The notes under the pieces: model-generated
What the model saw: the letters and a program-made list of their open reading frames with translations, nothing else
Told to the model about the DNA's origin: nothing
The model's database searches: none
Part shown: positions 1-64,000 of the stretch, in pieces
Layout: each line of letters opens with the position of its first letter
Position numbering within the stretch: position 1 is the first letter of the stretch
Made by a program: the position numbers and the translations under genes
Assembly (NCBI GenBank): GCA_030141605.1
Contig: JAQGDQ010000200.1
Location: forward strand, 248,001-312,000
DNA: 64,000 nucleotides
Reading direction: 5' to 3'
Origin: Tubiluchus corallicola
Taxonomy: Eukaryota; Animalia; Priapulida

Positions 1-1273
1 AATATGCAACATGACATGTACATTTGAAGAGAAAACAAATTTGAATGTTAATAGGATTGGTTAACCGGTTCAGAAGAACCTATATTAAAACCTCTCCAAC
101 AAAAGGTTTCACTGTTCAATATAGATTTGACAAACGTATGGTATTAAGTTTGTTTTGCCTTGATCAATATCAATAAAAGAGGAAAAAATATTGAATATGG
201 TTGAATATCGAAGATGAGTAATGAAAGTAATATGAGATGATGAAAATTAGTGAGGTGCCTAGAGTACTTAATAATTTATAAAATACCACGATTATGGATG
301 AACAAGATTGTCTGAATGATCTTGATTCATTAGATATGTCTCACAGATAATTTTTATATTTATATTTGCTGACGTCATTATGTGATTACAACTTATCTCT
401 TTAAAGTCAAAATCTATTGCTGTTTGCCAAACGTAGTTCCTCGCCAAATCTATTACTCATAATTAACTTAGTTGATAACTTTAATTATGCTAATTTAATT
501 TGGTTTAAACGCTTGGTTTGTGTAGTTTGACTGGTTTGAATTTTACTGTTAAATTTTCTGCATATGATTTATATATATTTTGCAGGTTCTACTTACACTG
601 CCAATTCCGTTTGGTCATGGTATTTTAGTTCAATCAATGTAAATTTTTATATTCAGTACAACTAATTAATGAATTAGGCATTTGACATCAATATTAGACG
701 GATTTTTGGAACCATATGCTCTGCTAACTCTGAATTTATTTCCAACCCACTGCAGCAATTACTATTATTGTTATGTGTGTATATATGCATTTACACACAC
801 AAATATGTATGTATAATGTAGATGCACATGCACATATGTGTACATGCAATTATGCATACATTTATACATACATATGTATGTAAATATGCATATATTGAGA
901 ATGTAATTATGACAGTATGAATAATATATAGATTTCTTGCTTACTGCTGCATGAAAATCGAGTGCTGATTGTTATAGCTTTCACAAACCCAATTATTTTG
1001 TGGATTTTCTTAAATTACTTTATAGTGCTTATCAACTTTACTTTTATTGTTGCCTCTTTTACATCTTACTTATATGTTCTGTTATTTTTTTGTTTATTTT
1101 TGATGAGACCAAATCTACAGGAGTTCAAATTAATTTCCTTTAACATCAATTTTAATTATTACACATCCTATCACAAAAATAAGCTGCTTAAATACAACCT
1201 GCTTATATACTTTTGTTTTAATATTATGAGTGAGGGGTGTACGCTTGGTGACCCATACGCTCTTTCTCCACCC

Positions 1274-1362
<89 letters not shown>
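1274..1362. repeat. (CT)n microsatellite
   Basis: Near-perfect CT dinucleotide run; it accounts for the spurious ORFs at 962-1393 and 1130-1369. Confidence 0.95.
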
Positions 1363-1366
<4 letters not shown>

Positions 1367-1889
1367 CACTTAATTATCAAACAAATAAAATAAAATTTGA
1401 AAAATGTTAAAAATATGGGGCTGGCCACTAAAAACTTTTTTAAACGCATACCAATATAAACTAAACATAAAGCGACGATTCGAGTTTTGTTGTTTAATTT
1501 GTTTTTAATTGTTCTATAATTGTCTATTTTTGCCATGCTTTTCAGGCGTCTACGCGTGACAACATTCCGCTTAAGTAGAATGCCACTAACTAGCTCTCTC
1601 GCACACAGTTTAGGACAAAATTGGATTTGCGAAGGCATATTCGCATATAACGCCAACAATGGAATGTCAACCATATGAATATAAGAAATAACAATTAATT
1701 GAAAGTATGAACATTTAAAGTATTTTATTGTAGACTAGCATTAACTTCTCACTGTTTATAAAATTATCGTAATTTACGCAATAATTTAATTACATAAAAT
1801 ATTAAAATCAGCTGCACGAGAAACAGTATTGGCCATAGTACAGTATGAAGTCCCCAAAACATTGCATTGCAATACATACAATGTAAAAA

Positions 1890-2800
1890 AACCAAGTTTC
1901 AATGCATGAGTTTGGATCAACTGTGTTTGGATCAATTTTATCTTTAATTTTTTTCTCTCCGACCAAAAATAGCAAATTTTCCTGCTTTGATTCATACGTA
2001 TAATAAAATGACCAATACAATCTTTCTGCCTTGTTTCAAGCGCAGAAGAGTAAGTTCGGCTCGTTATCTTTGATTCATTCAAATGCCTCAGGCTTAGTCT
2101 AACTTCCCTGACTTAATTTAAATGCTTTGGGATCAATTGTAGCCCTTGTATTCCTGCTTTAAGTTCAGGAATCAGAATCTACTGTTTCAGAGTCAGCGCT
2201 ATTGCATTGCTTTGATTCAAAGTGCATTAGAATCTGTTTAATTAGAACTACTGCTTTGACTGATGTGCACCAGAATCAGACCAATTTTGTATATTGATTT
2301 AAATTCGCTAAGATAATTCTACTGTTTTGATTTAAGTGCGTTTGAATCAGCTCATTCATTCAACTTTGATTTACGTGACTTAGCTGCCAAGTCCAAACTT
2401 CTGCTTTGATTCAAGAGAATGATAGACTAGAACCAGCCAACCCTTTTGCGTTGATTCATTTGCATTGGAAATAGTCCAGTAAGTCCAGTACAACCTCCTT
2501 GAGTAAAATGAATTACAATCATCAATACACTCTTTTTTATTCAAGCGCGTTAGAAATCAGCCCATTTCATTTGCTTTGATTCAAGTGCATTAGAATGAGT
2601 TCATTCATCCTGCCTTAATTCAAAAGAATCCATCAGAATCAGTGCAATCGGCCCATCCCCCGGGCTGGATTCAACAGTACTGGAACCAGTCCAATGTTTT
2701 TGCTTTCATTCAAGGGCATCAGAGCTGTAAATCCTCTTGCTTTGATACAGTTGCACTAGAAATAGTCCAATACTGCCTGGTGCAGCGGAATTAGTCCCAT
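1890..2800 (-). repeat. Degenerate tandem array of ~39-bp units (minus-strand consensus about TGGACTGATTCTAATGCACTTGAATCAAAGCAGGATGAA)
   Basis: The plus-strand motif tgctttgattcaagtgcattagaatcagtcca recurs with heavy divergence, e.g. near 1982, 2208, 2251, 2402, 2572, 2701 and 2738. It lies directly downstream of the stop of family member 1. Confidence 0.7.
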
Positions 2801-3150
2801 CCTTCTACTTCTACTCTTGCCTCTAGTGCAGTAGTATCACCGAGATGCAAGCCCAATTCTCCTGCCGATGAATCTGCAGCAGAATATGGTATATCCGAAG
2901 TACCTTCCATTAAACCGGTCTGTCCCTCGTTTCCTGTAACGCGTTGATAATTGTGTATGCTTGGTAGCTCCGAAGCTTCTTTCATCCCTCCTACAATCAT
3001 AGCGCTATCTGAAAGGCTCAAGTGCTGTGCTAGTACGAGCTGGTCAGTATTAATGTAATAATAATTATTAATGACTGGAGTTTGACAACAAGGCATCTGT
3101 GATATGTGCGGTTGTCGTTGGAGATGTTGTTGTCTAAAGTATTGATGACG
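2791..3150 (-). CDS. Secreted DP-motif family member 1, 3' coding exon only (5' exon not identified)
   Basis: Acceptor tctctatcttttccggtgcag precedes 3150. The exon reads RHQYFRQQHLQRQP..PCCQTPVINNYYYINTDQ...AGELGLHLGDTTALEARVEVEGWD*, matching both family motifs in diverged form. The upstream part of ORF 2791-3570 looks intronic. Confidence 0.6.
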   Translation of the reverse strand, partial: RHQYFRQQHLQRQPHISQMPCCQTPVINNYYYINTDQLVLAQHLSLSDSAMIVGGMKEASELPSIHNYQRVTGNEGQTGLMEGTSDIPYSAADSSAGELGLHLGDTTALEARVEVEGWD

Positions 3151-3599
3151 CTGCACCGGAAAAGATAGAGACAAATCTATGAAGAGTAGAAGGTTAAGAA
3201 CGGAAATGTGTCCCAAGAAAAGGAATCTGCAAAATAAGATAACAACAAAACTAATAAAATTGCAGATCAACCAAAGACCGAAATTTATTCCTTTCTTTGG
3301 CTCGTTCTGTATTTCGTTGCAATATTCTACAATGTTTTTCTCATAGTATTTTACGATCTCGATGCGACCAGTTGATACTTGATAAAAATACAAATTTAAA
3401 AAGAAATGATTATGTCTTTTTGTAAAAAAATATAAAATACATATTACATGTTCAGATGAATACAAATAAATACGTGTGTTTGAGGTTAACAAAATAGTTA
3501 CCATCACATTCAGTAATTGTTGTAGCCTGCAAAATGGCACAAAGTTGAAGCCTTCAAAGTGTCCTTCCATATATGTAATATTGTTGCCTCAACATCGAA

Positions 3600-3851
3600 T
3601 GTCAGCCCTTGACATTAAATTTTTAAATGAATAGTGTTTCTTGACGCCATATTACATGGCGTGGCCATGACTTCCGGTCGCAAGGGAATGGGATTTGAGT
3701 TCTGAGGAAGGGCATCAGTTTGTGAATGATTGTTTCCACAACTGATACTCTTCTCTGAACATTTAAGAGCATCAGTTGTTGAAGGATTTCTTTCCAGAAT
3801 TGATGCTTCTCCTTGTGACAGAATCTCCTTGTGACCGACAGCGAACAACAT
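3600..3851 (-). pseudogene. Possible degenerate extra family member
   Basis: The ORF ends ...PCNMASRNTIHLKI*. Removing one A from the AAAAA run gives CNMASRNTIHLKFNVKG, similar to CGSNTINIVFHVNG of member 7. No signal peptide or C-terminal motif was found. Confidence 0.3.
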
Positions 3852-5537
3852 CTAATGTCGGAGAAATGGCAAATGGATCTTTTCCGCATGTTACTTTATG
3901 TAATGATCGTGACATGTGTATATCCAAATTACGTTTCACCTTTAAAATCTTAGTAGCTTACCTTGGTTTACGCATCGTTTTATTGATTGCTATCAGTTTG
4001 TTATTTCCCAAAAATATATTGCAACAAAAGCACCTTGTAACCGCACCTGATTACACCTGATCGCACCTTAACGCAAATTTAGTCTTTATTCATATCAAAC
4101 TCAATGACTGTACCACGTAGACCACCAGTTGGTTGGATTTTAAAGTTTCTAAGACAAATGTCGTATATAAAAAGCATTGCCGTATTATTTTATCCTTGAA
4201 AACTGGTTTCGTTCTGTTAACATGACATTAAGACGATAAAAAGTCTAAAATAAACTAATGACATATGCCGGTCGTGTATAAGCCGCATTAAGAACCATGT
4301 TTTTTTTTCTTTTTACATTTTGAAAACGTTCGATAAATCTCATTTTTACTCGTCTTTATCTTTTATATACAATTCGGAACATTGCAAGCCGGAGTCTAGC
4401 AGGAGCAAGTTGTGCTAAATTGGATGGTCGTAGCGATACCGGCATCTGATTCATTTTTCTGAAACAGTGAGCACACGATGTAATTTATCGTCTACAGCAA
4501 CTTGCCTAATAGATTTTTACTCGTCTGCAGATTCGATAAACGCTGCTTTACCCACTTTGTCGCACACAAACCTTTATTAAACATGCTTAATTTGAGTAAT
4601 ATATGGCATTATTTTGTAAAAAGTATGATATGAAACGTAAATGTTTAGATCATAGATCAATGTTCAAAAACATAGATATGAGCAATGATGAAAAATTTAA
4701 ATTTATCTTCGGCAATGATGATACGAAAGCGTTAGTATTAATTTGAAACTTTGTCAGAGATTATTTTAAAAGCAGTCAAAATAATTAAACGTCCGTCCAT
4801 TGTTACGTTTGTTACGGTATTTTATCATTTAATTGTCGTGTGTCAAATGAGTATATTATGAATCAAATTGTAATGTTGTGATTTATGAATCTGCCTTATT
4901 GTCATTAATATTTTGTAAATATGTGTTGTATAATTATTGTAATGTATTCGTGCAGGATTGTAAATCCAATAAATTAAATTAAATTAAACTTAAATTAAAA
5001 AATTTTTTGTCTCTGACAAACTAAACTGTTCTCGTGTGCGGGCTCGATATAAAATTTGTATACCGGAAAACCACGTCAGACTAATCAGAAGCAATCGTTT
5101 AGTCATGTGTTAACTAATAATAATAACTAATAACTGTTTCCGCTGTTAGTCGTGATGTCTCATTTAACTTCAAGCAAGAGACGATTTGCGTCAAACAGGT
5201 TTTTCAGACAGATTTTTTGCCATGTAGTATTAGCCACGTTCATATTGCAAATATCAAACAACGTCAAGCGCGATTTTTGTGTAGTACAAGATAACCTTGG
5301 GAACGCACACCATTCGCGTCCTTTTATTTTCTACCGTAGATTTAACATTTTGTAGTATTTCCACTTTTTGCTCATAGATGGCACAACTAGGAAAATGTTT
5401 CATGGAAGTGTTTGATTATTCATTGGTTAGAATGTGCAGTAGCCCTGCGCTTCAGTCTGCTGGTTGACATCACCTATGCTAATCACCTATGCACCTATGG
5501 TATCACTCACTCATACGTCAGTCAGTCACTCATTTTA

Positions 5538-5541
<4 letters not shown>

Positions 5542-5617
<76 letters not shown>
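5542..5617. repeat. (CT)n(CA)n compound microsatellite
   Basis: Direct sequence inspection. Confidence 0.95.
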
Positions 5618-7324
5618 TTTCTCTCCAACCGCCCATCCATTTGTCCTGCCTTGTCGCGAAGTTCGCCTTAATTACTTCGCGTTCATTAACTTGACTTTTA
5701 AATATTACATAGTGTCTTCAGAAAAGGCTAACAGGCTTATTACTTGTGGGCAAAGTTTAATTTCAGTTCCAGCTGTCTCGCCTATTTCATTGCCCACATG
5801 CCTATCAGATTCTGCCATATACTACCCTTACCTACCAACCTGCTTAACAGCCTGTTTGTTTACTTGCGTACCTGTTGCTAGCCATACAACATACTACTTA
5901 TCTAGAAGTGATCTTAGCTTTTTAGGTTCATCGCATTTCTTTTCGTTACTGGAGGCTCGAGTTATTTTGAATCCAAACGTCTCTCTTTTCATCATAGTCA
6001 CTCAGATCAGATGTTAATAATGGTCTCTCCTCTTTCTGTTGTTATTGTTGTTGTCCTCGTCGTTGTCGTTGCAGTTGTCATGGGGTCTTGACGGTGGTCA
6101 TCGTCGGCATTTTAATGTGTAAAAAACTTGTGTAACTGTTTGCAGCTATGCATTGTTAGAAGTTATGGCGATGGTACGAGTAATAGAAGTTTTGACCAAT
6201 GACGTCACAGTGTTTTGCTAGTTGAAGATATAAAAATGCCTTGCCAAGATGTGCAAAATATCCTGTCGGGTAACGATGCAGAAAACCACATTCCACCAAG
6301 CTTTTTACTATTCGAATTCAGTCTCTACTCAGTACTCGGTAAATATTATGTCTGTCATTGTGCAAAGAGTAAAAAATTACCCAGAAACTGTTGTAGGCAT
6401 GACAGTGTTTGGCCATGGAGATTTAAATTACCGGATCTACACACAGCTAGACAGTTTGACCAGAAGTCAAACGGATCTCCGCACAGCTACACACTTTGAC
6501 CAAAAGTCAAGGCTAAATACCGCTCTTTTTTATCCATAGTAATTGAACAATCCTCAAACCCATCTGCTGGATTTGTAATACATTTACGCAATAAGTTTTG
6601 TATGGAATTACGCTGATTAAGCCCCTCCGCTTAGCACGGACTAAAATCTCATTTATCTGCTTTAAAATATGTAAAAGTTTTTAAATTTTATTTGCTACTT
6701 TTTTCTTAATAAAAATAAAATCTAAATAAGAAAAATAAAAACAAATCATCTATTTTGTGGATTATAGATTTATTCCGTAGATATAGTAACTCGCTAACCT
6801 CTGAGACAGTATGCCAAGCAGACATTTTGAATTTTATCACTTACCCAGATTTTGAACTATTTTACACTGAGAAAATATTATTGAACCCAGAGTGTTATGT
6901 TGCGCTTAGAGAAAGTTGTTTCACTGCATTAGAATCATAAATGTAAATAACATCACATCAGAACGATGGCAAACAAATACGTTGAAATCAGAGAAAAATA
7001 TTTGTTAACTCAGCGTAAGCGAAGCTAGCTTTGCCTATTTAACATTTCTTAGGCACAAAATTATATGATAATTAAATTGTTGACAGATAAACCTGATGGT
7101 CGATAAAAATATCATAACGTCACGTTTTGTAAAACCATGTATAATGCGTAAACATAGAAGAGAAATTACGTTTAAATATATAATAGATATAAATAATATA
7201 TCAAATATATATATTTGACCTCCTTCATCATTGCAAAAATATATCTTTGACATTGACTTTACATGTGGTATAAGTACATTAGATGCCTGAATGTTTCTTT
7301 TTTCACTGTCAAATGTTTGGCAGT

Positions 7325-7753
7325 TCAGCTTATCTCAAAGCGTGCGTTCCCTGCATTTGGATCTGACAGTAGATTTCCAAACTCGCCTCCTACTGCACTA
7401 GGAAATATTTCTTCCCCGTTACCTGCATCAGTGTCAAAGAGTGACTGCTGAACTCCATCGATATTAAGAATAATGTTAACTAAAGAACCGGAACAAGACG
7501 GGTTTCCTTCTTGTGGTCTAAACAGTCTTCGTCGGACGTGTTCACGTTGAAGAGCTTCAGTGTTTATAAGTATTTGCTGGATGAATCCATGTCCTTGCTG
7601 AGTTTGCGGCTCGCGTTGAAGACTTCGGGCGCTTTGAAGAACCTCTTCTATGAACTGCTGCTCTTTCTGGATATCACCAAGAGCTGATTGGCCTATTGGC
7701 GGGGCTGTAGAAAGTCCAAAACAACACATGGCTACCATCACAATGTACTTCAT
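7325..7753 (-). CDS. Secreted DP-motif family member 2 (142 aa)
   Basis: Signal-like MKYIVMVAMCCFGLSTA; two internal Q-FI-Q-IL helical repeats; SCSGSLVNIILNIDG; GGEFGNLLSDPNAGNARFEIS*. Single coding exon, with a putative 5'UTR exon donor (gtaag) at 8099. Confidence 0.85.
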   Translation of the reverse strand: MKYIVMVAMCCFGLSTAPPIGQSALGDIQKEQQFIEEVLQSARSLQREPQTQQGHGFIQQILINTEALQREHVRRRLFRPQEGNPSCSGSLVNIILNIDGVQQSLFDTDAGNGEEIFPSAVGGEFGNLLSDPNAGNARFEIS

Positions 7754-8094
7754 CTTGCTACTGTAATGTTGCTGAAGAATACGCCTAGTTGCTGAAGAAT
7801 TTTGTAGGTAGCTAGATGATTGGCTTTTCCTTCACTGTCACAGGTCTTTTGTTAACTTCTTTGTGAAAAGAACAAACATTACATGTTTAAGTTTGCTCCC
7901 AAATTTAACACAAAAAACTATGGCGCAGTAGTTGTGTAAAACTAGTATTTATCAAATGCTCTTCAAATTATTATGAATTTTGAAAATGATAAAAAGATGT
8001 TCGTGAAGAAATCAAAAATTGCTTCTACGTTTTTTTTTACAAAACATCAATTTTTTGAGAACTATGTAATTTTTTATATATCTGTATATATTGT

Positions 8095-8340
8095 CTTACC
8101 TTCAGTTTAAAATAAAGTTCAGCACAATAATTTGATTATCAATTAGTCAGCAATTTGTTTCATGCACAAATCATAAATTCAATAAAGGTTGTACTATGTC
8201 TGTGTCAATATCGTGAACTCTGAAGTTTTGTAAAAAAAAATATGCTTTGTATCAAGCTAAATTAACAATCAATGTGAAAAGGAAAGATAGGGCGAGGCTT
8301 CATGCTTGACTGACTGCAGTTCCTAGCGTATCTGAGCAGC
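8095..8340 (-). promoter_or_regulatory. Putative non-coding first exon and proximal promoter of member 2
   Basis: Donor GT at 8099-8098. Blocks 8095-8170 and 8290-8337 are recognisably similar to 14945-15020 and 15156-15205 upstream of member 4. Confidence 0.5.
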
Positions 8341-10488
8341 AAAATTAGCAAAACGAAAACAACAAAAAGCTTTGAAAATGGCTATGCGTTTGCAGACAAC
8401 TTTCCATTCTCATGGTGCTGTTAACAAGTGAAAATAATGAAAAAATGTATTCGCTGGGGTCAAATAGGCTGGAAGCAAGAAAGGAGTGGAAAGGAGAGGG
8501 CAGGAAAGGAAGGAAAAGAACGGAGAGAAAACGAAACAGTAATACCTACTCCACACGGTCCTTCAAAAGACTGATATTGTAAAGAATGACATTCAAATCA
8601 CTGAACTCTGTCTATACGATCAGTTTTCACCGACAGTTACTTTGCGCATAATCAGGGGCTTACTATTTATTAAAGAGGTGTTTTCTAACTTCTCTTCATT
8701 TCTGAAATATTACCAAAAACGGCTCGTACAAAAACGAGCTTTGTTTTAACATGTGCTGCAAAGGCAAAGCGAAACGGAAGAAAAAAGAACTTCGGCAAAG
8801 AAATGAAACAAGAAGTTATTATCATATGCTTCGGCAATTAAAAGTAGGAGTGCAAATGAATTTTTAAATCATACTCAGATAAGACCAAGTCGCCAAGTAT
8901 GCTCGATTAGTTTGCTGGACAAATGTCCATGTCTAAATAATGCAAAAAGAGTAGATTGTCAATGCACCATAAGCGCCACAGTACGAGCACAAACTCCTAT
9001 ACATTTACTTGTGCAAGTCTGTAAAACGTATGTATAGTAGTCACTCACGGACATTTCTGCAGTAAAATCTGCACTCACACGCACTTACAAAATATAATTT
9101 ATGCAATCGCTTTTTGTTAAAAAGTCTTAATTGTTTTAGTAACAGCGGCGTTTATAGCGCGCCATTTACGTATCCGCTATAAATGTACTCTTTTAGTTGA
9201 GTTACCAGGGCACATTCCGAGAATGAGGACAGACACCCAAAAAAATCACAAGCAATTTCATATTGTCAAACTTGAATGACATTCAAATTTCACTATAATT
9301 TCCGACGTCCACAAGGTCCTTCAACACTGACAAACTCGAGAATGACCGTGTGGACGATCTTTAAAAATCTCATAGTGAAGCAAAATGTCAGGAGTCAATT
9401 CAGAAATCCCGCTTCATACAGGAATCGATGAATAAAACGTAAAGATTGTGATCACATTAGGCAGATAAAAGCATATCAAACTATTAATGTACAGCTTCAG
9501 AATCATGACCAGGTTTGTCAGTAATTCACCATATGAAGCAAATCAGACTCACCAGCGTAGATGTCACACTAATGTAATATGCAAATAAGAAAATTTCAAT
9601 GACATAATTTAAGTTATTATTACTTACTATTTGGTCCACTGCAATTGAATGACTATTGTCATCAATCAACGAAAGTTTGCAATTCATTTGAATTTTTTCA
9701 TATTTGGCTTATTTTTATGTATATTCAATATGTATATTTAATATATGCCTACATATACATACGTTGTTCAAGTATAATAGTTTGCAGTAGTTTCTGCACT
9801 TAAATTTATTTTATGTAAGTTAATGCACTATTTTTAAATTTTATTGTTACCTTTGTAAGCCTAAAAAGTTTTACATAGAATTGGAGATGGAAAAAACAAA
9901 GAAAACTTATACACTTTGTGAACGATAGATTTTCTTTTCCAGGAATAACATTCACAAATAGTTTTTACCTCATTCTGAGACAGGCGAAACAAACATTTTA
10001 GACTCCAGTAATTACAGTACGCAGATTTTGAATGTTTACACTGAAAAAATGTTAGTACGCTTTCAGTGTTACACCTCGTCAGAGAATATAATATCGGCTA
10101 CGTTCTCTCACTGCGTCTAATATAATGAGTTGTCCCTTTGCATTTAAGTTACGAAATTCATAAAATTTGTATATAACATTACGCATTTTAAATTATAGGA
10201 ATCAGGCATATATTAAAATCACAGTAAAACTTACCAACTATATATAAACTATTTAATAAAATAATAAAATAACGTTGGCCTATGTAAACTAGTAGCAGAT
10301 AAACCCGACTATCAATGCAAATATAAAGACATTTGTTGCGACTTTCGGAGAAAATAGCAAGCAAACACCCAAAAAGAAACTAAACGTTCAAAGAGAAACT
10401 ATGAAAGGACTAAACACCCACCGGCGTAACATATATGGATTATTTCAAAGATGGTAATTTCTGTCTTCTTACTGAAGTTGTTTGCAGT

Positions 10489-10686
10489 TTAGCCTACTTC
10501 TAAGCGTTTGATCTTTGCATGTGGATTTGATAGTAGATTTCCGAAGTCGCCCCCTAGTCCCACAATAGGTATGCGGAACAGTTGCACTTTTGGCAATCCG
10601 CTGACGGCTGTTTCGTCAACTGGTGGAGCCGTGGAGAGTTTAAAGCAACATACAATGAATAATGCTAGAATCACAATGTATTTCAT
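10489..10686 (-). CDS. Secreted DP-motif family member 3 (65 aa, internally deleted, possibly a pseudogene)
   Basis: The N-terminus is near-identical to member 4 (MKYIVILAL.IVCCF.LSTAPPVDETAVSG.PK). It lacks the Gln-rich and Cys-strand middle but keeps GGDFGNLLSNPHAKIKRLEVG* in frame. Confidence 0.65.
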   Translation of the reverse strand: MKYIVILALFIVCCFKLSTAPPVDETAVSGLPKVQLFRIPIVGLGGDFGNLLSNPHAKIKRLEVG

Positions 10687-11030
10687 CTCGCTGTAATATA
10701 TTAGTGGAAATACTTGCTGATGAATTCTGTAAAAAGGCTCTAAATACTCTCTCCCTTTAGATTACAGCAAGGCAATATATCTCTTGGTCTTTGTTAACTC
10801 CTAGTAAAAACAAAAAAAAACGTTTTATGCTTAAATACTTGGTAGTTCGTACATAAAACAGTAGATTATATCTGTAAATCAATACAAATTGCCAAGGTTT
10901 TATAAAAATATTCTTTTTCTTATAACAAACCTTTGAAAATAACATGCAATTTTTCACAGTTTAAAATGGAGAGCAAACTTCACGAAATTGTATAACCTAG
11001 TATATTTACGACACTTTATAACAGGTATGT
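10575..11030. repeat. Near-identical direct duplicate of 14211-14665
   Basis: About 455 bp align with few mismatches, covering the signal-peptide CDS, the 5'UTR and part of the intron. Similarity ends abruptly after acaggtatgt. Confidence 0.9.
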
Positions 11031-13464
11031 TTTATGTCACAGTTGGATCCACCTGTTGCTCCCGTCTCGCAAACGGGCGCCGTACACAGTTACAGCTGGG
11101 TGCAACACATTGGAGATCTCAGCTTACCCTCTTTTATCTATTTTATGGTTCTCTAGTTCAGAGATGGCTACACGATGCACCTTGTGACTTACAAAAGTGA
11201 AGGGCTGATCGTTGAGAGGATAAGCTCTTGCTGAGGCAACATTTGCTTGGCTGATGAAGAAAGGATCTACTCTAACTCTTCCCTTGGTGAGACAACTTAG
11301 TCTTACCAAAATGTATATGCAGTATGAGCAATCAACTTGTAAAACAACAACTCGTGGCATCTTAGTTGTGTGGTGCAGCTTCCATTAAACATCTTGTGAC
11401 GTGTTAGTTGCAACGAGTAAGTTATATGCCGTGTTGCTATCAAGTTGCTACAGAAACAAGCCAAGGCTGAGAATTTTGACATCTATCGGCAAAAATTCGT
11501 ACTAAGCATTTGTTTAAAATTAACAGCAATAACACCAGAATTTTATTGTTTTGTCCAGTAAAAGGCAATCTTAAAAATGTGTGTCAGCGACTAGATAGAT
11601 TTATAAATGCTTGTGAAAATGGAAAAATGGCGAAAACAAAGGTTCAATGAGAGTTTACAAGTCATTTTAATCACTTTTTATTTCGTGAAGATGACAATTA
11701 GTGTGCGTGCAAACAATCGTTTAAAAATGTAATAAAATTTCTTATGGTGGGTTACTTATGAATCGGATATTGTGCTTGTTATAAAACATAAACTTATCAC
11801 TTTTCTGAAATTTTTCGGAAGCAAATGCACAACAAATCATGGCCGAAATTATCCTGAATTGACCGACAAAAGAATTTCATTTGCATTCCTGTAAAGTATA
11901 CTTTATCCAATGATGTGTCTCCTAAGTCGGAAGATAAAATGTTAATATACATGTAAGGCAACTCTTGGAAGGAATCTAAATTTGGCCGACGTTACGCTGC
12001 TATACGTTTGTGCAGTTTGTAAGTCTTTAAGCTTGCCAAATGAAAATGACATAGGTATATACGTGAAAAATGCAGTTTCATTTGGGTAATCTCTTCAGTT
12101 GTCTTGATAGACCACATATTGGCCAAAAGAATCCCCGCTTTTGTAAAAAAGTGTAATCTTTCTGTGTGAACCTTACGAAAAAAAGGCATCTGCATACTTA
12201 CATGTTTTTCTCAAAAAGCACAGCATAAGCCTAGCATGAAGCTTAAAAAATTCGTCTCGAAATTTCATACCACTTTTCATATGTATGGCTTGCATCGGCC
12301 CGTAACGCTGTATAAAACGTGTAAATTTAAACTGCCGCGATGACCGTTGGGCGCAGCCATTTTAATGGTAGGTCGTTTGAAACAAGTTTTGATAACATTA
12401 AGTAAAGTTTAAAAAAATAATCAGAGCATTTGTAGCATACATGTGGCTAATTAAGTAAAATTTTAAATTACTGTATCTTGTCAATGAAAAATACGTTTTT
12501 GGCTAGTGAGTGGCGCACCTTGGAGAGTGAGTCAGCGACATTTTACCAATTGGCCCAAACATTTTAAATTATTAGTCTAGATACACAAGTCTTTCCAGCA
12601 GGCAAGTGAAACGCTAAGTAATATAGATTTGCACGGAAAGTTTTTTGGGTCATAATTTAACATTTCCTTTTCTTCCCCTGCTTTACGTGGCGTAGTGACG
12701 TCATGTAATGGCGCTGTTGGAACGGTATTGCGGGAGATTTAAAATGAAAAGAAACAAAAATTCCTTTCAACGCGAATACGATATGTGCATAAAATTGCTG
12801 CAAAGTAGTATAATTTTTTAAGGCTATTTTTCTGAAACCTACTTCAGGTGCCCCTTTTCTTGTCATTTAAGTACACTGCAATTGTATGTTCTTCCCTTTC
12901 GCTCGTGTTTTTCCCATTATTTTGTCATGCATCTGCATGTACATCTCTCTTTGCATTTCTTGAGTTCTTTTCTTTATTGACTTTATATAAGATAATTCAC
13001 TATTAAAGTTTTCTTTATTACTAAAAAACGACATTTGTGATTAAATTCCATTATTTAAACTGAGTAAATTTTAAATAATTTTTAGGTAGATACATTATTT
13101 ATTACTTGTTGTTAAAAACAGTTGGAAAATCAAAGACAACTCATATTTTTTATAGATGAGAGATTTACTCTTGAAAAGCGAACACTGTATTCATTCGCAG
13201 TTTAGGTTTCACTTTGAGAGAGAATGTAGAACAAAAATTTTAAACTTGATCGATTTTTAGATTTTGAATATTTACCCAAGAAAACATTATAACATCTGCA
13301 TCTAACTAATGAAAGTTGTTTCGTAATTCATTGCCCTGAAGAAATACGTATTTTAAATACGAATGTACTAGGAAATTAAACACATATTAAAACTAGCGCA
13401 AAACTTTTACGTACTGTAAGCCTAAATAATTAGCTGAACCTATTTAGCATTTCATATGTATATA

Positions 13465-13643
<179 letters not shown>

Positions 13644-13881
13644 CCAATAATAGTTAAACTATTAATAATAGTTCCAATAATAATTAAACGAATTAAACGA
13701 TTGGCCTGCGTACAGATAATTGATACAAATTTCATAAAGACGCTCATGTGATTTCAATGGAAACAGTAAGTAAACATTCACAAAGAAATCCAAGACAGTA
13801 CAGAAAATATGTGCAATATTTCAAAGACATATCTTTGGCATTATGCATAATATAATAAATGTTTAAAAATGTCTGTAAATT

Positions 13882-14322
13882 TTAGCCTACATCTATGCGT
13901 ATGTTCTTTGCATTTGGGTCTGACAGCACGTCACCCACGTCGCCCGGTACTGCAGAAGGTGGAAAAGTGTCAGATTCATCAGTTTCAAAATAAGGCGGCT
14001 GCTGAACCCCATTGATGTTAAGAACGATGTTGACTAAAGGACCTGAGCAACGTGTTTGGTCCTCTTCTGGTGGCCTAAACGGTGATGGTCGTCGTTCTTG
14101 TTCGCGTTGAAGAGCTTCAGCGTTTCGAAGTATATGCTGGATGAATCCCTGTCCTTGTTCCGGGCGTGACTCGTGTTGAAGACTTCGCGCGCTTTGAAGG
14201 ATCTGGTCTAGGAACTGCTGCTCTTTTGGAAAGCCGCTGACGGCTGTTTCGTCAACTGGTGGAGCAGTGGAGAGTTGAAAGCAACATACAATGCATAATG
14301 CTAGAATCACAATGTATTTCAT
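13882..14322 (-). CDS. Secreted DP-motif family member 4 (146 aa)
   Basis: Signal peptide; close paralog of member 2 (QSARSLQ.E...QG.GFIQ.IL.N.EALQRE); RCSGPLVNIVLNING; PGDVGDVLSDPNAKNIRIDVG*. 5'UTR acceptor gtttttaccag near 14436, donor at 14949. Confidence 0.85.
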   Translation of the reverse strand: MKYIVILALCIVCCFQLSTAPPVDETAVSGFPKEQQFLDQILQSARSLQHESRPEQGQGFIQHILRNAEALQREQERRPSPFRPPEEDQTRCSGPLVNIVLNINGVQQPPYFETDESDTFPPSAVPGDVGDVLSDPNAKNIRIDVG

Positions 14323-16847
14323 CTCGCTATACTATAAAGGTGGAAATACTTGTTGATGAATTCTGCAAAAAGACTCTAAATAGTCTCTTCCTTTAGACTA
14401 CCGCCACACAATATATCTTGGTCTTTGTTAACTCCTGGTAAAAACAAAAAAAAAACGCTTTATGCTTAAATACTTAGTAGTTCGTACATAAAACAGTAGA
14501 TTATATCTGTAAATCAATACAAATTGCCAAGGTTTTATAAAAATATTCTTTTTCTTATAACAAACCTTTGAAAATGACATGCAATTTTTCACAATTTAAA
14601 ATGGAGAGCAAACTTCACGAAATTGTATAACCCAGTATACTTAAGGCACTTTATAACAGGTATGTACTGTGGTTTATAATTGTCATTCACAGGAAACACT
14701 CAAAAGAGGAAGGAAGAGGTTTGTTTGATATAAAATACTGTAGAGCTTTAGGATGTACTAAGTGCATATAGCTTATAGATGTTAAGCATCAAATTGTCAA
14801 CTTCGAAATGACACATTTAAAAATATGGAAATTATGATAACCCGACTTTTTTCTTCACAAAAATTATCAAAAATATTTCCAGGGAAATTATATTAGTATG
14901 TTATCACAATGTTTTGTTGAAAATCATTTCTTTTAAGAATGATACCTACCTTCGGTGCAAATCAAGTTCAACACAACAATTTTATTACCTAGTAGTCAAC
15001 GTTTTGCTTCATGCACAAAATTGTCATACAAATTTTTCGCTTAAGTACTGTGCGGACACAATTCGACGAACGTGAACCAAACTGTCAAGTTTATAAATAA
15101 TCAGGCATTGTGTCCGGGTTGTTATTAGCTAAAATAATAATCAGCGTGAGCAAGTGGGCGAAACTTCACGGCTGACTTACTGTGGTTCCCTTAGCATATC
15201 TAAGTATTTGTTAACTCTCACTTTCCAGGAGCGAAATATTTCGGAGGTAGCATATAGATGTCGTGGGCGTTTTTGCATCAGCTGACCATTGTCAGTGCCA
15301 ACCCTGCAAGGCGCAAAGCTGTAAAATTAAAAAAATCAAAACAAGCAGGAGCCTTTCAAGTGGCTAAGTATTTGTACGAACCGGAAATGCCACTTTCCGT
15401 CTCATTCAGCTGTTGGTGATTGTAAAAGTACAAAAAATTCTTTACTAAAACACATGCATAACAAATTTGACTAAAACATCCGCATTTTATTACGACGAAC
15501 GTGCAAGTATAAATGAGGAATGATAGTTGTTGCTTGTTGCGTACGGCATTTAGAGGCGACAAGAGTTTTTTTAATGAAAACACTTAATTCATTTCATTTA
15601 CTAATTACTAATAAGTTAAGAACAGGATGGACCAGAACAAACACCGGCCAAATAATAACTCCACTGTAGTGCAAAAATTTTACAGCATGCACTGCAGTGG
15701 TGCTATGAAGCCTAAATCCAAACTGATTCAGCTTGGATTTAGGCTTCATAGAGCTGACTATTTTTGCAAAACATGATAGAAATTCTTTTACAGTGTTTAA
15801 CTTTTGAAACACAATTTGACTGGAATCTAGAAAAAATTGTGTAAACATAGAAAACAATGGAAGTTTCTAAGACACAATATTACGCAAACAAATAAAAAAG
15901 TTTTACTATCTAAAGCATAATTATCTTCGTAACGCAAGCTTTCCTAAATCTTGAAACAAAGTATGTTTTTATCTTCTTAAATGCGTTTTTGTCACGTTAT
16001 TAAATAACAATAATAAATACGATGTTATGTCATAGAACTAGATTTTCAGGAGACAAGAATTCCTACTTCTTACTATTATTGCTCTTAATTTAAACATATT
16101 AACTGAATTTATTAAGCTTACATTACATACACTGTTGTTTGCAATCGCAATAAAGCGTACTAACAGTGCTACATGTACGAACAGAAATATATTCTACAAC
16201 CTACTACAGTCATACACAGTAATAGTGGCAAAATCACTAAATTGTGATGGTGTATTCACGCAAAGCTGATAAAAATATCATTTACACAAGTGAACATATA
16301 TTTAATATGTCCATAAAGAAATAATAATAGCATTGACAATACTGCCAAATAGCTCAATATTAGTCTAGTTTTAAAGCATTTTTGAACAGTTATGTAAGGA
16401 AAAGTTGCTTTCGTGCAGTGGATAGATAAATAGAAAACGCGCACACATTGCCCTTACACACTAATTGCAGACAGGAGAAATAGTCGTCGACACAAGGTCG
16501 AAGTTGATCTACGCCTAGTCTGGCCGATAAACTGGTAGGTGAATGCCAACATAAAATGCGCATTTTATGTTGAGTTTTATGTTGACTCATAAGTTTCATA
16601 AAATTTCACAAAACTAAAACACTATGAAAATGTAGATGAATATGAAGATGCATTATGTCAAGATAAAGAAGTTGATGAAATCTCGTAATTTAGTTTACAG
16701 TACAATTACAACCAGAGAAAAACAATTAAAAATTGTTGACAGAATTTTTAATAAAAAGCACGTTCTACCCTGTATATCATACATACTAGTGAATAGGCAA
16801 AAAATTTATTATATATATATATATATATAATATATATATAAATAAAT

Positions 16848-17041
16848 ATGTCCCACGTCGATTAAAAAACAAAGTTTGTTTCACTAATATATACTAAAAC
16901 TGTAATATTAAATGATGATTTATAACATGTATTTCATATATATATATATAATGTGAAATACGTGCTGCAAATTATTATTTAATATTACAGTTTTAGTTTA
17001 TATTAGTGAAACAAACTTTGTTTTTAAGTGACGTGGGACAT
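16848..17041. repeat. Fold-back inverted repeat (~90-bp arms) with a (TA)n centre
   Basis: atgtcccacgtc..aaaaacaaagtttgtttcactaatat..actaaaactgtaatattaaat is matched by its reverse complement ending gacgtgggacat. There is a (TA)n run at the centre and another on the left flank. Confidence 0.85.
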
Positions 17042-17469
17042 TTTTATTTATTTATTTATTATTTTCTCGTACATAAATATACATTAAAAAGAAACACACA
17101 CACACGTACATTAGCAATATTTACTAATTGTGATTAGTTACATATTTACAAAAAAAAACATTACGCTCAAAATTGTACAACAAAAAAACAAATACAATAA
17201 AAAAATGACAATATCAATTTTTAAATTTCTACTCAATAAACGCCTTGAAATTATTTGTATATATTTAGTTTTCCATAATTAATGCTAATATTTCATTTAA
17301 TACATTTAAGTTATAAAAAAGCGATATCTATACATATGTAGTAGTTTAGATCTATTATAAATCTATATATATATATATATATATATAGCAGTTTAAAATT
17401 TTTATTGTTGTTGCTCTTGTCAGGTTATTCAAGTACTTGCTAAGAAACTGAACATAGCTAACCTCATGT

Positions 17470-17844
17470 TTACGATACCTCTCTTCGAACTTGTATTGCA
17501 CTGGGGTCTGCAATACTTAGTCCTAAGTTGCCACCTAGTGAATATCCTTGTTCTTGAGGTGGTGCATCCACAACACGTACATCTTTCATGCCAACTATGC
17601 TCGATCTATTTTTTAGAGATCCATCATCATTGCCACCATCGTTTTTTACAACATCAAATGCAATATCATTAATGTTGAAAACAAAATTAATCGTTAGCTG
17701 GGATTTTGTGCATCGATGAAGTTGCCGTTGTTGTTGTGGTTCATTGTGTCTTCCACTAGTATGCTGCACGAATTCGTTAACTGGCAATCCAATGGTAAGG
17801 TTCAGATAACATAATATGATCTTCGCTAACGTTATGTGATTCAT
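17470..17844 (-). CDS. Secreted DP-motif family member 5 (124 aa)
   Basis: Signal-like MNHITLAKIILCYLNLTIG; RCTKSQLTINFVFNINDI; GGNLGLSIADPSAIQVRREVS*. Acceptor gtcctgcag lies 8 nt upstream of the ATG. Confidence 0.8.
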   Translation of the reverse strand: MNHITLAKIILCYLNLTIGLPVNEFVQHTSGRHNEPQQQRQLHRCTKSQLTINFVFNINDIAFDVVKNDGGNDDGSLKNRSSIVGMKDVRVVDAPPQEQGYSLGGNLGLSIADPSAIQVRREVS

Positions 17845-19850
17845 CGCTTGCTCTGCAGGACAAAGAAAAACGTTGACGTAAAAACTCCAACAGTAAACAG
17901 CATTTTCTTGATTCAGAGAAACTTTTCTTCAACACTAAACAGCATTGTCTTCACTCAAAACAAAAACTTTTCTCCTACATTATTTACTTACAGCAAGAAT
18001 TGACTTGATGTAGAAGAAAAAACTTTTATCCAACATTAAACAACAATGGCTTCATGCACAACAAAAAGAGATTTTTCCAACATTAACATCATTGCCTTCA
18101 TGAAAAGAAAAAACTTTTTCCTGCATTAAACAGCATTGTCTTCGTGCAACACCAGGAAATTTTGATGCACAACTGCGTGGTAATTTGTGGACTGTTACTC
18201 CAAATATTTTAGATGTTCGATCAAGAATTTAGATTGTAAACCGAAAATCAAAATTCGCTGGTTTAAATCTAGGCTTATCGCCTCGACTCTCACATTTTTC
18301 ACATTTCCCTTCTTTGGTCAAAATTGATTTTAAAAGTTCAATAATTGTGAGTTAATTTCATTATCAAAATGCAGTAATGGTACAGAATGTAACAAGATAC
18401 CTGATGCCTATAAGAGAAATAAAAACGTGCTGTATTGCGCGTAGATTGCAAGGCTTTCGAATTGTGTAAAAATGGCGTACATACCTCTCAAAATCTAAAT
18501 CTTTTTCTGTGAGTACGTTCTTGCTTTGAGCACCATTCATTAGCTTTAATCGGGTGCCTTTATGCGACCGTGGCACCTGGTATCCTTGGACGAAATGCGT
18601 CATTAAAGGGGGTAAAGATCCATGACTCTTGACATAATAGTAAAAGTTTTATAATCTCTATTGTCACTTTTCCGGCCTCATTTTGTCTCCAGCTTGATGA
18701 CGTCAGTAATTGGTGTTTCTACAATTTCGATTAGGCCAGTACCGTTTACAAAAGTTTTTGGGAGCATTTGGGGCCATCAACATATAACGCCAATTTCGAA
18801 GACCTACCAACCTTGCGTTATAATGGCGTTATCTCATCTCCTGTCACCTACCTACCATAAACTTGACATCGTTTTGTGTGGATGACGCGTTTATGCATAT
18901 ATCGAAAAACGAAGTTAGTCGCTAGTTACTAGTAAGTAATTTATTTCACTAAATGTACAACAGTACAAAACATACATAACGCAAAAATATAATTAAAAAT
19001 GAAGTAATTGATGAGATATACAATTTCAGTGTACGTTTAGCCATTATCGCTTATGAAACTATGAGCCTGTAAAAATGTGAAAAGAGGGGCTAAAAAGTAT
19101 GGTGCAGAGAGGAGTTTTTGTCTCAATTTTTTTCTCTGACTACTTTCTAGGTTTTTCTTGTCGGTAGTACAATAACAACTATGTAAGAACTATGTACCGC
19201 TCCGTAATTTTATGTGTCAACATTGTAATTTGCAAAATGTGCGTTCATTAATTGTCATGTCATACATATCAGTGCCTTTATGTATACAAAAATATTGCAC
19301 CAAGCCTTGCTGAATGTTGCATAATTATGTTTTTAATAATTATAAAGGCAGTGAGTACAATAAACGTGTATTGTATAGATATTTCATTATTATGCATGTA
19401 TATTATATCATTCACGTGACCATTGGTGCCCGGAAAAAACGCCCGAATTGTAGTAAAAAAATCTAGAATTAAGAAATTTATATATAACTTAAATATAATT
19501 TATGTAAAAAAATCTAAATCTACCTATAGCCAGAAAAGTATAAATATTGAGGGATCGTCAGAGGGCCGTAGACGTCGTACATATATATATATATATATAT
19601 ACATGTAAAATTTTTTGATAAATTACAGCTTTATCATCAGTGTAACCTAGTTTCCAAGAAAAAGCAAGCAAACAACAGCCATCTTCTCTTCCCCTTGCCC
19701 GCTCCGCCGTACAAGCCTTTGTAGACTCTGCTCTTACTGAGTAATTTGTTCTGGTATGCATAAAGATCCCACTAATACACTCCATTACCATAAAATAAAA
19801 TGCTATTATATGTACTTTTGCATGTAAAACTGTGTAATCATTTAAAGTTT

Positions 19851-20300
19851 CTACTTTTTCTTCCCTGACGCAGATGAGCCAAGCGGATCACTCAGACTGA
19901 ATGAACCGTCTACGGCAACTGCTGCTGCAGTAAAAAATACTGGTTGTTCAGTAACTGGCTGAGTCTTTTCCACGAATCCAGGTATGCCATCAGTGCTGAC
20001 ATCACCGTTTATGTGAAATTGGATGTTGACCGTTGGCGGGCAATTGGCTGATGATGATTGTCGCCGCTCCGTTTCAAGCCTTAGAAGGGCAACTTGTCGC
20101 TGCAGTAGACTAATAAGTTGTTGTTGACTCTCTTGTACTTCATGACACTGCTGTGGAGCTGGTTGATTTTGTCTGTATTGCAGTTGTGATCTAAAGCTAT
20201 TACCAGGTTGAGGATTAGAAGTTCCACTGCCGCCTGATGTAAGCAAAAAGACATTACTGCCAATGAGTAGGTGCAGCAGAGCGAGTATCCAAATTTTCAT
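19851..20300 (-). CDS. Secreted DP-motif family member 6 (149 aa)
   Basis: Signal MKIWILALLHLLIGSNVFLLTSG; Gln-rich, coiled-coil-like middle; NCPPTVNIQFHINGD; DGSFSLSDPLGSSASGKKK*. Acceptor aatttcag lies 10 nt before the ATG, with a candidate donor near 20649. Confidence 0.8.
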   Translation of the reverse strand: MKIWILALLHLLIGSNVFLLTSGGSGTSNPQPGNSFRSQLQYRQNQPAPQQCHEVQESQQQLISLLQRQVALLRLETERRQSSSANCPPTVNIQFHINGDVSTDGIPGFVEKTQPVTEQPVFFTAAAVAVDGSFSLSDPLGSSASGKKK

Positions 20301-21828
20301 TGTGAAAATCCTGAAATTTATGATTCATTAGTTACAGCCAAGTTTCTGCAACATTTGAACACATTCACGATATATTCAAATTTAATCCGAAATGAAATTG
20401 GTAACGGCAGCGGCTACAACTTTTAGCCTTTCTAAACATTGCGCTGAAGGTTTCTATTTTAATAAATTCATTTTAATAATAATAACCCTTTAATGAAAAG
20501 GGTTAAAAGAAGATTGGCGTTCACTTATATAACAGAACGCCTAAAATAAGACCACATTGGAGTTTTCTCTGACAGTTAAAAGATCTAACTGTAGCGCAAA
20601 AGAAGTACATTGTTTAGGTCTGAAGTACCAATTGTCTCTACGTACTTACCTTTGTTTTTAATACTAAACCTCAATTTTTCCTTTCAGTAATTACAATTAT
20701 TGAACGTTGCACAAAAATTACCAATATTACGTATCACACGTTTAAAAAACATGAGCGGTTTAAATTCACATCGAAAAGTTGGAAGCTGGAAAGTTCTGAA
20801 CTATACCTAAACTTGTATTTGTATGCATATTAACCAATGCATGCACATTACTTGCTATTAATTTACTGCCATATTGTATTGTTAACTTACTGTTTTTCTA
20901 GATCTCCTTTTTTGAGCGTTTTAAGTTGCAACTGTAGTGTCACAGCAGTTGTAATGATTCACATTTTACTGTTAGTGGTCCTTTCTGGAAAAGGATGTCC
21001 AACCATTTCTAGCGCGACTAATGGCACGTTGTTTTGAAGAGTCCCAGCGGGATCTACTTCATTGAAAGAAAACGGCATGACCTTCAATACCAGGCGTTAA
21101 AATCCTTCAATTAGGAGACGGGAAATAGGGAAATTGAGAAAATAAAGACATGATCATGGTCAAGCCAAATTTATTGTTATCACTAAAGGATACATTAAAA
21201 TACCACGCAGAAGACTATGAGTTATAATAAGTACTTAACTAAGCACGTAATTATTGCAAAGTGTACTAGCTCAATTTACATACTTTTCTTCTAAATAAGC
21301 ACCTATGGCTAAGTTCTAGGCTAAGATGTACATTTTCGATATTCGATGCGTTATAACTCGGAAAGCTGCGTGTTCTTTTCTTATCAACATCTGTCTTGAA
21401 ATTTAACATCGTTCCTGATTTTAAAAGTGATGTTTTTTTGCCTTTGAACCCTGTTCCTTTCCATCGGGGATGCAGACTGGGACTGGATGCAGAATGAGTC
21501 AGCAACTGAAACTTACTTAATTGGTAGCTAAATAAAGCGCTAAAGTGTAAATCAGTAATACGTCTCCAAATCGCATTATGAAAACAATAGTATAACAATA
21601 GCATAGTAAAGAATATCTGTTACCGAGAAGAAATGTATAAAAAGATCATCTATATGTGAACAGAAGCTATTTACAGCAGAGCTATAATTCATGTCTACAG
21701 AATTAATATCAATGTTGTCATTGCAGCTGAGGCGTGGTATTCTCCCGTGCTTCCAGACTGACGTAAAGTGAGCTCGTGTAAACACAAACTCATACACATG
21801 TATTTCTACAAGATTAAAATGACTTTTT

Positions 21829-22380
21829 TCATTTTTTGCCGCTTTCAATACGCAACTGGTCTGCAGCAGGATCTGCTAAGTTGAATGTACCTGCTGCAAA
21901 ACTGTCTACCGGTGGTTCTGGTAACTGTCCCCCTTTAACATCTCCATTCACATGGAATACTATATTAATGGTGTTAGAGCCGCAAGATGGCGACTGCTGT
22001 GTAGGCTGCAACTCCAGAAACTGTATAGGCTGCTGTTGTTGTTGTTGACGCCCTAGCTGCTGCTGTCGTAGTTCCAACAGTGACGGCGACGGTTGTGATT
22101 GCTTAAACTGCTGGTTCTGCAGTTGCGCTGCCTGTGGCGTCAAGCTTTGCAGTAGCTGTAGCTGTTGTTGAGTAGGATTGAACGGTATGGATTGTGGCTG
22201 TAGCCGTATGATGGTTTGCTGTGGTTGCTGCGGTGTTTGTTGGTGCTGCTCTTGCATTCTTGGCGGTGATTGGCTTCGTTGTTGTGGTTGGGTTTCAGCA
22301 CTTGGGGACTCCGCTGCTGGAAAACACTGGACGTTACCAACAAAGAGCAGACTAACTAGCATCAGCATCCAAGCCTTCAT
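21829..22380 (-). CDS. Secreted DP-motif family member 7 (183 aa, poly-Gln rich)
   Basis: The true ATG is at 22380 (MKAWMLMLVSLLFVGNVQC), after acceptor gtttgaacag; long Q/P-rich linker; SCGSNTINIVFHVNGD; AGTFNLADPAADQLRIESGKK*. Confidence 0.85.
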   Translation of the reverse strand: MKAWMLMLVSLLFVGNVQCFPAAESPSAETQPQQRSQSPPRMQEQHQQTPQQPQQTIIRLQPQSIPFNPTQQQLQLLQSLTPQAAQLQNQQFKQSQPSPSLLELRQQQLGRQQQQQQPIQFLELQPTQQSPSCGSNTINIVFHVNGDVKGGQLPEPPVDSFAAGTFNLADPAADQLRIESGKK

Positions 22381-25300
22381 TTTGTTAACCTGTTCAAACA
22401 CGAATTGCTGAGTAAAATCTGTTGGGGTTCAAATAAATAGCACGAACAATTTAATTAATATATCTATGTTATTATTATTATAATTACTATGATTATAAAC
22501 GTTCGTTTTCATTTAATGAATATTTTACAACAGTTTTTCAGTGCACTTTTTATTAAGAAGGCGCCGTGGGATGATAAGATGTTCATAGAATTTGTTCGGA
22601 TTGTACGTGATATAGGTATAGAATTTCAGTACGCGACTCTAGAATTTTACGAAAGTTTTTAGTTTGATTACAAAAATAAAATAATGTAGCTTTGCGTTGA
22701 ACGTGCTTTAATCATTTGTTATTCATCGTAATTACAGGTTTACAATTACAAGCAAATATACATTTAGTCGCACAATATATTCATGTGTCACCAAATAAAA
22801 CACAAAACAGTTTTAGCTACAACCACCACTTATTGTTTATATGTCAAAAATATTCATTAAAAACCTGAAAAAATGTAATTTAATTTCAATTTTATAATAA
22901 TTTAAATTTGTCACGTAAGACATTGGACAAAATCCATATTGGATCAAAACGACGTAAGTCACAGTTGATATTAGACTTAAAACATGTACCTACCTGTTAG
23001 CTAATCCTGGTTTCACAGAGTTCAGACAGAAATAATGTTGCTTGCTTTCGCAAAACATTTGGTATGTCCAAAAAACATAAAGTCTTGTGACATTCTCTTA
23101 CCGGATCTAATAATGTCCATTCACAGCAAGACACTAGGTACACCACAATGACAACCAGAGACTCCACTATATAATTAAGGTTTATGGCGTCTTCCAAGTA
23201 ATTAAGAACATCTTCGCAGATTTTTTATGACTGTACTTAAAAACGTGTTTACCGATTGACAAACATTTAGGTTTTCACTGTTGCCGTCTAAGGACTTTAT
23301 TTTTCTTTGAACGATTCCATGTAACCAAACTGAAGTGCTAAGCCTGCAAATGATCTAGTGTACCTCTATTTCTGCATAAGATTTCTCAGCTTGGGGATTT
23401 AGGATCTAACTCCGTTTTTATGATGCTACCAAAATACCAATTTAATAATTTATTAACAAAGTTTATCTTATCTTAATCCAACAAATGGAAAAAAATCGCA
23501 GTCTTATCTAAACCTAGGCTTTTGTGACTTGGAAATGCTGACCTAATTAATGAAACTAAGCACCAAAGTTTAAAAGCCAACAGTTGGTGATTTTAATTTA
23601 ATTTTTTACGCGAATAAACTTTCGATACTTCATAAAAAAAAATCATAGATATTGTACACGTATTAATTTTTGAAAAAGCCAGTCCCAAGAATGTTAAAAT
23701 GCACAAATCAGCCTTAAGAATAATAAAATGTGCAAACCAGCTCTAAAAATGATATAATGCTCTCAAGCATGTACTTGACTACCAAACAGGCTGAAAAAAC
23801 TACTCAAGTACTGCAAATAGGAAAAAATTAAATACTCCCACAATTAAATTTAACGTCTAATATAATATAAGCTATTTGTTAAATCGTTCAAATAATTCAA
23901 GCAACGTTATAACCACTCACTTTATTATCCGTCTAAATTCTTTTAGATTCCACAGAGAATTTCGTCTATGCAACGAAAGAGTCAGACATTCTTCTTTTCA
24001 AAGTTTTCCAAACAAATCGTTTAGTTTTGAGACATTTATACGTGAACCATAACGTTGAGCCCTAAAAGGCTAGCAAATGGCGAACATAGAATTGTATTAC
24101 TACCTATACTTACTTACTTACTTACTATATAAATTTTTATACATGCATATGTAATTATACTGTTAGCAAATTTTTTTTATTTGTTACAAGCGGAGTACAA
24201 CCCTGTTACATTAAACCTATGTACAAGCCTAACTTGACCGATATTTTTGCAACATCTTCCATATACTTCCATCAGGTTCTTCAACCAGCGCCATCCTTTC
24301 CAACAAACGCTCTGCGTGACATCTTTAAGTTACGCAAGTCAGTGTGACAATGATGATTAGGGTTTGATTAACTTTCACTAAGCAACATTTAGTATTGCTG
24401 CTAGTTCGTCTCATAATTACTTCGCGTTTGACACTCTTAACATAAACTTAAATTTCACTTCACTTGTGGCGTGTAAGAACTTTAGCACACCTGTTATTAG
24501 TTATTAATTTCTCTTTAATTAAACATTACATCGTTTGTGTCCCGTGCTTATTTCTCCTTCATTATAAACAATTTTTCATCTCATTTCCTCATTCTTAGGC
24601 TTGTCATAACATTGAAATAACTTAAACTTCCCTCTTGGCTTTCTGCACTTATTTGCTTCTGAATGTTCTTTTTATATTAGTAGTGTTCTAGTTTTCTGTA
24701 TTTAAGCTGTGTGAGAGAGGTCTACCTTGAACGTTTAGACCTGTAACTAAAGCCAGGGTAATTGTTTCGCTGTGTTTTAGTATAGTTTCATAATATAATT
24801 ACTCGTGACTTGTTAATATTAATGTTATTTGATTCAGTGATTGAACAGACATGTGATTTTTTCTTCGGTGAAAGTTTTATGGTTTTTACCTTTTTGATTT
24901 GAAGAGTTGTTTAATTTTAATATATGGACAACGTGATTATTAACTTTATTTTCTTTGTTTTCATTTTCATGCAGTTAATGCCAGCGATAATTCATGATTC
25001 AACATAAAAACTGCAACTCTACAGGACCTGGAAGTAAACCATAATATAGTTCAGTCATTCAGTGTTCATTAAAAGTTAACAGGCTTAATAACTGTGGGCA
25101 AGTGTTATCTTGGTGCTTGCTCTCCCCCTGAAGTTGTTTCGATGACTTCAGATCCTGCAAATTCATTAGGATATCACAAAACAGTAACAATACCTAACCC
25201 TTGCCCACAGGATACACATCATCGCTAAGGATTAATCACGCATTTTTGTTTCTATGTTGGTCCTTTGTGCAGTTATATGTATCAAAGCATTGCCTTCTTT

Positions 25301-25872
25301 CGCTTTTTAGAGTTGTAAGAAAGTGAGTGGTGATTCTCAACGGAGTTGATAATCGTATGTGTCGAGCTTTTATGTGTGAAATCATAATCTTTTCTTCTTG
25401 AATTGTGTGTTTTGTTTTGGTAATCTCCTTAAAACAAATATGAACGTACAAAAAATATGAACATACAAAAATGATAAAGCAAAAAACTTAAAGTACCATT
25501 AAAATATCTTCATGATATTTATTAACGTAGTAGACTATCATTGATAGCACACAGTCAGATTATCCAGAAAATGTTAAAACACGAAAAAAACATTAAAACA
25601 CTATGGACGGTAATAAAATATGTTTGATGATAACATAGTAGGTTAATAGATGTTTTAGTCTGCCATCAGCCAGCATCAGCATTTACAAAATAGCAGTGAT
25701 CAGAGATACACCATCGAATAATAACGACGGCGACGCACTGTTTTTTTTTTGCTGATTTGCTAATGAGAGTTTGCCATCATCAAGATAAATTTGCTATCAA
25801 ACATGAATTAGTTTCCACTATACATATACAGTAGCAAAACCATCGTAAAGACCCCGAATGCGAGACATTGGT

Positions 25873-27064
<1,192 letters not shown>

Positions 27065-27853
27065 GTTCTTTCACCTGTATTACTGCAACGAACTGCCCGA
27101 ATTATAAAACTCGAAAAGTGTTTTTACCTCGTGATATTTTTCCGATAATGTGATGCTTCTGAAGCAGCTTAAACTTATGTTCAGTAATTGGCTCACTACA
27201 GTTTCCGGTCTAGGTTTATGTGCACGCCCATTGCGATTTACCTACCATACATAGCCCTATAAATATGAGGATAACCATTTTTGCTAGGCAATTTTGACCA
27301 ATTTAGATGATCATTTGTGTCATTGTTAACAAGTTGCTGCACATGTTTTCTTGCGTGGTTCACTGTCAGTGATACACTGTCATTACAAGGTCTCAACGAT
27401 TGGTATATGGCTACTATAGTTTAACCAAGCGAAAGGTTATCATCGATTATCCAATTATCTGTCCAAACCAATACTTTTAATTTATCAATATACCACAGAC
27501 ATCTACCATTGGAAACTGATAATGTAGACAAAAAGGCATTATTGTTTACATGTGAAACTTTAAATGTAAAAAAGAAAATAAGGCGTTGACATAAGACACG
27601 TTGAATAACATTTTGTAGTAGTAGCAGCAAGCAGTAGTAAGACGAATGCGTTCGGTCTAACTGAATTAATAAAAATGTGTTACATAAAACTAAGGTAAAA
27701 CATGCTTACTCATCACCAAATTACTAACTACAAAGTCCATTATAATATTATATACCTTTACAATTACCGTATATACGAATAGAAGGGCAAGGTAACTAAA
27801 TCTTGCAATATGCAAGTTTGTGTTTTACTTCTATATAGGGCCTGAATTTTACC

Positions 27854-27854
<1 letters not shown>

Positions 27855-27909
<55 letters not shown>

Positions 27910-27973
27910 GATGAATTGCACATAAGTAAAAATTAACTGACACTCTATTACAATTTATCTGTTATTATTGTAG

Positions 27974-28028
<55 letters not shown>

Positions 28029-28060
28029 CATTATAACAGATATTATTATTATTCATCTGT
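27855..28060. repeat. (AAT)n ... (ATT)n opposed microsatellites with a short inverted flank
   Basis: AAT run at 27855-27907 followed by ataacagatgaat; ATT run at ~27977-28033 followed by attcatctgttat. Confidence 0.8.
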
Positions 28061-28545
28061 TATCAGATTTTTTACGTGTATTAAAAAATTATAGACGTAC
28101 GTATTCTGCAAAAAACGTAAAGCTTTCATTAATATTTATTTTCTTTCAATAAGATTCGGCAAAATCATAAAATACAGGCAATACAAATGCAGAAATCAAG
28201 AGAATGTAAAAATGCAATTGAAATTCCTGACCCCTGAGGTGGCTGGGAACTAAACCGCCTAGGTACATTATTAACTTATATGAACCTATATCACGACATT
28301 CTCTAAAATGTTTTTGCATGCAGCGACTGATATCGTTTGGTGTTGTTTACTGAACCTAAAGCAGACTGTAGTTAATTGTTTCGTTTGTCTGTATCTACAG
28401 TAATTTATAGCAAATGAGTATAATATACTACTGTAGACTTGCAATGCACATTTTGGTGCAAGCGAGCGTTGGAACGACAATGTACAAAAACAAAGCCTGT
28501 TTCAAAATTTGCAATGGCTTCTATTCCAAGCGCTTACTTCACTGA

Positions 28546-28552
28546 TATAAAA
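28546..28552 (+). promoter_or_regulatory. TATA box of the Gly/Tyr-rich gene
   Basis: TATAAAA lies ~75 nt upstream of a strong donor (G|gtaagc at 28625) whose intron ends at tttcag 28758, 4 nt before the ATG. Confidence 0.6.
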
Positions 28553-28762
28553 GACCAAAGTACTATAGCACTTTAGCAATAAGGATTGCTCCGTGAGCGT
28601 GTTAGTACTGCAGTCAAGTTCGTGGTAAGCGCAGAGATTCTGTTACTTTTTATTTATTATTTCTATGTCTGTAAATGCTTGATTTATTCTTGCATAGCTC
28701 TTTATTAGTCTTGGCGTTTTTTTGTTTTACATTCTTGACGTATGCTTCTTAGTTTCAGAAAA

Positions 28763-29860
28763 ATGGAATTGCGAGTTGTGTTTGCATTTCTCCTTCTGGT
28801 AGCGTCTGTGGGTGCAAGCCGACGCGGCAGTGGCAGCGGCTACGGTTATGGCTTCAGACGGGGATCTGGTTCTGGACGGGGATATTACCGCAGACCAGCC
28901 GCTCGCGACACACCTCAACCGGTTGTTCAACAACCGGTTGTTCAGCCAGTTGTACAACCGACGGTTGTTAAACCGGTTGTTATCCACACCAGCACTCCAA
29001 CACGGTATGGACAGGCCAGTTATGGAAGGCAGGGTGGTTCCGGGTATAGAATGCCTGGGCAATCCGGCTATGGTTATGGGCAGTCTGGCTACGGTCGCGG
29101 GCAAGCTGGCTATGGTTATGGACAGTCTGGCTACGGTCACGGGCAAGCTGGCTATGGTTATGGACAGTCTGGCTATGGTCACGGGCAAGCTGGCTATGGT
29201 TATGGACAGTCTGGCTATGGTCAAGGGCAAGCAGCTGGCTATGGTTATGGACAGTCTGGCTACGGTCATGGGCAGCCTGGCTATGGTTATGGACAGACTG
29301 GTACTGGTTACGGGCAAGCTGGCTATGGTTATGGACAGGCAGGTACTGGTTACGGGCAAGCTGGCTATGGTTATGGACAGGCCGGTACTGGCGAGCAAGC
29401 TGGCTATGGTTATGGACAAGCAGGTACTAGTTACGGGCAAGCTGACTATGGTTATGGACAGAATTCCAATTATGGGCGAGGTGGATATGGTCAGTCTGGC
29501 TATGGTTATGGTCAACCTGGCTATGGACGTGGCGGATACAATGCTGCAGGTTATTCAAACAGTGGATCACAACAATACCAACAACAGGGAGCTTCCAATT
29601 ATGGTTATGACCAGCGGCAAGGCTATGGACAATCCGGTGGATATGGTTACTCCAATCGAGAATCATCTGGCTACGGATACCAGCACGAACCGGGACGCTC
29701 TACTGGTTATGGCTACCAGGATAATGCATCTTCTGGTCATGGACATGGCCAACAGCATGGCTATGACGAAGCGACCGGATATGGAAACCAACGGTATGGA
29801 GCTTCTGGAAGTCAGCAGTATGCTGCCGCCGGTTACGGAAGGCAAGGCTATTACAACTAG
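28763..29860 (+). CDS. Secreted Gly/Tyr/Gln-rich repetitive structural protein (365 aa)
   Basis: Signal [18 protein letters not shown]; PVVQ repeats; about nine 14-aa (42-bp) [14 protein letters not shown]-type repeats; ends [15 protein letters not shown] near 29947. Confidence 0.85.
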
Positions 29861-30790
29861 GCTTACTTGTTAACAAATATTTATTACTGTATTGTAATTA
29901 CTCGTGTGTTCTGTTTTAAATACCTAATTTTTCTTGTCTGTGGTGTAATAAATACGTTGTTTCTTACATATAATTAGATTTCCTGCATGGTTTTATTATT
30001 ACGTTTCAACCCCAACGGGTAGTACACTACATACTGTCTAAACAAATTTTAACACTTTGTCATTTTAACACCCAACAGTTGATACAGTACACATTGTCTA
30101 ATTGAACTAGTAATAATATTTTCAGAACAACGTTACACTTTTTGTACGTAGTTTAATTCAGATTTAATGTTTTGTACGTGTGCAAAATATGTCAGTCTGT
30201 TCTTCTTAATTAGTACATTAATGTTCATAACTGATATTGTGTATAAACATGTCATATGTAACTATAAGTAACTATACATGTTAATGCGTCATTTACGCCT
30301 AGTTTTATAACAGTGCGCCGAAATAAAAAATGGTTGGTCTGTTGACTGACTCTGCTGTTTCAACCATCAAAACAATTTTTACAGTAAAACATAAAATGTG
30401 CTACACAGTCAGTTGAACAGTAAATGACCATCTTTTGATATAACACGCCGGCCGTAACTTGACACCAGTTCAACACGCTTCACTCATTTCAATGAAAGTT
30501 TTTAGTAACAATTTTGGAAAAGTGTGTAGTAGTCGGTTTCTGCAATCAGTGAAGAATTTTATCAATAATAGACTTTCTTTTTTCTGCATCTTGCAACAAT
30601 TTATAGTAGAACTGCAATAATTGCGTTTTACAAAATCAAAAGTAGTTTTAACGTACTTTTACCTTTTTACAACATTTTATTGCACAATAGTTACAAGACT
30701 GAATTACATTTTCACAGTAAATACCAAGTCACTTATATATTTTATACCATGCAAAGTAGTAGCAAGACTAAACCTTTTACAATACACAAA

Positions 30791-31183
30791 TCACTTATAT
30801 CTTTTATACCCACTACTGGGCACTTCTATTCTGGCGTCGGCGGCTTCGGGATCATCCAGCACTAAACCAGTGTCTCCACCTACCACGTTAGGGAGATCTT
30901 CAGAATTTTCAGGCAACTTTTCTATCATTATCTCTGGAAAACGAGGAGGAGCCTGAGTTTTTGCTGTCGTTGTTGCCGTTGCTATTGTCTTTGCTGATGT
31001 TGATCGCATTGATCTTGATTTCCACGGGTTTTGAATGTTGTTAAAGTGAAAGAAATTTACCCGGGGTTTGTAAATTCCAGGAACCCATTGTGAAATTTCT
31101 TTTGCCGTAGGCATATGAATGGTCCAGTCAAATGAATGTAAGGGTGTTACCAAAATAAAGATTAAAACCAGCTTCCTACACAT
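30791..31183 (-). CDS. Secreted DP-motif family member 9 (130 aa, divergent)
   Basis: Signal MCRKLVLIFILVTPLHS; PRVNFFHFNNIQ (strand motif without the Cys); Thr-rich linker; GGDTGLVLDDPEAADARIEVPSSGYKRYK*. Acceptor ctttttacag lies 1 nt before the ATG, with a donor near 32004 and TATAAA near 32062. Confidence 0.8.
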   Translation of the reverse strand: MCRKLVLIFILVTPLHSFDWTIHMPTAKEISQWVPGIYKPRVNFFHFNNIQNPWKSRSMRSTSAKTIATATTTAKTQAPPRFPEIMIEKLPENSEDLPNVVGGDTGLVLDDPEAADARIEVPSSGYKRYK

Positions 31184-31329
31184 GCTGTAAAAAGAACAAG
31201 ATCAATTACTAAATACATGTATACTTCTTTTCTCTCAGCTAAGGGGAAACGGCTGTATTTCAAAATAGTTCTTGATTACGTTATACCACCTACTTGCTCA
31301 CACATGTGTATTAAGAAAGACATCATACT

Positions 31330-31452
31330 CTTAGCAACAATTAACCTGACGGGTAGCAAACTGAAGGAGCCGCTGAAAAATTGTGGACCAACCAGGAACT
31401 GAATCTAGTGACATTGGCGATTTTTTTCGCACGTTCTACCATTTTAGCTACT
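31330..31452 (-). mobile_element. Degenerate tRNA-derived SINE-like element
   Basis: The minus strand begins agtagctaaaatggtagaacg (A-box-like), has a decayed B-box, then gtccacaatttttcagcg..cctt, which is shared with 37640-37750. Confidence 0.5.
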
Positions 31453-32615
31453 TGCCCATCAAAGCAGAGCAGGTGAGATCTGATATCTTGTCGCAACATT
31501 ACATAATCAGTCAGAGCCACCTATATGATCCTAGTGATACATAGCACTACATTTGAAGATACACACATACACCCTCACACACTGTAATTACACACTATTA
31601 TATAACACTGTTATTTCACAAGTGTTTAACAAAAAGCATTAATTGTAAAATAATGTAATAAAATTTTACATGTTGTTGGCCCCGAAAACTTTAATATATT
31701 AATTTATTTCTAAATGCTGCATTATTGCTAAGTTTATTCGTATTTGTAAGTATTAAAAACTTTATTCAAGGTAAAATGCTTTTACAGCATAACCAGAAGA
31801 GAAAACACATGAGACGATTATTCTCCATTAAATTTTGTAGTAGAGTCTATTCATAAAATTAACAAAATTTTTCTTTTTTCCCAGCATCATTTGACTATGA
31901 AAGTAAGTGCTTTATCTTTCGAGAAATTTCGATCATAGAGTCGCGACGTAAGCGATTGTAATTAAATTAAGTTTTATATGGAAATATTTGCACGCACATC
32001 TTACCTCGTTTCTCATTCAGTAATACAAGCGACCGCACAGGGTAAGATTTTGTGTAAGAAATTTATACTGCGCAAGAAATATTTATTATAAGCATCCGAA
32101 AAATAGTTTTCACTGTAAAAACGTTAAGTAAAATACATTACCGCGAATGTATATGAATAAATATGATCAAGTAACTAAACATTTTGTAAAATTCACTATA
32201 AAGGATGTTAGTGGGTAAAGGAAGAGGATTGACTTCCGAACAGTGTGCAGTGTAGGTAATGATGCCAACGACGATGCAAACCTCTTTTGGATGATTTTTG
32301 TTTAACTGTTTTTACTATGGCACACTACACTTCATAAACGGCGTGTATGGTGTATGATGAAAGAGTACATAAAACTGGAACAGGTGTACTTCAGTGCACA
32401 GTCCTGAAGCTCAGAATTTACTCCTGGACCTGCAATTGCGCAAAGAGGGCGAAAATTTGCAAAAAAAAACGTACCACAAATAAATTTAGAAGTATAGTTG
32501 TGAAATTGTTACTTTTACCGTCTTTATTGGTTATACGCTAACAACTACAAGGACTGTTCTAATTTTTTGTGCCAGTGACTTAATTGTAATTACTTAATGA
32601 TATTGCGTTGCAGTA

Positions 32616-32674
32616 ACAACAGGACGACAAGGACAAGGACAACGACAACGACAACGACAGCGACAGCGACAGCG

Positions 32675-32714
<40 letters not shown>

Positions 32715-32765
32715 GAGCAACAGCAGCAGCAACAATAACGTTATCAACAACAACAACAACAACAA
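32616..32765. repeat. (ACA/ACG/GCA)n compound trinucleotide repeat
   Basis: Direct inspection; explains the poly-T, poly-L and poly-V ORFs. Confidence 0.9.
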
Positions 32766-33362
32766 ATGCCCCGTGCAATGTCATGCCTTCTTTTCAAGAT
32801 TTTCTGATAGTGCACATCTACAATTATTTGTAGCTTTTGACTTCACCTTGACATGCAAAATTTAGTGTGATGTCCTGTAGATTAAGCGCAGTTTGTAGAA
32901 TTGTGCTTTTTGAATGTAAGGTTGTTTAACATTCTAATAGTTTGAGTCTGATCAATTATCGACCAAGACAAAAAGCTGAAAGCTGACTGGTCATCGGTGG
33001 CGGGTTTAGACTGACTGTGAAATTCAGCAATGTCTGACCTGTTTTGAAACTTGACCGTGACAGTTTAGGAAGCAAAAGTGTTTAGAGAAGATGTGCACTC
33101 GTCCGAATGACGCTAACACGTCTAAAATATGTCATATAAGATAAATTTACTGCAAAAAGTTTAAACACTAACAAAATAATAATCGTTTAGTAGTCACAGT
33201 TTATTTATACATATATGCGATTAAATATTTCTTTATACATTGGCCTTGAGTTGTCACAATTGCTTACATGTGCAAGACTCATAATTAGGTAACCCTTCCA
33301 AGAATGATGTATTTATCGTTTCACCAGTGACCTGACAATAGAATATTAGTTCAGCAATTATC

Positions 33363-34331
33363 TTAACGTCCGTATCCGCTGCTTCTACCACCTCCATACC
33401 CTCCTCCGCTGATGGTTCTCTGCTGTTGGACCACTCTTGTGGATCGAGCTCTTGCTGGAAGGGTATTAGCAGGTCCAGAATGCACTGGAAGTGACTCAAG
33501 CTGGACAGCCTGGAACTGTAGATTGGGTGTCCTCTGATAACCGTAAGCCGCTCCTTGTTCGGTTTTGCCTTCTCCGGAGGCCGTTTGTGTGTACTGTTGT
33601 GTGGCGTCCTGGCTGGCTTCACGGGAAGCAGCAAGTTGAATTCCTGCCTCGCCCGTTCCGGAACCTTCTCGGACCTGTTCGCTCTTTTCGTTCTGGCGAG
33701 CGAATCCGGACCGGAATCTGGTGCCGATAACGACTTGCTCAGTTTGTGCTGCAGTGCGGGCTTCTCGAGGTGCCAGTTCGTTGGCTTCGTTCCTGAACTG
33801 GTTGAAGTCAAAACCTTCAACATTGATGTAGTTGTTGCCAAAGTTGTCAAAACCAAAGGCTTGTGCATCAATGTTACCAAAGTTGTTGGGGTCAATGTTG
33901 CCATTGCCACCAAAACCTTGCAAGCCTGCTGAAGCGAACTGAGAAGCGGCAGAAGAGCCACCAAAAGACCTTGATGAACTAGTGCCAAATGAGCGCCCTC
34001 CACCAAATGATCGTCCACCACCAAATGATCGTCCACCACTAAATGAACGGCCACCTCCGAAAGTTCCACCAAATGACTGACCTCGACTAACGGGTGCGAC
34101 GCTCTGAACGAACCTCTGCTGCTGCTGTTGAAAGCCCCCACGGTTCTGGAAGCCACCTCGGAGTTGAGCTCCACCAAATCCTACTTGATTGCCGTGTCCG
34201 CCTCCACCGCGAAATTGCTGACCACATCCTCCTCGTCCACAGCCACCTTGAGAACCACCGCACCCTCCTTGTCCGCAGCAAATGGCACTGCCAAGACAGG
34301 CCAATAGAATGGAAATGACGATAACTTTCAT
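33363..34331 (-). CDS. Secreted Gly-rich protein A (322 aa) with a novel C-terminal domain
   Basis: ATG at 34331 follows acceptor tttttacag|a; signal MKVIVISILLACLGSAIC; CGxxGG repeats; GGGRSF repeats; ~150-aa domain shared with 39825-40703. Donor near 35255 and TATATAAA at 35335-35342. Confidence 0.85.
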   Translation of the reverse strand: MKVIVISILLACLGSAICCGQGGCGGSQGGCGRGGCGQQFRGGGGHGNQVGFGGAQLRGGFQNRGGFQQQQQRFVQSVAPVSRGQSFGGTFGGGRSFSGGRSFGGGRSFGGGRSFGTSSSRSFGGSSAASQFASAGLQGFGGNGNIDPNNFGNIDAQAFGFDNFGNNYINVEGFDFNQFRNEANELAPREARTAAQTEQVVIGTRFRSGFARQNEKSEQVREGSGTGEAGIQLAASREASQDATQQYTQTASGEGKTEQGAAYGYQRTPNLQFQAVQLESLPVHSGPANTLPARARSTRVVQQQRTISGGGYGGGRSSGYGR

Positions 34332-35334
34332 TCTGTAAAAAAAACAAAGTAAATGTAAAATAAAAAATTTCGGCTCGTAGACCTGAATATTCACTCAAAA
34401 ATTGATGATGTACTAGAGACTTCAATGATGTACAACACTCAATATTTAGAACAAAGTCGATGATGCCCACTTGATGACTTAAACGACTTGAACGCAACAT
34501 GATGCTTTATGACAGTAACTCACAAGTAATACGCTACAAGTAAGCTTTTTGAAAGAATCTGGACCTGTGGTTATTAGGCAGTATAATTTCACTTTTCACT
34601 CATTCTGTTCTCGGCCGATTTTGTAAAACTGCACTAACTGCAGAGTTTTTAGTAAAATAGCATTTTTGTGCCCCAGTGTTGAATAAACAACAAGACAAGC
34701 CGATTCAGCAACTAGGATAAGGTTCATTTTTTTGGATGATTTTTGCCCTGTTGCCTTATAATTTCTGCTGACAATGTCACTAACGAAAAGACAAAAAATG
34801 TGGCGCAACTGATTATTTATTTTAATTTTGCACTGACGTTTCTTTACGTGTGTTGACCCCAATATGATTTCTTATTGAGCTAATTAAATAACTCAGTTAT
34901 TATCAAAGAGCATTAATAAAAATACTTTGAGTTTTCACTCAAATCCATCACAAGCATTGCTAAAAATGATAATACCAAGATTTCATTATGCTATAGCATT
35001 CTTTGTAATTTTACCTACATGAATGTGCAGCAACCGTTCGCTCATTTTGCACAAAATAAAATAAATGTGCAGCAAATTAAACACTAACATTTCTGTAAAA
35101 AAGAAAATCTGATATTGTTTCGTTGTCGACACTTTTTAGCTAATGCGATAAAGACTCGTATTATACTGAATATTAGTTGCAAATTTTTATTTGAGAAAGT
35201 GGTAATATGAACTAAGCACTTAAGTCAAACTATCGTACAAATTTATTTATCTTACCTCTCTGACAGGCGCAGTTTCTTATTGGACTAGTCTTGCACAGTT
35301 AAGCAATTGGCAAAGATGTTTGGCTTTGATTGAA

Positions 35335-35342
35335 TTTATATA
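35335..35342 (-). promoter_or_regulatory. TATA box of Gly-rich protein A gene
   Basis: TATATAAA on the minus strand, ~80 nt upstream of a gtaag donor. Confidence 0.5.
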
Positions 35343-37639
35343 CGATCTCCCCATCTCACCTGACCCACATTTTCACACCTGGGATGCTGAATGAAATCGA
35401 AAAGTTGTTTTGTGCCGATTAACTTCTCTGTTCAGAGCTTTGGCGTTCAAGGAGCGTTAAGACGACGTAAACCGGTACTTAGTGAATGCTTGACACCAGC
35501 AACCTGCAGAGTTGCTAAATTAATAACCCAGAAATGATTGAAACCATTATTAAGCCACGATGAATTGAAAATAAAAGTTGACCGCAATTATTATACATGG
35601 TTTATAGAATCTTCGTCTGAACTCGCAGAAACTGTAACAGGCTAACCTTTTTAGTTTATTTGAAGTCATGTAGGTTACTCGTTTGCGAACCAACTTTATA
35701 AAGTGCCCTATTTCGCCGTGATACCGGTCTCGTTCATGTAAATAAAACGTTTTTAGCCTATTTTTACTGTAACATCACACCAGATACAATATTTTAATTT
35801 TTTACAAAAAACGAATCATGGCATCGATAAATTGTGCTCTAAATGACATGCTCGCAAAAAACAGACTATGACAACAATATATGACGTCCTACTAAGTTAA
35901 ATGACATATGCAGGCAGTTGGTCAAAAAAACTCAATAAGCAAGTAAACCCAATGCTTCACATTTTAGGCTAGTTTTTTTTTGTCGACTAGCCCACATTTT
36001 TAATCATTAACCGCATAGCTATACATCATTTTCCTTTTTAACACTAACCTTAAGCTGTCGTTGCTTTATGCTTACTGCATATGAGTTTTATCTTGGTTTT
36101 ATTAATAATATTATAGATAATTTCTGGTAGCATAATATAACTCATAAAAGTTTCTTGATCTCTCAAACTGTTAAACTATTTACTCTTTTGAAAACTTAAG
36201 TGTATGAAACCGAGGAATTCGATCTGTTTAAAATACGAGCAGCTCTGTTATATTAATAATACAGAAAATGTTTAAATAATTGAAATAAATTTTTTTGTGA
36301 ACTTTAAAGAACTGCTATTGGTTTTTTATACACGATTTTTCCATTCCAGTAAATCGGAAAAAAATTCATACTTTATGACTTTTTGGTAAGCAAATGTTGT
36401 GGCACCAACCATACAGGTCTGAAAAACTTTCACACAAAAATCATGACGGCGAGCTGAGTAGAAATTCCGAGCAAAGAACTGAAAAAACATAAATTTACCG
36501 CAAATTTTAAAAATAGATTCAGTCAGAACATTTTACCCAGCGACTGTTATTTCCAGTCTTCTTTTTATAAGTTCTTGTTCCTGTAACGTCTTGTTTATTT
36601 TTGTTTAGTTTACAGCAGCGTATATAAGTGTATGTTTATAACATGGAATTTTATTCTACAAAAAAGTCCTTATGTACAGCAAACTTTCGGGTAACTGCTC
36701 TTGTTGAAACGATTAGTATACAATAGCGTTTAACGTGTGTGTGTTTGTTATAATGTGGAATTCTTTTCTGCAATAATGCTTCAACTCAGTTAAATTTAAG
36801 TCAACTCATTCAGTTCAATTCAGTTTCAAAACCCTGATTACATTTTTGTACAATTTTAACTCTATTGATATACGTAGAAAATAGAACACCAAAGCAGCAG
36901 CTAATTGTTAAGGGCTAAAGTTCAAAATGCCGAAGCACAAACGTTCAAGTAAGATTTAAGCCATAGACGCTTCATGACATTGTTATTTCGGAACTACAGA
37001 TTAAAACGATAAACCATAAGCTACACCAGGTTATCGCTTTCTGACATCAATAATGCGTGCCTAACTTCCGATTTTCAGAAAAATGCGTATCTTAACAGAG
37101 AAGATTGCCCGACTTTTTGTACAGTTTGATCCATTTTTACAAATTTATTTTCTTATTATTAGCAGACTTTACTTGAAGCTGTATTTTTGCGAGTTGCGCT
37201 TTAGTGGTTGGTAACAAAACGAAGTCATTGATTAATATCTAGGCTGTAACGAACAAGTTTAGTTAAAATAACATTTGGTAGTTATTGAACATGTTAGTTT
37301 TGAGTTAGAAACTGTTGTAAGCAGCTGAAGCGTTTGTTTTTATTTCCAACTGCGGAAAAGGTTATAATCGTGGCGTAAAAAGTAGATGGTTTATTTGCAG
37401 AACCGTGGAGAAACTTCATTAATAGTCGAACGATAACATTTATTTTGTTCTTTTTAATCATTTTACAATTTATACTACCTTTATATAGAATTTATCATCA
37501 AATTGCACCAATGCACAAATGTTTGTTTTTTAAACTATACGAATGTATGTCAAAGAGTACGTCGCAAAATGGCACAGAAAATGCTTATACAAAAATTAAA
37601 TTTAAGGAGGAAATCTCAGGCCTGCTCTGTCATGTTTAC

Positions 37640-37750
37640 TAGTAACTCAGCTGGCAAAGCATGGGAGTAATCCCAGGTCTCGGGTTCAAGCACCGATTAG
37701 TCCACAATTTTTCAGCGTTTCCTTTCTTTCTCCAACTCATTACCTGTAAT
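37640..37750 (+). mobile_element. Degenerate tRNA-derived SINE-like element
   Basis: A-box-like tagtaactcagctgg, B-box-like ggttcaagcacc, then gtccacaatttttcagcgtttcctt, shared with 31330-31452. Confidence 0.55.
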
Positions 37751-38326
37751 GGGTAATAATTATTCAGATAAACCGCAATGGTTTATAAACATTCTGGCCT
37801 TCACAATCATGGTCTACTAGTTAAAAATTGAAATTTATTTGCACTCTTAAAATTACATAGAAGTAGTTACACTATATTGTCATAAAGTCACATTTCCATC
37901 TTTTCTGAGGGAGGAGTATATACTATACTTCTTATCTGTTGAATTTTTCATCGATTTAGTATTTTAGGAACATGCACTGTCGCAATGTTAAAAAGCACTA
38001 ATGTACCTACTCAGAATTCTTGAGCAGGTCACACTTGACATATTATCATTATTTGATTTCCGTGCTCGGTTTGCACTATATTTAAAATAGGCCTATTTAA
38101 AATAACTGTTACAATTTTTTAGTGACATTATATAAAACTTTATAATATTCGTCGAAGGAACATATAATAAATGGTGTCTGAATGACATAACATTCTACCT
38201 GTGAGTTGTGCATTTTAACTGCTTATCGTTCCTTGTCATTTTAGTACGTGCGGTTTCACTGATGTCACGTCATATTCTACTTTAAATTGCTATTTAAAGG
38301 TGGCGCCACTGTGTCATCACACTATA

Positions 38327-38922
<596 letters not shown>

Positions 38923-39824
38923 CGTTATAGAGACGATCAATCAGATTTATGTGAGATGTAACATAATGCAAGTCATGCTACACATACTTGATGTTCCACT
39001 ATTGATAAATGTGTGTGTTTGTGACGTCTTACATGCAAATTTTGCAGTTTGCCGTAATGCGGAACGTCGCTGTCTGTTAATTTGAGACGAAGTTTTCTGA
39101 ACCTTCCTAGACAGGGCTAAACATTTCTAAACAGCGCTTGGTATTTTACTCACCGTCATAGACCGTACAAAAACAAACAAACAAACACAGTCTTATTTTA
39201 CACGTTGCAGTTTATTAGTATTAATACATTGTTAGTTTGGCCTTACAGTTGACACAGTTGCTTCACACGCGTGTATGACAAAGTTTTCAATCGTGACCAT
39301 GAAAAAATTACCTTGAAGTGCATCATTAACCTCATTTCTGATATCAGCTGGAATTTCCTAAAATTGGCACCTGTCTGATTTTAAGCATCGATTTATATTA
39401 ATAGTGCTAACCAGTTTTTTATTACGTTTCTCACAGCCAGTATTTTTCCACGGGAAGTTGGCAAAAGCAAGTTTTTTTAACAATTACAGCTGGCGCTGCT
39501 CTCGTGACGTCAGGTGTTGGGTGGTTATCAGTCGCAAAATCACAATAAACCGTTCCTTCGCGATTTTGAAAGTCTAGTGGTTACTTAAAGAAATAATGAA
39601 AACAAATTACATTGCAGAATTTTGCCCGAATAAACGCTTAAGTATAGTTAAATTCTCAAGTTACAAAGGATATGACAAAAATAACATATTCAAAATATTG
39701 ATAAACCATGCAATTTTCTGTTTTAGCATGTACATAATTAACTTGGTGTGAAAATAACTGACATCAGAAATGGAACCAATGAATCCATTCAGTTTAAAAT
39801 TAACCCGTCAGTACCGGAAATGCC

Positions 39825-40703
39825 TTACTGAGGCAGGAGATTGCGAGGACCAGAATGAACCGGAAGTGGTTCGACTCTAACTGGCTGATAGGCGACTCTG
39901 GGATTGCCCGACAACTGGTAGGTTGCTCCCTGCTCAGTTTTGCCTTCTCCGCTAGCTTGCTGCGTGTACGCTTGTGTGGCGTCCTGAGTAGCTGATCTAC
40001 TGGCCGTGAGTTCAATTCCGGCAGTTCCGCTTCCGCTTCCTTGTCTGTTGGCAGAGCTGGACTCCGACTGGCGGGCAAATCCGGAACTGTACTTGCTGCC
40101 GATAACCACTTGCTCGTCAAGTCCGGCATTGACTGCTTCTCGGGGAGCATTGGCGGCTGCATTGTTCCTCCAGGTGTTGAAGTCGAAAGCATCAAGAGCG
40201 ACATAGGCTCTGCCAAAGTTGTCAAAACCAAAAGCGCTGGCATCGATGTTAGCAAAGTTGTCAATGCTAAAGGTTCCTTGTCCAACGAATCTGTTTCCTC
40301 CAGTAACAACTACTGGACTCGTTCGCGCAACTGTAGCAGCTCCACTGTCAATGACACGTATGCCACTAAGACCGCCGCCAGTTGTAACAAACCTTCTGCC
40401 TCCTCCGCCAAGGAACTGCAGGCCACTTCTGCCGATTCCACTGCCTCCACCAGAGATGAATCGCGTGCCAGTTCCACCAAATCCACCAAATCTGCCTCCA
40501 CCAGAAATGAATCGCGTGCCAGTTCCGCCATACCTGCCTGCACCTGAGATGAATCGCGTGCCAATGCCGCCAGTCCTGCCTCCACCGTAGATGCCTCTGC
40601 CAGACCTATACGTTCTCAAGCCCAATATACCGCCTTCTCCACGGGCATCGCAAAGAACGCCGACAACACAACCCAGGAACACGAACGCAATGAGCTGGCG
40701 CAT
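39825..40703 (-). CDS. Secreted Gly-rich protein B (292 aa), paralog of protein A
   Basis: Signal MRQLIAFVFLGCVVGVLC; three GTRFISGGG-type repeats; shared domain NFANIDASAFGFDNFG..FDFN.WRN...APREA...EQVVIG...SGFARQ.E...GSG.G.AGI.L.ASR.A.QDATQ.YTQ.ASGEGKTEQGA.Y...LPVHSGP. Acceptor 1 nt before the ATG; donor near 41701; TATAAAA at 41779-41785. Confidence 0.85.
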   Translation of the reverse strand: MRQLIAFVFLGCVVGVLCDARGEGGILGLRTYRSGRGIYGGGRTGGIGTRFISGAGRYGGTGTRFISGGGRFGGFGGTGTRFISGGGSGIGRSGLQFLGGGGRRFVTTGGGLSGIRVIDSGAATVARTSPVVVTGGNRFVGQGTFSIDNFANIDASAFGFDNFGRAYVALDAFDFNTWRNNAAANAPREAVNAGLDEQVVIGSKYSSGFARQSESSSANRQGSGSGTAGIELTASRSATQDATQAYTQQASGEGKTEQGATYQLSGNPRVAYQPVRVEPLPVHSGPRNLLPQ

Positions 40704-40799
40704 CCTGTATAATTACCAATAAAATCATTTTCTCTCTTTTTAAAATTACACTAGTGGAAGACAACTTTAATAAACTTTGTATATATATATATATATATA

Positions 40800-41498
40800 T
40801 ATAAGCAATTTCTAAACTAAAATGAGGCCTGCTTTATTTGTAAAGGTCATAAAACTATTACATTTCATTGATTGAAGCAATTCGTGTTTGTACAAAAACT
40901 AGAATTTACAATGTTTGTTTAAAAGTGAGTGAAAAGTGAGTGAGTCTTCCCGACAAAAGAGTACAAGGAGCCATGATGATAATCACGGCTGGCAGCCTAT
41001 GTTGTAGGAAAATTATCAACGTATCACGATCGTCATCAAATGTATATGATTAAAAATATAAATAAATAAATACATATATATATATATATATATACATAAA
41101 TATTTATTTATTTATATTTTTAATTATGTATATGTGAGGTGTGTACATACGTAATCATCGTGTATTGCATTTATACATAAATAACCAATTATGCTAGTAA
41201 TAATACTGCATCTTTTCGTTAATACAGTATGCAGTTTTTACCATAATTATCAAAATAATGGATCATATACATTTGATGACGATCGTGATACGTTGATAAT
41301 TTTCCTACAACATAGGCTGCCAGCCGTGATTATCATGGCTCCTTGTACTCTTTTGTCGGGAAGACTCACTCACTTTTAAACAAACATCATAAATTCTAGT
41401 TTTTGTACAAACATGAATTGCTTCAATCAATGAAATGTAATAGTTTTATGACCTTTACAAATAAAGCAGGCCTCATTTTAGTTTAGAAATTGCTTATA
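40800..41498. repeat. Large fold-back inverted duplication (arms 40800-41050 and 41262-41498) with an internal palindrome at 41051-41123
   Basis: The ~240-bp arms are near-perfectly complementary apart from small indels. It is flanked by (TA)n and lies in the 5'UTR intron of Gly-rich gene B. Confidence 0.9.
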
Positions 41499-44400
41499 AG
41501 AATTCCATTTCTCTTATAATTGGAAAATACTTATATATCGGAAAATTCTGTTACAATACTTTAAATTGGAAAAACGTTTACTTGTGCTGTAAGTTTCAAT
41601 AAATTAACTCGAACAAAGTAAAACTAAACTATGCATCTCAGAAGTTCTTGAAATGTTTGCACGTTTACATAATATGACACAACTTAAAAATATTTTCGTA
41701 CCTGTTCCAATTTTTTGTCACACACAAACTTTGTCGTACACTGTCAAGCAAAAGGTGCAGACCACGCCCGCTGTCGTCTTTTATACCTTCTTTTCTCGCG
41801 TGATCAGTCAGGTAACGGAAAAATAACAGATACCTGTGTATCATCTATTAGCTTAAAAACAGGTAACAACTACCATAATGACAGATAGTTGTTGTGCAAT
41901 TAGAGAGCGGCCACATCATGAATCACAATCCCTCACAAAAACTTGAAGGTTAAATGCACTGAAAAATGTATTTTGGTACCTGGGGAAAAAGGATGCATTC
42001 TGAGACTATCTTTGACTTGTCTATCAAAGATACATCTTTGATAAGTTTGATTAATGTCCAAAAATGTGTTTAATTGTCCCAGCCAAATTTCTTGCTTTTT
42101 TAGCTCATTAGACAGTAATACTGCACCCTGTCAACAAGCATAATCTAACATTACCTTATTTTACATAAGTGAACTACATTAGCAACTTTAAAGCATGGTG
42201 ATTTGTGGTAGCAAAATTTCGGACCAAGTTTTTACCAGTTTAAAATTCTTCAGCTATATGTAAAAGTCGAAAAACCGAGACAACAAAAAACCAACGAAGA
42301 GGGGTTCAAAAATTCACGACACTAAAATACAGTCTGATAGTATCACACCCGAGCCACATGAGGTTTAAAGATTTCAAACAGAAAACTGCAGCAAAAGCTA
42401 TCTTTTCATCTTTCATTATTGTTAAATCCAAAAACGTGCCTGAGCAGATACAATAATTTTAGTCCTAAATGTTTTAGGCCTGATACTCCATTTAATTTTA
42501 CTATATCAGTATCATAGTAACAATTTTAGACAATATACAACTTCTCTATAACATTGAAGTCAACTTACAATAATGTATTGAATTATTTTGTCATGAAATT
42601 TGATCTTAGTTCTGTACTTTTTAATCTATATTGCACCAGTCGTTCAGACTAATACACATCTTCTGTTTTACATAGTGTTTGTCAGATTACATGTTTTGTT
42701 TTCGTGTCCAGTGACTGGGATGTGTGTATTTTTTTATTTGTAACAAATAAAATGATTTTGTACTACTAATGGAAACTACTCTTTATTCGTCTTTGTAACT
42801 ATGATTAATTCCCTCTTACAGCATACGACATGGGACGATTATAGGGTTATAGGTAAAAAATGAATCGTAAAATTAATGACAAATCTGAATCCCGCCCACG
42901 ATCTGACAGGCGTCTGCAGTCATAGGTGCCTCGTTTTCAATTAATTACATTGCACAGTAATTTGCAAGCAGAACATGCACAAAATTTTTGTATAATTCTT
43001 CAGTTTGGGGAGGCACAAAAACTCATGGCGGGTGGGCACAAAAATAAAAAACACAAAGCAAGTTTCACCACTGCGTTACTTTCACTGCCACAGTGACTCT
43101 GCAGTAAACCGTCATCTTGAAAACGTTTTCGAAGGCCCAGGGCAAAATGGTTAAAAAGTAATTTGTAAAAATGCGCCGACAACGCGACAATGTTATATAG
43201 CAATACTGTCACGATATTTTTCTTATTTTTTTAACATTGGAAGAATATCATCAGAATATTGCCTCCATATTCTTTAGTATTGAAAGAGCATTATTACTTT
43301 GTCAGCACGTTCAACGATATTTTTTAATGTTGAAAGAGCATTGTCTTGGAGACTCTGGTGCCAATGTGGGTAATACAAGCAGTCTTCTCTTCCTTTGTTT
43401 AAAAAATAATTTCGTTAAGTATTGTAACAAAAAGTGGAATAACTTGTTGGATAAAAAATTGCACTGCGGCAGATGTCGTGGACTGTCTGATCTTGGTGTT
43501 GAAATTATTGTAATTTTATTTAAATACCGGCAATATTAATTTTACGTTATCATTACAGTATTAGTGTTTCGGCGCAAAGTAAAAACACTGCGTTGATATT
43601 CCAGTAGGTAAAAGAGAGGTCCGCACAGCAAATATGGCGCTTAGGCTCAAAACAGCTTCATTATACAAGTAAGACTTAATGAACTATGCAGATTAATATT
43701 CCACTCTTTGGCACTCTATTTTTCAGTCTATTTCGAAATTTCATCTACATCAGATTTTCGTTTTTTTTGGTAATTTTGTGTTGCACTCTTGATTTCACAA
43801 ATAAAATTAACAAACACAGGTTGAAAACAAAGCTGAAATAATACTGAGAAAGAGTAAAGCTGCGTTAAATGAGAAAAAACGTCCTACCATGACTAATACT
43901 GTCATTATTTATTTTTCACTGACACGACCCCAGTTTGCCCCCTAAATACCCTTCATCAAATTAAGAAAAGTTACAAGGCTTATTCAGCTTTTTATTGGCT
44001 ACAAAGAGCCATATAAACACATATTTAAGTCATTTTAACGACCCATTACCTACTTTGACAACTGCATGGCAACATAAGACATACAATACTAGAGGACACG
44101 TATACACGACATTTTGCAAATTTTTCCAAACATAACCCAAAACTGCTGATGGCAAGGCCATCTTCTTACCGCAAAATGTTAAAGGAAACAGAGATAAGCA
44201 TGTTCGCAAACGTAGTAGTTTTGCTAAGTACGTGTTACACCTACAACAACGTAACTAATGTCGATTATTTTAAAACTATTCCGCAGTGTCCGTTACATAA
44301 TTATTTGCAGAAAATGTGATTTAATTACAATAGTTTTACCAATGCAATGACAGCTAGTCTTACAACTAATTTAAAAGAAATAATCATGGCGATGATTTAT

Positions 44401-44556
44401 TGGACACACCTGCAAAACAATTGCCCAAAATAGAATGACTCGTGTAAATTACCTTTAGTGACGTATGACAGGTATATAATTGCAGTAAAGACATATATTA
44501 TGCCAATTGCTTATCTTCGGTCAGATTCATCTTCATGTGCTCAGTTGTTCTGGGTA

Positions 44557-44667
44557 AATGCCATGCAAATTACGACTATGGCTACGGCAAAATATCTACA
44601 GGCGTTTACATAAATGCCAAGCAATTACGACTACGACTACGGCAAAATATCTACAGGCGTTTACATA
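44557..44667. repeat. Two-copy ~55-bp direct tandem repeat
   Basis: aattacgacta.g.ctacggcaaaatatctacaggcgtttacat occurs twice in tandem. Confidence 0.85.
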
Positions 44668-46402
44668 TTATAAGTTTTTCTTATAACATGTCGCTTCGAA
44701 AACTATTCAATGAGTTATAAGCAGCATCAGAAACTTATGTTACATTATATTAAAATTGAAATTATAAAATTATTAAAAAGTGAAATAAGGACTTTGAAGT
44801 TAATATGTCCAATACTTCAATTGTCTATTAATTATCATAATTTAAAGGCAATAAAAGCTAGTAAAAGTTGACATTTTGCTTAAAAGAGTAAAGGTGTACA
44901 AAATATAAATAGTAATTTAAAAAATTCTTTACATCATAAAAAAATTATAATTGTAATATACAAATACCTGTACACATGCTTGGGTAAAAACAGGAACGTT
45001 ACGCCGAGGTTAAATATTGCCGCATTCGTTTTGTTAAAAACACATTTGCTTTAGTTAATTGATCGGATCAAATATTATGTTTGGAACATAATATTGTCTA
45101 TTTTGATGTATTACGCAGAAAAGCCTGTATTATATATTTTACTGAGATGTAGATTTTTAAAAGGTAACAATGTTATTATGAAGAAAATTGTGCGTAATGA
45201 TGCCAACCAGAGTATTGTCTATTTCAGTATAATATCGATTGCTTACGTATAAATTTGCGTACTACTATTACTTGCTAACGTATTCATAATATAATATAAT
45301 AACGTATAGCATATTTAATCGACTTTTAGGGCATGCTTAGCTTTATATTTTCTTAAAATTTAATTATTTTAGTTTATTTTGGTGGCACTAATAAATAAAT
45401 AGAACAAATATTTTAGTTTAATTTGTGTATATCTTCTTTGCGTATTTATTTTTATGGTCATCATGTTTGGATTAAGGAACAAAATAAAATAAATAAGAAA
45501 TAAACTGAAGTTATTTGTTATAATGCTTGCGTCATTTTTTCGTTTATTGTATAAAACGTATAATAAACACGTTTTGGTATGAGCGCCTCCTGTCAACTCA
45601 TAATCGTTCCCAGTCTTTTTATAACCACTTCTTGTGCACTTAACCCAACGTTTATTTCTACATTTGTTAGCGTTTTTGCTTTCTTCAGATGTAAATAGCT
45701 TAAAATGTGTCAGGTTCCCGACGCCCTTCAAGGTACCATGTTTCTGAACTTTGTAAACTTAATCACTGGCGAATGAGCGAGGTCTATGCAATCTGTGCCG
45801 AGGCATATATGCGCGTGAGCCCACGTAGTATTTTAATTTCAACCGTCCCGTCACGAAACGTCCATATCTTAGTGAAGATCGTTTGATATTATCATTCCAA
45901 TTCTTAGTTTTCAGTATTACTCATTATTACTACAACAATTTCTACAAAACACACTTTCACTAAGAATCAATCTAGTAACATGTTTAAAATTCAACTGTTC
46001 ATTATTAATTCCAATGATTATTAACGTTAACAGCCCTCTCTGTCTAAACTTTATAAGAACCACCTACATGTATAATTCGACACCTCGCTACATACTTTCT
46101 CCTAGCACGCGTTATAGGGCCTACTTAACTACATCTCGTCATGCTCCTCATGCTAAATAATAAATAATTCTGCTTAGTATTAATTACATGTAACTAAAAT
46201 CGGGGTTCTAACTCATTGCTTTTTAACCTCCGCCTAAATTTAATTGATTTTAAATTATAGATAAAAGCTACCGCTATGAAAAAAGGAAGAGTAGAATAAG
46301 TTTAAATTAAATTTAATAAACGCACTTTAAAAGTATTATTAGCAGGCTAGCATTAATTCAATAAATCACCTGGAACAACGTACAGCTCACTATATAATTT
46401 TG

Positions 46403-46482
46403 TAGTTAATTTTTCCATGAAATTTATTTTTGTTTCATAGTGTACTATGAAATAAAAATAAATTTCATAGAAAAATTAACTA
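46403..46482. repeat. 80-bp near-perfect AT-rich palindrome
   Basis: tagttaatttttccatgaaatttatttttgtttcatagt-gt-actatgaaataaaaataaatttcatagaaaaattaacta. Confidence 0.85.
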
Positions 46483-48265
46483 TTTTATTTAACGTCAAAA
46501 TTTGACAAAATTACAAAAAAGAAAAGCTATACATAACGTTAACCACTTACAAGGTAGTGAAACACTAATTAACAAAAACCAGCTTTAAGAAATTAAGGCT
46601 TTCAATTTATCAAACACGCAGGTAAACATAAACAAGTAAAAACACCTCAAGGTGAAGTAAAAAAAAGTTGCAAGCGAAAAGCGGTAATTACATACCTGTC
46701 AAAATTCACTCGTGTGGCAATGTACGTATGTGGTTTACAAAAAAGTTCTGGGGGTTACAGTTTGGCCAAAGTAGTATGGCCGAGCATAAAATGTAACATA
46801 TTTCGACATACTTTTCATTTGCTTTTTTTGGATTTGAACCAAGGACTGAGGGACACTAGATCACGGTACAACTCTAATAGCTGAACCATTCCCATATTTC
46901 CAAGTGTTAGTTTTATTTAGATAATATTTTAAGAGTAATTATTGACTATCAACTTACAATCAAACTTGACTGAAAGAAACAAAATGTTAAAAAATCGCCC
47001 TGAATCTGGATTTGAACTGGGACAATTCAATTACAAGTCCAATGCTATGACTACAACGCGAAGTCCTTTGTGGCAGGTTTTAATTCAATCCTTATAGCTT
47101 ACCAAACAATCAACATTTCCAATTATCAGTCAATTCATGCTACAGTTATTAATAATAGTATTAGGTTTATTGTAAAAAATTGCATTCTGTAATGATCAGC
47201 GGGTAATTAGTTAATTGATTTGAACTGAAAGTAAGATTATATAAAATAACAGAAGAAAACAAAGACGCACCTAAAATGCCCCCTGCCCATTATAATAATC
47301 AATTAAAATCAATACATTTCACTGAAAATGATAACCTACAAGTATTGCTGCTTCAAAATCACTTGATGCATTTACTCTGGTAAATTACCATTGAACAAGC
47401 AGTACTCTAGTAACAAAGAGAAAGGCTATAAGCAAACACTGTCAGTTTTACACTGGATCAGTAACATTAGTTTAGTCCCATCTTGCGGCCTTTGGCACCA
47501 GGCAAGACGTTAATTAACTGCAAGCGAATAAGCTAAATATGGATTCTATTGTTACTAGAGAAGATTAGAAGACAAAGATTTTTCTTTTGTGAGACCCCTG
47601 GTCTGAACAAGACACTATACTGAATGGCAGTGCTCAGTGATCATGGCTGCATGATGCTTTGTAATTTGCATATTATACATATAGTGTAAATAATGTATCA
47701 AAAACTAGTGACAAAAACAAAAACAATAATGGATTTCATTATAAATTTCTTTTTATTAAATATGTTTTTTGCAATTACTTGATTATACATAGCAATTGCC
47801 CAACTATGAAAATTCTTATTCATATATTACAAAATGGATCATTGCTATCTGCTACAGTAAAATTCTTTACAAATTACAATATTAATAGTTGGTAAGCTTT
47901 TCAGAATTTCCTAAAATACAACAGCCCTAGTTCTCACAGTTTAAAAATTGGAATCACATGATACTGATATTAAAATCACTGACAAATGACATAATCAATA
48001 AATCAATAAATAGTATTTTGTACAGTGTACATTCACAAAAACCACTTTATTCTGCAAACTGCATTACCCCATTTAGGTTTCCAGTCAGCAACATCTGACT
48101 CAGATCTATGTAGAAACAGACTAATCGCTGATCGAAAAGTCTCTAATCACCGATTGATAAATCTAATCTCCAGGAGCCTCTCAAAACGATTGCTTCTCTT
48201 TTTACTCTGAAAACACACATTGGTATTTGGTGTTTTCTGGTTTAGTGTTGATTTAAGGTTCTGGT

Positions 48266-51200
48266 CTAAGAATAGTGTTGATTTATGGCTCTACCAATCA
48301 CTAGCCTTCTTACTTCACTTGTTCCAGCCCCAATTTCATAGAGTTTAGCATCACGCACAAGTCGTCCAGTTGGATAATCATTGATGTAGCCATTACCACC
48401 TGAAATAGGACAAGACAATTGGTTTAAAACGGTCTAATATTATATAATAATTATTGCACAACATTCAAACAAGCATATTAATGCAGCAAGCTTATTATTG
48501 TTAACATCTTCAGAAAAAACTTCACAATTGTTCAGGTTTATTTCTGATACATACACTAAGTTTTTTTTAACACTGTTGACATAGTGTAGTACCAAACTTA
48601 GACAAACAAACTGTTTTTACAAGTTAGTACATTTAAGGTGATATTGCTAATGCCAAATTTGAAATCTATGAGCATTTAGGTTAAATTCATAGGGATGTGT
48701 TATAGTGTTTCAATGCATAATTCAATTGAGCTACATATGTCATTCAGTAAGATTGGTTTTTAATTTTGCATAGCATAGACTATATGAGACGAGTTTATTC
48801 CTACAGATATGATTCACTTATCCGATTTCATTTCGTCAAATTTGACTGCACAGACATGTGCTAGCTAGCGCATAACTAACAAGCACAATTAAAACAAGAT
48901 GTCTACATCGAGTTAGTTTCGACAACAGCGATGTACTAACTGGCACTAACAATTTTCTCATAAAAATTGGTTAGTAATCTAGGTGTAAAACAGGCAAGGA
49001 TCAAATGACTAGAAAGCATAGCTTACACTGTAAGAAGATAGAACTGATACTATAATTTTGTAGTTACACAGTTAACTAACATACACTGGCAATACTGATA
49101 CAAAAATGAATATAATATCTCTACCTAAAGCCTGCAAAGCTTGCAAGCAAACTTGTGTAGCTGCTTCTGCGGCATAGAGTATAACTCCAGCACAATCTTT
49201 GTTATTTATATGACCTTTATCAGCTGCTCGTGCAACATTATAGACGTACGACCGTGTAGCATTTAAGGTCGTATACATGTCCGCCATTTTTCCCTGCATC
49301 AACTGTAACACAAGTGACTTGAAAAAATTTACAACAGAAAATACAAGTCTATTTTACATTTGTAAGGCAATGCTTCACTAAATGGTTTATTGTGTAACAG
49401 ATTTTTTTATTTATACTTTGGCGGGAAAGCTGAAGTTCTAGTGCATCAATAGTAATACAGTAGTCGCCGCTTAATAGACTCGCGGTTGATAGACTCAATC
49501 GCCTAATTGACTCAAAAACGCCTGGAACGGGCCACTTCTATTCAAATACACGTAAAAACTATTGGCAAGTGACTCAAATAACTTTGCTTAATTGACAATA
49601 TTATTCCTTCACGTACTTAAAATAAGACATTTGTATGTGCCCAAACAGCCTTTCTTACTTTTATGTCATCTTTACTTCCCTTTTGTGCATTACATATGTA
49701 GAAACAATCATGTTAAGTGCCATTTTGTTTGTAAACAGGTACGTTTATCATGCGCTAATATTCTACCATAGCAGTTTTGCTTTAAATCTGTTACCCGTTT
49801 GCCCACTGCAATTAACCTTGTTACTCGGCACCACCAACTGCAGATCAAGCATGCCAAGTGCTAAATGTTTTACACACACGAGAACTTTGTGAGTGAACTT
49901 CTTCGAGAGAAAATGAAGCAGCCAACTTTGAAGGAATTTTTGTAATTTTTGCAAATAAACAGACTTGTGTGATTTAGAAAAATATACCTTTTAATTTATT
50001 ATTAATTCACTTCCCGTATTTTCCCGTGTATAAGAGACCCTTTTTTGCTCAGAATTTTCACTTTAAAAATAGGGGGTCTCTTATACATGGGAGTAAGTCT
50101 TTTCAATAAGATGCATAAATTGTGGCACTAATGATTTTAAAGAAATAAGTGCTCTACAACTGTTTTGCGTGTGGCGTTCGACTATGAAGCGGTTGTAAGC
50201 AATACAGGCATCGTGACACAGGCATTATCTCCTCGTTTTCTCTTTTCCTGTTACAGGTTTGCAGGTACGCACTTTAATATATACCAGTACTCTTTTTCTA
50301 CAACACATTAACTGGTTTTATTTTGTTTTCAGTACCGCACTGAGTTGAAAAAAGTTGTACTTTACCCTCTAAAAATGTCCGTCTGAAAAAACTTTTTTCC
50401 AGAATTTTTGCCTAAAAATTGAAGGGGTCTCTTATACACAAGGGTCTCTTATACACGGGAAAATACGGTATATAAATTAATATTTTAAAATATTTTTTCT
50501 AATCTTTAACCGCACAAAGAAATTTAGGCATTACTCGTTTCTAAAATGATTAAAAACCTTTGCAGTGCATAGTAAGCTGATGACTCATACTTCTATAACA
50601 GTAATACAACAATCACTGGTTAATAGGTTCAATCAGTTAATTGGGTCACAACACGTCAGTCCCAAAGTGAGTCTATTAAGTGGCGCCTACTGTACTATAA
50701 TACAGCAAGTGTTGCTGTCAGTAATTTATAAAGAATATATATCATAAAAAATCCTAGTAAACATGCTAAACATACTAGGTAAAGTACATTTATTGTCACA
50801 GCTTAATTTTCTGATATATTTGAATTGTATTTTGAAATACAGATGGCAGCTGAAAAGAGTTACCTGAAAAGTGCCAATTTTTTGACCAAATTGTTCCCTC
50901 TGATGGCAGTATTCAAAAGCGACATCACAAGCAGCTTGCATTAAACTGAAGAAAAAAATAACAGCATTTTTTTTCAAAATTTCATATCTAGCTAGTATGG
51001 CAGCATTAAAGCAAAGCAATCAAATTCAATATAATTTTAAGCTCCAGAAAATACATGTATCAGCCTGGGTTCAAAATCTGATTTTTAGATAATACTACAC
51101 AAACTAAGGGTGTAGACTACATCTCTATCTCTCGTACAATACTAAGGACTTAATAACCGCTGTTAGTTTGTACAGTTCCTCTAAGACTGATCTGAGAGAA

Positions 51201-54200
51201 TACACCTGTTAACCAGAAAACAAAAATATTATTAGAGCTTGACTGTTATAAATCAATAAGCAATTTTTACCCTATCGGTCCAGCAGATAAGACTAGCCGC
51301 TCTATATCCAGTCCAGTCATCAAAACATACACTCCTTTATTTGTTGGTCCGAGCAACTGAGATGCTAGAATTTGAATACATTTGTATTCGTATTCAACTT
51401 TTTAGAGATGTTAGTAATTTTATCTTTGCATATAATACAAAATGGTTAGTTCCAAGATGTTATACAAGAAATGCAACTTCACCTGCAAAAATTATGCCAA
51501 AAAATTCAATAAAAAGATTAAAGTTTCCCAAATCACATTTCCACACAGCATTGCGGTTAGATAAAATTCCATTAATCAGGTGCTGGTAGTACTGAAACTT
51601 TAAAATCCAATGTCTAATGCTACTGACATAACAAAAAATTGTTACTGTCTCTATCTACATGCGTAACCAACATATTTTTTACTATTTTTTTAGTCTACAG
51701 AAAAAATGTTGGAGGAGTGGAAAAACCATTACGAAATGACTCAATCCAATTTGAAAATCTCACCTACCTTGTGTGCTCTCTTTCTACACCAGTTGCCGAC
51801 ACTAATCCTATGTACCGTTTTTTGCTTATCTATCTTATTCTTTCAGAATTTCGTGGATTTAAACTGCCACAAAACACGTTTTCTTTGCTTTTCCCTAATT
51901 TGTATGCTTAAAGTTATGGAATACAAAACTACTTACGTCACGATGGTAGCTGCAAAGCACGCATAGTTACACTGCCTATTGTACGTCCATACTTTCAAAT
52001 ATAATTTAAAAACTCCTTGACTCCAGGAAATAACCAATCAAGCATAAAACAAAAAATGAAAGGAAAAAATATAAAAGCCACAAATCAGTACCTGTTTTGC
52101 ACTTTTAAATGTATCTGCATCAAGGAGTCACACCACTGGCTAAATTAGAAACCTCATCTAACATTCAGGATACAAATATTTTATACTAATACTCTTTCAC
52201 AATATGTTACGCGTAAACTTGTTACTATCCATTTTATTCAGAACAGTTAGCTGAAAATGAGACCCATTATATCATTACAAACATTAGACAGTTCTATACA
52301 TACACCTACACACATTTAAAGTCTTCAAAGCGTTTAAACTCAACACTATGAATGTCAAACCTACCCGACACACCCAGACGCTCCCAAGCCACGCTCCAAA
52401 TCTAGTCCTGACATAAGTATGTACACGCCCTTTCCCACTCCTCCAACTAGATTGGCAGCTATTTGCAATCCATGCAACAATAACAATTATTAGTATGGTT
52501 ATAAAGTTCAATGAGGAAAACAGATATTAAATAGTAAATAATATGTGTGCACATGCAAAGCCAGTCATATATTGAGTCATAAAAAATCATAAAAATTCAA
52601 AGCATCAAAATTTTTTTCAGTTAATTTATGTGGGAAGTAATTGGTTATTAAAACAATCAGTATTTAATACTTTTTGCAACAACAGGTGACAGAGTGTCAT
52701 GCAACAGCTATCTGCAGCAAGTTTTATGAATGCAAAGTTTTAAATGCTTTTTAGAAAGGTTAGGAAATCTAACCACAGTGATGCAAAAAATATGATTTAA
52801 GCTAGCTGCCGGAATGATCCAGTGACTATTTTGAACATAGATGTACATCACTTTTTTTGCAATTTCACTTTAGCTAAATGGTGAAACTATCAATTGTTCT
52901 GAAAACTGAAAGCACTTATTTAATCACATAATTTAAAACAACTGGCAATTTTTTTGTCTTACCTGGAACTTTACAATCTTCAAAAATTAATTCTCCAGTT
53001 GGAGACCCTCGCATTCCAAGTTTATCAAGCTTCTTTCCGATGCTAAAACCTTCAAAATCCTGCAGTGTATTAAACACAGTGCTTTTATTAAATGTGCTCA
53101 TTTAATTGCTCATGCGAAAAACACTCGAATTAAGTGTGCCAAAGTTACTCTCCCACCCAAAGCCACAGCTAAATATCAATACTAGGGATGGGACAAAAGT
53201 TTGCTACACAGGCAATTCGGGTTCCCAATTCAAAGCGTAGCTTCGATTCGGATCCGACCCAGTTTTACTTTACCTATTTCGGGCCTGATTTTGGTTCAGT
53301 AAAAAAAGGGCAAAACAGTCTTCCTAATTCGTGTTTACTTAGTTTAGGAGCAAATCCGTTGCCAACTAGTAAAATTTACGTAATTTCCCTTTTTACTGAT
53401 TAAGTCTCTAATAAAGGTTATATTTACGATGCGTTCCTCACCATGTTGACACCTTTAATGTAACTGCAAAGTTCTGTAAAAGTTGTGATCTATGGCAAAA
53501 ACTAAATCTGGACTAAGAAACTTGACTGTGTTTAGAAAGACCATCAAAACATCCAATACAACAAATCCTAATGTTGCAGTAATCCTAAGATGAAAAGCCT
53601 AACTGGCATTAATTAACAAGAAATGGCTATTGAAAATTGAAAGCAAATATAAGATTCAGAATCGGTTCGCTTTTAGAAACTGGAAAGATGTGAGATTCAG
53701 ATTAGCTTCAGCTTTGGAAAATCAAGTTTCGTCCCACCCCTAAACAATACCAGAACACTTTTCATTAAATAACAATGTTTTTCTCAACTCCTGTTGGATA
53801 AAGCCAAATACAAGATATTTTCTTAACAAATCAAAAAACATTCTGCTTTTGCTTTACAAATCACAGATCGCTTAATGTCTTCTAAATGTGAAAGTAGACT
53901 TACGCTATTTTGGAAAATGGCACAATTTATAAAATTGTATTTTCTTAAAAGCAAACGGGTGCCTTCAGGAAAAAGGCCATTCCCTAAATTTGCTACTTTA
54001 GATGTAGATTAAGTTAAAGTTAAATATAAGCATCAGGGCCTCCAATCCCAAAAATTCAGGACCCTTCCTGTGCCTTTTTCTTGGTGAAAGTGGGGATTGG
54101 AAATCTCAATCCCGGATAGTTCTGGATTTTTGGAATTGGCAATTGGTTAGTTGGGACTGGTGATTTTATTATTCAGAAGCTATATTCGGTTTATTCATTA

Positions 54201-57200
54201 TTTCCTCTCAAAACAAGTAATTACTGCTTCCAAATAAAACAAAAAAGTTACTAATGAAACTCAGGATATTTTACTTGATGTATAATTATGAACAGCTAAT
54301 TAGCAACGTGCATTAAAACAGCATGAGAACAGTAATCTTCACTGGAATCAAATCCTAAAAATCTGAAGATTAGAAAATGAAATTCCAAAATAAGTGGATT
54401 ACAAAATATCTCAGGACTGGAAAAACCTAATAGCAATAAAGAAACTGACATGAAGCTATTTTAAAACCAAAACTAGATATTAATATTTATATGGTCAAGT
54501 ATACCTTTTCTACAATAAATGTGCTAATTCCATGTGCAGGAGTATCAGCATGCGGATCCGTTCTAGCATAAACTATTAACACATCGGCAATAGGACCATT
54601 AGTAATCCAGAACTTGCTCCCATTAAGCACATAATAGTCACCTATAGTGAGCAAGGGTATTTTTATTAATTCAATTTGGTATAAGTGGTAAAAGAGTTAG
54701 TACATTTTAAAAATGTGGAAGGGGAATAGGATTATAGTCATTCTCTGTGCTTTGCTATCAAGTTAAGCCACATCAGGCTCAATTAGTAAATGACAGGGTG
54801 ATAATCAGAAAACTAGTTTTTGGCAGTTTTATTTGATAAAAATTAATTTTTTATAATCACCAGTCCATTTACAAAGGCAGGCTCTGTTTTATTTAACTGC
54901 TCTGAGCACATGTCATGACAACCGGCTTCTATTACTTCACTGATAATTTTGGCAGATGGCGATTTTAACATATTTTAACAGGTGACAAAGGACAGAAAAC
55001 AGTGTAAAATGTTATACTATTCAAAACATCTACAAAACTACGGCAACTAAAAGACAGCATTATAAGCTCATGCCTCATTTAATCAATTGGTATCTTGATT
55101 GTTTACTTAGATACAGATACCAACCATTAACTTCTAATTTCTGCATCACCTTTTTTCTCAGCCTTTAGCTTCATGCTGACTACATCTGAACCAGAAGTGT
55201 GTTCACTCATGGCTAGTGCTCCAATGTGCTCACCATTTATTAACTAAAATTTAGAAAACGGGAAGTTTTAATAAACGGAATATAAAGAACTTTCAGTAAT
55301 TCTAATGCAGGTAAATGTTTGACATATTAACTAACCGCAGTACAAAAGGATTGGGATAGTAATAAGGTTTACAATTTCTTGTGTGAGAGAGAAAAACCCG
55401 AGTCTCGTTTCATCTAAGTGTATCAGGCAGTTTTGTATTGACTGTTTTATTGTGCATAGAATAAAGGCATTTTTTAAAATTACAATGTAGCATAACCCCT
55501 GTACCTAAGCTAACTTTCATACTATTTGGTACCTTTGGCAAATACTTTTCTTTTTGCGCATCACTCCCATGCCGTCTCAGTTGATTAACACACAAATTAG
55601 AATGAGCTCCATAACTCAGAGCAATGCCACCATGTCCACGTGACATCTCTTCCATGACTAAACAATGATCCACGTAGGAACCTTCTGACCCACCATATTC
55701 ACCTAGGTATATTAACCAGCTAGCAGTATAATATAATCCACTGTTTAATGTTTATGTAGCTGGTTCATGAGATTACACAGAAGAATAAAATATATACCAC
55801 CAGCCAAATTGTAAAGGTAGTTGGAATACCGCTTTAATAAAATACAATATTTACACAGAAATTGTCTTCATAAGGTGCTAAATTAAAAAAGCTAGGATTT
55901 AGCTTGTTTTTAAAATTGCTGCTGTTTTTTGTAATTTAAACTTAGTATTTCGTAAAATTTTTACACTATCCTGCACTATGTCTTAGAAGTCTGCTTGTAA
56001 ATTTAATTTAACTTTATTTTATATCGAAACAAAGTGCTATTCTCCAGCTAACTGTATAGTTTGGCTGGTTGTGCATACATCATTCTAAGTTGAGCATATT
56101 ATTCGATAACTACCCACTGATGCTAAAAACATTTTAAAGTAATAAGGCCATAGTATAATATTAGTGATTAAATTAAAATTAATGGGTCACTTAAAAAAGT
56201 TTAGTTCCAACCAGATAAACCATCATCAAGCCAACTAGGCAACATTACAAATTTTAATGAATCTTCCAAATTTAAAACCATATGTAAGTATTTCAGTAGC
56301 TCAGAAGCTTAGAAACAAGAATTATGAGTGCTTACTTTCTGCAGTAATGCCTAGCAGTCCCAGGTTTCCCAGTTTTTTCCAGAATTCCTTTATCTCAGGA
56401 AAACTGTCATTTTTATCTATTTCATCTGCTTTTGGTGCCAATTCATTTTGGACAAAGTTAAAAACAGTTTGGCGCAACTGAAAATAAAAAATAAAGCTGC
56501 TATAAAATATAAAATGTGAAATATGCCTGTACAGATTTTCACTGTTAATGCACTAATACTACAATAACACTTTTTACAATATGCTGAAAGCTTTGTTGTG
56601 TAACACATTGCTGTTAGATGAAAATTATATGCAATGAGATTGGCTAGTAAGCAACAAATGTGTGCTTGCAAACCAAAACCATCGTTAAGTTGGCATAGTT
56701 AAAACTACGGTCTGATGCTTCAAAGTAGAATGCACCAAAATTTTGGTCTAATGTTATTTTTTGTTTTTTTATAAAAACAAGTGCTAAATATATTGGACTT
56801 TTACATTCTAGCATCAAATTATCAAGAAAATGTCCAACAAATACCAAGAATTTAATTTTATAAACCCGTGCCCATTTCTCTGCCTAGAAACATGTACAGC
56901 AATTGCAAAGCCCAAATCTTTGTCAGGAAGAGCCGTCTACTGGATTTAAACATAACTTCAATGTGCTCTTGCAAAGTCCATAGTACCACACTTTTGTAGA
57001 GACGCGTCTAAATACAATGGCTGTCTGTAAAAGTGATTTTCTCAAGATTATGTTTCTCACTGCATAGCCTGCACCTCAACTTCAACGTGGATTATCTCAG
57101 CTTAGTATCAAAATGTTCCTCATGAAATAGAGATTGAGAGTACGTGAATAACTAGAAAACATTAATTGCTGACTTATGGATGATTTTGCTATACAAGCAC

Positions 57201-57659
57201 ACAAATAATAAATGAGATTCAACGTGTACTGACGTTTTTAATTATTATTATTACATAAACAAAGACAACGGATGGTGGCAGTACGCTTAACAACTCAATT
57301 CGTGACCTGTCTCTAGTGTCCTACTTGGGCAGCCCATATACGACGCGTCCTACTTGGGCTAGCCCGTGCACGACGCGTCCTACTTCGGCTAGCCCATGTA
57401 CGCCAATTGTCCTACTTCGGCTAGTGGGTTACTCGGCGCCCTACACAGCGCTCTCCACCAAACTGGTAGCCTAGGCTTATCAAACCACAAAATAAAAAAA
57501 CAGGCAAAATACTTGGTGTTGTTCTTCTGTGAGTCCAAACAAAGTATCGTCGACAGGAAATGTAGAAGCTGGTCGTGCAGCTGCATTTACAGGTCTTGAT
57601 CTCAGCAAGAGAGCTGAAATTTTTCTAGAACTAAAAGATCTAAACAGTTTAGCAGCCAT
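48266..57659 (-). CDS. IVD: Isovaleryl-CoA dehydrogenase, mitochondrial (424 aa)
   Basis: Exons 57513-57659, 56336-56477, 55533-55702, 55150-55243, 54505-54641, 52963-53059, [52365-52458 or 51271-51364], 50864-50945, 49125-49302 and 48266-48399. All are GT-AG and phase-compatible (1275 nt). The N-terminus is transit-peptide-like ([13 protein letters not shown]), followed by [71 protein letters not shown] and [30 protein letters not shown] (IVD-type GAG). Confidence 0.95.
49458..50692. mobile_element. Non-autonomous Tc1/mariner-pogo-type TIR element in an IVD intron
   Basis: TIRs cagtagtcgccgcttaatagactc / gagtctattaagtggcgcctactg, each flanked by TA. Confidence 0.8.
50014..50468. mobile_element. 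MITE (Tc1/mariner-like) nested in the previous element
   Basis: 27-bp TIRs ccgtattttcccgtgtataagagaccc / gggtctcttatacacgggaaaatacgg, TA on the right flank, and internal copies of ggggtctcttataca. Confidence 0.8.
51271..51364 (-). CDS. IVD: IVD alternative exon 7B (94 nt, canonical-type)
   Basis: aattctag|CA TCT CAG...ATA GG|gtaaaa encodes (A)[31 protein letters not shown]; same length and phases as 7A. Confidence 0.9.
51708..51725 (-). promoter_or_regulatory. Intronic element complementary to the 5' part of IVD exon 7A
   Basis: In the pre-mRNA, UUUUUCCACUCCUCCAAC can pair with exon 7A GUUGGAGGAGUGGGAAAG (52447-52430): 16 Watson-Crick plus 2 G-U pairs, no gaps. Confidence 0.6.
52365..52458 (-). 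CDS. IVD: IVD alternative exon 7A (94 nt)
   Basis: gcaaatag|CT GCC AAT...GTC GG|gtaggt encodes (A)[31 protein letters not shown]; phase 1 in, phase 2 out. Confidence 0.85.
53183..53742. mobile_element. Non-autonomous hAT-like element
   Basis: TIRs tagggatgggac / gtcccaccccta; 8-bp target-site duplication atcaatac / aacaatac (one mismatch). Confidence 0.75.
57318..57425. repeat. ~30-bp minisatellite, about 3.5 copies, in IVD intron 1
   Basis: Unit gtcctactt(g/c)ggctagcccatgtacgacgc repeated with variants. Confidence 0.85.
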
Positions 57660-59207
57660 GATCTTGCTATCTTTGCTCCAAACTTGATTGTGCGAAAAAT
57701 CCTAAAGATTCCTCATATTGTGTACACTGCTTGGCGCGTGTTCATGGTCAAAATTTCAATAATTTTCCATGCATAATGTGAAAAAGATAAGAAATCATGA
57801 AAAATGCAATGCAAATTTGTTTGAAATTATTTACTTTTGTGCTGCAAATGATATAGCCGAATTCAAATTATTTTAAAATATCTGTTATTATTTGTCCAGT
57901 TATTTTAAAAGAGAATTTCGTGCAGAACAGCTTCTGACTCTAGTTCTATCACAGTGCTCAGGTATTACTGTTTTACCTTTACATAGGTTGTTGGCTTATG
58001 TCCGCTTACAGATGTTATATTCTCTGGTTTACTGCATTAAATTTTACTAGTTTATTCATCCACGCAATTTTTTCAACGAATTCGTAACCATTGACATTGT
58101 ATGCGATGCTAATGTTTGTATGTATGTAAAGCCACCATAAGAAACACCGGAACAACACGAACTTAGCCGAAATAAACTTATTCAAAACAGTACAGAAGTT
58201 TTATAGTAGCAGACTCATCAGCTTAAGGCGATAACGTTATAGCTGATTCCAACAGAGAAGCCCTTAGGCTAACAGTAAAATAATAATGCTTTCGTCACAT
58301 AGGATGTGACAGAGGGTGCACAATTGAAGCCATAGTCCTCTTATATATACTTGCCATTTCCATAATATATTCTAATTCAATTCATTTCAATTTTATTTGT
58401 ACAAATACTGAGTCAATATGTTGCTGTACACATTAAATAAGTCTTATAATTATCATCGGAATAGAAAAATTACAAATGTTGAAATTTGACCGTGTATTTG
58501 GACATTGTAGGTTCCTGAAATCAAAATGTACATGGGCAAAAAATGTAAACTACAAGTTAGATAAACTTTGAATTTGAAGAATGGCTTTTCTCTTTCTGAC
58601 ACATGCAGTACTAAACAAGGGAGGAAAGCCACGTGGATGTATTATCGCTAAATACTCTAGACAATGTAACTTTGACTGTCTGATTTTTTTCTCGACAGTA
58701 TTTGATTCAGAGAACCAGGATGTTTTTATAATAGGGAATCAATCTGTACTGCTTTGTACTCATTTATGCAAAATATCATGCAAGGTCAAGTGTGATCAAA
58801 CGTTTAATCAAGCGTGTCAGTTACATCATAGTACGTATGGCCAACTCATTAGGCAATACTCATAAATTGAATCAGCACTGATATACATAATAATCCTACT
58901 GTTCAAAGTGTGACTCATTCATCAGAAATACCATGCAAGTTCAGTGTTTATTCAAATGTGTCTGTTATGCCATAGTACTTATGGCCAACTCACTAAAGGA
59001 GAATCCATCAATTGAACAGTGGTGACATGCATAATATTCTTACCATTCAAGAAGGATTTTTCTTAGTAATCCTAATTTGCGATACATTTACTGAAAACAT
59101 GCTAGAAATGAGCAGTTTACATTACTGTCACAATTTACGTATTAATATTTTATATAAAACGTGTTGATGTAGACTTACATGATTTGAAATGCTTTACAGC
59201 TCTGAAG

Positions 59208-60044
59208 ATGGATATAGATACTCAAGGGTCTGGAGACCACGATGGGAATATTTTGCTGGTCAAATTAGACAATGCCAGAACAATGGCTAACATTCTCAAA
59301 GGCATACATTTTAAAGAGACAGCAACTATTTTTGCAAGCGACAATGGCCTGAAAGTTACTGTCGAAGATGCAAAGTGTGTGCAGGCAAATGCGTTTTTGC
59401 AAGCTGCTTTGTTTAATGATTATGTGATCAGGCAGGAAACAGTCAGCTTCAAATTTAACTTGACAATCTTGTTAGAGTGCTTGAATATTTTTGGTTCAAG
59501 TGTGATACCTGGTGTTACCACTGCGTTAAAGATGACTTATTCTGGTTACGGGGCACCGCTTGTTTTGTTACTTGAAGAGGGTGGAGTCATTACTGATTGC
59601 AGAATTAAGACACTAGAGCCTGATGATGTTTTAGATTTTGACTTCTGTAGTGACAATGTTGTTAACAAAATAATAATGAAATCTGAGTGCATTAAAGAAG
59701 CATTTTCTGAACTAGACATGACCAGTGATGTTCTAGAGATTTTGATGTCACCAGATGCTCCATTCCTCCGTTTTTCCACGTTTGGCAATGGAGGAAGTGC
59801 ACATGCTGATTATCCACGAGATTCTGACATGGTTGAGGTTTTTCAGTGTGCTCAAACAACGACAAATAGATACAAAATTTCTTTGCTAAAGCCATCAGTA
59901 AAAGCATTAACTTTGTCTACAAAGATCTCACTGAGGACTGATTTACGTGGCTTCCTTTCATTACAGTATATGATAAAAACAGAAGACGGGCAGATATGTT
60001 TTTTAGAGTATTTTTGTGCTCCTGATGAAGAAGTCGAAGGTTAA
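59208..60044 (+). CDS. RAD1: Cell cycle checkpoint protein RAD1 (9-1-1 clamp subunit), 278 aa, intronless CDS
   Basis: LDNARTMANILKGIHF, GLKVTVEDAKCVQANAFLQ, LLECLNIFG, GYGAPL.LLLEEGGV.TDC.IKT, EAFSELDM, SP.APF.RFSTFG.GG, YKISLLKPS.KAL.LSTK.SLRTD.RGFLSLQYMI, F.EYFC.PD. Acceptor gctttacag at 59199 precedes the ATG. Confidence 0.93.
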   Translation: MDIDTQGSGDHDGNILLVKLDNARTMANILKGIHFKETATIFASDNGLKVTVEDAKCVQANAFLQAALFNDYVIRQETVSFKFNLTILLECLNIFGSSVIPGVTTALKMTYSGYGAPLVLLLEEGGVITDCRIKTLEPDDVLDFDFCSDNVVNKIIMKSECIKEAFSELDMTSDVLEILMSPDAPFLRFSTFGNGGSAHADYPRDSDMVEVFQCAQTTTNRYKISLLKPSVKALTLSTKISLRTDLRGFLSLQYMIKTEDGQICFLEYFCAPDEEVEG

Positions 60045-60924
60045 AATCAGGTGTGGAATAGGCCTAAGCCCAAATTTCTAGGTTGACCTCTAGGCCTAAA
60101 TTCACATTTTGCAATATATTTTCTTGTTTGTTGTTCATATATTGTATGTTGTTTCTTACTTTGCTAAGACTGCTTTTGTTCTGTACCATAATTTAACTGT
60201 TGAGAATGTATATATAAATACACGTAGGGCAATATACACCTATGGATAGGCTTTGTATAAACATGTAAGTCATGCTAAACTAAAGCATGGTTTCTTAGGC
60301 CCGTTTATCTTTCCTGTATAAAACACTTGCAGCATTTGATATAATCTGTCGTTCTTTTTCTACAACAAACTTAGTTGCTATTGGTATGTAAGGCAACAAA
60401 CCATACGTACTAACCTCTTTAAATTCTGAGCTGAAATTGTTGAAATTTGAAATTAAATCAAAGTCAAATATCATTTGTTATATGCATTATGGAACTGAAT
60501 GCATTTTGTCAGCTCCACATATTTATAATTGGCAAAAATGAGAAAAACAGCAAGTTGCTGTAAGACTGTTGTACAAATATTGTACCATACTTTTTGTTTC
60601 GATCAAACTTCGAGCATCAGGTTATTCACGTAATCCTCTTCTGGAACGAGGAAATTTGTAATGACCTATGATACACTGAAAAATTATTTGCTGATGACCA
60701 GTGATAAAGTTGTCAGAAGAAGCTTTTGCAATAGGTAAGTTGACTATTCTTTGTAAATCTTTGATTTGCATGCTTTTCAGCATTTTGGGACATGTAATTT
60801 TATTTTGAACATAGTTTATTGAGTGACAATCAGCGATCTTACAATATAGTATCACATTGCAATGATTTTTTGTTCCAGTTATAAATGTAAATGTCATAGA
60901 ATAAGAAATAGAATAAAAAACACC

Positions 60925-61205
60925 TACCAGATGGGTCTGGCATTAGCATAAATGGATATGGCATCTGTTTACGTATCCTTGGCACACAAGGAGGACAGGC
61001 GGCCAGCCCATTCCTTGGCTTGGCCCGCCTTCCTCTCTCCAGTACATGATCAGATATTCAAATAAGGCTGAGTAGACCTAACTAAGTACAGGGACCGAGA
61101 GTCCGGTACGAGTGGAACATGGCTGAAAATTAGTCTTAGCTGAGTGAGATTCTAACCCAGAACCTCTAAATCGGTAGCTAAGTGTCGTACCACTAGGCTA
61201 CTGCC
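60925..61205 (-). mobile_element. tRNA-derived SINE-like element
   Basis: Minus strand: agtagcctagtggt (A-box), ggttagaatctc (B-box-like), then tctactcagcctt and a GC-rich gaaggcgg...gaatgggctggccgcc body resembling invertebrate SINE central domains. Confidence 0.55.
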
Positions 61206-64000
61206 TCCCCTTAAATATCATTATTAATGACAAATTTATAGTAACAATACAGAGATGAGAAACATTGATTCTGACCAGCAAACGAACTTCTGTGAAAATT
61301 GCTTGTGAGTGGTTTTTATGTTGGGTATGAATGCACCCAGAAATGCCTAAGACACGTCTGCTTATTCACATTTGATCTTTCAGGATTAGCTTGATAATGA
61401 GGTCCTGTCTCACACAATACTTCTAAATAATTGTATAAAAAGTAGATTCTGGATTACATTTAGTGCACCCAGTCTGGACTGCATTTTCATGAGCTATTTG
61501 CAAAAACTTGATGGCCATACATGTTACGTAGCTGTTCTCGTCAAATATAAGTGTGTTTTTTCTGACAACCAACTGTTTATTATGAATCTAAAGCCTATAA
61601 CAGACTAAGAGTAACTATGGAAACCAGAGATACAGTAAAATAGCACAATGCTAAAATAACAAAAACTATTAGGTTTTTCCATTAAAACACCACAATCATA
61701 GCCAGCTTTCACCTAGAATGATTATATAAAATGTTGTAATTACCATGTGCAGAAAAGGCAAAAATACTGTCGTCAGTACTAGCCTAGGGGGCACTTTAAT
61801 TTCTTGCCGGTTTTAAATGAAATACCAAATGTTCGTACGTTTTCACTTTGAAATATTTGGAGGATATGTTTCGTTACTATAAAATTGCAGATGTTACAGT
61901 GAAGGTGATAAACAATCACAGGCAACAAGAATATATACCTTGAAAGGAAGGAAGGAATCAACTTTACCAGATCTTAAATAATTCTTTTAAAACCTTGTGT
62001 GGAGGTGTTACTGGTTGACCATCTCTATTTACTTCGTGATCTTTATTCTGTCTGCCTATAATTTGTAGAACAAGAAATTGTTTTTTACTGGTGATAAATG
62101 TAGTGGAAATTGGAGCATTTAAAGCTTTTTGTTTAATGATAATAATACATGTACTTTTACTGTTTTGATAAAGCCACCTTTAAAAAAATGCATGAACTCA
62201 TAACGTATTGCACAATTCAATTGCTGAGGTTTAATGAGAAATTAGCCTTTATTTAGTAACATTTAAAAACATGTGAATGTGACAAGACAGTACTCTTGTT
62301 CTTCTGTAATGTTTTACATCTATCAGAGTCAATCATACATGCTATTATTAGCCCATGTATCCATGGAGCGCTGCAACTACTATTGCTGCTGTCTTGTGTC
62401 TATGTCTATGTCTGAAACCAGGATCTGAAAGCGAAAAAGAACGTATATATTGCGAATGGGTAAAGATACCAAATAGGACCCAAAATCTCTTCCTGTTTTT
62501 GAGCGTCTGCTGTCCAGCATCTGTTCCTCCACCAACCAACTAAGACTAGGACTGCAAACCATTATAGGGATAAATAATGACAAAAACTTTGAAAAATAAA
62601 TTTGATAGCGTCCACTTTGCTTGGATGCTAGACACTTTGTTGTTAACTGTTTGTTGTGAACGCTAGACGCTAGATGTTAGAAACCAGCAGCTCGACGCTG
62701 GATGCTGGAAGCCAGATGCCAGACATTGGATGGTTTGGTGTATCTCACGCATTATTCGTTTTCGAAAGGTTTTAATGATATTTCCTTTGACCTACTTACA
62801 GAAACAAGCCACCTCTGAAATTGCTTAAAAATGATATCGGTTTTACTCGCGCATTGGTCTCTTATTAAGTCACTGATTCCACCTTTTATCTCCTTATGGA
62901 AACAAATTACCAACCTGTTTAAATCAATTAAATCAAAAATCTGTTAAATTTCGTTTTACCCTTTCCTTGGCCTCTGATTACCCGGCTTCCCAGTATGGCT
63001 GATGTTAGAGATGTGAGTGTGTGCTTGGGCATACTCATCCCTATGAGGAACTGTTTCTCATAACCGCGATGTACAGAATTGTTGCCTTGTGGAATGCCTT
63101 ATTGATTAAGGATGTTTAAGGTAGTCAGTAACTATTTTGCTCATTTTATCACGCTCTGGCGCAGTAGGTTCTTTGCAAAATCTTCTCATTTGTTCCACTT
63201 GTGGCTTTTACTTATCAACTACTTTGTATGATTTCATTTCCTTTTTGTCATTTTAGTACCTCTTGAGTGGTACCTGTAGATGTTGCGCAAAACGTATGAC
63301 TTTTTACTGTTGGTATTTACTATTTGCTGACTTTATTACTTGTCACATGCCGCCATTGCCTGTATAGGTGTTACACATGGCACGACACCTGTGCAATTTG
63401 CAATGTTGAAATATAAAAAAATTTTTATCCAGCAAAATCTAACACTATTGGGTTAATATCGTTTCTCAGTAACTTTATTGGTTTAAAAAAATTTAATTAT
63501 TGGGAAAATAAAGCATCCGTGGGCCTGTTCTTGTCAATTACAGGTTGTTCCAAAAGAAACTGTTGAGTAAAAATTCTAAAAAGCGTATAAATTATTATAT
63601 CATACGAAATTTAGTCGTAAGTAATGATATGAAAAATATCTATTATATTAATTTCGCTGGTATATATTTATATTTATTTATATATATATACATATAAGAT
63701 TCGAGGCTACAGCTTCGACGACGGCACCATTTGTGGCGATCTATACATCAAACGAAAGGTCTCGATCTAGTGTCGTCTCATTGATGGTTTATTCTTCGAA
63801 TCGGGCCCACCTTGCCGTTTTTTGCAAAAAATTGCAAAAGTTATACGGCTGAGATGTAGAGAACGGGAATGGGCCGAGAGTGGTGCTGGGTATGGATACA
63901 TAGCCCGTTCAGCGGTGGGTATAGTAGGCATATTTAGAATTCGCGAGAGGGCCACGGCGTCCCGTAACGGGCGTTTTCCTGGACCCAACTCGCGATTTTT

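What the first reader, a model, noticed from the sequence alone, without database searches (positions are those of the whole stretch)
2791..41800. Twelve secreted orphan genes from three families form one 39-kb block with shared gene architecture
Seen in sequence: every identifiable gene in this interval is small and apparently secreted. Most have a single coding exon preceded by a 5'UTR intron whose acceptor lies 1-10 nt before the ATG (17844, 20300, 22380, 28763, 31183, 34331, 40703), and several have a TATA box before a short first exon. The Gly/Tyr gene is interleaved in the opposite orientation. Established: co-regulated structural-gene complexes (insect chorion and cuticle clusters, amniote epidermal differentiation complex) show this layout. 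Inference: a dedicated locus for building an extracellular material such as cuticle, larval adhesive, tube, egg coat or shell matrix.
Basis: inference. Interest (0 to 1): 0.7.

Follow-up and report, generated by a model that had tools for sequence, protein, structure and literature searches.

The report
Priapulid cluster of candidate cuticle proteins
Twelve small genes from three unrelated protein families lie side by side in the genome of what is likely a priapulid (penis worm); all are predicted to be secreted and are likely building blocks of the worm's moulted cuticle, but whether they are switched on together is untested.

Summary
The block is real: 12 genes in 2791-41800, all with a predicted signal peptide, in three families. 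The animal is likely a priapulid. Nine genes form one divergent family (mostly Gln-rich; Cys plus a short beta-type motif; C-terminal LxDP motif). Its only true relatives found are three unnamed proteins. Two Gly/Arg/Phe-rich genes carry an undescribed ~150-residue domain shared with 7 Priapulus caudatus genes, so they are not orphans. That domain shows period-2 conservation over 41 residues, a beta-strand signature. One gene is a Gly/Tyr repeat protein. A spliced RNA set from a relative holds a transcript like gene 12.

Best reading (0.55): lineage-specific structural proteins of the cuticle, gathered by local duplication. The 'dedicated co-regulated complex' is not supported so far. Neighbouring RAD1 has the same one-coding-exon layout, and no shared promoter motif exceeds chance. 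The P. caudatus relatives lie on 7 different scaffolds, and the nine-gene family has no P. caudatus hit. No known cuticle family's defining motif is present. This is a known kind of locus with new protein families, in a phylum for which I found no cuticle-protein paper.

The parts
2791..3975 (-). Gene 1, LxDP family; predicted two coding exons (3962-3975 with ATG; 2791-3226), 149 aa
   Evidence: Phase-2 donor at 3961 and acceptor give an open frame with a hydrophobic N-terminus; held-out HMM E 1.3e-4; splice not shown by reads
7325..7753 (-). Gene 2, LxDP family, 142 aa, one coding exon; candidate 5'UTR donor at 8099
   Evidence: held-out HMM E 4.9e-8; dN/dS 0.43 against gene 4
10489..10686 (-). 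Gene 3, 65 aa, short recombinant member: 5' end nearly identical to gene 4, middle missing in frame, 3' end from an older paralogue
   Evidence: 92% over 457 nt with the gene 4 region; first 108 coding nt 100/108 to gene 4, last 75 nt 51/75 to gene 4 and 53/75 to gene 2
13882..14322 (-). Gene 4, LxDP family, 146 aa; candidate TATA 15095, donor 14949
   Evidence: relatives P0014 (112/146 identical) and P0015 (108/139)
17470..17844 (-). Gene 5, LxDP family, 124 aa; acceptor 8 nt before ATG
   Evidence: held-out HMM E 3.1e-7
19851..20300 (-). Gene 6, LxDP family, 149 aa; acceptor 10 nt before ATG, candidate donor 20649
   Evidence: held-out HMM E 7.3e-6
21829..22380 (-). Gene 7, LxDP family, 183 aa, 25% Gln; acceptor 9 nt before ATG, candidate donor 22993, TATA 23173
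   Evidence: likely orthologue P0016 144/177 identical
25873..27064 (-). Gene 8, LxDP family; predicted two coding exons (27058-27064 with ATG; 25873-26186), 106 aa
   Evidence: Phase-1 donor at 27057 gives an open frame; held-out HMM E 4.9e-8
28546..29860 (+). Gene 9, Gly/Tyr repeat protein, 365 aa (ATG 28763; 30% Gly, 17% Tyr, 13% Gln; 42-nt unit x 9.6); candidate TATA 28546, donor 28625
   Evidence: no Pfam family above cut-off; homologues not searched
30791..31183 (-). Gene 10, divergent LxDP member without the Cys, 130 aa; acceptor 1 nt before ATG
   Evidence: held-out HMM E 2e-4
33363..35342 (-). Gene 11, Gly-rich protein with the priapulid ~150-aa domain, 322 aa (CDS 33363-34331); candidate TATA 35342, donor 35255
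39825..41785 (-). Gene 12, Gly-rich protein with the priapulid domain, 292 aa (CDS 39825-40703); candidate TATA 41785, donor 41701; a long inverted repeat fills the intron
   Evidence: a like transcript in spliced run X2 (15 differences in 152 nt)
39828..40283 (-). Conserved ~150-aa domain of gene 12 (in gene 11: 33456-33908), with period-2 conservation over 41 residues
   Evidence: dN/dS 0.38 between genes 11 and 12

Best explanation
These twelve genes, in a likely priapulid genome, encode predicted secreted, low-complexity proteins that are likely structural components of the epidermal cuticle (body cuticle or larval lorica), and the block likely grew by local duplication beside IVD-RAD1. 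Shown: three families, signal-peptide-like N-termini, purifying selection between paralogues, relatives in other species, and a transcript like gene 12 in a relative. Inferred mechanism: epidermal cells secrete the proteins around the moult. The Gly/Tyr repeat protein would cross-link through Tyr. The two basic Gly/Arg/Phe-rich proteins would pack through their beta-strand domain. The mostly acidic LxDP proteins would join through a Cys (single in 5 of the 7 that have it) and an Asn-rich beta motif. I do not claim an old, conserved three-family complex: the cluster may be recent, and co-regulation is untested.
For: Signal-peptide-like N-termini in 12 of 12; no catalytic or binding family in Pfam. 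Gene 9 has 38 GYG triplets and 17% Tyr. Tyr in Gly/Tyr repeats is tied to cross-linking in silkworm CPG proteins (PMC2542385, passages) and nematode epicuticlins (PMC9612446, abstract and sections 14 and 17). All 7 named homologous genes of the genes 11/12 domain are P. caudatus, and most have the same signal peptide + Gly-rich + domain layout. Priapulids have a three-layered moulting cuticle (PMC5011709, passages) and a larval lorica (PMC8588615, passages). Period-2 conservation in the domain: 0.93 against 0.69 on alternate positions; 1 of 5000 whole-domain shuffles reached it. dN/dS 0.38 and 0.43. Leave-one-out HMMs recover 8 of 9 LxDP genes at E up to 1.3e-3, against a best non-member of 0.25; gene 3 joins by DNA identity. 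Gene 3's recombinant structure points to unequal exchange in the array.
Against: No expression in epidermis or at the moult, no localisation and no proteomics. No R&R, ChtBD2, GYR-family or collagen signature, so there is no sequence link to chitin or to a known cuticle family. No moulting-type element is enriched in the promoters: an ROR/HR3-type pattern recalled from memory occurs in 2 of 10 (P 0.12) and 4 times in the window against 1.39 expected (8 of 100 shuffles). AlphaFold gave no usable model of the domain (pLDDT 44, no strands) and no strand in gene 4 (pLDDT 61, pTM 0.27), so the beta reading rests on the conservation pattern and motif make-up alone. Egg coats, mucus and adhesives use proteins of the same make-up (established knowledge). 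The taxon rests on one family's homologues; RAD1 and IVD were not searched for taxonomy.
Confidence: 0.55

Rival explanations
1. The genes build another secreted material: egg envelope, mucus or an adhesive gland secretion, not cuticle.
For: Gly/Tyr repeats, Gly/Arg-rich tracts and clustered, fast-evolving secreted genes are typical of chorion and adhesive proteins too (established knowledge). No chitin-binding motif was found. The LxDP family is narrower in range than the phylum (no P. caudatus hit), as reproductive or gland proteins often are.
Against: The genes 11/12 family is kept as at least 7 genes in P. caudatus and interleaves across species in the tree, which fits a phylum-wide body structure. 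The cuticle is the one large matrix every priapulid rebuilds repeatedly.
Confidence: 0.2
2. The families are neighbours without a common job: the nine LxDP genes are precursors of processed, possibly amidated signalling or defence peptides, and only genes 9, 11 and 12 are structural.
For: 5 of 9 LxDP genes and 3 of 3 relatives end in Gly or Gly plus Lys, the usual amidation signal (signal recalled). Conservation concentrates in the last ~25 residues, which gene 3 keeps while lacking the middle. No shared promoter motif. No profile similarity between the families (probability 0.1%).
Against: No dibasic site lies directly before the conserved C-terminal stretch. 4 of 9 do not end in an amidation signal, and the ends are not independent. 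The Cys plus beta motif in mid-protein is conserved too. Genes 9 and 10 are interleaved, so the families are mixed, not just adjacent.
Confidence: 0.15
3. The block is an old, co-regulated structural-gene complex of the chorion or epidermal-differentiation-complex type, kept linked across priapulids.
For: Three unrelated secreted families with no other recognisable gene between them over 39 kb; 11 of 12 on one strand; TATA-like boxes before short first exons.
Against: 7 P. caudatus family members on 7 scaffolds, four of them over 660 kb; no P. caudatus LxDP protein; no shared cis-motif; layout shared with RAD1.
Confidence: 0.15
4. Many of the ORFs are chance frames or dead copies.
For: No RNA is shown for 11 of 12 genes; gene 3 lacks its middle; several genes have no AATAAA/ATTAAA within 400 nt of the stop (5 of 12).
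Against: Open frames with shared motifs across 9 paralogues, intact relatives at 76-81% identity, dN/dS below 0.5, raised GC in the coding parts (0.39-0.54 against 0.35).
Confidence: 0.03

Closest known systems
Lepidopteran glycine-rich cuticular proteins (CPG) and hypothetical cuticular proteins (CPH)
   Same: Secreted, low-complexity, Gly/Tyr-rich, lineage-restricted, no chitin-binding domain; Tyr proposed for cross-linking (PMC2542385, PMC10138643, passages).
   Different: CPG is described by multiple GGYGG/GGxGG repeats; gene 9 has none and uses GYGYGQ repeats (10 copies); genes 11 and 12 have 2 and 1 GGxGG. Genes 11/12 add a conserved 150-aa domain. Different phylum; no homology shown.
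Nematode epicuticlins (Asu-EPIC-1 type)
   Same: Signal peptide followed by Tyr-bearing tandem repeats, two-exon gene, predicted disorder (PMC9612446, abstract and two sections).
   Different: Epicuticlin repeats are 49-51 aa with GYR and YGD motifs; gene 9's unit is 14 aa (7-aa sub-unit), it has one GYR, and PF02756 does not hit.
Uncharacterised Priapulus caudatus proteins XP_014667236, XP_014673000/XP_014672999, XP_014681743, XP_014668245, XP_014661568, XP_014678992, XP_014681461
   Same: True homologues of genes 11 and 12: same ~150-aa domain (51-63% identity), most with a signal peptide and Gly-rich N-part.
   Different: They carry only automatic names based on composition (PE-PGRS-like, PopA1-like, glycine-rich RNA-binding-like), have no Pfam family, and lie on 7 different scaffolds, not in one block.
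Clustered structural-gene complexes (insect chorion loci, amniote epidermal differentiation complex; recalled, not tested by a call)
   Same: Several unrelated small secreted or structural families in one interval, one coding exon after a short first exon, turnover by unequal exchange.
   Different: Co-regulation, shared cis-elements and conserved linkage, which define those complexes, are not shown here; two of the three were tested and not found.

Membership tests
Arthropod CPR / CPAP cuticular proteins | R&R consensus or ChtBD2 chitin-binding domain | tested here: not met
   No such Pfam hit at E up to 1 for 11 block genes, gene 8 exon 2 or 14 family members
Lepidopteran CPG | Signal peptide and glycine-rich sequence | tested here: met
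   Genes 9, 11, 12: 21-30% Gly, hydrophobic N-terminus
Lepidopteran CPG | Multiple GGYGG or GGxGG repeats | tested here: not met
   GGYGG 0/1/0 and GGxGG 0/2/1 in genes 9/11/12; definition from PMC10138643 passages
Lepidopteran CPG | Epidermal expression at the moult | not testable with these tools
   No staged or tissue RNA available
Nematode epicuticlins | Signal peptide plus Tyr-bearing tandem repeats | tested here: met
   Gene 9: 42-nt unit x 9.6, 17% Tyr
Nematode epicuticlins | GYR (PF02756) and YGD motifs in each 49-51-aa repeat | tested here: not met
   One GYR, no PF02756 hit, 14-aa unit
Cuticle collagens | Long Gly-X-Y run | tested here: not met
   Longest run 6 triplets
Co-regulated structural-gene complex (chorion/EDC type) | Several unrelated secreted or structural families in one uninterrupted block | tested here: met
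Co-regulated structural-gene complex (chorion/EDC type) | Shared cis-regulatory motifs | tested here: inconclusive
   13 recalled motifs and de novo 6-8-mers in 10 candidate promoters: none above chance; promoters are predicted, power is low
Co-regulated structural-gene complex (chorion/EDC type) | Linkage conserved in relatives | tested here: inconclusive
   7 P. caudatus homologues on 7 scaffolds, no LxDP hit there; fragmented assembly, RAD1/IVD scaffold not checked
Co-regulated structural-gene complex (chorion/EDC type) | Co-expression in one tissue and stage | not testable with these tools
   Only one RNA-like contig set, laid on gene 12 alone
Neuropeptide / peptide-hormone precursors (LxDP family) | Dibasic cleavage site directly before the conserved peptide | tested here: not met
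   Dibasic pairs lie mid-protein or at the very end
Neuropeptide / peptide-hormone precursors (LxDP family) | C-terminal amidation signal | tested here: inconclusive
   5 of 9 window genes, 3 of 3 relatives; not independent

The most novel reading that the evidence does not exclude
The block holds part of the protein half of the priapulid cuticle, built from families unrelated to arthropod CPR proteins and nematode collagens. A phylum-wide, self-assembling beta-strand domain with basic Gly/Arg/Phe tails would form the scaffold, acidic LxDP proteins would co-assemble by charge and a single Cys, and the Gly/Tyr protein would harden it. That would be a third, independent protein solution to the ecdysozoan cuticle, in the lineage that may be sister to all other moulting animals.
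Probability: 0.3. Interest if true: 0.65.

Novelty: new member of a known kind. Interest (0 to 1): 0.4.

Why it matters
Priapulids may be the sister group of all other moulting animals (PMC10280001, first third read). My searches found no paper on their cuticle proteins and none citing six of the P. caudatus accessions. If these genes are cuticular, they give concrete candidates, including a new conserved domain, for asking whether arthropod, nematode and scalidophoran cuticles share any structural protein. As a locus type it is ordinary: clusters of lineage-specific secreted low-complexity genes occur in many animals.

Tried and rejected
No whole genome is held, so neither further family members nor synteny could be read directly.

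Family and structure searches. Pfam: nothing above cut-off for any block protein. PDB sequence searches with both profiles: only chance-level hits (E 0.038 or worse). ESM Atlas: no usable hit for the domain, only scores under 0.8 for gene 4. AlphaFold models too poor for a fold search. A homo-trimer prediction of the domain was not available, so self-assembly is untested. Rfam: 0 matches.

Related loci for the domain. None in viral contigs (0 of 170 pattern hits) or metagenome contigs (0 of 421). The one prokaryotic locus (1 of 193) is a low-complexity repeat frame and was rejected. The two bacterial proteins among the 4 LxDP profile hits are Listeria-Bacteroides repeat proteins that score by summing 5-7 short stretches; rejected.

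Sequencing runs. No RNA holder listed for 28300-35500, which is no evidence either way. Run X2 shows no cover over gene 12's 5' part and intron, also no evidence. Expression of genes 1-11 in X2 was not tested. Gene 9 was not searched for homologues beyond Pfam.

Promoters. Nothing above chance.

Earlier findings of the scan: nothing by sequence or place; one loosely similar case by words.

Considered and dropped: trans-splicing as the cause of the AG just before the ATG. Each tested gene has a candidate donor upstream, but reads would be needed to exclude it. Supplements of the papers were not opened.
Full report
What is there. Between 2791 and 41800 lie twelve small reading frames, about 17% of the interval. 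Ten are single coding exons. Genes 1 and 8 need a short coding first exon; strong donors in the right phase give open frames of 149 and 106 aa. All twelve begin with a hydrophobic stretch. Of 77 ATG ORFs of 60 aa or more in the whole window, 12 have a signal-peptide-like start and a hydrophilic remainder, and 9 of those are block genes. Genes 1 and 8 (split) and gene 3 fell outside that screen. No Rfam family matches.

Three families. (A) Nine genes (1-8, 10) share a central Cys plus V/I-N-I-x-F/L-N/H-I/V-N/D motif and a C-terminal G-x-x-L-x-D-P-x-A-x-x-x-R motif (alignments). Leave-one-out profiles recover 8 of 9 among 1097 stop-to-stop segments at E 4e-9 to 1.3e-3, with the best non-member at 0.25; gene 3 was missed (E 1.1) and joins by DNA identity. 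No tenth member is in the window. Seven carry the Cys, five of them as the only mature Cys. Seven have predicted pI 4.6-6.6. (B) Gene 9, on the other strand, is 30% Gly and 17% Tyr with a 42-nt unit in 9.6 copies. (C) Genes 11 and 12 have a basic Gly/Arg/Phe-rich N-part and a shared ~150-aa domain (60% identical). Families A and C are unrelated. Selection keeps the frames: dN/dS 0.43 for genes 2/4 and 0.38 for the domain of genes 11/12. Gene 3 is a recombinant: 100 of its first 108 coding bases match gene 4, while its last 75 match gene 4 (51) no better than gene 2 (53). The array therefore turns over by unequal exchange (inference).

Relatives. The family C domain found 6 proteins among 155 candidates and 11 among 7987 scored, 12 distinct in all. 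Seven are P. caudatus genes and five are unnamed Logan proteins; none is named from another taxon. The window is therefore likely a priapulid, but not P. caudatus: the domains are 51-63% identical, and that genome is 45% GC (PMC10280001, table). The tree interleaves P. caudatus and unnamed rows, with only 2 of 11 inner branches well supported. For family A, the word search gave 3 unnamed proteins among 7484 candidates: two like gene 4 (77-78% identical) and one like gene 7 (81%). The full HMM scan of 1.84 billion representatives gave 4 hits: two of these three and two bacterial repeat proteins that are chance. No P. caudatus member appeared, so family A is younger, faster or unannotated there. 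Gene 9 was not searched beyond Pfam.

Expression. Run X1 is DNA nearly identical to the window and may be its source, so it is not independent. Run X2 is spliced across IVD introns and 93-96% identical in the IVD exon pieces listed, so it is RNA of a close relative. It holds a piece like gene 12's domain (15 differences in 152 nt).

Architecture and regulation. A strict acceptor test passes 5 of 10 genes against 4.3% of random ATGs. But RAD1 has the same layout, TATA-like boxes precede 26 of 90 background donor-like sites, and neither 13 recalled motifs nor de novo 6-8-mers are shared above chance among 10 candidate promoters. An ROR/HR3-type site sits about 20 nt before gene 11's TATA, but 4 such sites in the window against 1.39 expected is not significant. 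In P. caudatus the 7 family C genes lie on scaffolds of 7 different lengths, four over 660 kb. With an N50 of about 210 kb they could still share a chromosome, but they are not one tandem block.

How it most likely works. Shown: secreted-type, low-complexity proteins under constraint, without any known domain. Inferred: they are matrix proteins, and in a priapulid the main matrix is the three-layered moulted cuticle and larval lorica (PMC5011709 and PMC8588615, passages). Gene 9 resembles in make-up the Tyr-cross-linked CPG proteins and epicuticlins without meeting their motif definitions. In family C, 41 residues show alternate-position conservation (0.93 against 0.69; 1 of 5000 shuffles), with small residues and Gln on the conserved face, as in a long beta-strand or hairpin that packs into sheets. 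AlphaFold did not confirm this (pLDDT 44 on 7 sequences). Family A would add disulphide and short beta contacts and opposite charge; this is a hypothesis only (one search gave helices and coil, pTM 0.27). Confidence in the cuticle reading is 0.55. Rivals are another secreted material (0.2), family A as peptide precursors (0.15), and artefact (0.03). A conserved co-regulated complex (0.15) is compatible with the cuticle reading but not supported by the two tests I could run.

Comparison and novelty. The proteins work like low-complexity cuticular proteins but are members of no described family (membership table). The locus type is known. New are the family C domain, which has no Pfam, PDB or Atlas match, and family A. 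Ten paper searches showed no description of priapulid cuticle proteins or of six of these accessions; the library lacks most subscription journals, and older ultrastructural or biochemical work may exist. Papers seen: PMC10280001 (first of three parts), PMC9612446 (abstract, sections 14 and 17), PMC2542385, PMC10138643, PMC5011709, PMC8588615 and PMC11793982 (passages); the rest as listings only. The chorion and EDC comparisons, the amidation signal and the motif patterns are recalled.

Verdict. Observation largely confirmed, with 'orphan' and 'shared architecture' overstated. Interpretation partly supported. New member of a known kind; interest 0.4.

Noticed in passing
window 57660 (-) and 59208-60044 (+): IVD and RAD1 lie head to head; RAD1 is a single coding exon with an acceptor-like site 8 nt before its ATG. 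Run X2 is spliced across IVD introns.
   Followed up: partly
window 40800-41498, 38323-38697, 16805-17088, 46403-46482: Long self-complementary (foldback or MITE-like) elements, one filling the first intron of gene 12.
   Followed up: no
window 10489-11030 and 13882-14665: Gene 3 shares 457 nt at 92% with gene 4, upstream sequence included, but its 3' end is an older paralogue: likely unequal crossover or gene conversion.
   Followed up: yes
window about 49450-50550 and 56650-57450: High-copy repeats inside and near IVD introns (summed contig depth in X1 in the thousands), some also in RNA-like run X2.
   Followed up: no
window 35361-35371 (-) and 23539-23549 (-): ROR/HR3-type sites upstream of genes 11 and 7; the first lies about 20 nt before the TATA. 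Not enriched over chance.
   Followed up: partly
P0001 (unnamed Logan protein): Its N-terminus resembles gene 12 while its domain is closest to gene 11 (79%): another paralogue or a sign of exchange between the two.
   Followed up: no
P0002, P0011 (P. caudatus models): Both lack the signal peptide that the other family members have and begin with odd sequence, likely mis-predicted 5' ends; P0011 also stops before the domain's end.
   Followed up: no

What the first reader, a model, noticed from the sequence alone, without database searches (positions are those of the whole stretch)
51271..52458. Tandem-duplicated catalytic exon in IVD: candidate mutually exclusive splicing that swaps the active-site pocket
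Seen in sequence: two homologous 94-nt exons lie between the same flanking exons. Both have AG/GT sites, identical phases and no stops, yet they are strongly diverged: 7[32 protein letters not shown] versus 7[32 protein letters not shown]. Because 94 is not a multiple of 3, including both or neither shifts the frame. Established: this helix carries the IVD catalytic base (Glu254, mature human numbering, in DLERL) and the pocket-lining Leu258. Both copies keep the Glu. 7B keeps the canonical ERLVL, while 7A has ERGLG (Leu256 and Leu258 equivalents changed to Gly) and Pro changed to Cys. Inference: one gene makes two acyl-CoA dehydrogenases, a canonical IVD and a variant with an enlarged pocket for longer or bulkier acyl-CoAs. 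I am not aware of this being described for IVD.
Basis: partly seen in the sequence, partly recalled or inferred. Interest (0 to 1): 0.9.

Follow-up and report, generated by a model that had tools for sequence, protein, structure and literature searches.

The report
Ancient pocket-swapping exon in IVD
This invertebrate's gene for the leucine-breakdown enzyme IVD has two intact copies of its active-site exon, a pairing shared with molluscs, brachiopods, ribbon worms, bryozoans, priapulids and amphioxus; the extra copy swaps the leucine that closes the substrate pocket for glycine, so one gene likely makes a second enzyme for larger substrates.

Summary
Observation confirmed and extended. The IVD gene (10 coding exons, 424 aa) has two 94-nt AG/GT exons, 7A and 7B; both or neither gives an early stop. 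A contig from a probably-RNA run uses 7B and skips 7A; no transcript with 7A was seen for this animal. The pair is ancient: RefSeq equal-length isoform pairs differing only inside this exon exist in 13 species of five phyla, and amphioxus and sea-slug gene models hold both copies. In 13 of 13 pairs tabulated, both exons keep Glu254; one has Leu258 and the other Gly/Ala. Leu258 forms the pocket floor in human IVD (PMC12369846). A larger-substrate isoform is therefore likely (about 0.7) but untested. A 17-bp RNA helix could mask 7A by default. Closest precedent: ACOX1a/b. No paper found on it; the isoforms sit unremarked in RefSeq, and this scan found the same array before in another genome (e1-7908465).

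The parts
52365..52458 (-). Alternative exon 7A (variant): keeps catalytic Glu254 (codon 52396-52394); Gly at pocket-floor position 258 (codon 52384-52382)
   Evidence: (87% identical to Mytilus isoform X2)
51271..51364 (-). Alternative exon 7B (canonical): Glu254 and Leu258; spliced to both neighbours in one contig of run X2
57513..57659 (-). IVD coding exon 1 (ATG; N-terminal leader)
56336..56477 (-). IVD exon 2
55533..55702 (-). IVD exon 3 (carries Leu95, the other pocket-floor residue, shared by both isoforms)
55150..55243 (-). IVD exon 4
54505..54641 (-). IVD exon 5
52963..53059 (-). IVD exon 6, common upstream exon
50864..50945 (-). IVD exon 8, common downstream exon
49125..49302 (-). 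IVD exon 9
48266..48399 (-). IVD exon 10 to the stop (carries Gly374/Ala375, the room for the beta-methyl branch)
51655..51724 (-). Single-copy intronic element between 7A and 7B, predicted to pair with the start of 7A (52447-52431, 17 bp) and with the intron upstream of it (52558-52529, three helices)
   Evidence: low X1 depth there
52529..52558 (-). Upstream intronic partner arms of that element, 70-100 nt before the 7A acceptor
   Evidence: pair probabilities 0.92-0.94

Best explanation
The IVD gene carries a tandem-duplicated pair of 94-nt active-site exons, conserved across six animal phyla, that likely are spliced one at a time, so the gene likely makes a canonical isovaleryl-CoA dehydrogenase (7B, Leu258) and a second enzyme (7A, Gly258) predicted to have a deeper pocket for longer or bulkier acyl-CoAs. 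Shown: two intact exons; frame loss with both or neither; a 7B-only spliced contig; equal-length isoform pairs in 13 other species; Gly/Ala versus Leu at 258 in every pair; catalytic Glu254 and CoA-binding Asp252 and Arg255 invariant. From the literature: L127 and L290 (mature 95 and 258) form the barrier at the bottom of the human pocket, and G406/A407 make room for the branch. Inferred: because 7A opens the floor while the shared exons keep Leu95 and Gly374/Ala375, its best substrates are probably methyl-branched chains a few carbons longer than isovaleryl-CoA (about C6-C10), which medium-chain dehydrogenase handles poorly when the branch is at the beta carbon. Also inferred: 7B is the default, 7A being masked in this animal by a long-range RNA helix, and transcripts with both exons are removed by nonsense-mediated decay. 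The duplication likely predates the protostome-deuterostome split and was likely lost in vertebrates and arthropods. Confidence by step: real mutually exclusive pair 0.95; single ancient origin 0.8; shifted substrate range 0.7; RNA masking 0.5.
For: (anatomy); the X2 contig joins 52963>51364 (94 nt side) and 51271>50945 (22 nt side); 15 isoform pairs from 13 species (Mytilus x2, Haliotis x2, Ruditapes, four oysters, Tubulanus, Lingula, Watersipora, Priapulus); 15 of 15 differ only at -21..+9 of the catalytic Glu. P0059, a 259-aa ORF on a 1084-nt Logan contig, runs through a variant exon and both neighbours, which implies a spliced transcript in an oyster. Branchiostoma and Plakobranchus models hold variant then canonical copy; position 258 is G11/A2 versus L13; the 14 variant exons are one side of a branch (92/95); the grouping holds on residues 234-253 alone (1 of 1024 label flips for 11 species; 1 of 64 in both 7-species subsets); 5 of 5 pattern hits are intron-containing IVD genes with 94-nt AG/GT variant exons; variant precedes canonical in L002/L004 and L005; 0 of 94 differences in exon A between L001 and L003, against 64 of 937 in flanking introns. 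(PMC12369846, section read) for the pocket; helix -33.5 kcal/mol, 0 of 300 shuffles reach it.
Against: No transcript with 7A was seen for this animal. X2 is one small run, only guessed to be RNA, one contig, 7 of 94 bases different in 7B. RefSeq X isoforms are model predictions whose read support I could not see. No enzyme data: I could not obtain any paper on a Leu258 mutant (not held), and the AlphaFold model was unusable at this helix (pLDDT under 50 at 274-333). The exon tree rests on 30 columns and its branch is not starred. Searches were seeded with variant sequences, so pairs of other types are under-sampled; Ostrea X3 has Val at 258. The chordate evidence is one gene model. 5 of 31 control windows hold a stronger helix, and no equivalent exon-masking helix stood out in L002 (76 of 100 shuffles as strong) or L005. 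The helix explains silencing of 7A but not the skipping of 7B.
Confidence: 0.7

Rival explanations
1. The pair is real and spliced, but 7A tunes the same reaction (kinetics, stability, tetramer behaviour, tissue or hypoxia use) or makes a weakly active subunit that dampens IVD, with no new substrate.
For: The exon also encodes the loop before the helix and CoA-contact residues 248 and 252. Added glycines could loosen the helix. PMC9741552 (passages) reports that ligand-binding residues are mostly kept between such exon pairs.
Against: The one position that separates all 13 pairs is the pocket-floor residue, and always towards a smaller side chain. Glu254, Arg255, Asp252 and Gly261 are invariant in 13 of 13 variant exons. 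The third copies in L005 and an oyster fragment also have Ala there.
Confidence: 0.2
2. The exon duplicated independently in several phyla and converged on the same small-residue motif.
For: Convergent tandem exon duplication is reported to be common (section heading and passage of PMC9741552). Branchiostoma's two copies are 22/30 identical and share their N-terminal half. Oysters and L005 show further lineage-specific duplications. Only single copies were retrieved for cephalopods, Patella, Biomphalaria, Liolophura, Lineus and the arthropods.
Against: Variant exons resemble each other across phyla even without the defining columns. The variant lies upstream wherever order is visible (window, L002/L004, L005, two gene models). 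Lingula and Branchiostoma variants end in the same eight residues. Convergence would in any case strengthen the functional inference.
Confidence: 0.15
3. 7A is a silent relic (pseudo-exon) in this animal.
For: No 7A junction seen. It has the weakest pyrimidine tract of the 10 acceptors (7 of 17) and is predicted to be masked by RNA pairing.
Against: 26 of 30 residues are identical to Mytilus isoform X2, at the top of the 48-89% range of the constitutive exons, while third codon positions are saturated against variant exons of other animals (9-10 of 30). A dead exon could not keep this.
Confidence: 0.04

Closest known systems
ACOX1a/ACOX1b (alternative exon 3 of peroxisomal acyl-CoA oxidase 1)
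   Same: Related flavoenzyme chemistry; two equal-size isoforms from a duplicated exon; tissue-specific; substrate range differs (C10 versus C16/C24 optimum, dicarboxylyl-CoA use; PMC11178532 passages). Listed in the human tandem-exon catalogue.
   Different: Different gene, organelle and exon; dated to Chordata in that catalogue. Here the swapped exon carries the catalytic base itself, the array spans protostomes and amphioxus, and IVD is absent from the human catalogue (0 hits).
Human/bacterial isovaleryl-CoA dehydrogenase (PDB 1ivh, 8sgr, 9jq3-5, 4kto, 4o5m)
   Same: Best structural relatives of the variant isoform by far (E 1e-189); Glu254, Leu95, Leu370, Gly374, Ala375 kept.
   Different: The human structures shown have Leu at 258, as do the two bacterial ones; the variant has Gly/Ala at 258, usually Leu at 257 and a small residue at 256.
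RefSeq 'IVD-like isoform X1/X2(/X3)' of molluscs, Lingula, Tubulanus, Watersipora, Priapulus
   Same: The same exon pair, already present as automatic annotations.
   Different: Named only as IVD-like isoforms; no description of the switch was found in the paper searches.
Pseudomonas AtuD citronellyl-CoA dehydrogenase
   Same: Functional analogy only: dehydrogenation of a longer 3-methyl-branched acyl-CoA, in a pathway parallel to leucine breakdown (PMC4847356 passage).
   Different: A separate bacterial gene with its own carboxylase; no sequence comparison was made and no animal partner enzymes were checked.

Membership tests
Isovaleryl-CoA dehydrogenase subfamily | Acyl-CoA dehydrogenase N, M and C domains; IVD as nearest solved structure | tested here: met
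   Mytilus isoforms; window exons
Isovaleryl-CoA dehydrogenase subfamily | Catalytic Glu254 on helix G, with Gly374/Ala375 instead of the MCAD-type base | tested here: met
   both isoforms
Isovaleryl-CoA dehydrogenase subfamily | Leu95 + Leu258 closing the pocket floor | tested here: not met
   Met by 7B; not met by 7A (Gly258). The 7A product is an IVD-gene isoform but should not be filed as a canonical IVD.
Isovaleryl-CoA dehydrogenase subfamily | Highest activity with isovaleryl-CoA | not testable with these tools
   needs an assay
Tandem-duplicated mutually exclusive exons | Adjacent homologous exons of equal length and phase with intact splice sites | tested here: met
Tandem-duplicated mutually exclusive exons | Both or neither breaks the frame | tested here: met
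Tandem-duplicated mutually exclusive exons | Transcripts that use each exon alone, in this species | tested here: inconclusive
   7B alone seen in one contig; 7A not seen
Tandem-duplicated mutually exclusive exons | Each exon used alone in orthologous genes | tested here: met
   15 of 15 isoform pairs; Logan ORFs P0058/P0060 (canonical) and P0059 (variant)
Docking-site/selector RNA mechanism (Dscam type; PMC6071210 abstract) | One site complementary to a selector at each exon | tested here: inconclusive
   Only the 7A-masking helix exceeds chance; the best helix touching 7B (-19.2) is within the shuffle range
Docking-site/selector RNA mechanism (Dscam type; PMC6071210 abstract) | Conservation or covariation of the pairing in related species | not testable with these tools
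   no DNA of close relatives was available
AtuD-like citronellyl-CoA dehydrogenase | Activity with citronellyl-CoA | not testable with these tools
   analogy only

The most novel reading that the evidence does not exclude
Exon 7A encodes an undescribed animal enzyme activity: a dehydrogenase for longer beta-methyl-branched (isoprenoid or microbial branched-chain) acyl-CoAs, the counterpart of bacterial AtuD. It would have been made from the IVD gene by an active-site exon switch in the last common ancestor of bilaterians, kept for over 550 million years in marine invertebrates and amphioxus, and lost in vertebrates and arthropods.
Probability: 0.3. Interest if true: 0.87.

Novelty: new variant of a known kind. 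Interest (0 to 1): 0.72.

Why it matters
It would add a hidden member to the animal acyl-CoA dehydrogenase set, produced by splicing instead of gene duplication and overlooked because humans and arthropods appear to lack it. It is a natural test of the proposed role of Leu258 (L290) in limiting IVD chain length, and two cDNAs from a mussel or oyster are enough to test it. Swapping the exon that carries the catalytic base is a stronger form of the ACOX1a/b design. The array has expanded to three or more copies in oysters and in L005, which suggests continuing selection for pocket diversity.

Tried and rejected
No whole genome is held, so paralogues and partner enzymes were not checked. The run search listed no RNA holder. 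Run X2 has no contig on 7A: no evidence either way. AlphaFold of the Mytilus variant on a 16-sequence alignment gave mean pLDDT 57.8 and under 50 at the helix; not used, no fold search run, second job not used. Papers on IVD mutagenesis and on the potato IVD paralogue were not held; one search fetched an unrelated paper through a wrongly recalled id. Steric exclusion was rejected for this window (1000-nt intron between the exons) but is plausible in L002/L004 (47 nt). A two-selector docking arrangement was looked for and not found above chance. A third copy in the window was looked for and not found. A recent duplication or assembly artefact was rejected (48/94 nt identity; X1 contigs match both exons and their flanks). 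L003 has helices flanking its exon A (best reached by 2 of 100 shuffles) but they overlap a local repeat, so I do not count them.

Full report
Observation. The minus strand holds a complete IVD gene. With GT/AG sites as the constraint, one model fits: ten coding exons and 424 residues with either alternative exon. Exons 7A (52458-52365) and 7B (51364-51271) are 94 nt, flanked by AG and GT, in the same phase and stop-free. Both together stop the frame after residue 302, neither after 263, both far upstream of the last junction. They share 48 of 94 bases and 14 of 30 residues; second codon positions agree at 24 of 30 and third positions at 9 of 30. No third copy is in the window. On 1ivh_A the exon covers residues 234-263, including Glu254, Leu256 and Leu258. 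With the alternative exon removed, the protein groups with Priapulus caudatus (SH-aLRT 99, quick trees), so the animal is probably a priapulid or a relative.

RNA of this animal. No listed run is on record as RNA. Run X2, same species label and guessed RNA, has one contig that joins 52963>51364 and 51271>50945, so 7B is used and 7A skipped. The second joint has only 22 bases on its short side and the contig differs at 7 of 94 bases in 7B. Nothing in X2 lies on 7A, which is no evidence either way.

Relatives. A search with 7A found Mytilus galloprovincialis 'IVD-like isoform X2', identical at 26 of 30 residues, whereas the constitutive exons match at 48-89%. Two more searches and three cluster look-ups gave 15 equal-length isoform pairs from 13 species: two Mytilus, two Haliotis, Ruditapes, four oysters, Tubulanus (Nemertea), Lingula (Brachiopoda), Watersipora (Bryozoa) and Priapulus. 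In 15 of 15 all differences fall between -21 and +9 of the catalytic Glu, that is inside this exon. Gene models of Branchiostoma lanceolatum and Plakobranchus contain both copies, variant first. P0059, an ORF on a 1084-nt Logan contig, reads through a variant exon and both neighbours. A degenerate pattern for the variant exon plus its donor hit 5 metagenome loci; 5 of 5 are intron-containing IVD genes with 94-nt AG/GT exons. L002 and L004 (99.6% alike, one animal, bryozoan-like on the tree) have variant, a 47-nt intron, then canonical; L005 has two variants then the canonical copy; L001 and L003 are short and show the variant only. Between L001 and L003 the exon has 0 of 94 differences against 64 of 937 in the introns. 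Against universality: only canonical-type exons were retrieved for cephalopods, Patella, Biomphalaria, Liolophura and Lineus; among the arthropod hits only a firefly protein has Ala at 258. That search listed the best 120 of 3729 hits, so absence is weak evidence.

What separates the two classes. I tabulated 13 pairs including the window, leaving out M. edulis, C. angulata and C. virginica as near-copies, and the extra oyster exons. Gly238, Gly243, Leu247, Gly250, Leu251, Asp252, Glu254, Arg255 and Gly261 are invariant in all 26 exons. At 258 each pair has one Leu and one Gly (11) or Ala (2). At 257 the variant has Leu in 12 of 13. At 256 both classes vary; Cys262 is in 7 of 13 variants. Because I labelled exons by this motif, I tested the grouping without it: on residues 234-253 alone the observed labelling is the best of 1024 flips (11 species; Ostrea and H. 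asinina dropped) and the best of 64 in two 7-species subsets. The exon tree puts 14 variants on one side of a branch (92/95, not starred, 30 columns). A single origin before the protostome-deuterostome split is the simplest reading; the chordate side rests on one gene model.

Function. Ju et al. (PMC12369846; parts 1 and 2 of 5 read) describe L127 and L290 (mature 95 and 258) as the barrier at the bottom of the IVD pocket, where MCAD has T121 and V284; G406/A407 give room for the branch, and M280, D284 and R287 bind CoA. Both isoforms keep Leu95, Leu370, Gly374 and Ala375. The variant therefore keeps the catalytic base, the CoA contacts and the branch space, and removes one wall of the floor. 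I infer an active enzyme for longer or bulkier, probably methyl-branched, acyl-CoAs. LCAD gives a precedent for small residues widening such a cavity (PMC11153573, passages). Which substrate is unknown. Acyclic terpenoid acids, as for Pseudomonas AtuD (PMC4847356, passage), and bacterial iso/anteiso fatty acid remnants (own knowledge) are candidates. The AlphaFold model was too poor to use.

Splicing mechanism. The 1000-nt intron excludes steric exclusion here. A repeat scan found a G+C-rich 17-nt match between the start of 7A (52447-52431) and 51724-51708. Its duplex energy is -30.1 kcal/mol against -19.7 +/- 2.1 for 60 intron shuffles (0 of 60); eight other exons reach -14 to -22. It is the best helix in the whole 2-kb region (0 of 300 shuffles; stacking energies typed from recall), but 5 of 31 control windows hold stronger ones, at least one a terminal inverted repeat element and one a simple repeat. 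Folding places three more nested helices on the intron 70-100 nt upstream of the 7A acceptor, all from the same 70-nt element, with pair probabilities above 0.9. This predicts 7A masked by default, which fits the one contig seen. No significant rival helix on 7B was found, and no matching structure in L002 or L005, so this part is specific to this window and untested.

Comparison and novelty. It works like ACOX1a/b, where a duplicated exon changes chain-length preference (PMC11178532, passages). The human catalogue of such events lists ACOX1 and not IVD (PMC8373072, supplement search; PMC9741552, passages). Five paper searches that could have shown a description (listings only) gave none. The library lacks most subscription journals, and bioRxiv supplements are closed. 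The isoforms exist as unremarked RefSeq models, and this scan reported a three-exon version in another genome (e1-7908465), which I saw after forming my reading. Verdict: real, ancient, conserved; a new variant of a known kind; functional shift likely but unproven. Interest 0.72.

Noticed in passing
window 59112-60044 (+): Intronless Rad1 (9-1-1 clamp) reading frame, Pfam PF02144 E 2.9e-81, head-to-head with IVD about 1.5 kb from its start codon.
   Followed up: partly
window 50010-50469: Roughly 460-bp element with terminal inverted repeats in the intron after exon 8; very high contig depth in X1, so a repeated MITE-like element. Another high-copy repeat lies near 56650-57450.
   Followed up: partly
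window about 2800-26300 (-): Tandem family of short ORFs with signal-peptide-like starts, Gln-rich middles and a shared Cys...N-I-V/I-F/L-N-I-N/D-G motif ending near a D-P-x-A motif (for example 7328-7831, 13885-14331, 17473-17928, 19854-20324, 21832-22428, 25876-26280); five tested have no Pfam match.
   Followed up: partly
window 28739-29857 (+), 33366-34394 (-), 39828-40712 (-): Three Gly/Tyr/Gln- or Gly/Arg-rich secreted-looking ORFs; the last two share a C-terminal domain. No Pfam match. Possibly cuticle or adhesive proteins.
   Followed up: partly
P0084, P0075/P0077/P0078 (oysters); L005:1276-1369: Further copies of the exon with Val or Ala at 258: oysters appear to have three or four versions, and L005 three.
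   Followed up: partly
P0144 (Pyrocoelia pectoralis), P0163 (unnamed): Single IVD-like proteins with Ala at 258 outside the exon array; possibly the same pocket change reached by gene duplication or drift.
   Followed up: no
P0009-P0012, P0028, P0033 (bacterial-type IVDs): A bacterial IVD-like group has Cys at 262 with Leu258 kept, so Pro262>Cys alone is a natural variant.
   Followed up: no
L002:2752-2798: Only 47 nt separate the two exons in this bryozoan-like locus, enough for steric exclusion, a different mechanism from the window's.
   Followed up: partly

Follow-up and report, generated by a model that had tools for sequence, protein, structure and literature searches.

A predicted exon–intron RNA duplex at a duplicated active-site exon of isovaleryl-CoA dehydrogenase in the priapulid Tubiluchus corallicola

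How does a gene that carries one of its active-site exons in two copies choose between them? This question is raised by the gene for isovaleryl-CoA dehydrogenase (IVD) in the priapulid Tubiluchus corallicola, which lies on the minus strand of the 64,000-nucleotide stretch of DNA analyzed here (hereafter the window); all features below are on this strand unless stated otherwise. A tblastn exon map places the coding span at 48266–57659, and the gene is intron-rich, with 10 exons per transcript. Exon 7 is present in two copies, the proximal 7A (52365–52458) and the distal 7B (51271–51364), each of 94 nt, which lie between the constitutive exons 6 (97 nt, 52963–53059) and 8 (82 nt, 50864–50945; supported by the exon map, an RNA contig, and a spliced-frame test). 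The two copies are homologous, share length and phase, and have AG/GT ends, which is the tandem-duplication pattern of mutually exclusive exons. The reading frame is open for 424 residues with either copy, while inclusion of both leads to a stop at codon 303 and skipping of both to a stop at codon 264, with exon junctions downstream in each case. Transcripts in which exon junctions follow an early stop are subject to nonsense-mediated decay. One contig, from a run presumed to be RNA and ~93–95% identical to the window, joins exons 6, 7B, and 8 at GT–AG introns; no RNA contig extends over 7A, and the 7A form is known solely from annotated isoforms of other species, where RefSeq contains exons of the same type.

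In a quick tree of 30 proteins, built without the exon 7 segment, the window protein is sister to that of Priapulus caudatus (SH-aLRT 99, 80% identity). A coding-looking stretch on the plus strand (59200–59900) lies just upstream of the gene as a divergent neighbor. Within the gene, intron 8 contains nested, MITE-like inverted repeats (49453–50697; arms 49453–49481/50669–50697 and 50000–50042/50440–50482) at >1000× single-copy depth, and intron 1 contains a high-copy repeat region (56650–57450) that includes a short tandem array near 57320–57440.

Exon 7 aligns without gaps to residues 265–296 of human IVD (8SGR). In the human enzyme, Glu286 is the catalytic base, Met280, Asp284, and Arg287 contact CoA, and Leu127 together with Leu290 forms a barrier that limits chains to C4–C6 (Ju et al, 2025; PMC12369846, available part). 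Compared with the human structures (1IVH, 8SGR), the window protein keeps the equivalents of the catalytic Glu286 on helix G, of Leu127, and of Gly406/Ala407. Exon 7A also retains Glu286, Met280, Asp284, and Arg287, but at the position of Leu290, on the pocket floor, it has a Gly codon (52382–52384, from the ungapped alignment to 8SGR), which leaves the 7A form without Leu290; exon 7B has the canonical Leu. The choice of exon matters because 7A preserves the catalytic Glu and the CoA contacts and yet exchanges Leu290 for Gly. This exchange is predicted to deepen the pocket of the 7A form and to make room for beta-branched acyl-CoAs of greater length.

The same exchange is found in other animals. 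Among 126 IVD-like proteins, position 290 is Leu in 111, Gly in 8, and Ala in 3. In all 10 same-species isoform pairs that were compared (Priapulus, two Branchiostoma, Tubulanus, Haliotis, four oysters, and Watersipora, and thus a priapulid, amphioxus, a nemertean, molluscs, and a bryozoan), every difference lies within exon 7, and one form has Gly or Ala where the other has Leu (nine pairs) or Val (one pair). The exon pair is already annotated in RefSeq, as unnamed isoforms X1/X2 in molluscs, Watersipora, Tubulanus, Priapulus, and Branchiostoma; NCBIfam draws no distinction between these types, and a literature search, mainly outside subscription journals, found no paper on mutually exclusive, duplicated, or alternative exons of IVD or acyl-CoA dehydrogenases. 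All 12 A-type copies group together in a tree of 28 exon peptides, which does not include the Branchiostoma rows and has low power (FastTree support 0.88). The phyla that share the exon pair have been separated for more than 500 million years. The grouping in the tree fits a single origin of the A-type exon before the protostome–deuterostome split, with convergence as the alternative. In Ostrea edulis, isoform X3 (P0032) has yet another version of the exon, in which position 290 is Val, and oysters may carry three exon copies.

The candidate for control of this choice lies in the intron between the two copies, where a short stretch (51708–51725) is complementary to positions 12–29 of exon 7A, a purine-rich exonic arm (52430–52447). 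On the transcript, the two arms form 18 uninterrupted pairs, which comprise 13 Watson–Crick pairs, a G-U pair, three A-U pairs, and a second G-U pair, with an energy of −29.0 kcal/mol. The two G-U pairs add little, because they are located in the segment that pairs with a run of U. The helix begins at exon position 12, 11 nt from the 7A acceptor, and the 7A donor falls within its loop; the intronic arm is 640 nt past this donor and 343 nt ahead of 7B. The inverted copy, its 18 pairs including two G-U wobbles, its start 11 nt inside the acceptor, and the looped-out donor are all as described in the initial annotation of this DNA, which had also claimed that the match stands out. By energy it does, with equal or better stability in 1 of 2000 dinucleotide shuffles of the 7A–7B intron (mean −13.0, sd 2.3); length alone is a weak criterion, because 20 of 2000 shuffles reached at least 18 uninterrupted pairs with G-U allowed. 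No helix as strong arose at any location in 120 shuffles of all cluster introns. The duplex ranks first for exon 7A among 127 real 1-kb tiles of the window (runner-up −24.9), is the sole outlier (z −6.8) of 20 exon/flanking-intron tests in the IVD gene, and has a 13-mer core that matches only these two sites with at most one mismatch. Rfam returned no near-threshold match for an intronic snoRNA or another known RNA. In the X3 contigs over this region, which are at least 99% identical to the window, the arms are unchanged, a near-identity that leaves little to compare.

Such a match could also be a neutral by-product, either a recent short inverted copy of the exon produced by template switching or a chance match, that has no effect on splicing, with proteins (RBFOX, for example) and a weak 7A acceptor deciding between 7A and 7B. 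Strong inverted repeats are frequent in this DNA: when both arms are free to lie anywhere, 7 of the window's 28 other 2.2-kb tiles contain a helix as strong, one of them within a high-copy repeat. The third codon positions in the arm match fully (six in the window), and this perfect match suits a young copy as well. The window additionally contains long inverted repeats at 38425–38679, 41050–41336, 26938–27909, and 30989–32702 (86, 75, 57, and 29 pairs, respectively), which are probably mobile elements.

Consistent with the pairing that was originally proposed, the duplex dominates the predicted fold of a 1311-nt region, with a mean pair probability of 0.89. The probability that the exonic arm is unpaired falls from 0.31 to 0.05 once the intronic element enters the transcript, and 7.0 and 8.9 kcal/mol must be spent on opening the arms locally, about half of the gain. 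In the model, the duplex masks neither 7A splice site: with the element, the unpaired probability changes from 0.41 to 0.29 at the acceptor and from 0.47 to 0.55 at the donor. The next-strongest helix in the exon cluster reaches −17.0. A 12-bp helix between exon 6 and exon 7A (53005–52994 with 52451–52440; −17.0) occupies part of the duplex arm and is a potential competitor of the duplex; it is no stronger than the shuffle mean of the region (−17.8).

The folding results bear directly on a claim that the duplex enforces mutual exclusivity, chiefly by blocking 7A-to-7B splicing as R1R3/R3R4 do in ATE1, which the initial annotation had offered as one of two possible roles. In favor of this role, the 7A donor lies in the loop of the duplex, which would be complete before 7B is transcribed. 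A docking site, however, is a single site with at least two competing partners, one per variable exon, and exon 7B has no such partner in the 7A–7B intron (best −14.3, with 35 of 200 shuffles as good). Intron–intron pairing tests in the window were likewise negative, with 74 of 150 and 84 of 150 shuffles as good. Because a competing partner is absent, the window element is not a docking site. Since transcripts with both copies or neither already carry early stops, frameshift and decay would suffice for exclusivity. This part of the annotation therefore finds no support in the window, and we regard enforcement of exclusivity as very unlikely; the duplex is likely not needed for it and likely biases the choice against 7A instead.

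To compare the locus with its counterparts, metagenome contigs were scanned for an A-type exon followed by a donor, which yielded four loci (L001–L004); pattern scans of prokaryote genomes and viral contigs gave no additional loci. L001 was excluded from the counts: at 92.8% identity it is a near-copy of L003, truncated 329 nt past exon A and thus short of the L003 element. The other three carry the entire A–B intron, with A upstream of B. The nearest relative of L002 is Bugula (88%), and that of L003 is Watersipora, judged on 31 residues only.

In L002, a perfect 15-bp complement of exon A positions 78–92 lies 33 nt into the intron (locus positions 2202–2188, minus strand). It pairs with exon A at −31.3 (0 of 500 shuffles as good) and fits exon B as well (−27.8, 1 of 500). 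The ability of this element to pair with either exon would favor a role in exclusivity, but in the model exon A's local hairpin forms to the exclusion of the pairing with B (pair probability 1.00 vs 0.00). In L003, 37 pairs in four stacked helices (−57.3 kcal/mol) join the last third of exon A and its donor to intron positions ~417–457, so that the pairing covers the donor itself, in contrast to the unmasked splice sites of the window. This duplex is missed by an uninterrupted-helix test without splice-site flanks (36 of 300 shuffles as good). L004 has three exon copies (1276–1369, 4267–4360, and 5824–5917) with Ala, Gly, and Leu at position 290 and no exon–intron duplex (206 of 400 shuffles as good). 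Instead, a 27-bp helix between the A–B intron (5144–5170) and the intron after B (6810–6836) loops out B (−46.3; the lowest value among 40 shuffles was −25.4), and the 6810–6836 site can pair, more weakly, with the intron that follows the third copy (−32.4; none of 60 shuffles as good). In silico, this is a docking-site/selector layout, with the docking site downstream and selectors behind the first and second of the copies as listed, found in full only in L004 and in part in L002. Its presence counts toward a role in exclusivity, and the comparison with Dscam, 14-3-3, and Mhc that the initial annotation had drawn fits L004 but not the window.

Two further features of L002 were noted. Another IVD paralog, arranged in tandem on the minus strand, precedes the main gene; its introns are short, and it has a B-type exon only. 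The A–B intron contains a 14-nt tandem repeat (82–136; fifth copy at 544) whose copies can all pair with a single site close to the exon 8 acceptor, at position 734 of the intron after B. Pairing between them would loop out B, but at 13 bp and −20.0 (12 of 150 shuffles as good) it is not significant alone.

The layout was assessed in a matched test of each mapped exon against each flanking intron of at least 100 nt (47 tests, 400 shuffles each). Under two stricter scoring schemes, exactly three tests gave at most 2 of 400 shuffles as good, in each case exon A with the intron that follows it (window, L002, and L003); thus, in two of three schemes, three of the four exon A/downstream-intron tests were positive compared with 0 of 43 other exon/flank tests. 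The stricter schemes were chosen after a permissive one, which was run first, has little power, and detected L003 only (window 42 of 500, L002 171 of 500). A windowed RNAduplex search gave 1, 0, 0, 13, and 41 of 60 shuffles as good for the window, L002, L003, L004, and L001, respectively. In whole-region folding, with one to four shuffles per locus, the shuffles overlapped the observed counts in three of four loci.

Pairing of some kind is present in all four complete loci, and an exon A/downstream-intron layout recurs in two of the three other complete loci, while sequence and position are not conserved. The arm lies in the 5′ part of exon A in the window and in the 3′ part in L002 and L003, and none of 12 cross-species element/exon pairings passed, each element fitting only the exon of its own species, down to every third codon position in the arms of the window (six) and L002 (five). 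The distant loci hence share a duplex layout and not a sequence, and conservation of the element in species that keep 7A, on which the annotation had staked its proposal, holds for the layout alone. L002 and L003 both resemble bryozoans, and their elements bind the same region of exon A, so that a single event may account for the two duplexes.

These comparisons cut both ways for a neutral origin. The turnover of sequence and position across loci is what it would lead one to expect, the full match at third codon positions extends to L002 (five positions), and permissive scoring does not single out the window duplex. Against it stands the recurrence in two of three independent orthologous loci, at the same exon and intron, when none of the 43 other exon/flank tests gave a comparable match. 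A neutral origin is thus the main rival to a repressive duplex, although we consider it unlikely.

An exon paired with its own downstream intron is also the classic layout of A-to-I recoding, and the intronic arm could serve as an editing-complementary sequence through which ADAR gains access to exon 7A. An AAG (Lys) codon lies in the exonic arm, at a position where the A exons of oysters and an ark shell encode Arg. At 18 bp, however, the duplex is short, three of its adenosines are at synonymous third positions, and the L002 and L003 duplexes cover different codons. Editing ranks among the least probable of the readings weighed here.

The closest known system to the window duplex is the balancer Ubs6.1–Dbs6.40 of the Drosophila Dscam1 exon 6 cluster, in which sequence at the first variable exon base-pairs with an intronic element farther downstream and represses proximal exons (PMC8791459, as excerpted). 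In the same source, it offsets first-come-first-served splicing, with partners that are partly lineage-specific. The window arm resembles it in lying in the first variable exon and pairing with a downstream intronic element, but is wholly exonic, from position 12. The balancer extends over the 3′ splice site and, in a cluster of 48 exons, acts in concert with a docking-site/selector system; the window has two exons, and no docking site was found. Docking-site systems (Dscam1; 14-3-3 and Mhc according to the available part of PMC11802352) combine tandem exons with long-range pairing, as L004 does, but differ from the window, where there is one partner only and one arm is coding. The window duplex therefore falls outside both the docking-site class and the strict balancer class.

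A second parallel is human ATE1, which, like IVD, is an enzyme with two duplicated exons (7a/7b). Among its elements R1–R5, R2R5 controls the ratio and R1R3/R3R4 ensure exclusivity (PMC7797038, in the text accessible), and the window duplex resembles the ratio-setting R2R5. As far as that account goes, the ATE1 elements lie in introns or extend over splice sites, show conservation across species, and compete, in contrast to the single non-competing exon–intron duplex of the window. A duplication model for competing RNA structures has been put forward (PMC6071210, in part), and partial texts of PMC11802352, PMC11153573, PMC5798300, PMC13027082, and PMC9767951 provide further background.

Exonic arms, for their part, have been reported for beetle Dscam1, where exonic selector sequences are proposed to act at exon 6 (PMC8042237, excerpt). 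By this precedent, the duplex might activate 7A. The beetle partner, however, is upstream and brings splice sites together, while the window partner is downstream and encloses the donor, and the L003 pairing covers the donor itself. Activation thus appears as improbable as editing.

Protein-based control leaves traces of its own. Three UGCAUG motifs of the RBFOX type lie in the 504 nt upstream of 7A (52698–52703, 52552–52557, and 52471–52476, the last within the pyrimidine-poor acceptor region), a number matched in 39 of 5000 shuffles, and none is present in the other nine introns of the gene. The 7A acceptor has 7 pyrimidines among 17 positions (−20 to −4), the fewest of the 10 acceptors. In Caenorhabditis elegans egl-15 (exons 5B/5A), Fox-1 family proteins repress the proximal exon through UGCAUG upstream of it, near its acceptor (PMC2777236, part of the text). 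By analogy, the trio suggests a second, RBFOX-type repression of 7A. Control of egl-15 is protein-based, however, whereas the window offers motif enrichment alone, and L002 and L003 have no such enrichment. For a neutral origin of the duplex, the motif cluster and the weak acceptor supply the alternative control that it requires. Steric exclusion through a far-upstream branch point was considered for 7B and rejected, as its branch-like motif is ~50 nt from the acceptor in a 1000-nt intron.

Taken together, we propose with moderate confidence that the predicted duplex is a ratio-setting repressor of 7A, the first-transcribed exon, with 7B as the default. After ~660 nt of intron have been transcribed, the element would pair with the purine-rich 5′ part of 7A, and pairing 11 nt from a weak acceptor, with the donor looped out, would hinder exon definition of 7A. 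As the element would be complete only ~660 nt after the donor, there would be a time window for commitment, and 7A would be chosen only if committed before the element is transcribed or if a protein blocks pairing. The three upstream UGCAUG motifs might add RBFOX-type repression in some tissues, and the removal of transcripts with both exons or neither by nonsense-mediated decay would secure exclusivity. Of the control claims made initially, silencing of 7A by default is thus supported indirectly, by the dominance of the duplex in the fold (0.89), its layout in two of three other loci, and the one RNA contig with 7B.

If this proposal is correct, RNA folding sets the balance between the ordinary enzyme and a predicted form with a deeper pocket. 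The locus would then provide a two-exon test case for exon choice under an exon–intron duplex without a docking site, and for the turnover of RNA structures while the exons stay conserved for more than 500 million years. More tentatively, and counting three duplex layouts in four loci, IVD may have had a switchable active-site exon (Leu/Gly) since the bilaterian ancestor, which would give it two chain-length ranges, and lineages may have separately evolved duplexes that restrain the Gly exon. The exon pair also points to an isoform of a textbook metabolic enzyme that has gone undescribed, one in which the swap of a single exon takes away the residue reported to restrict chain length.
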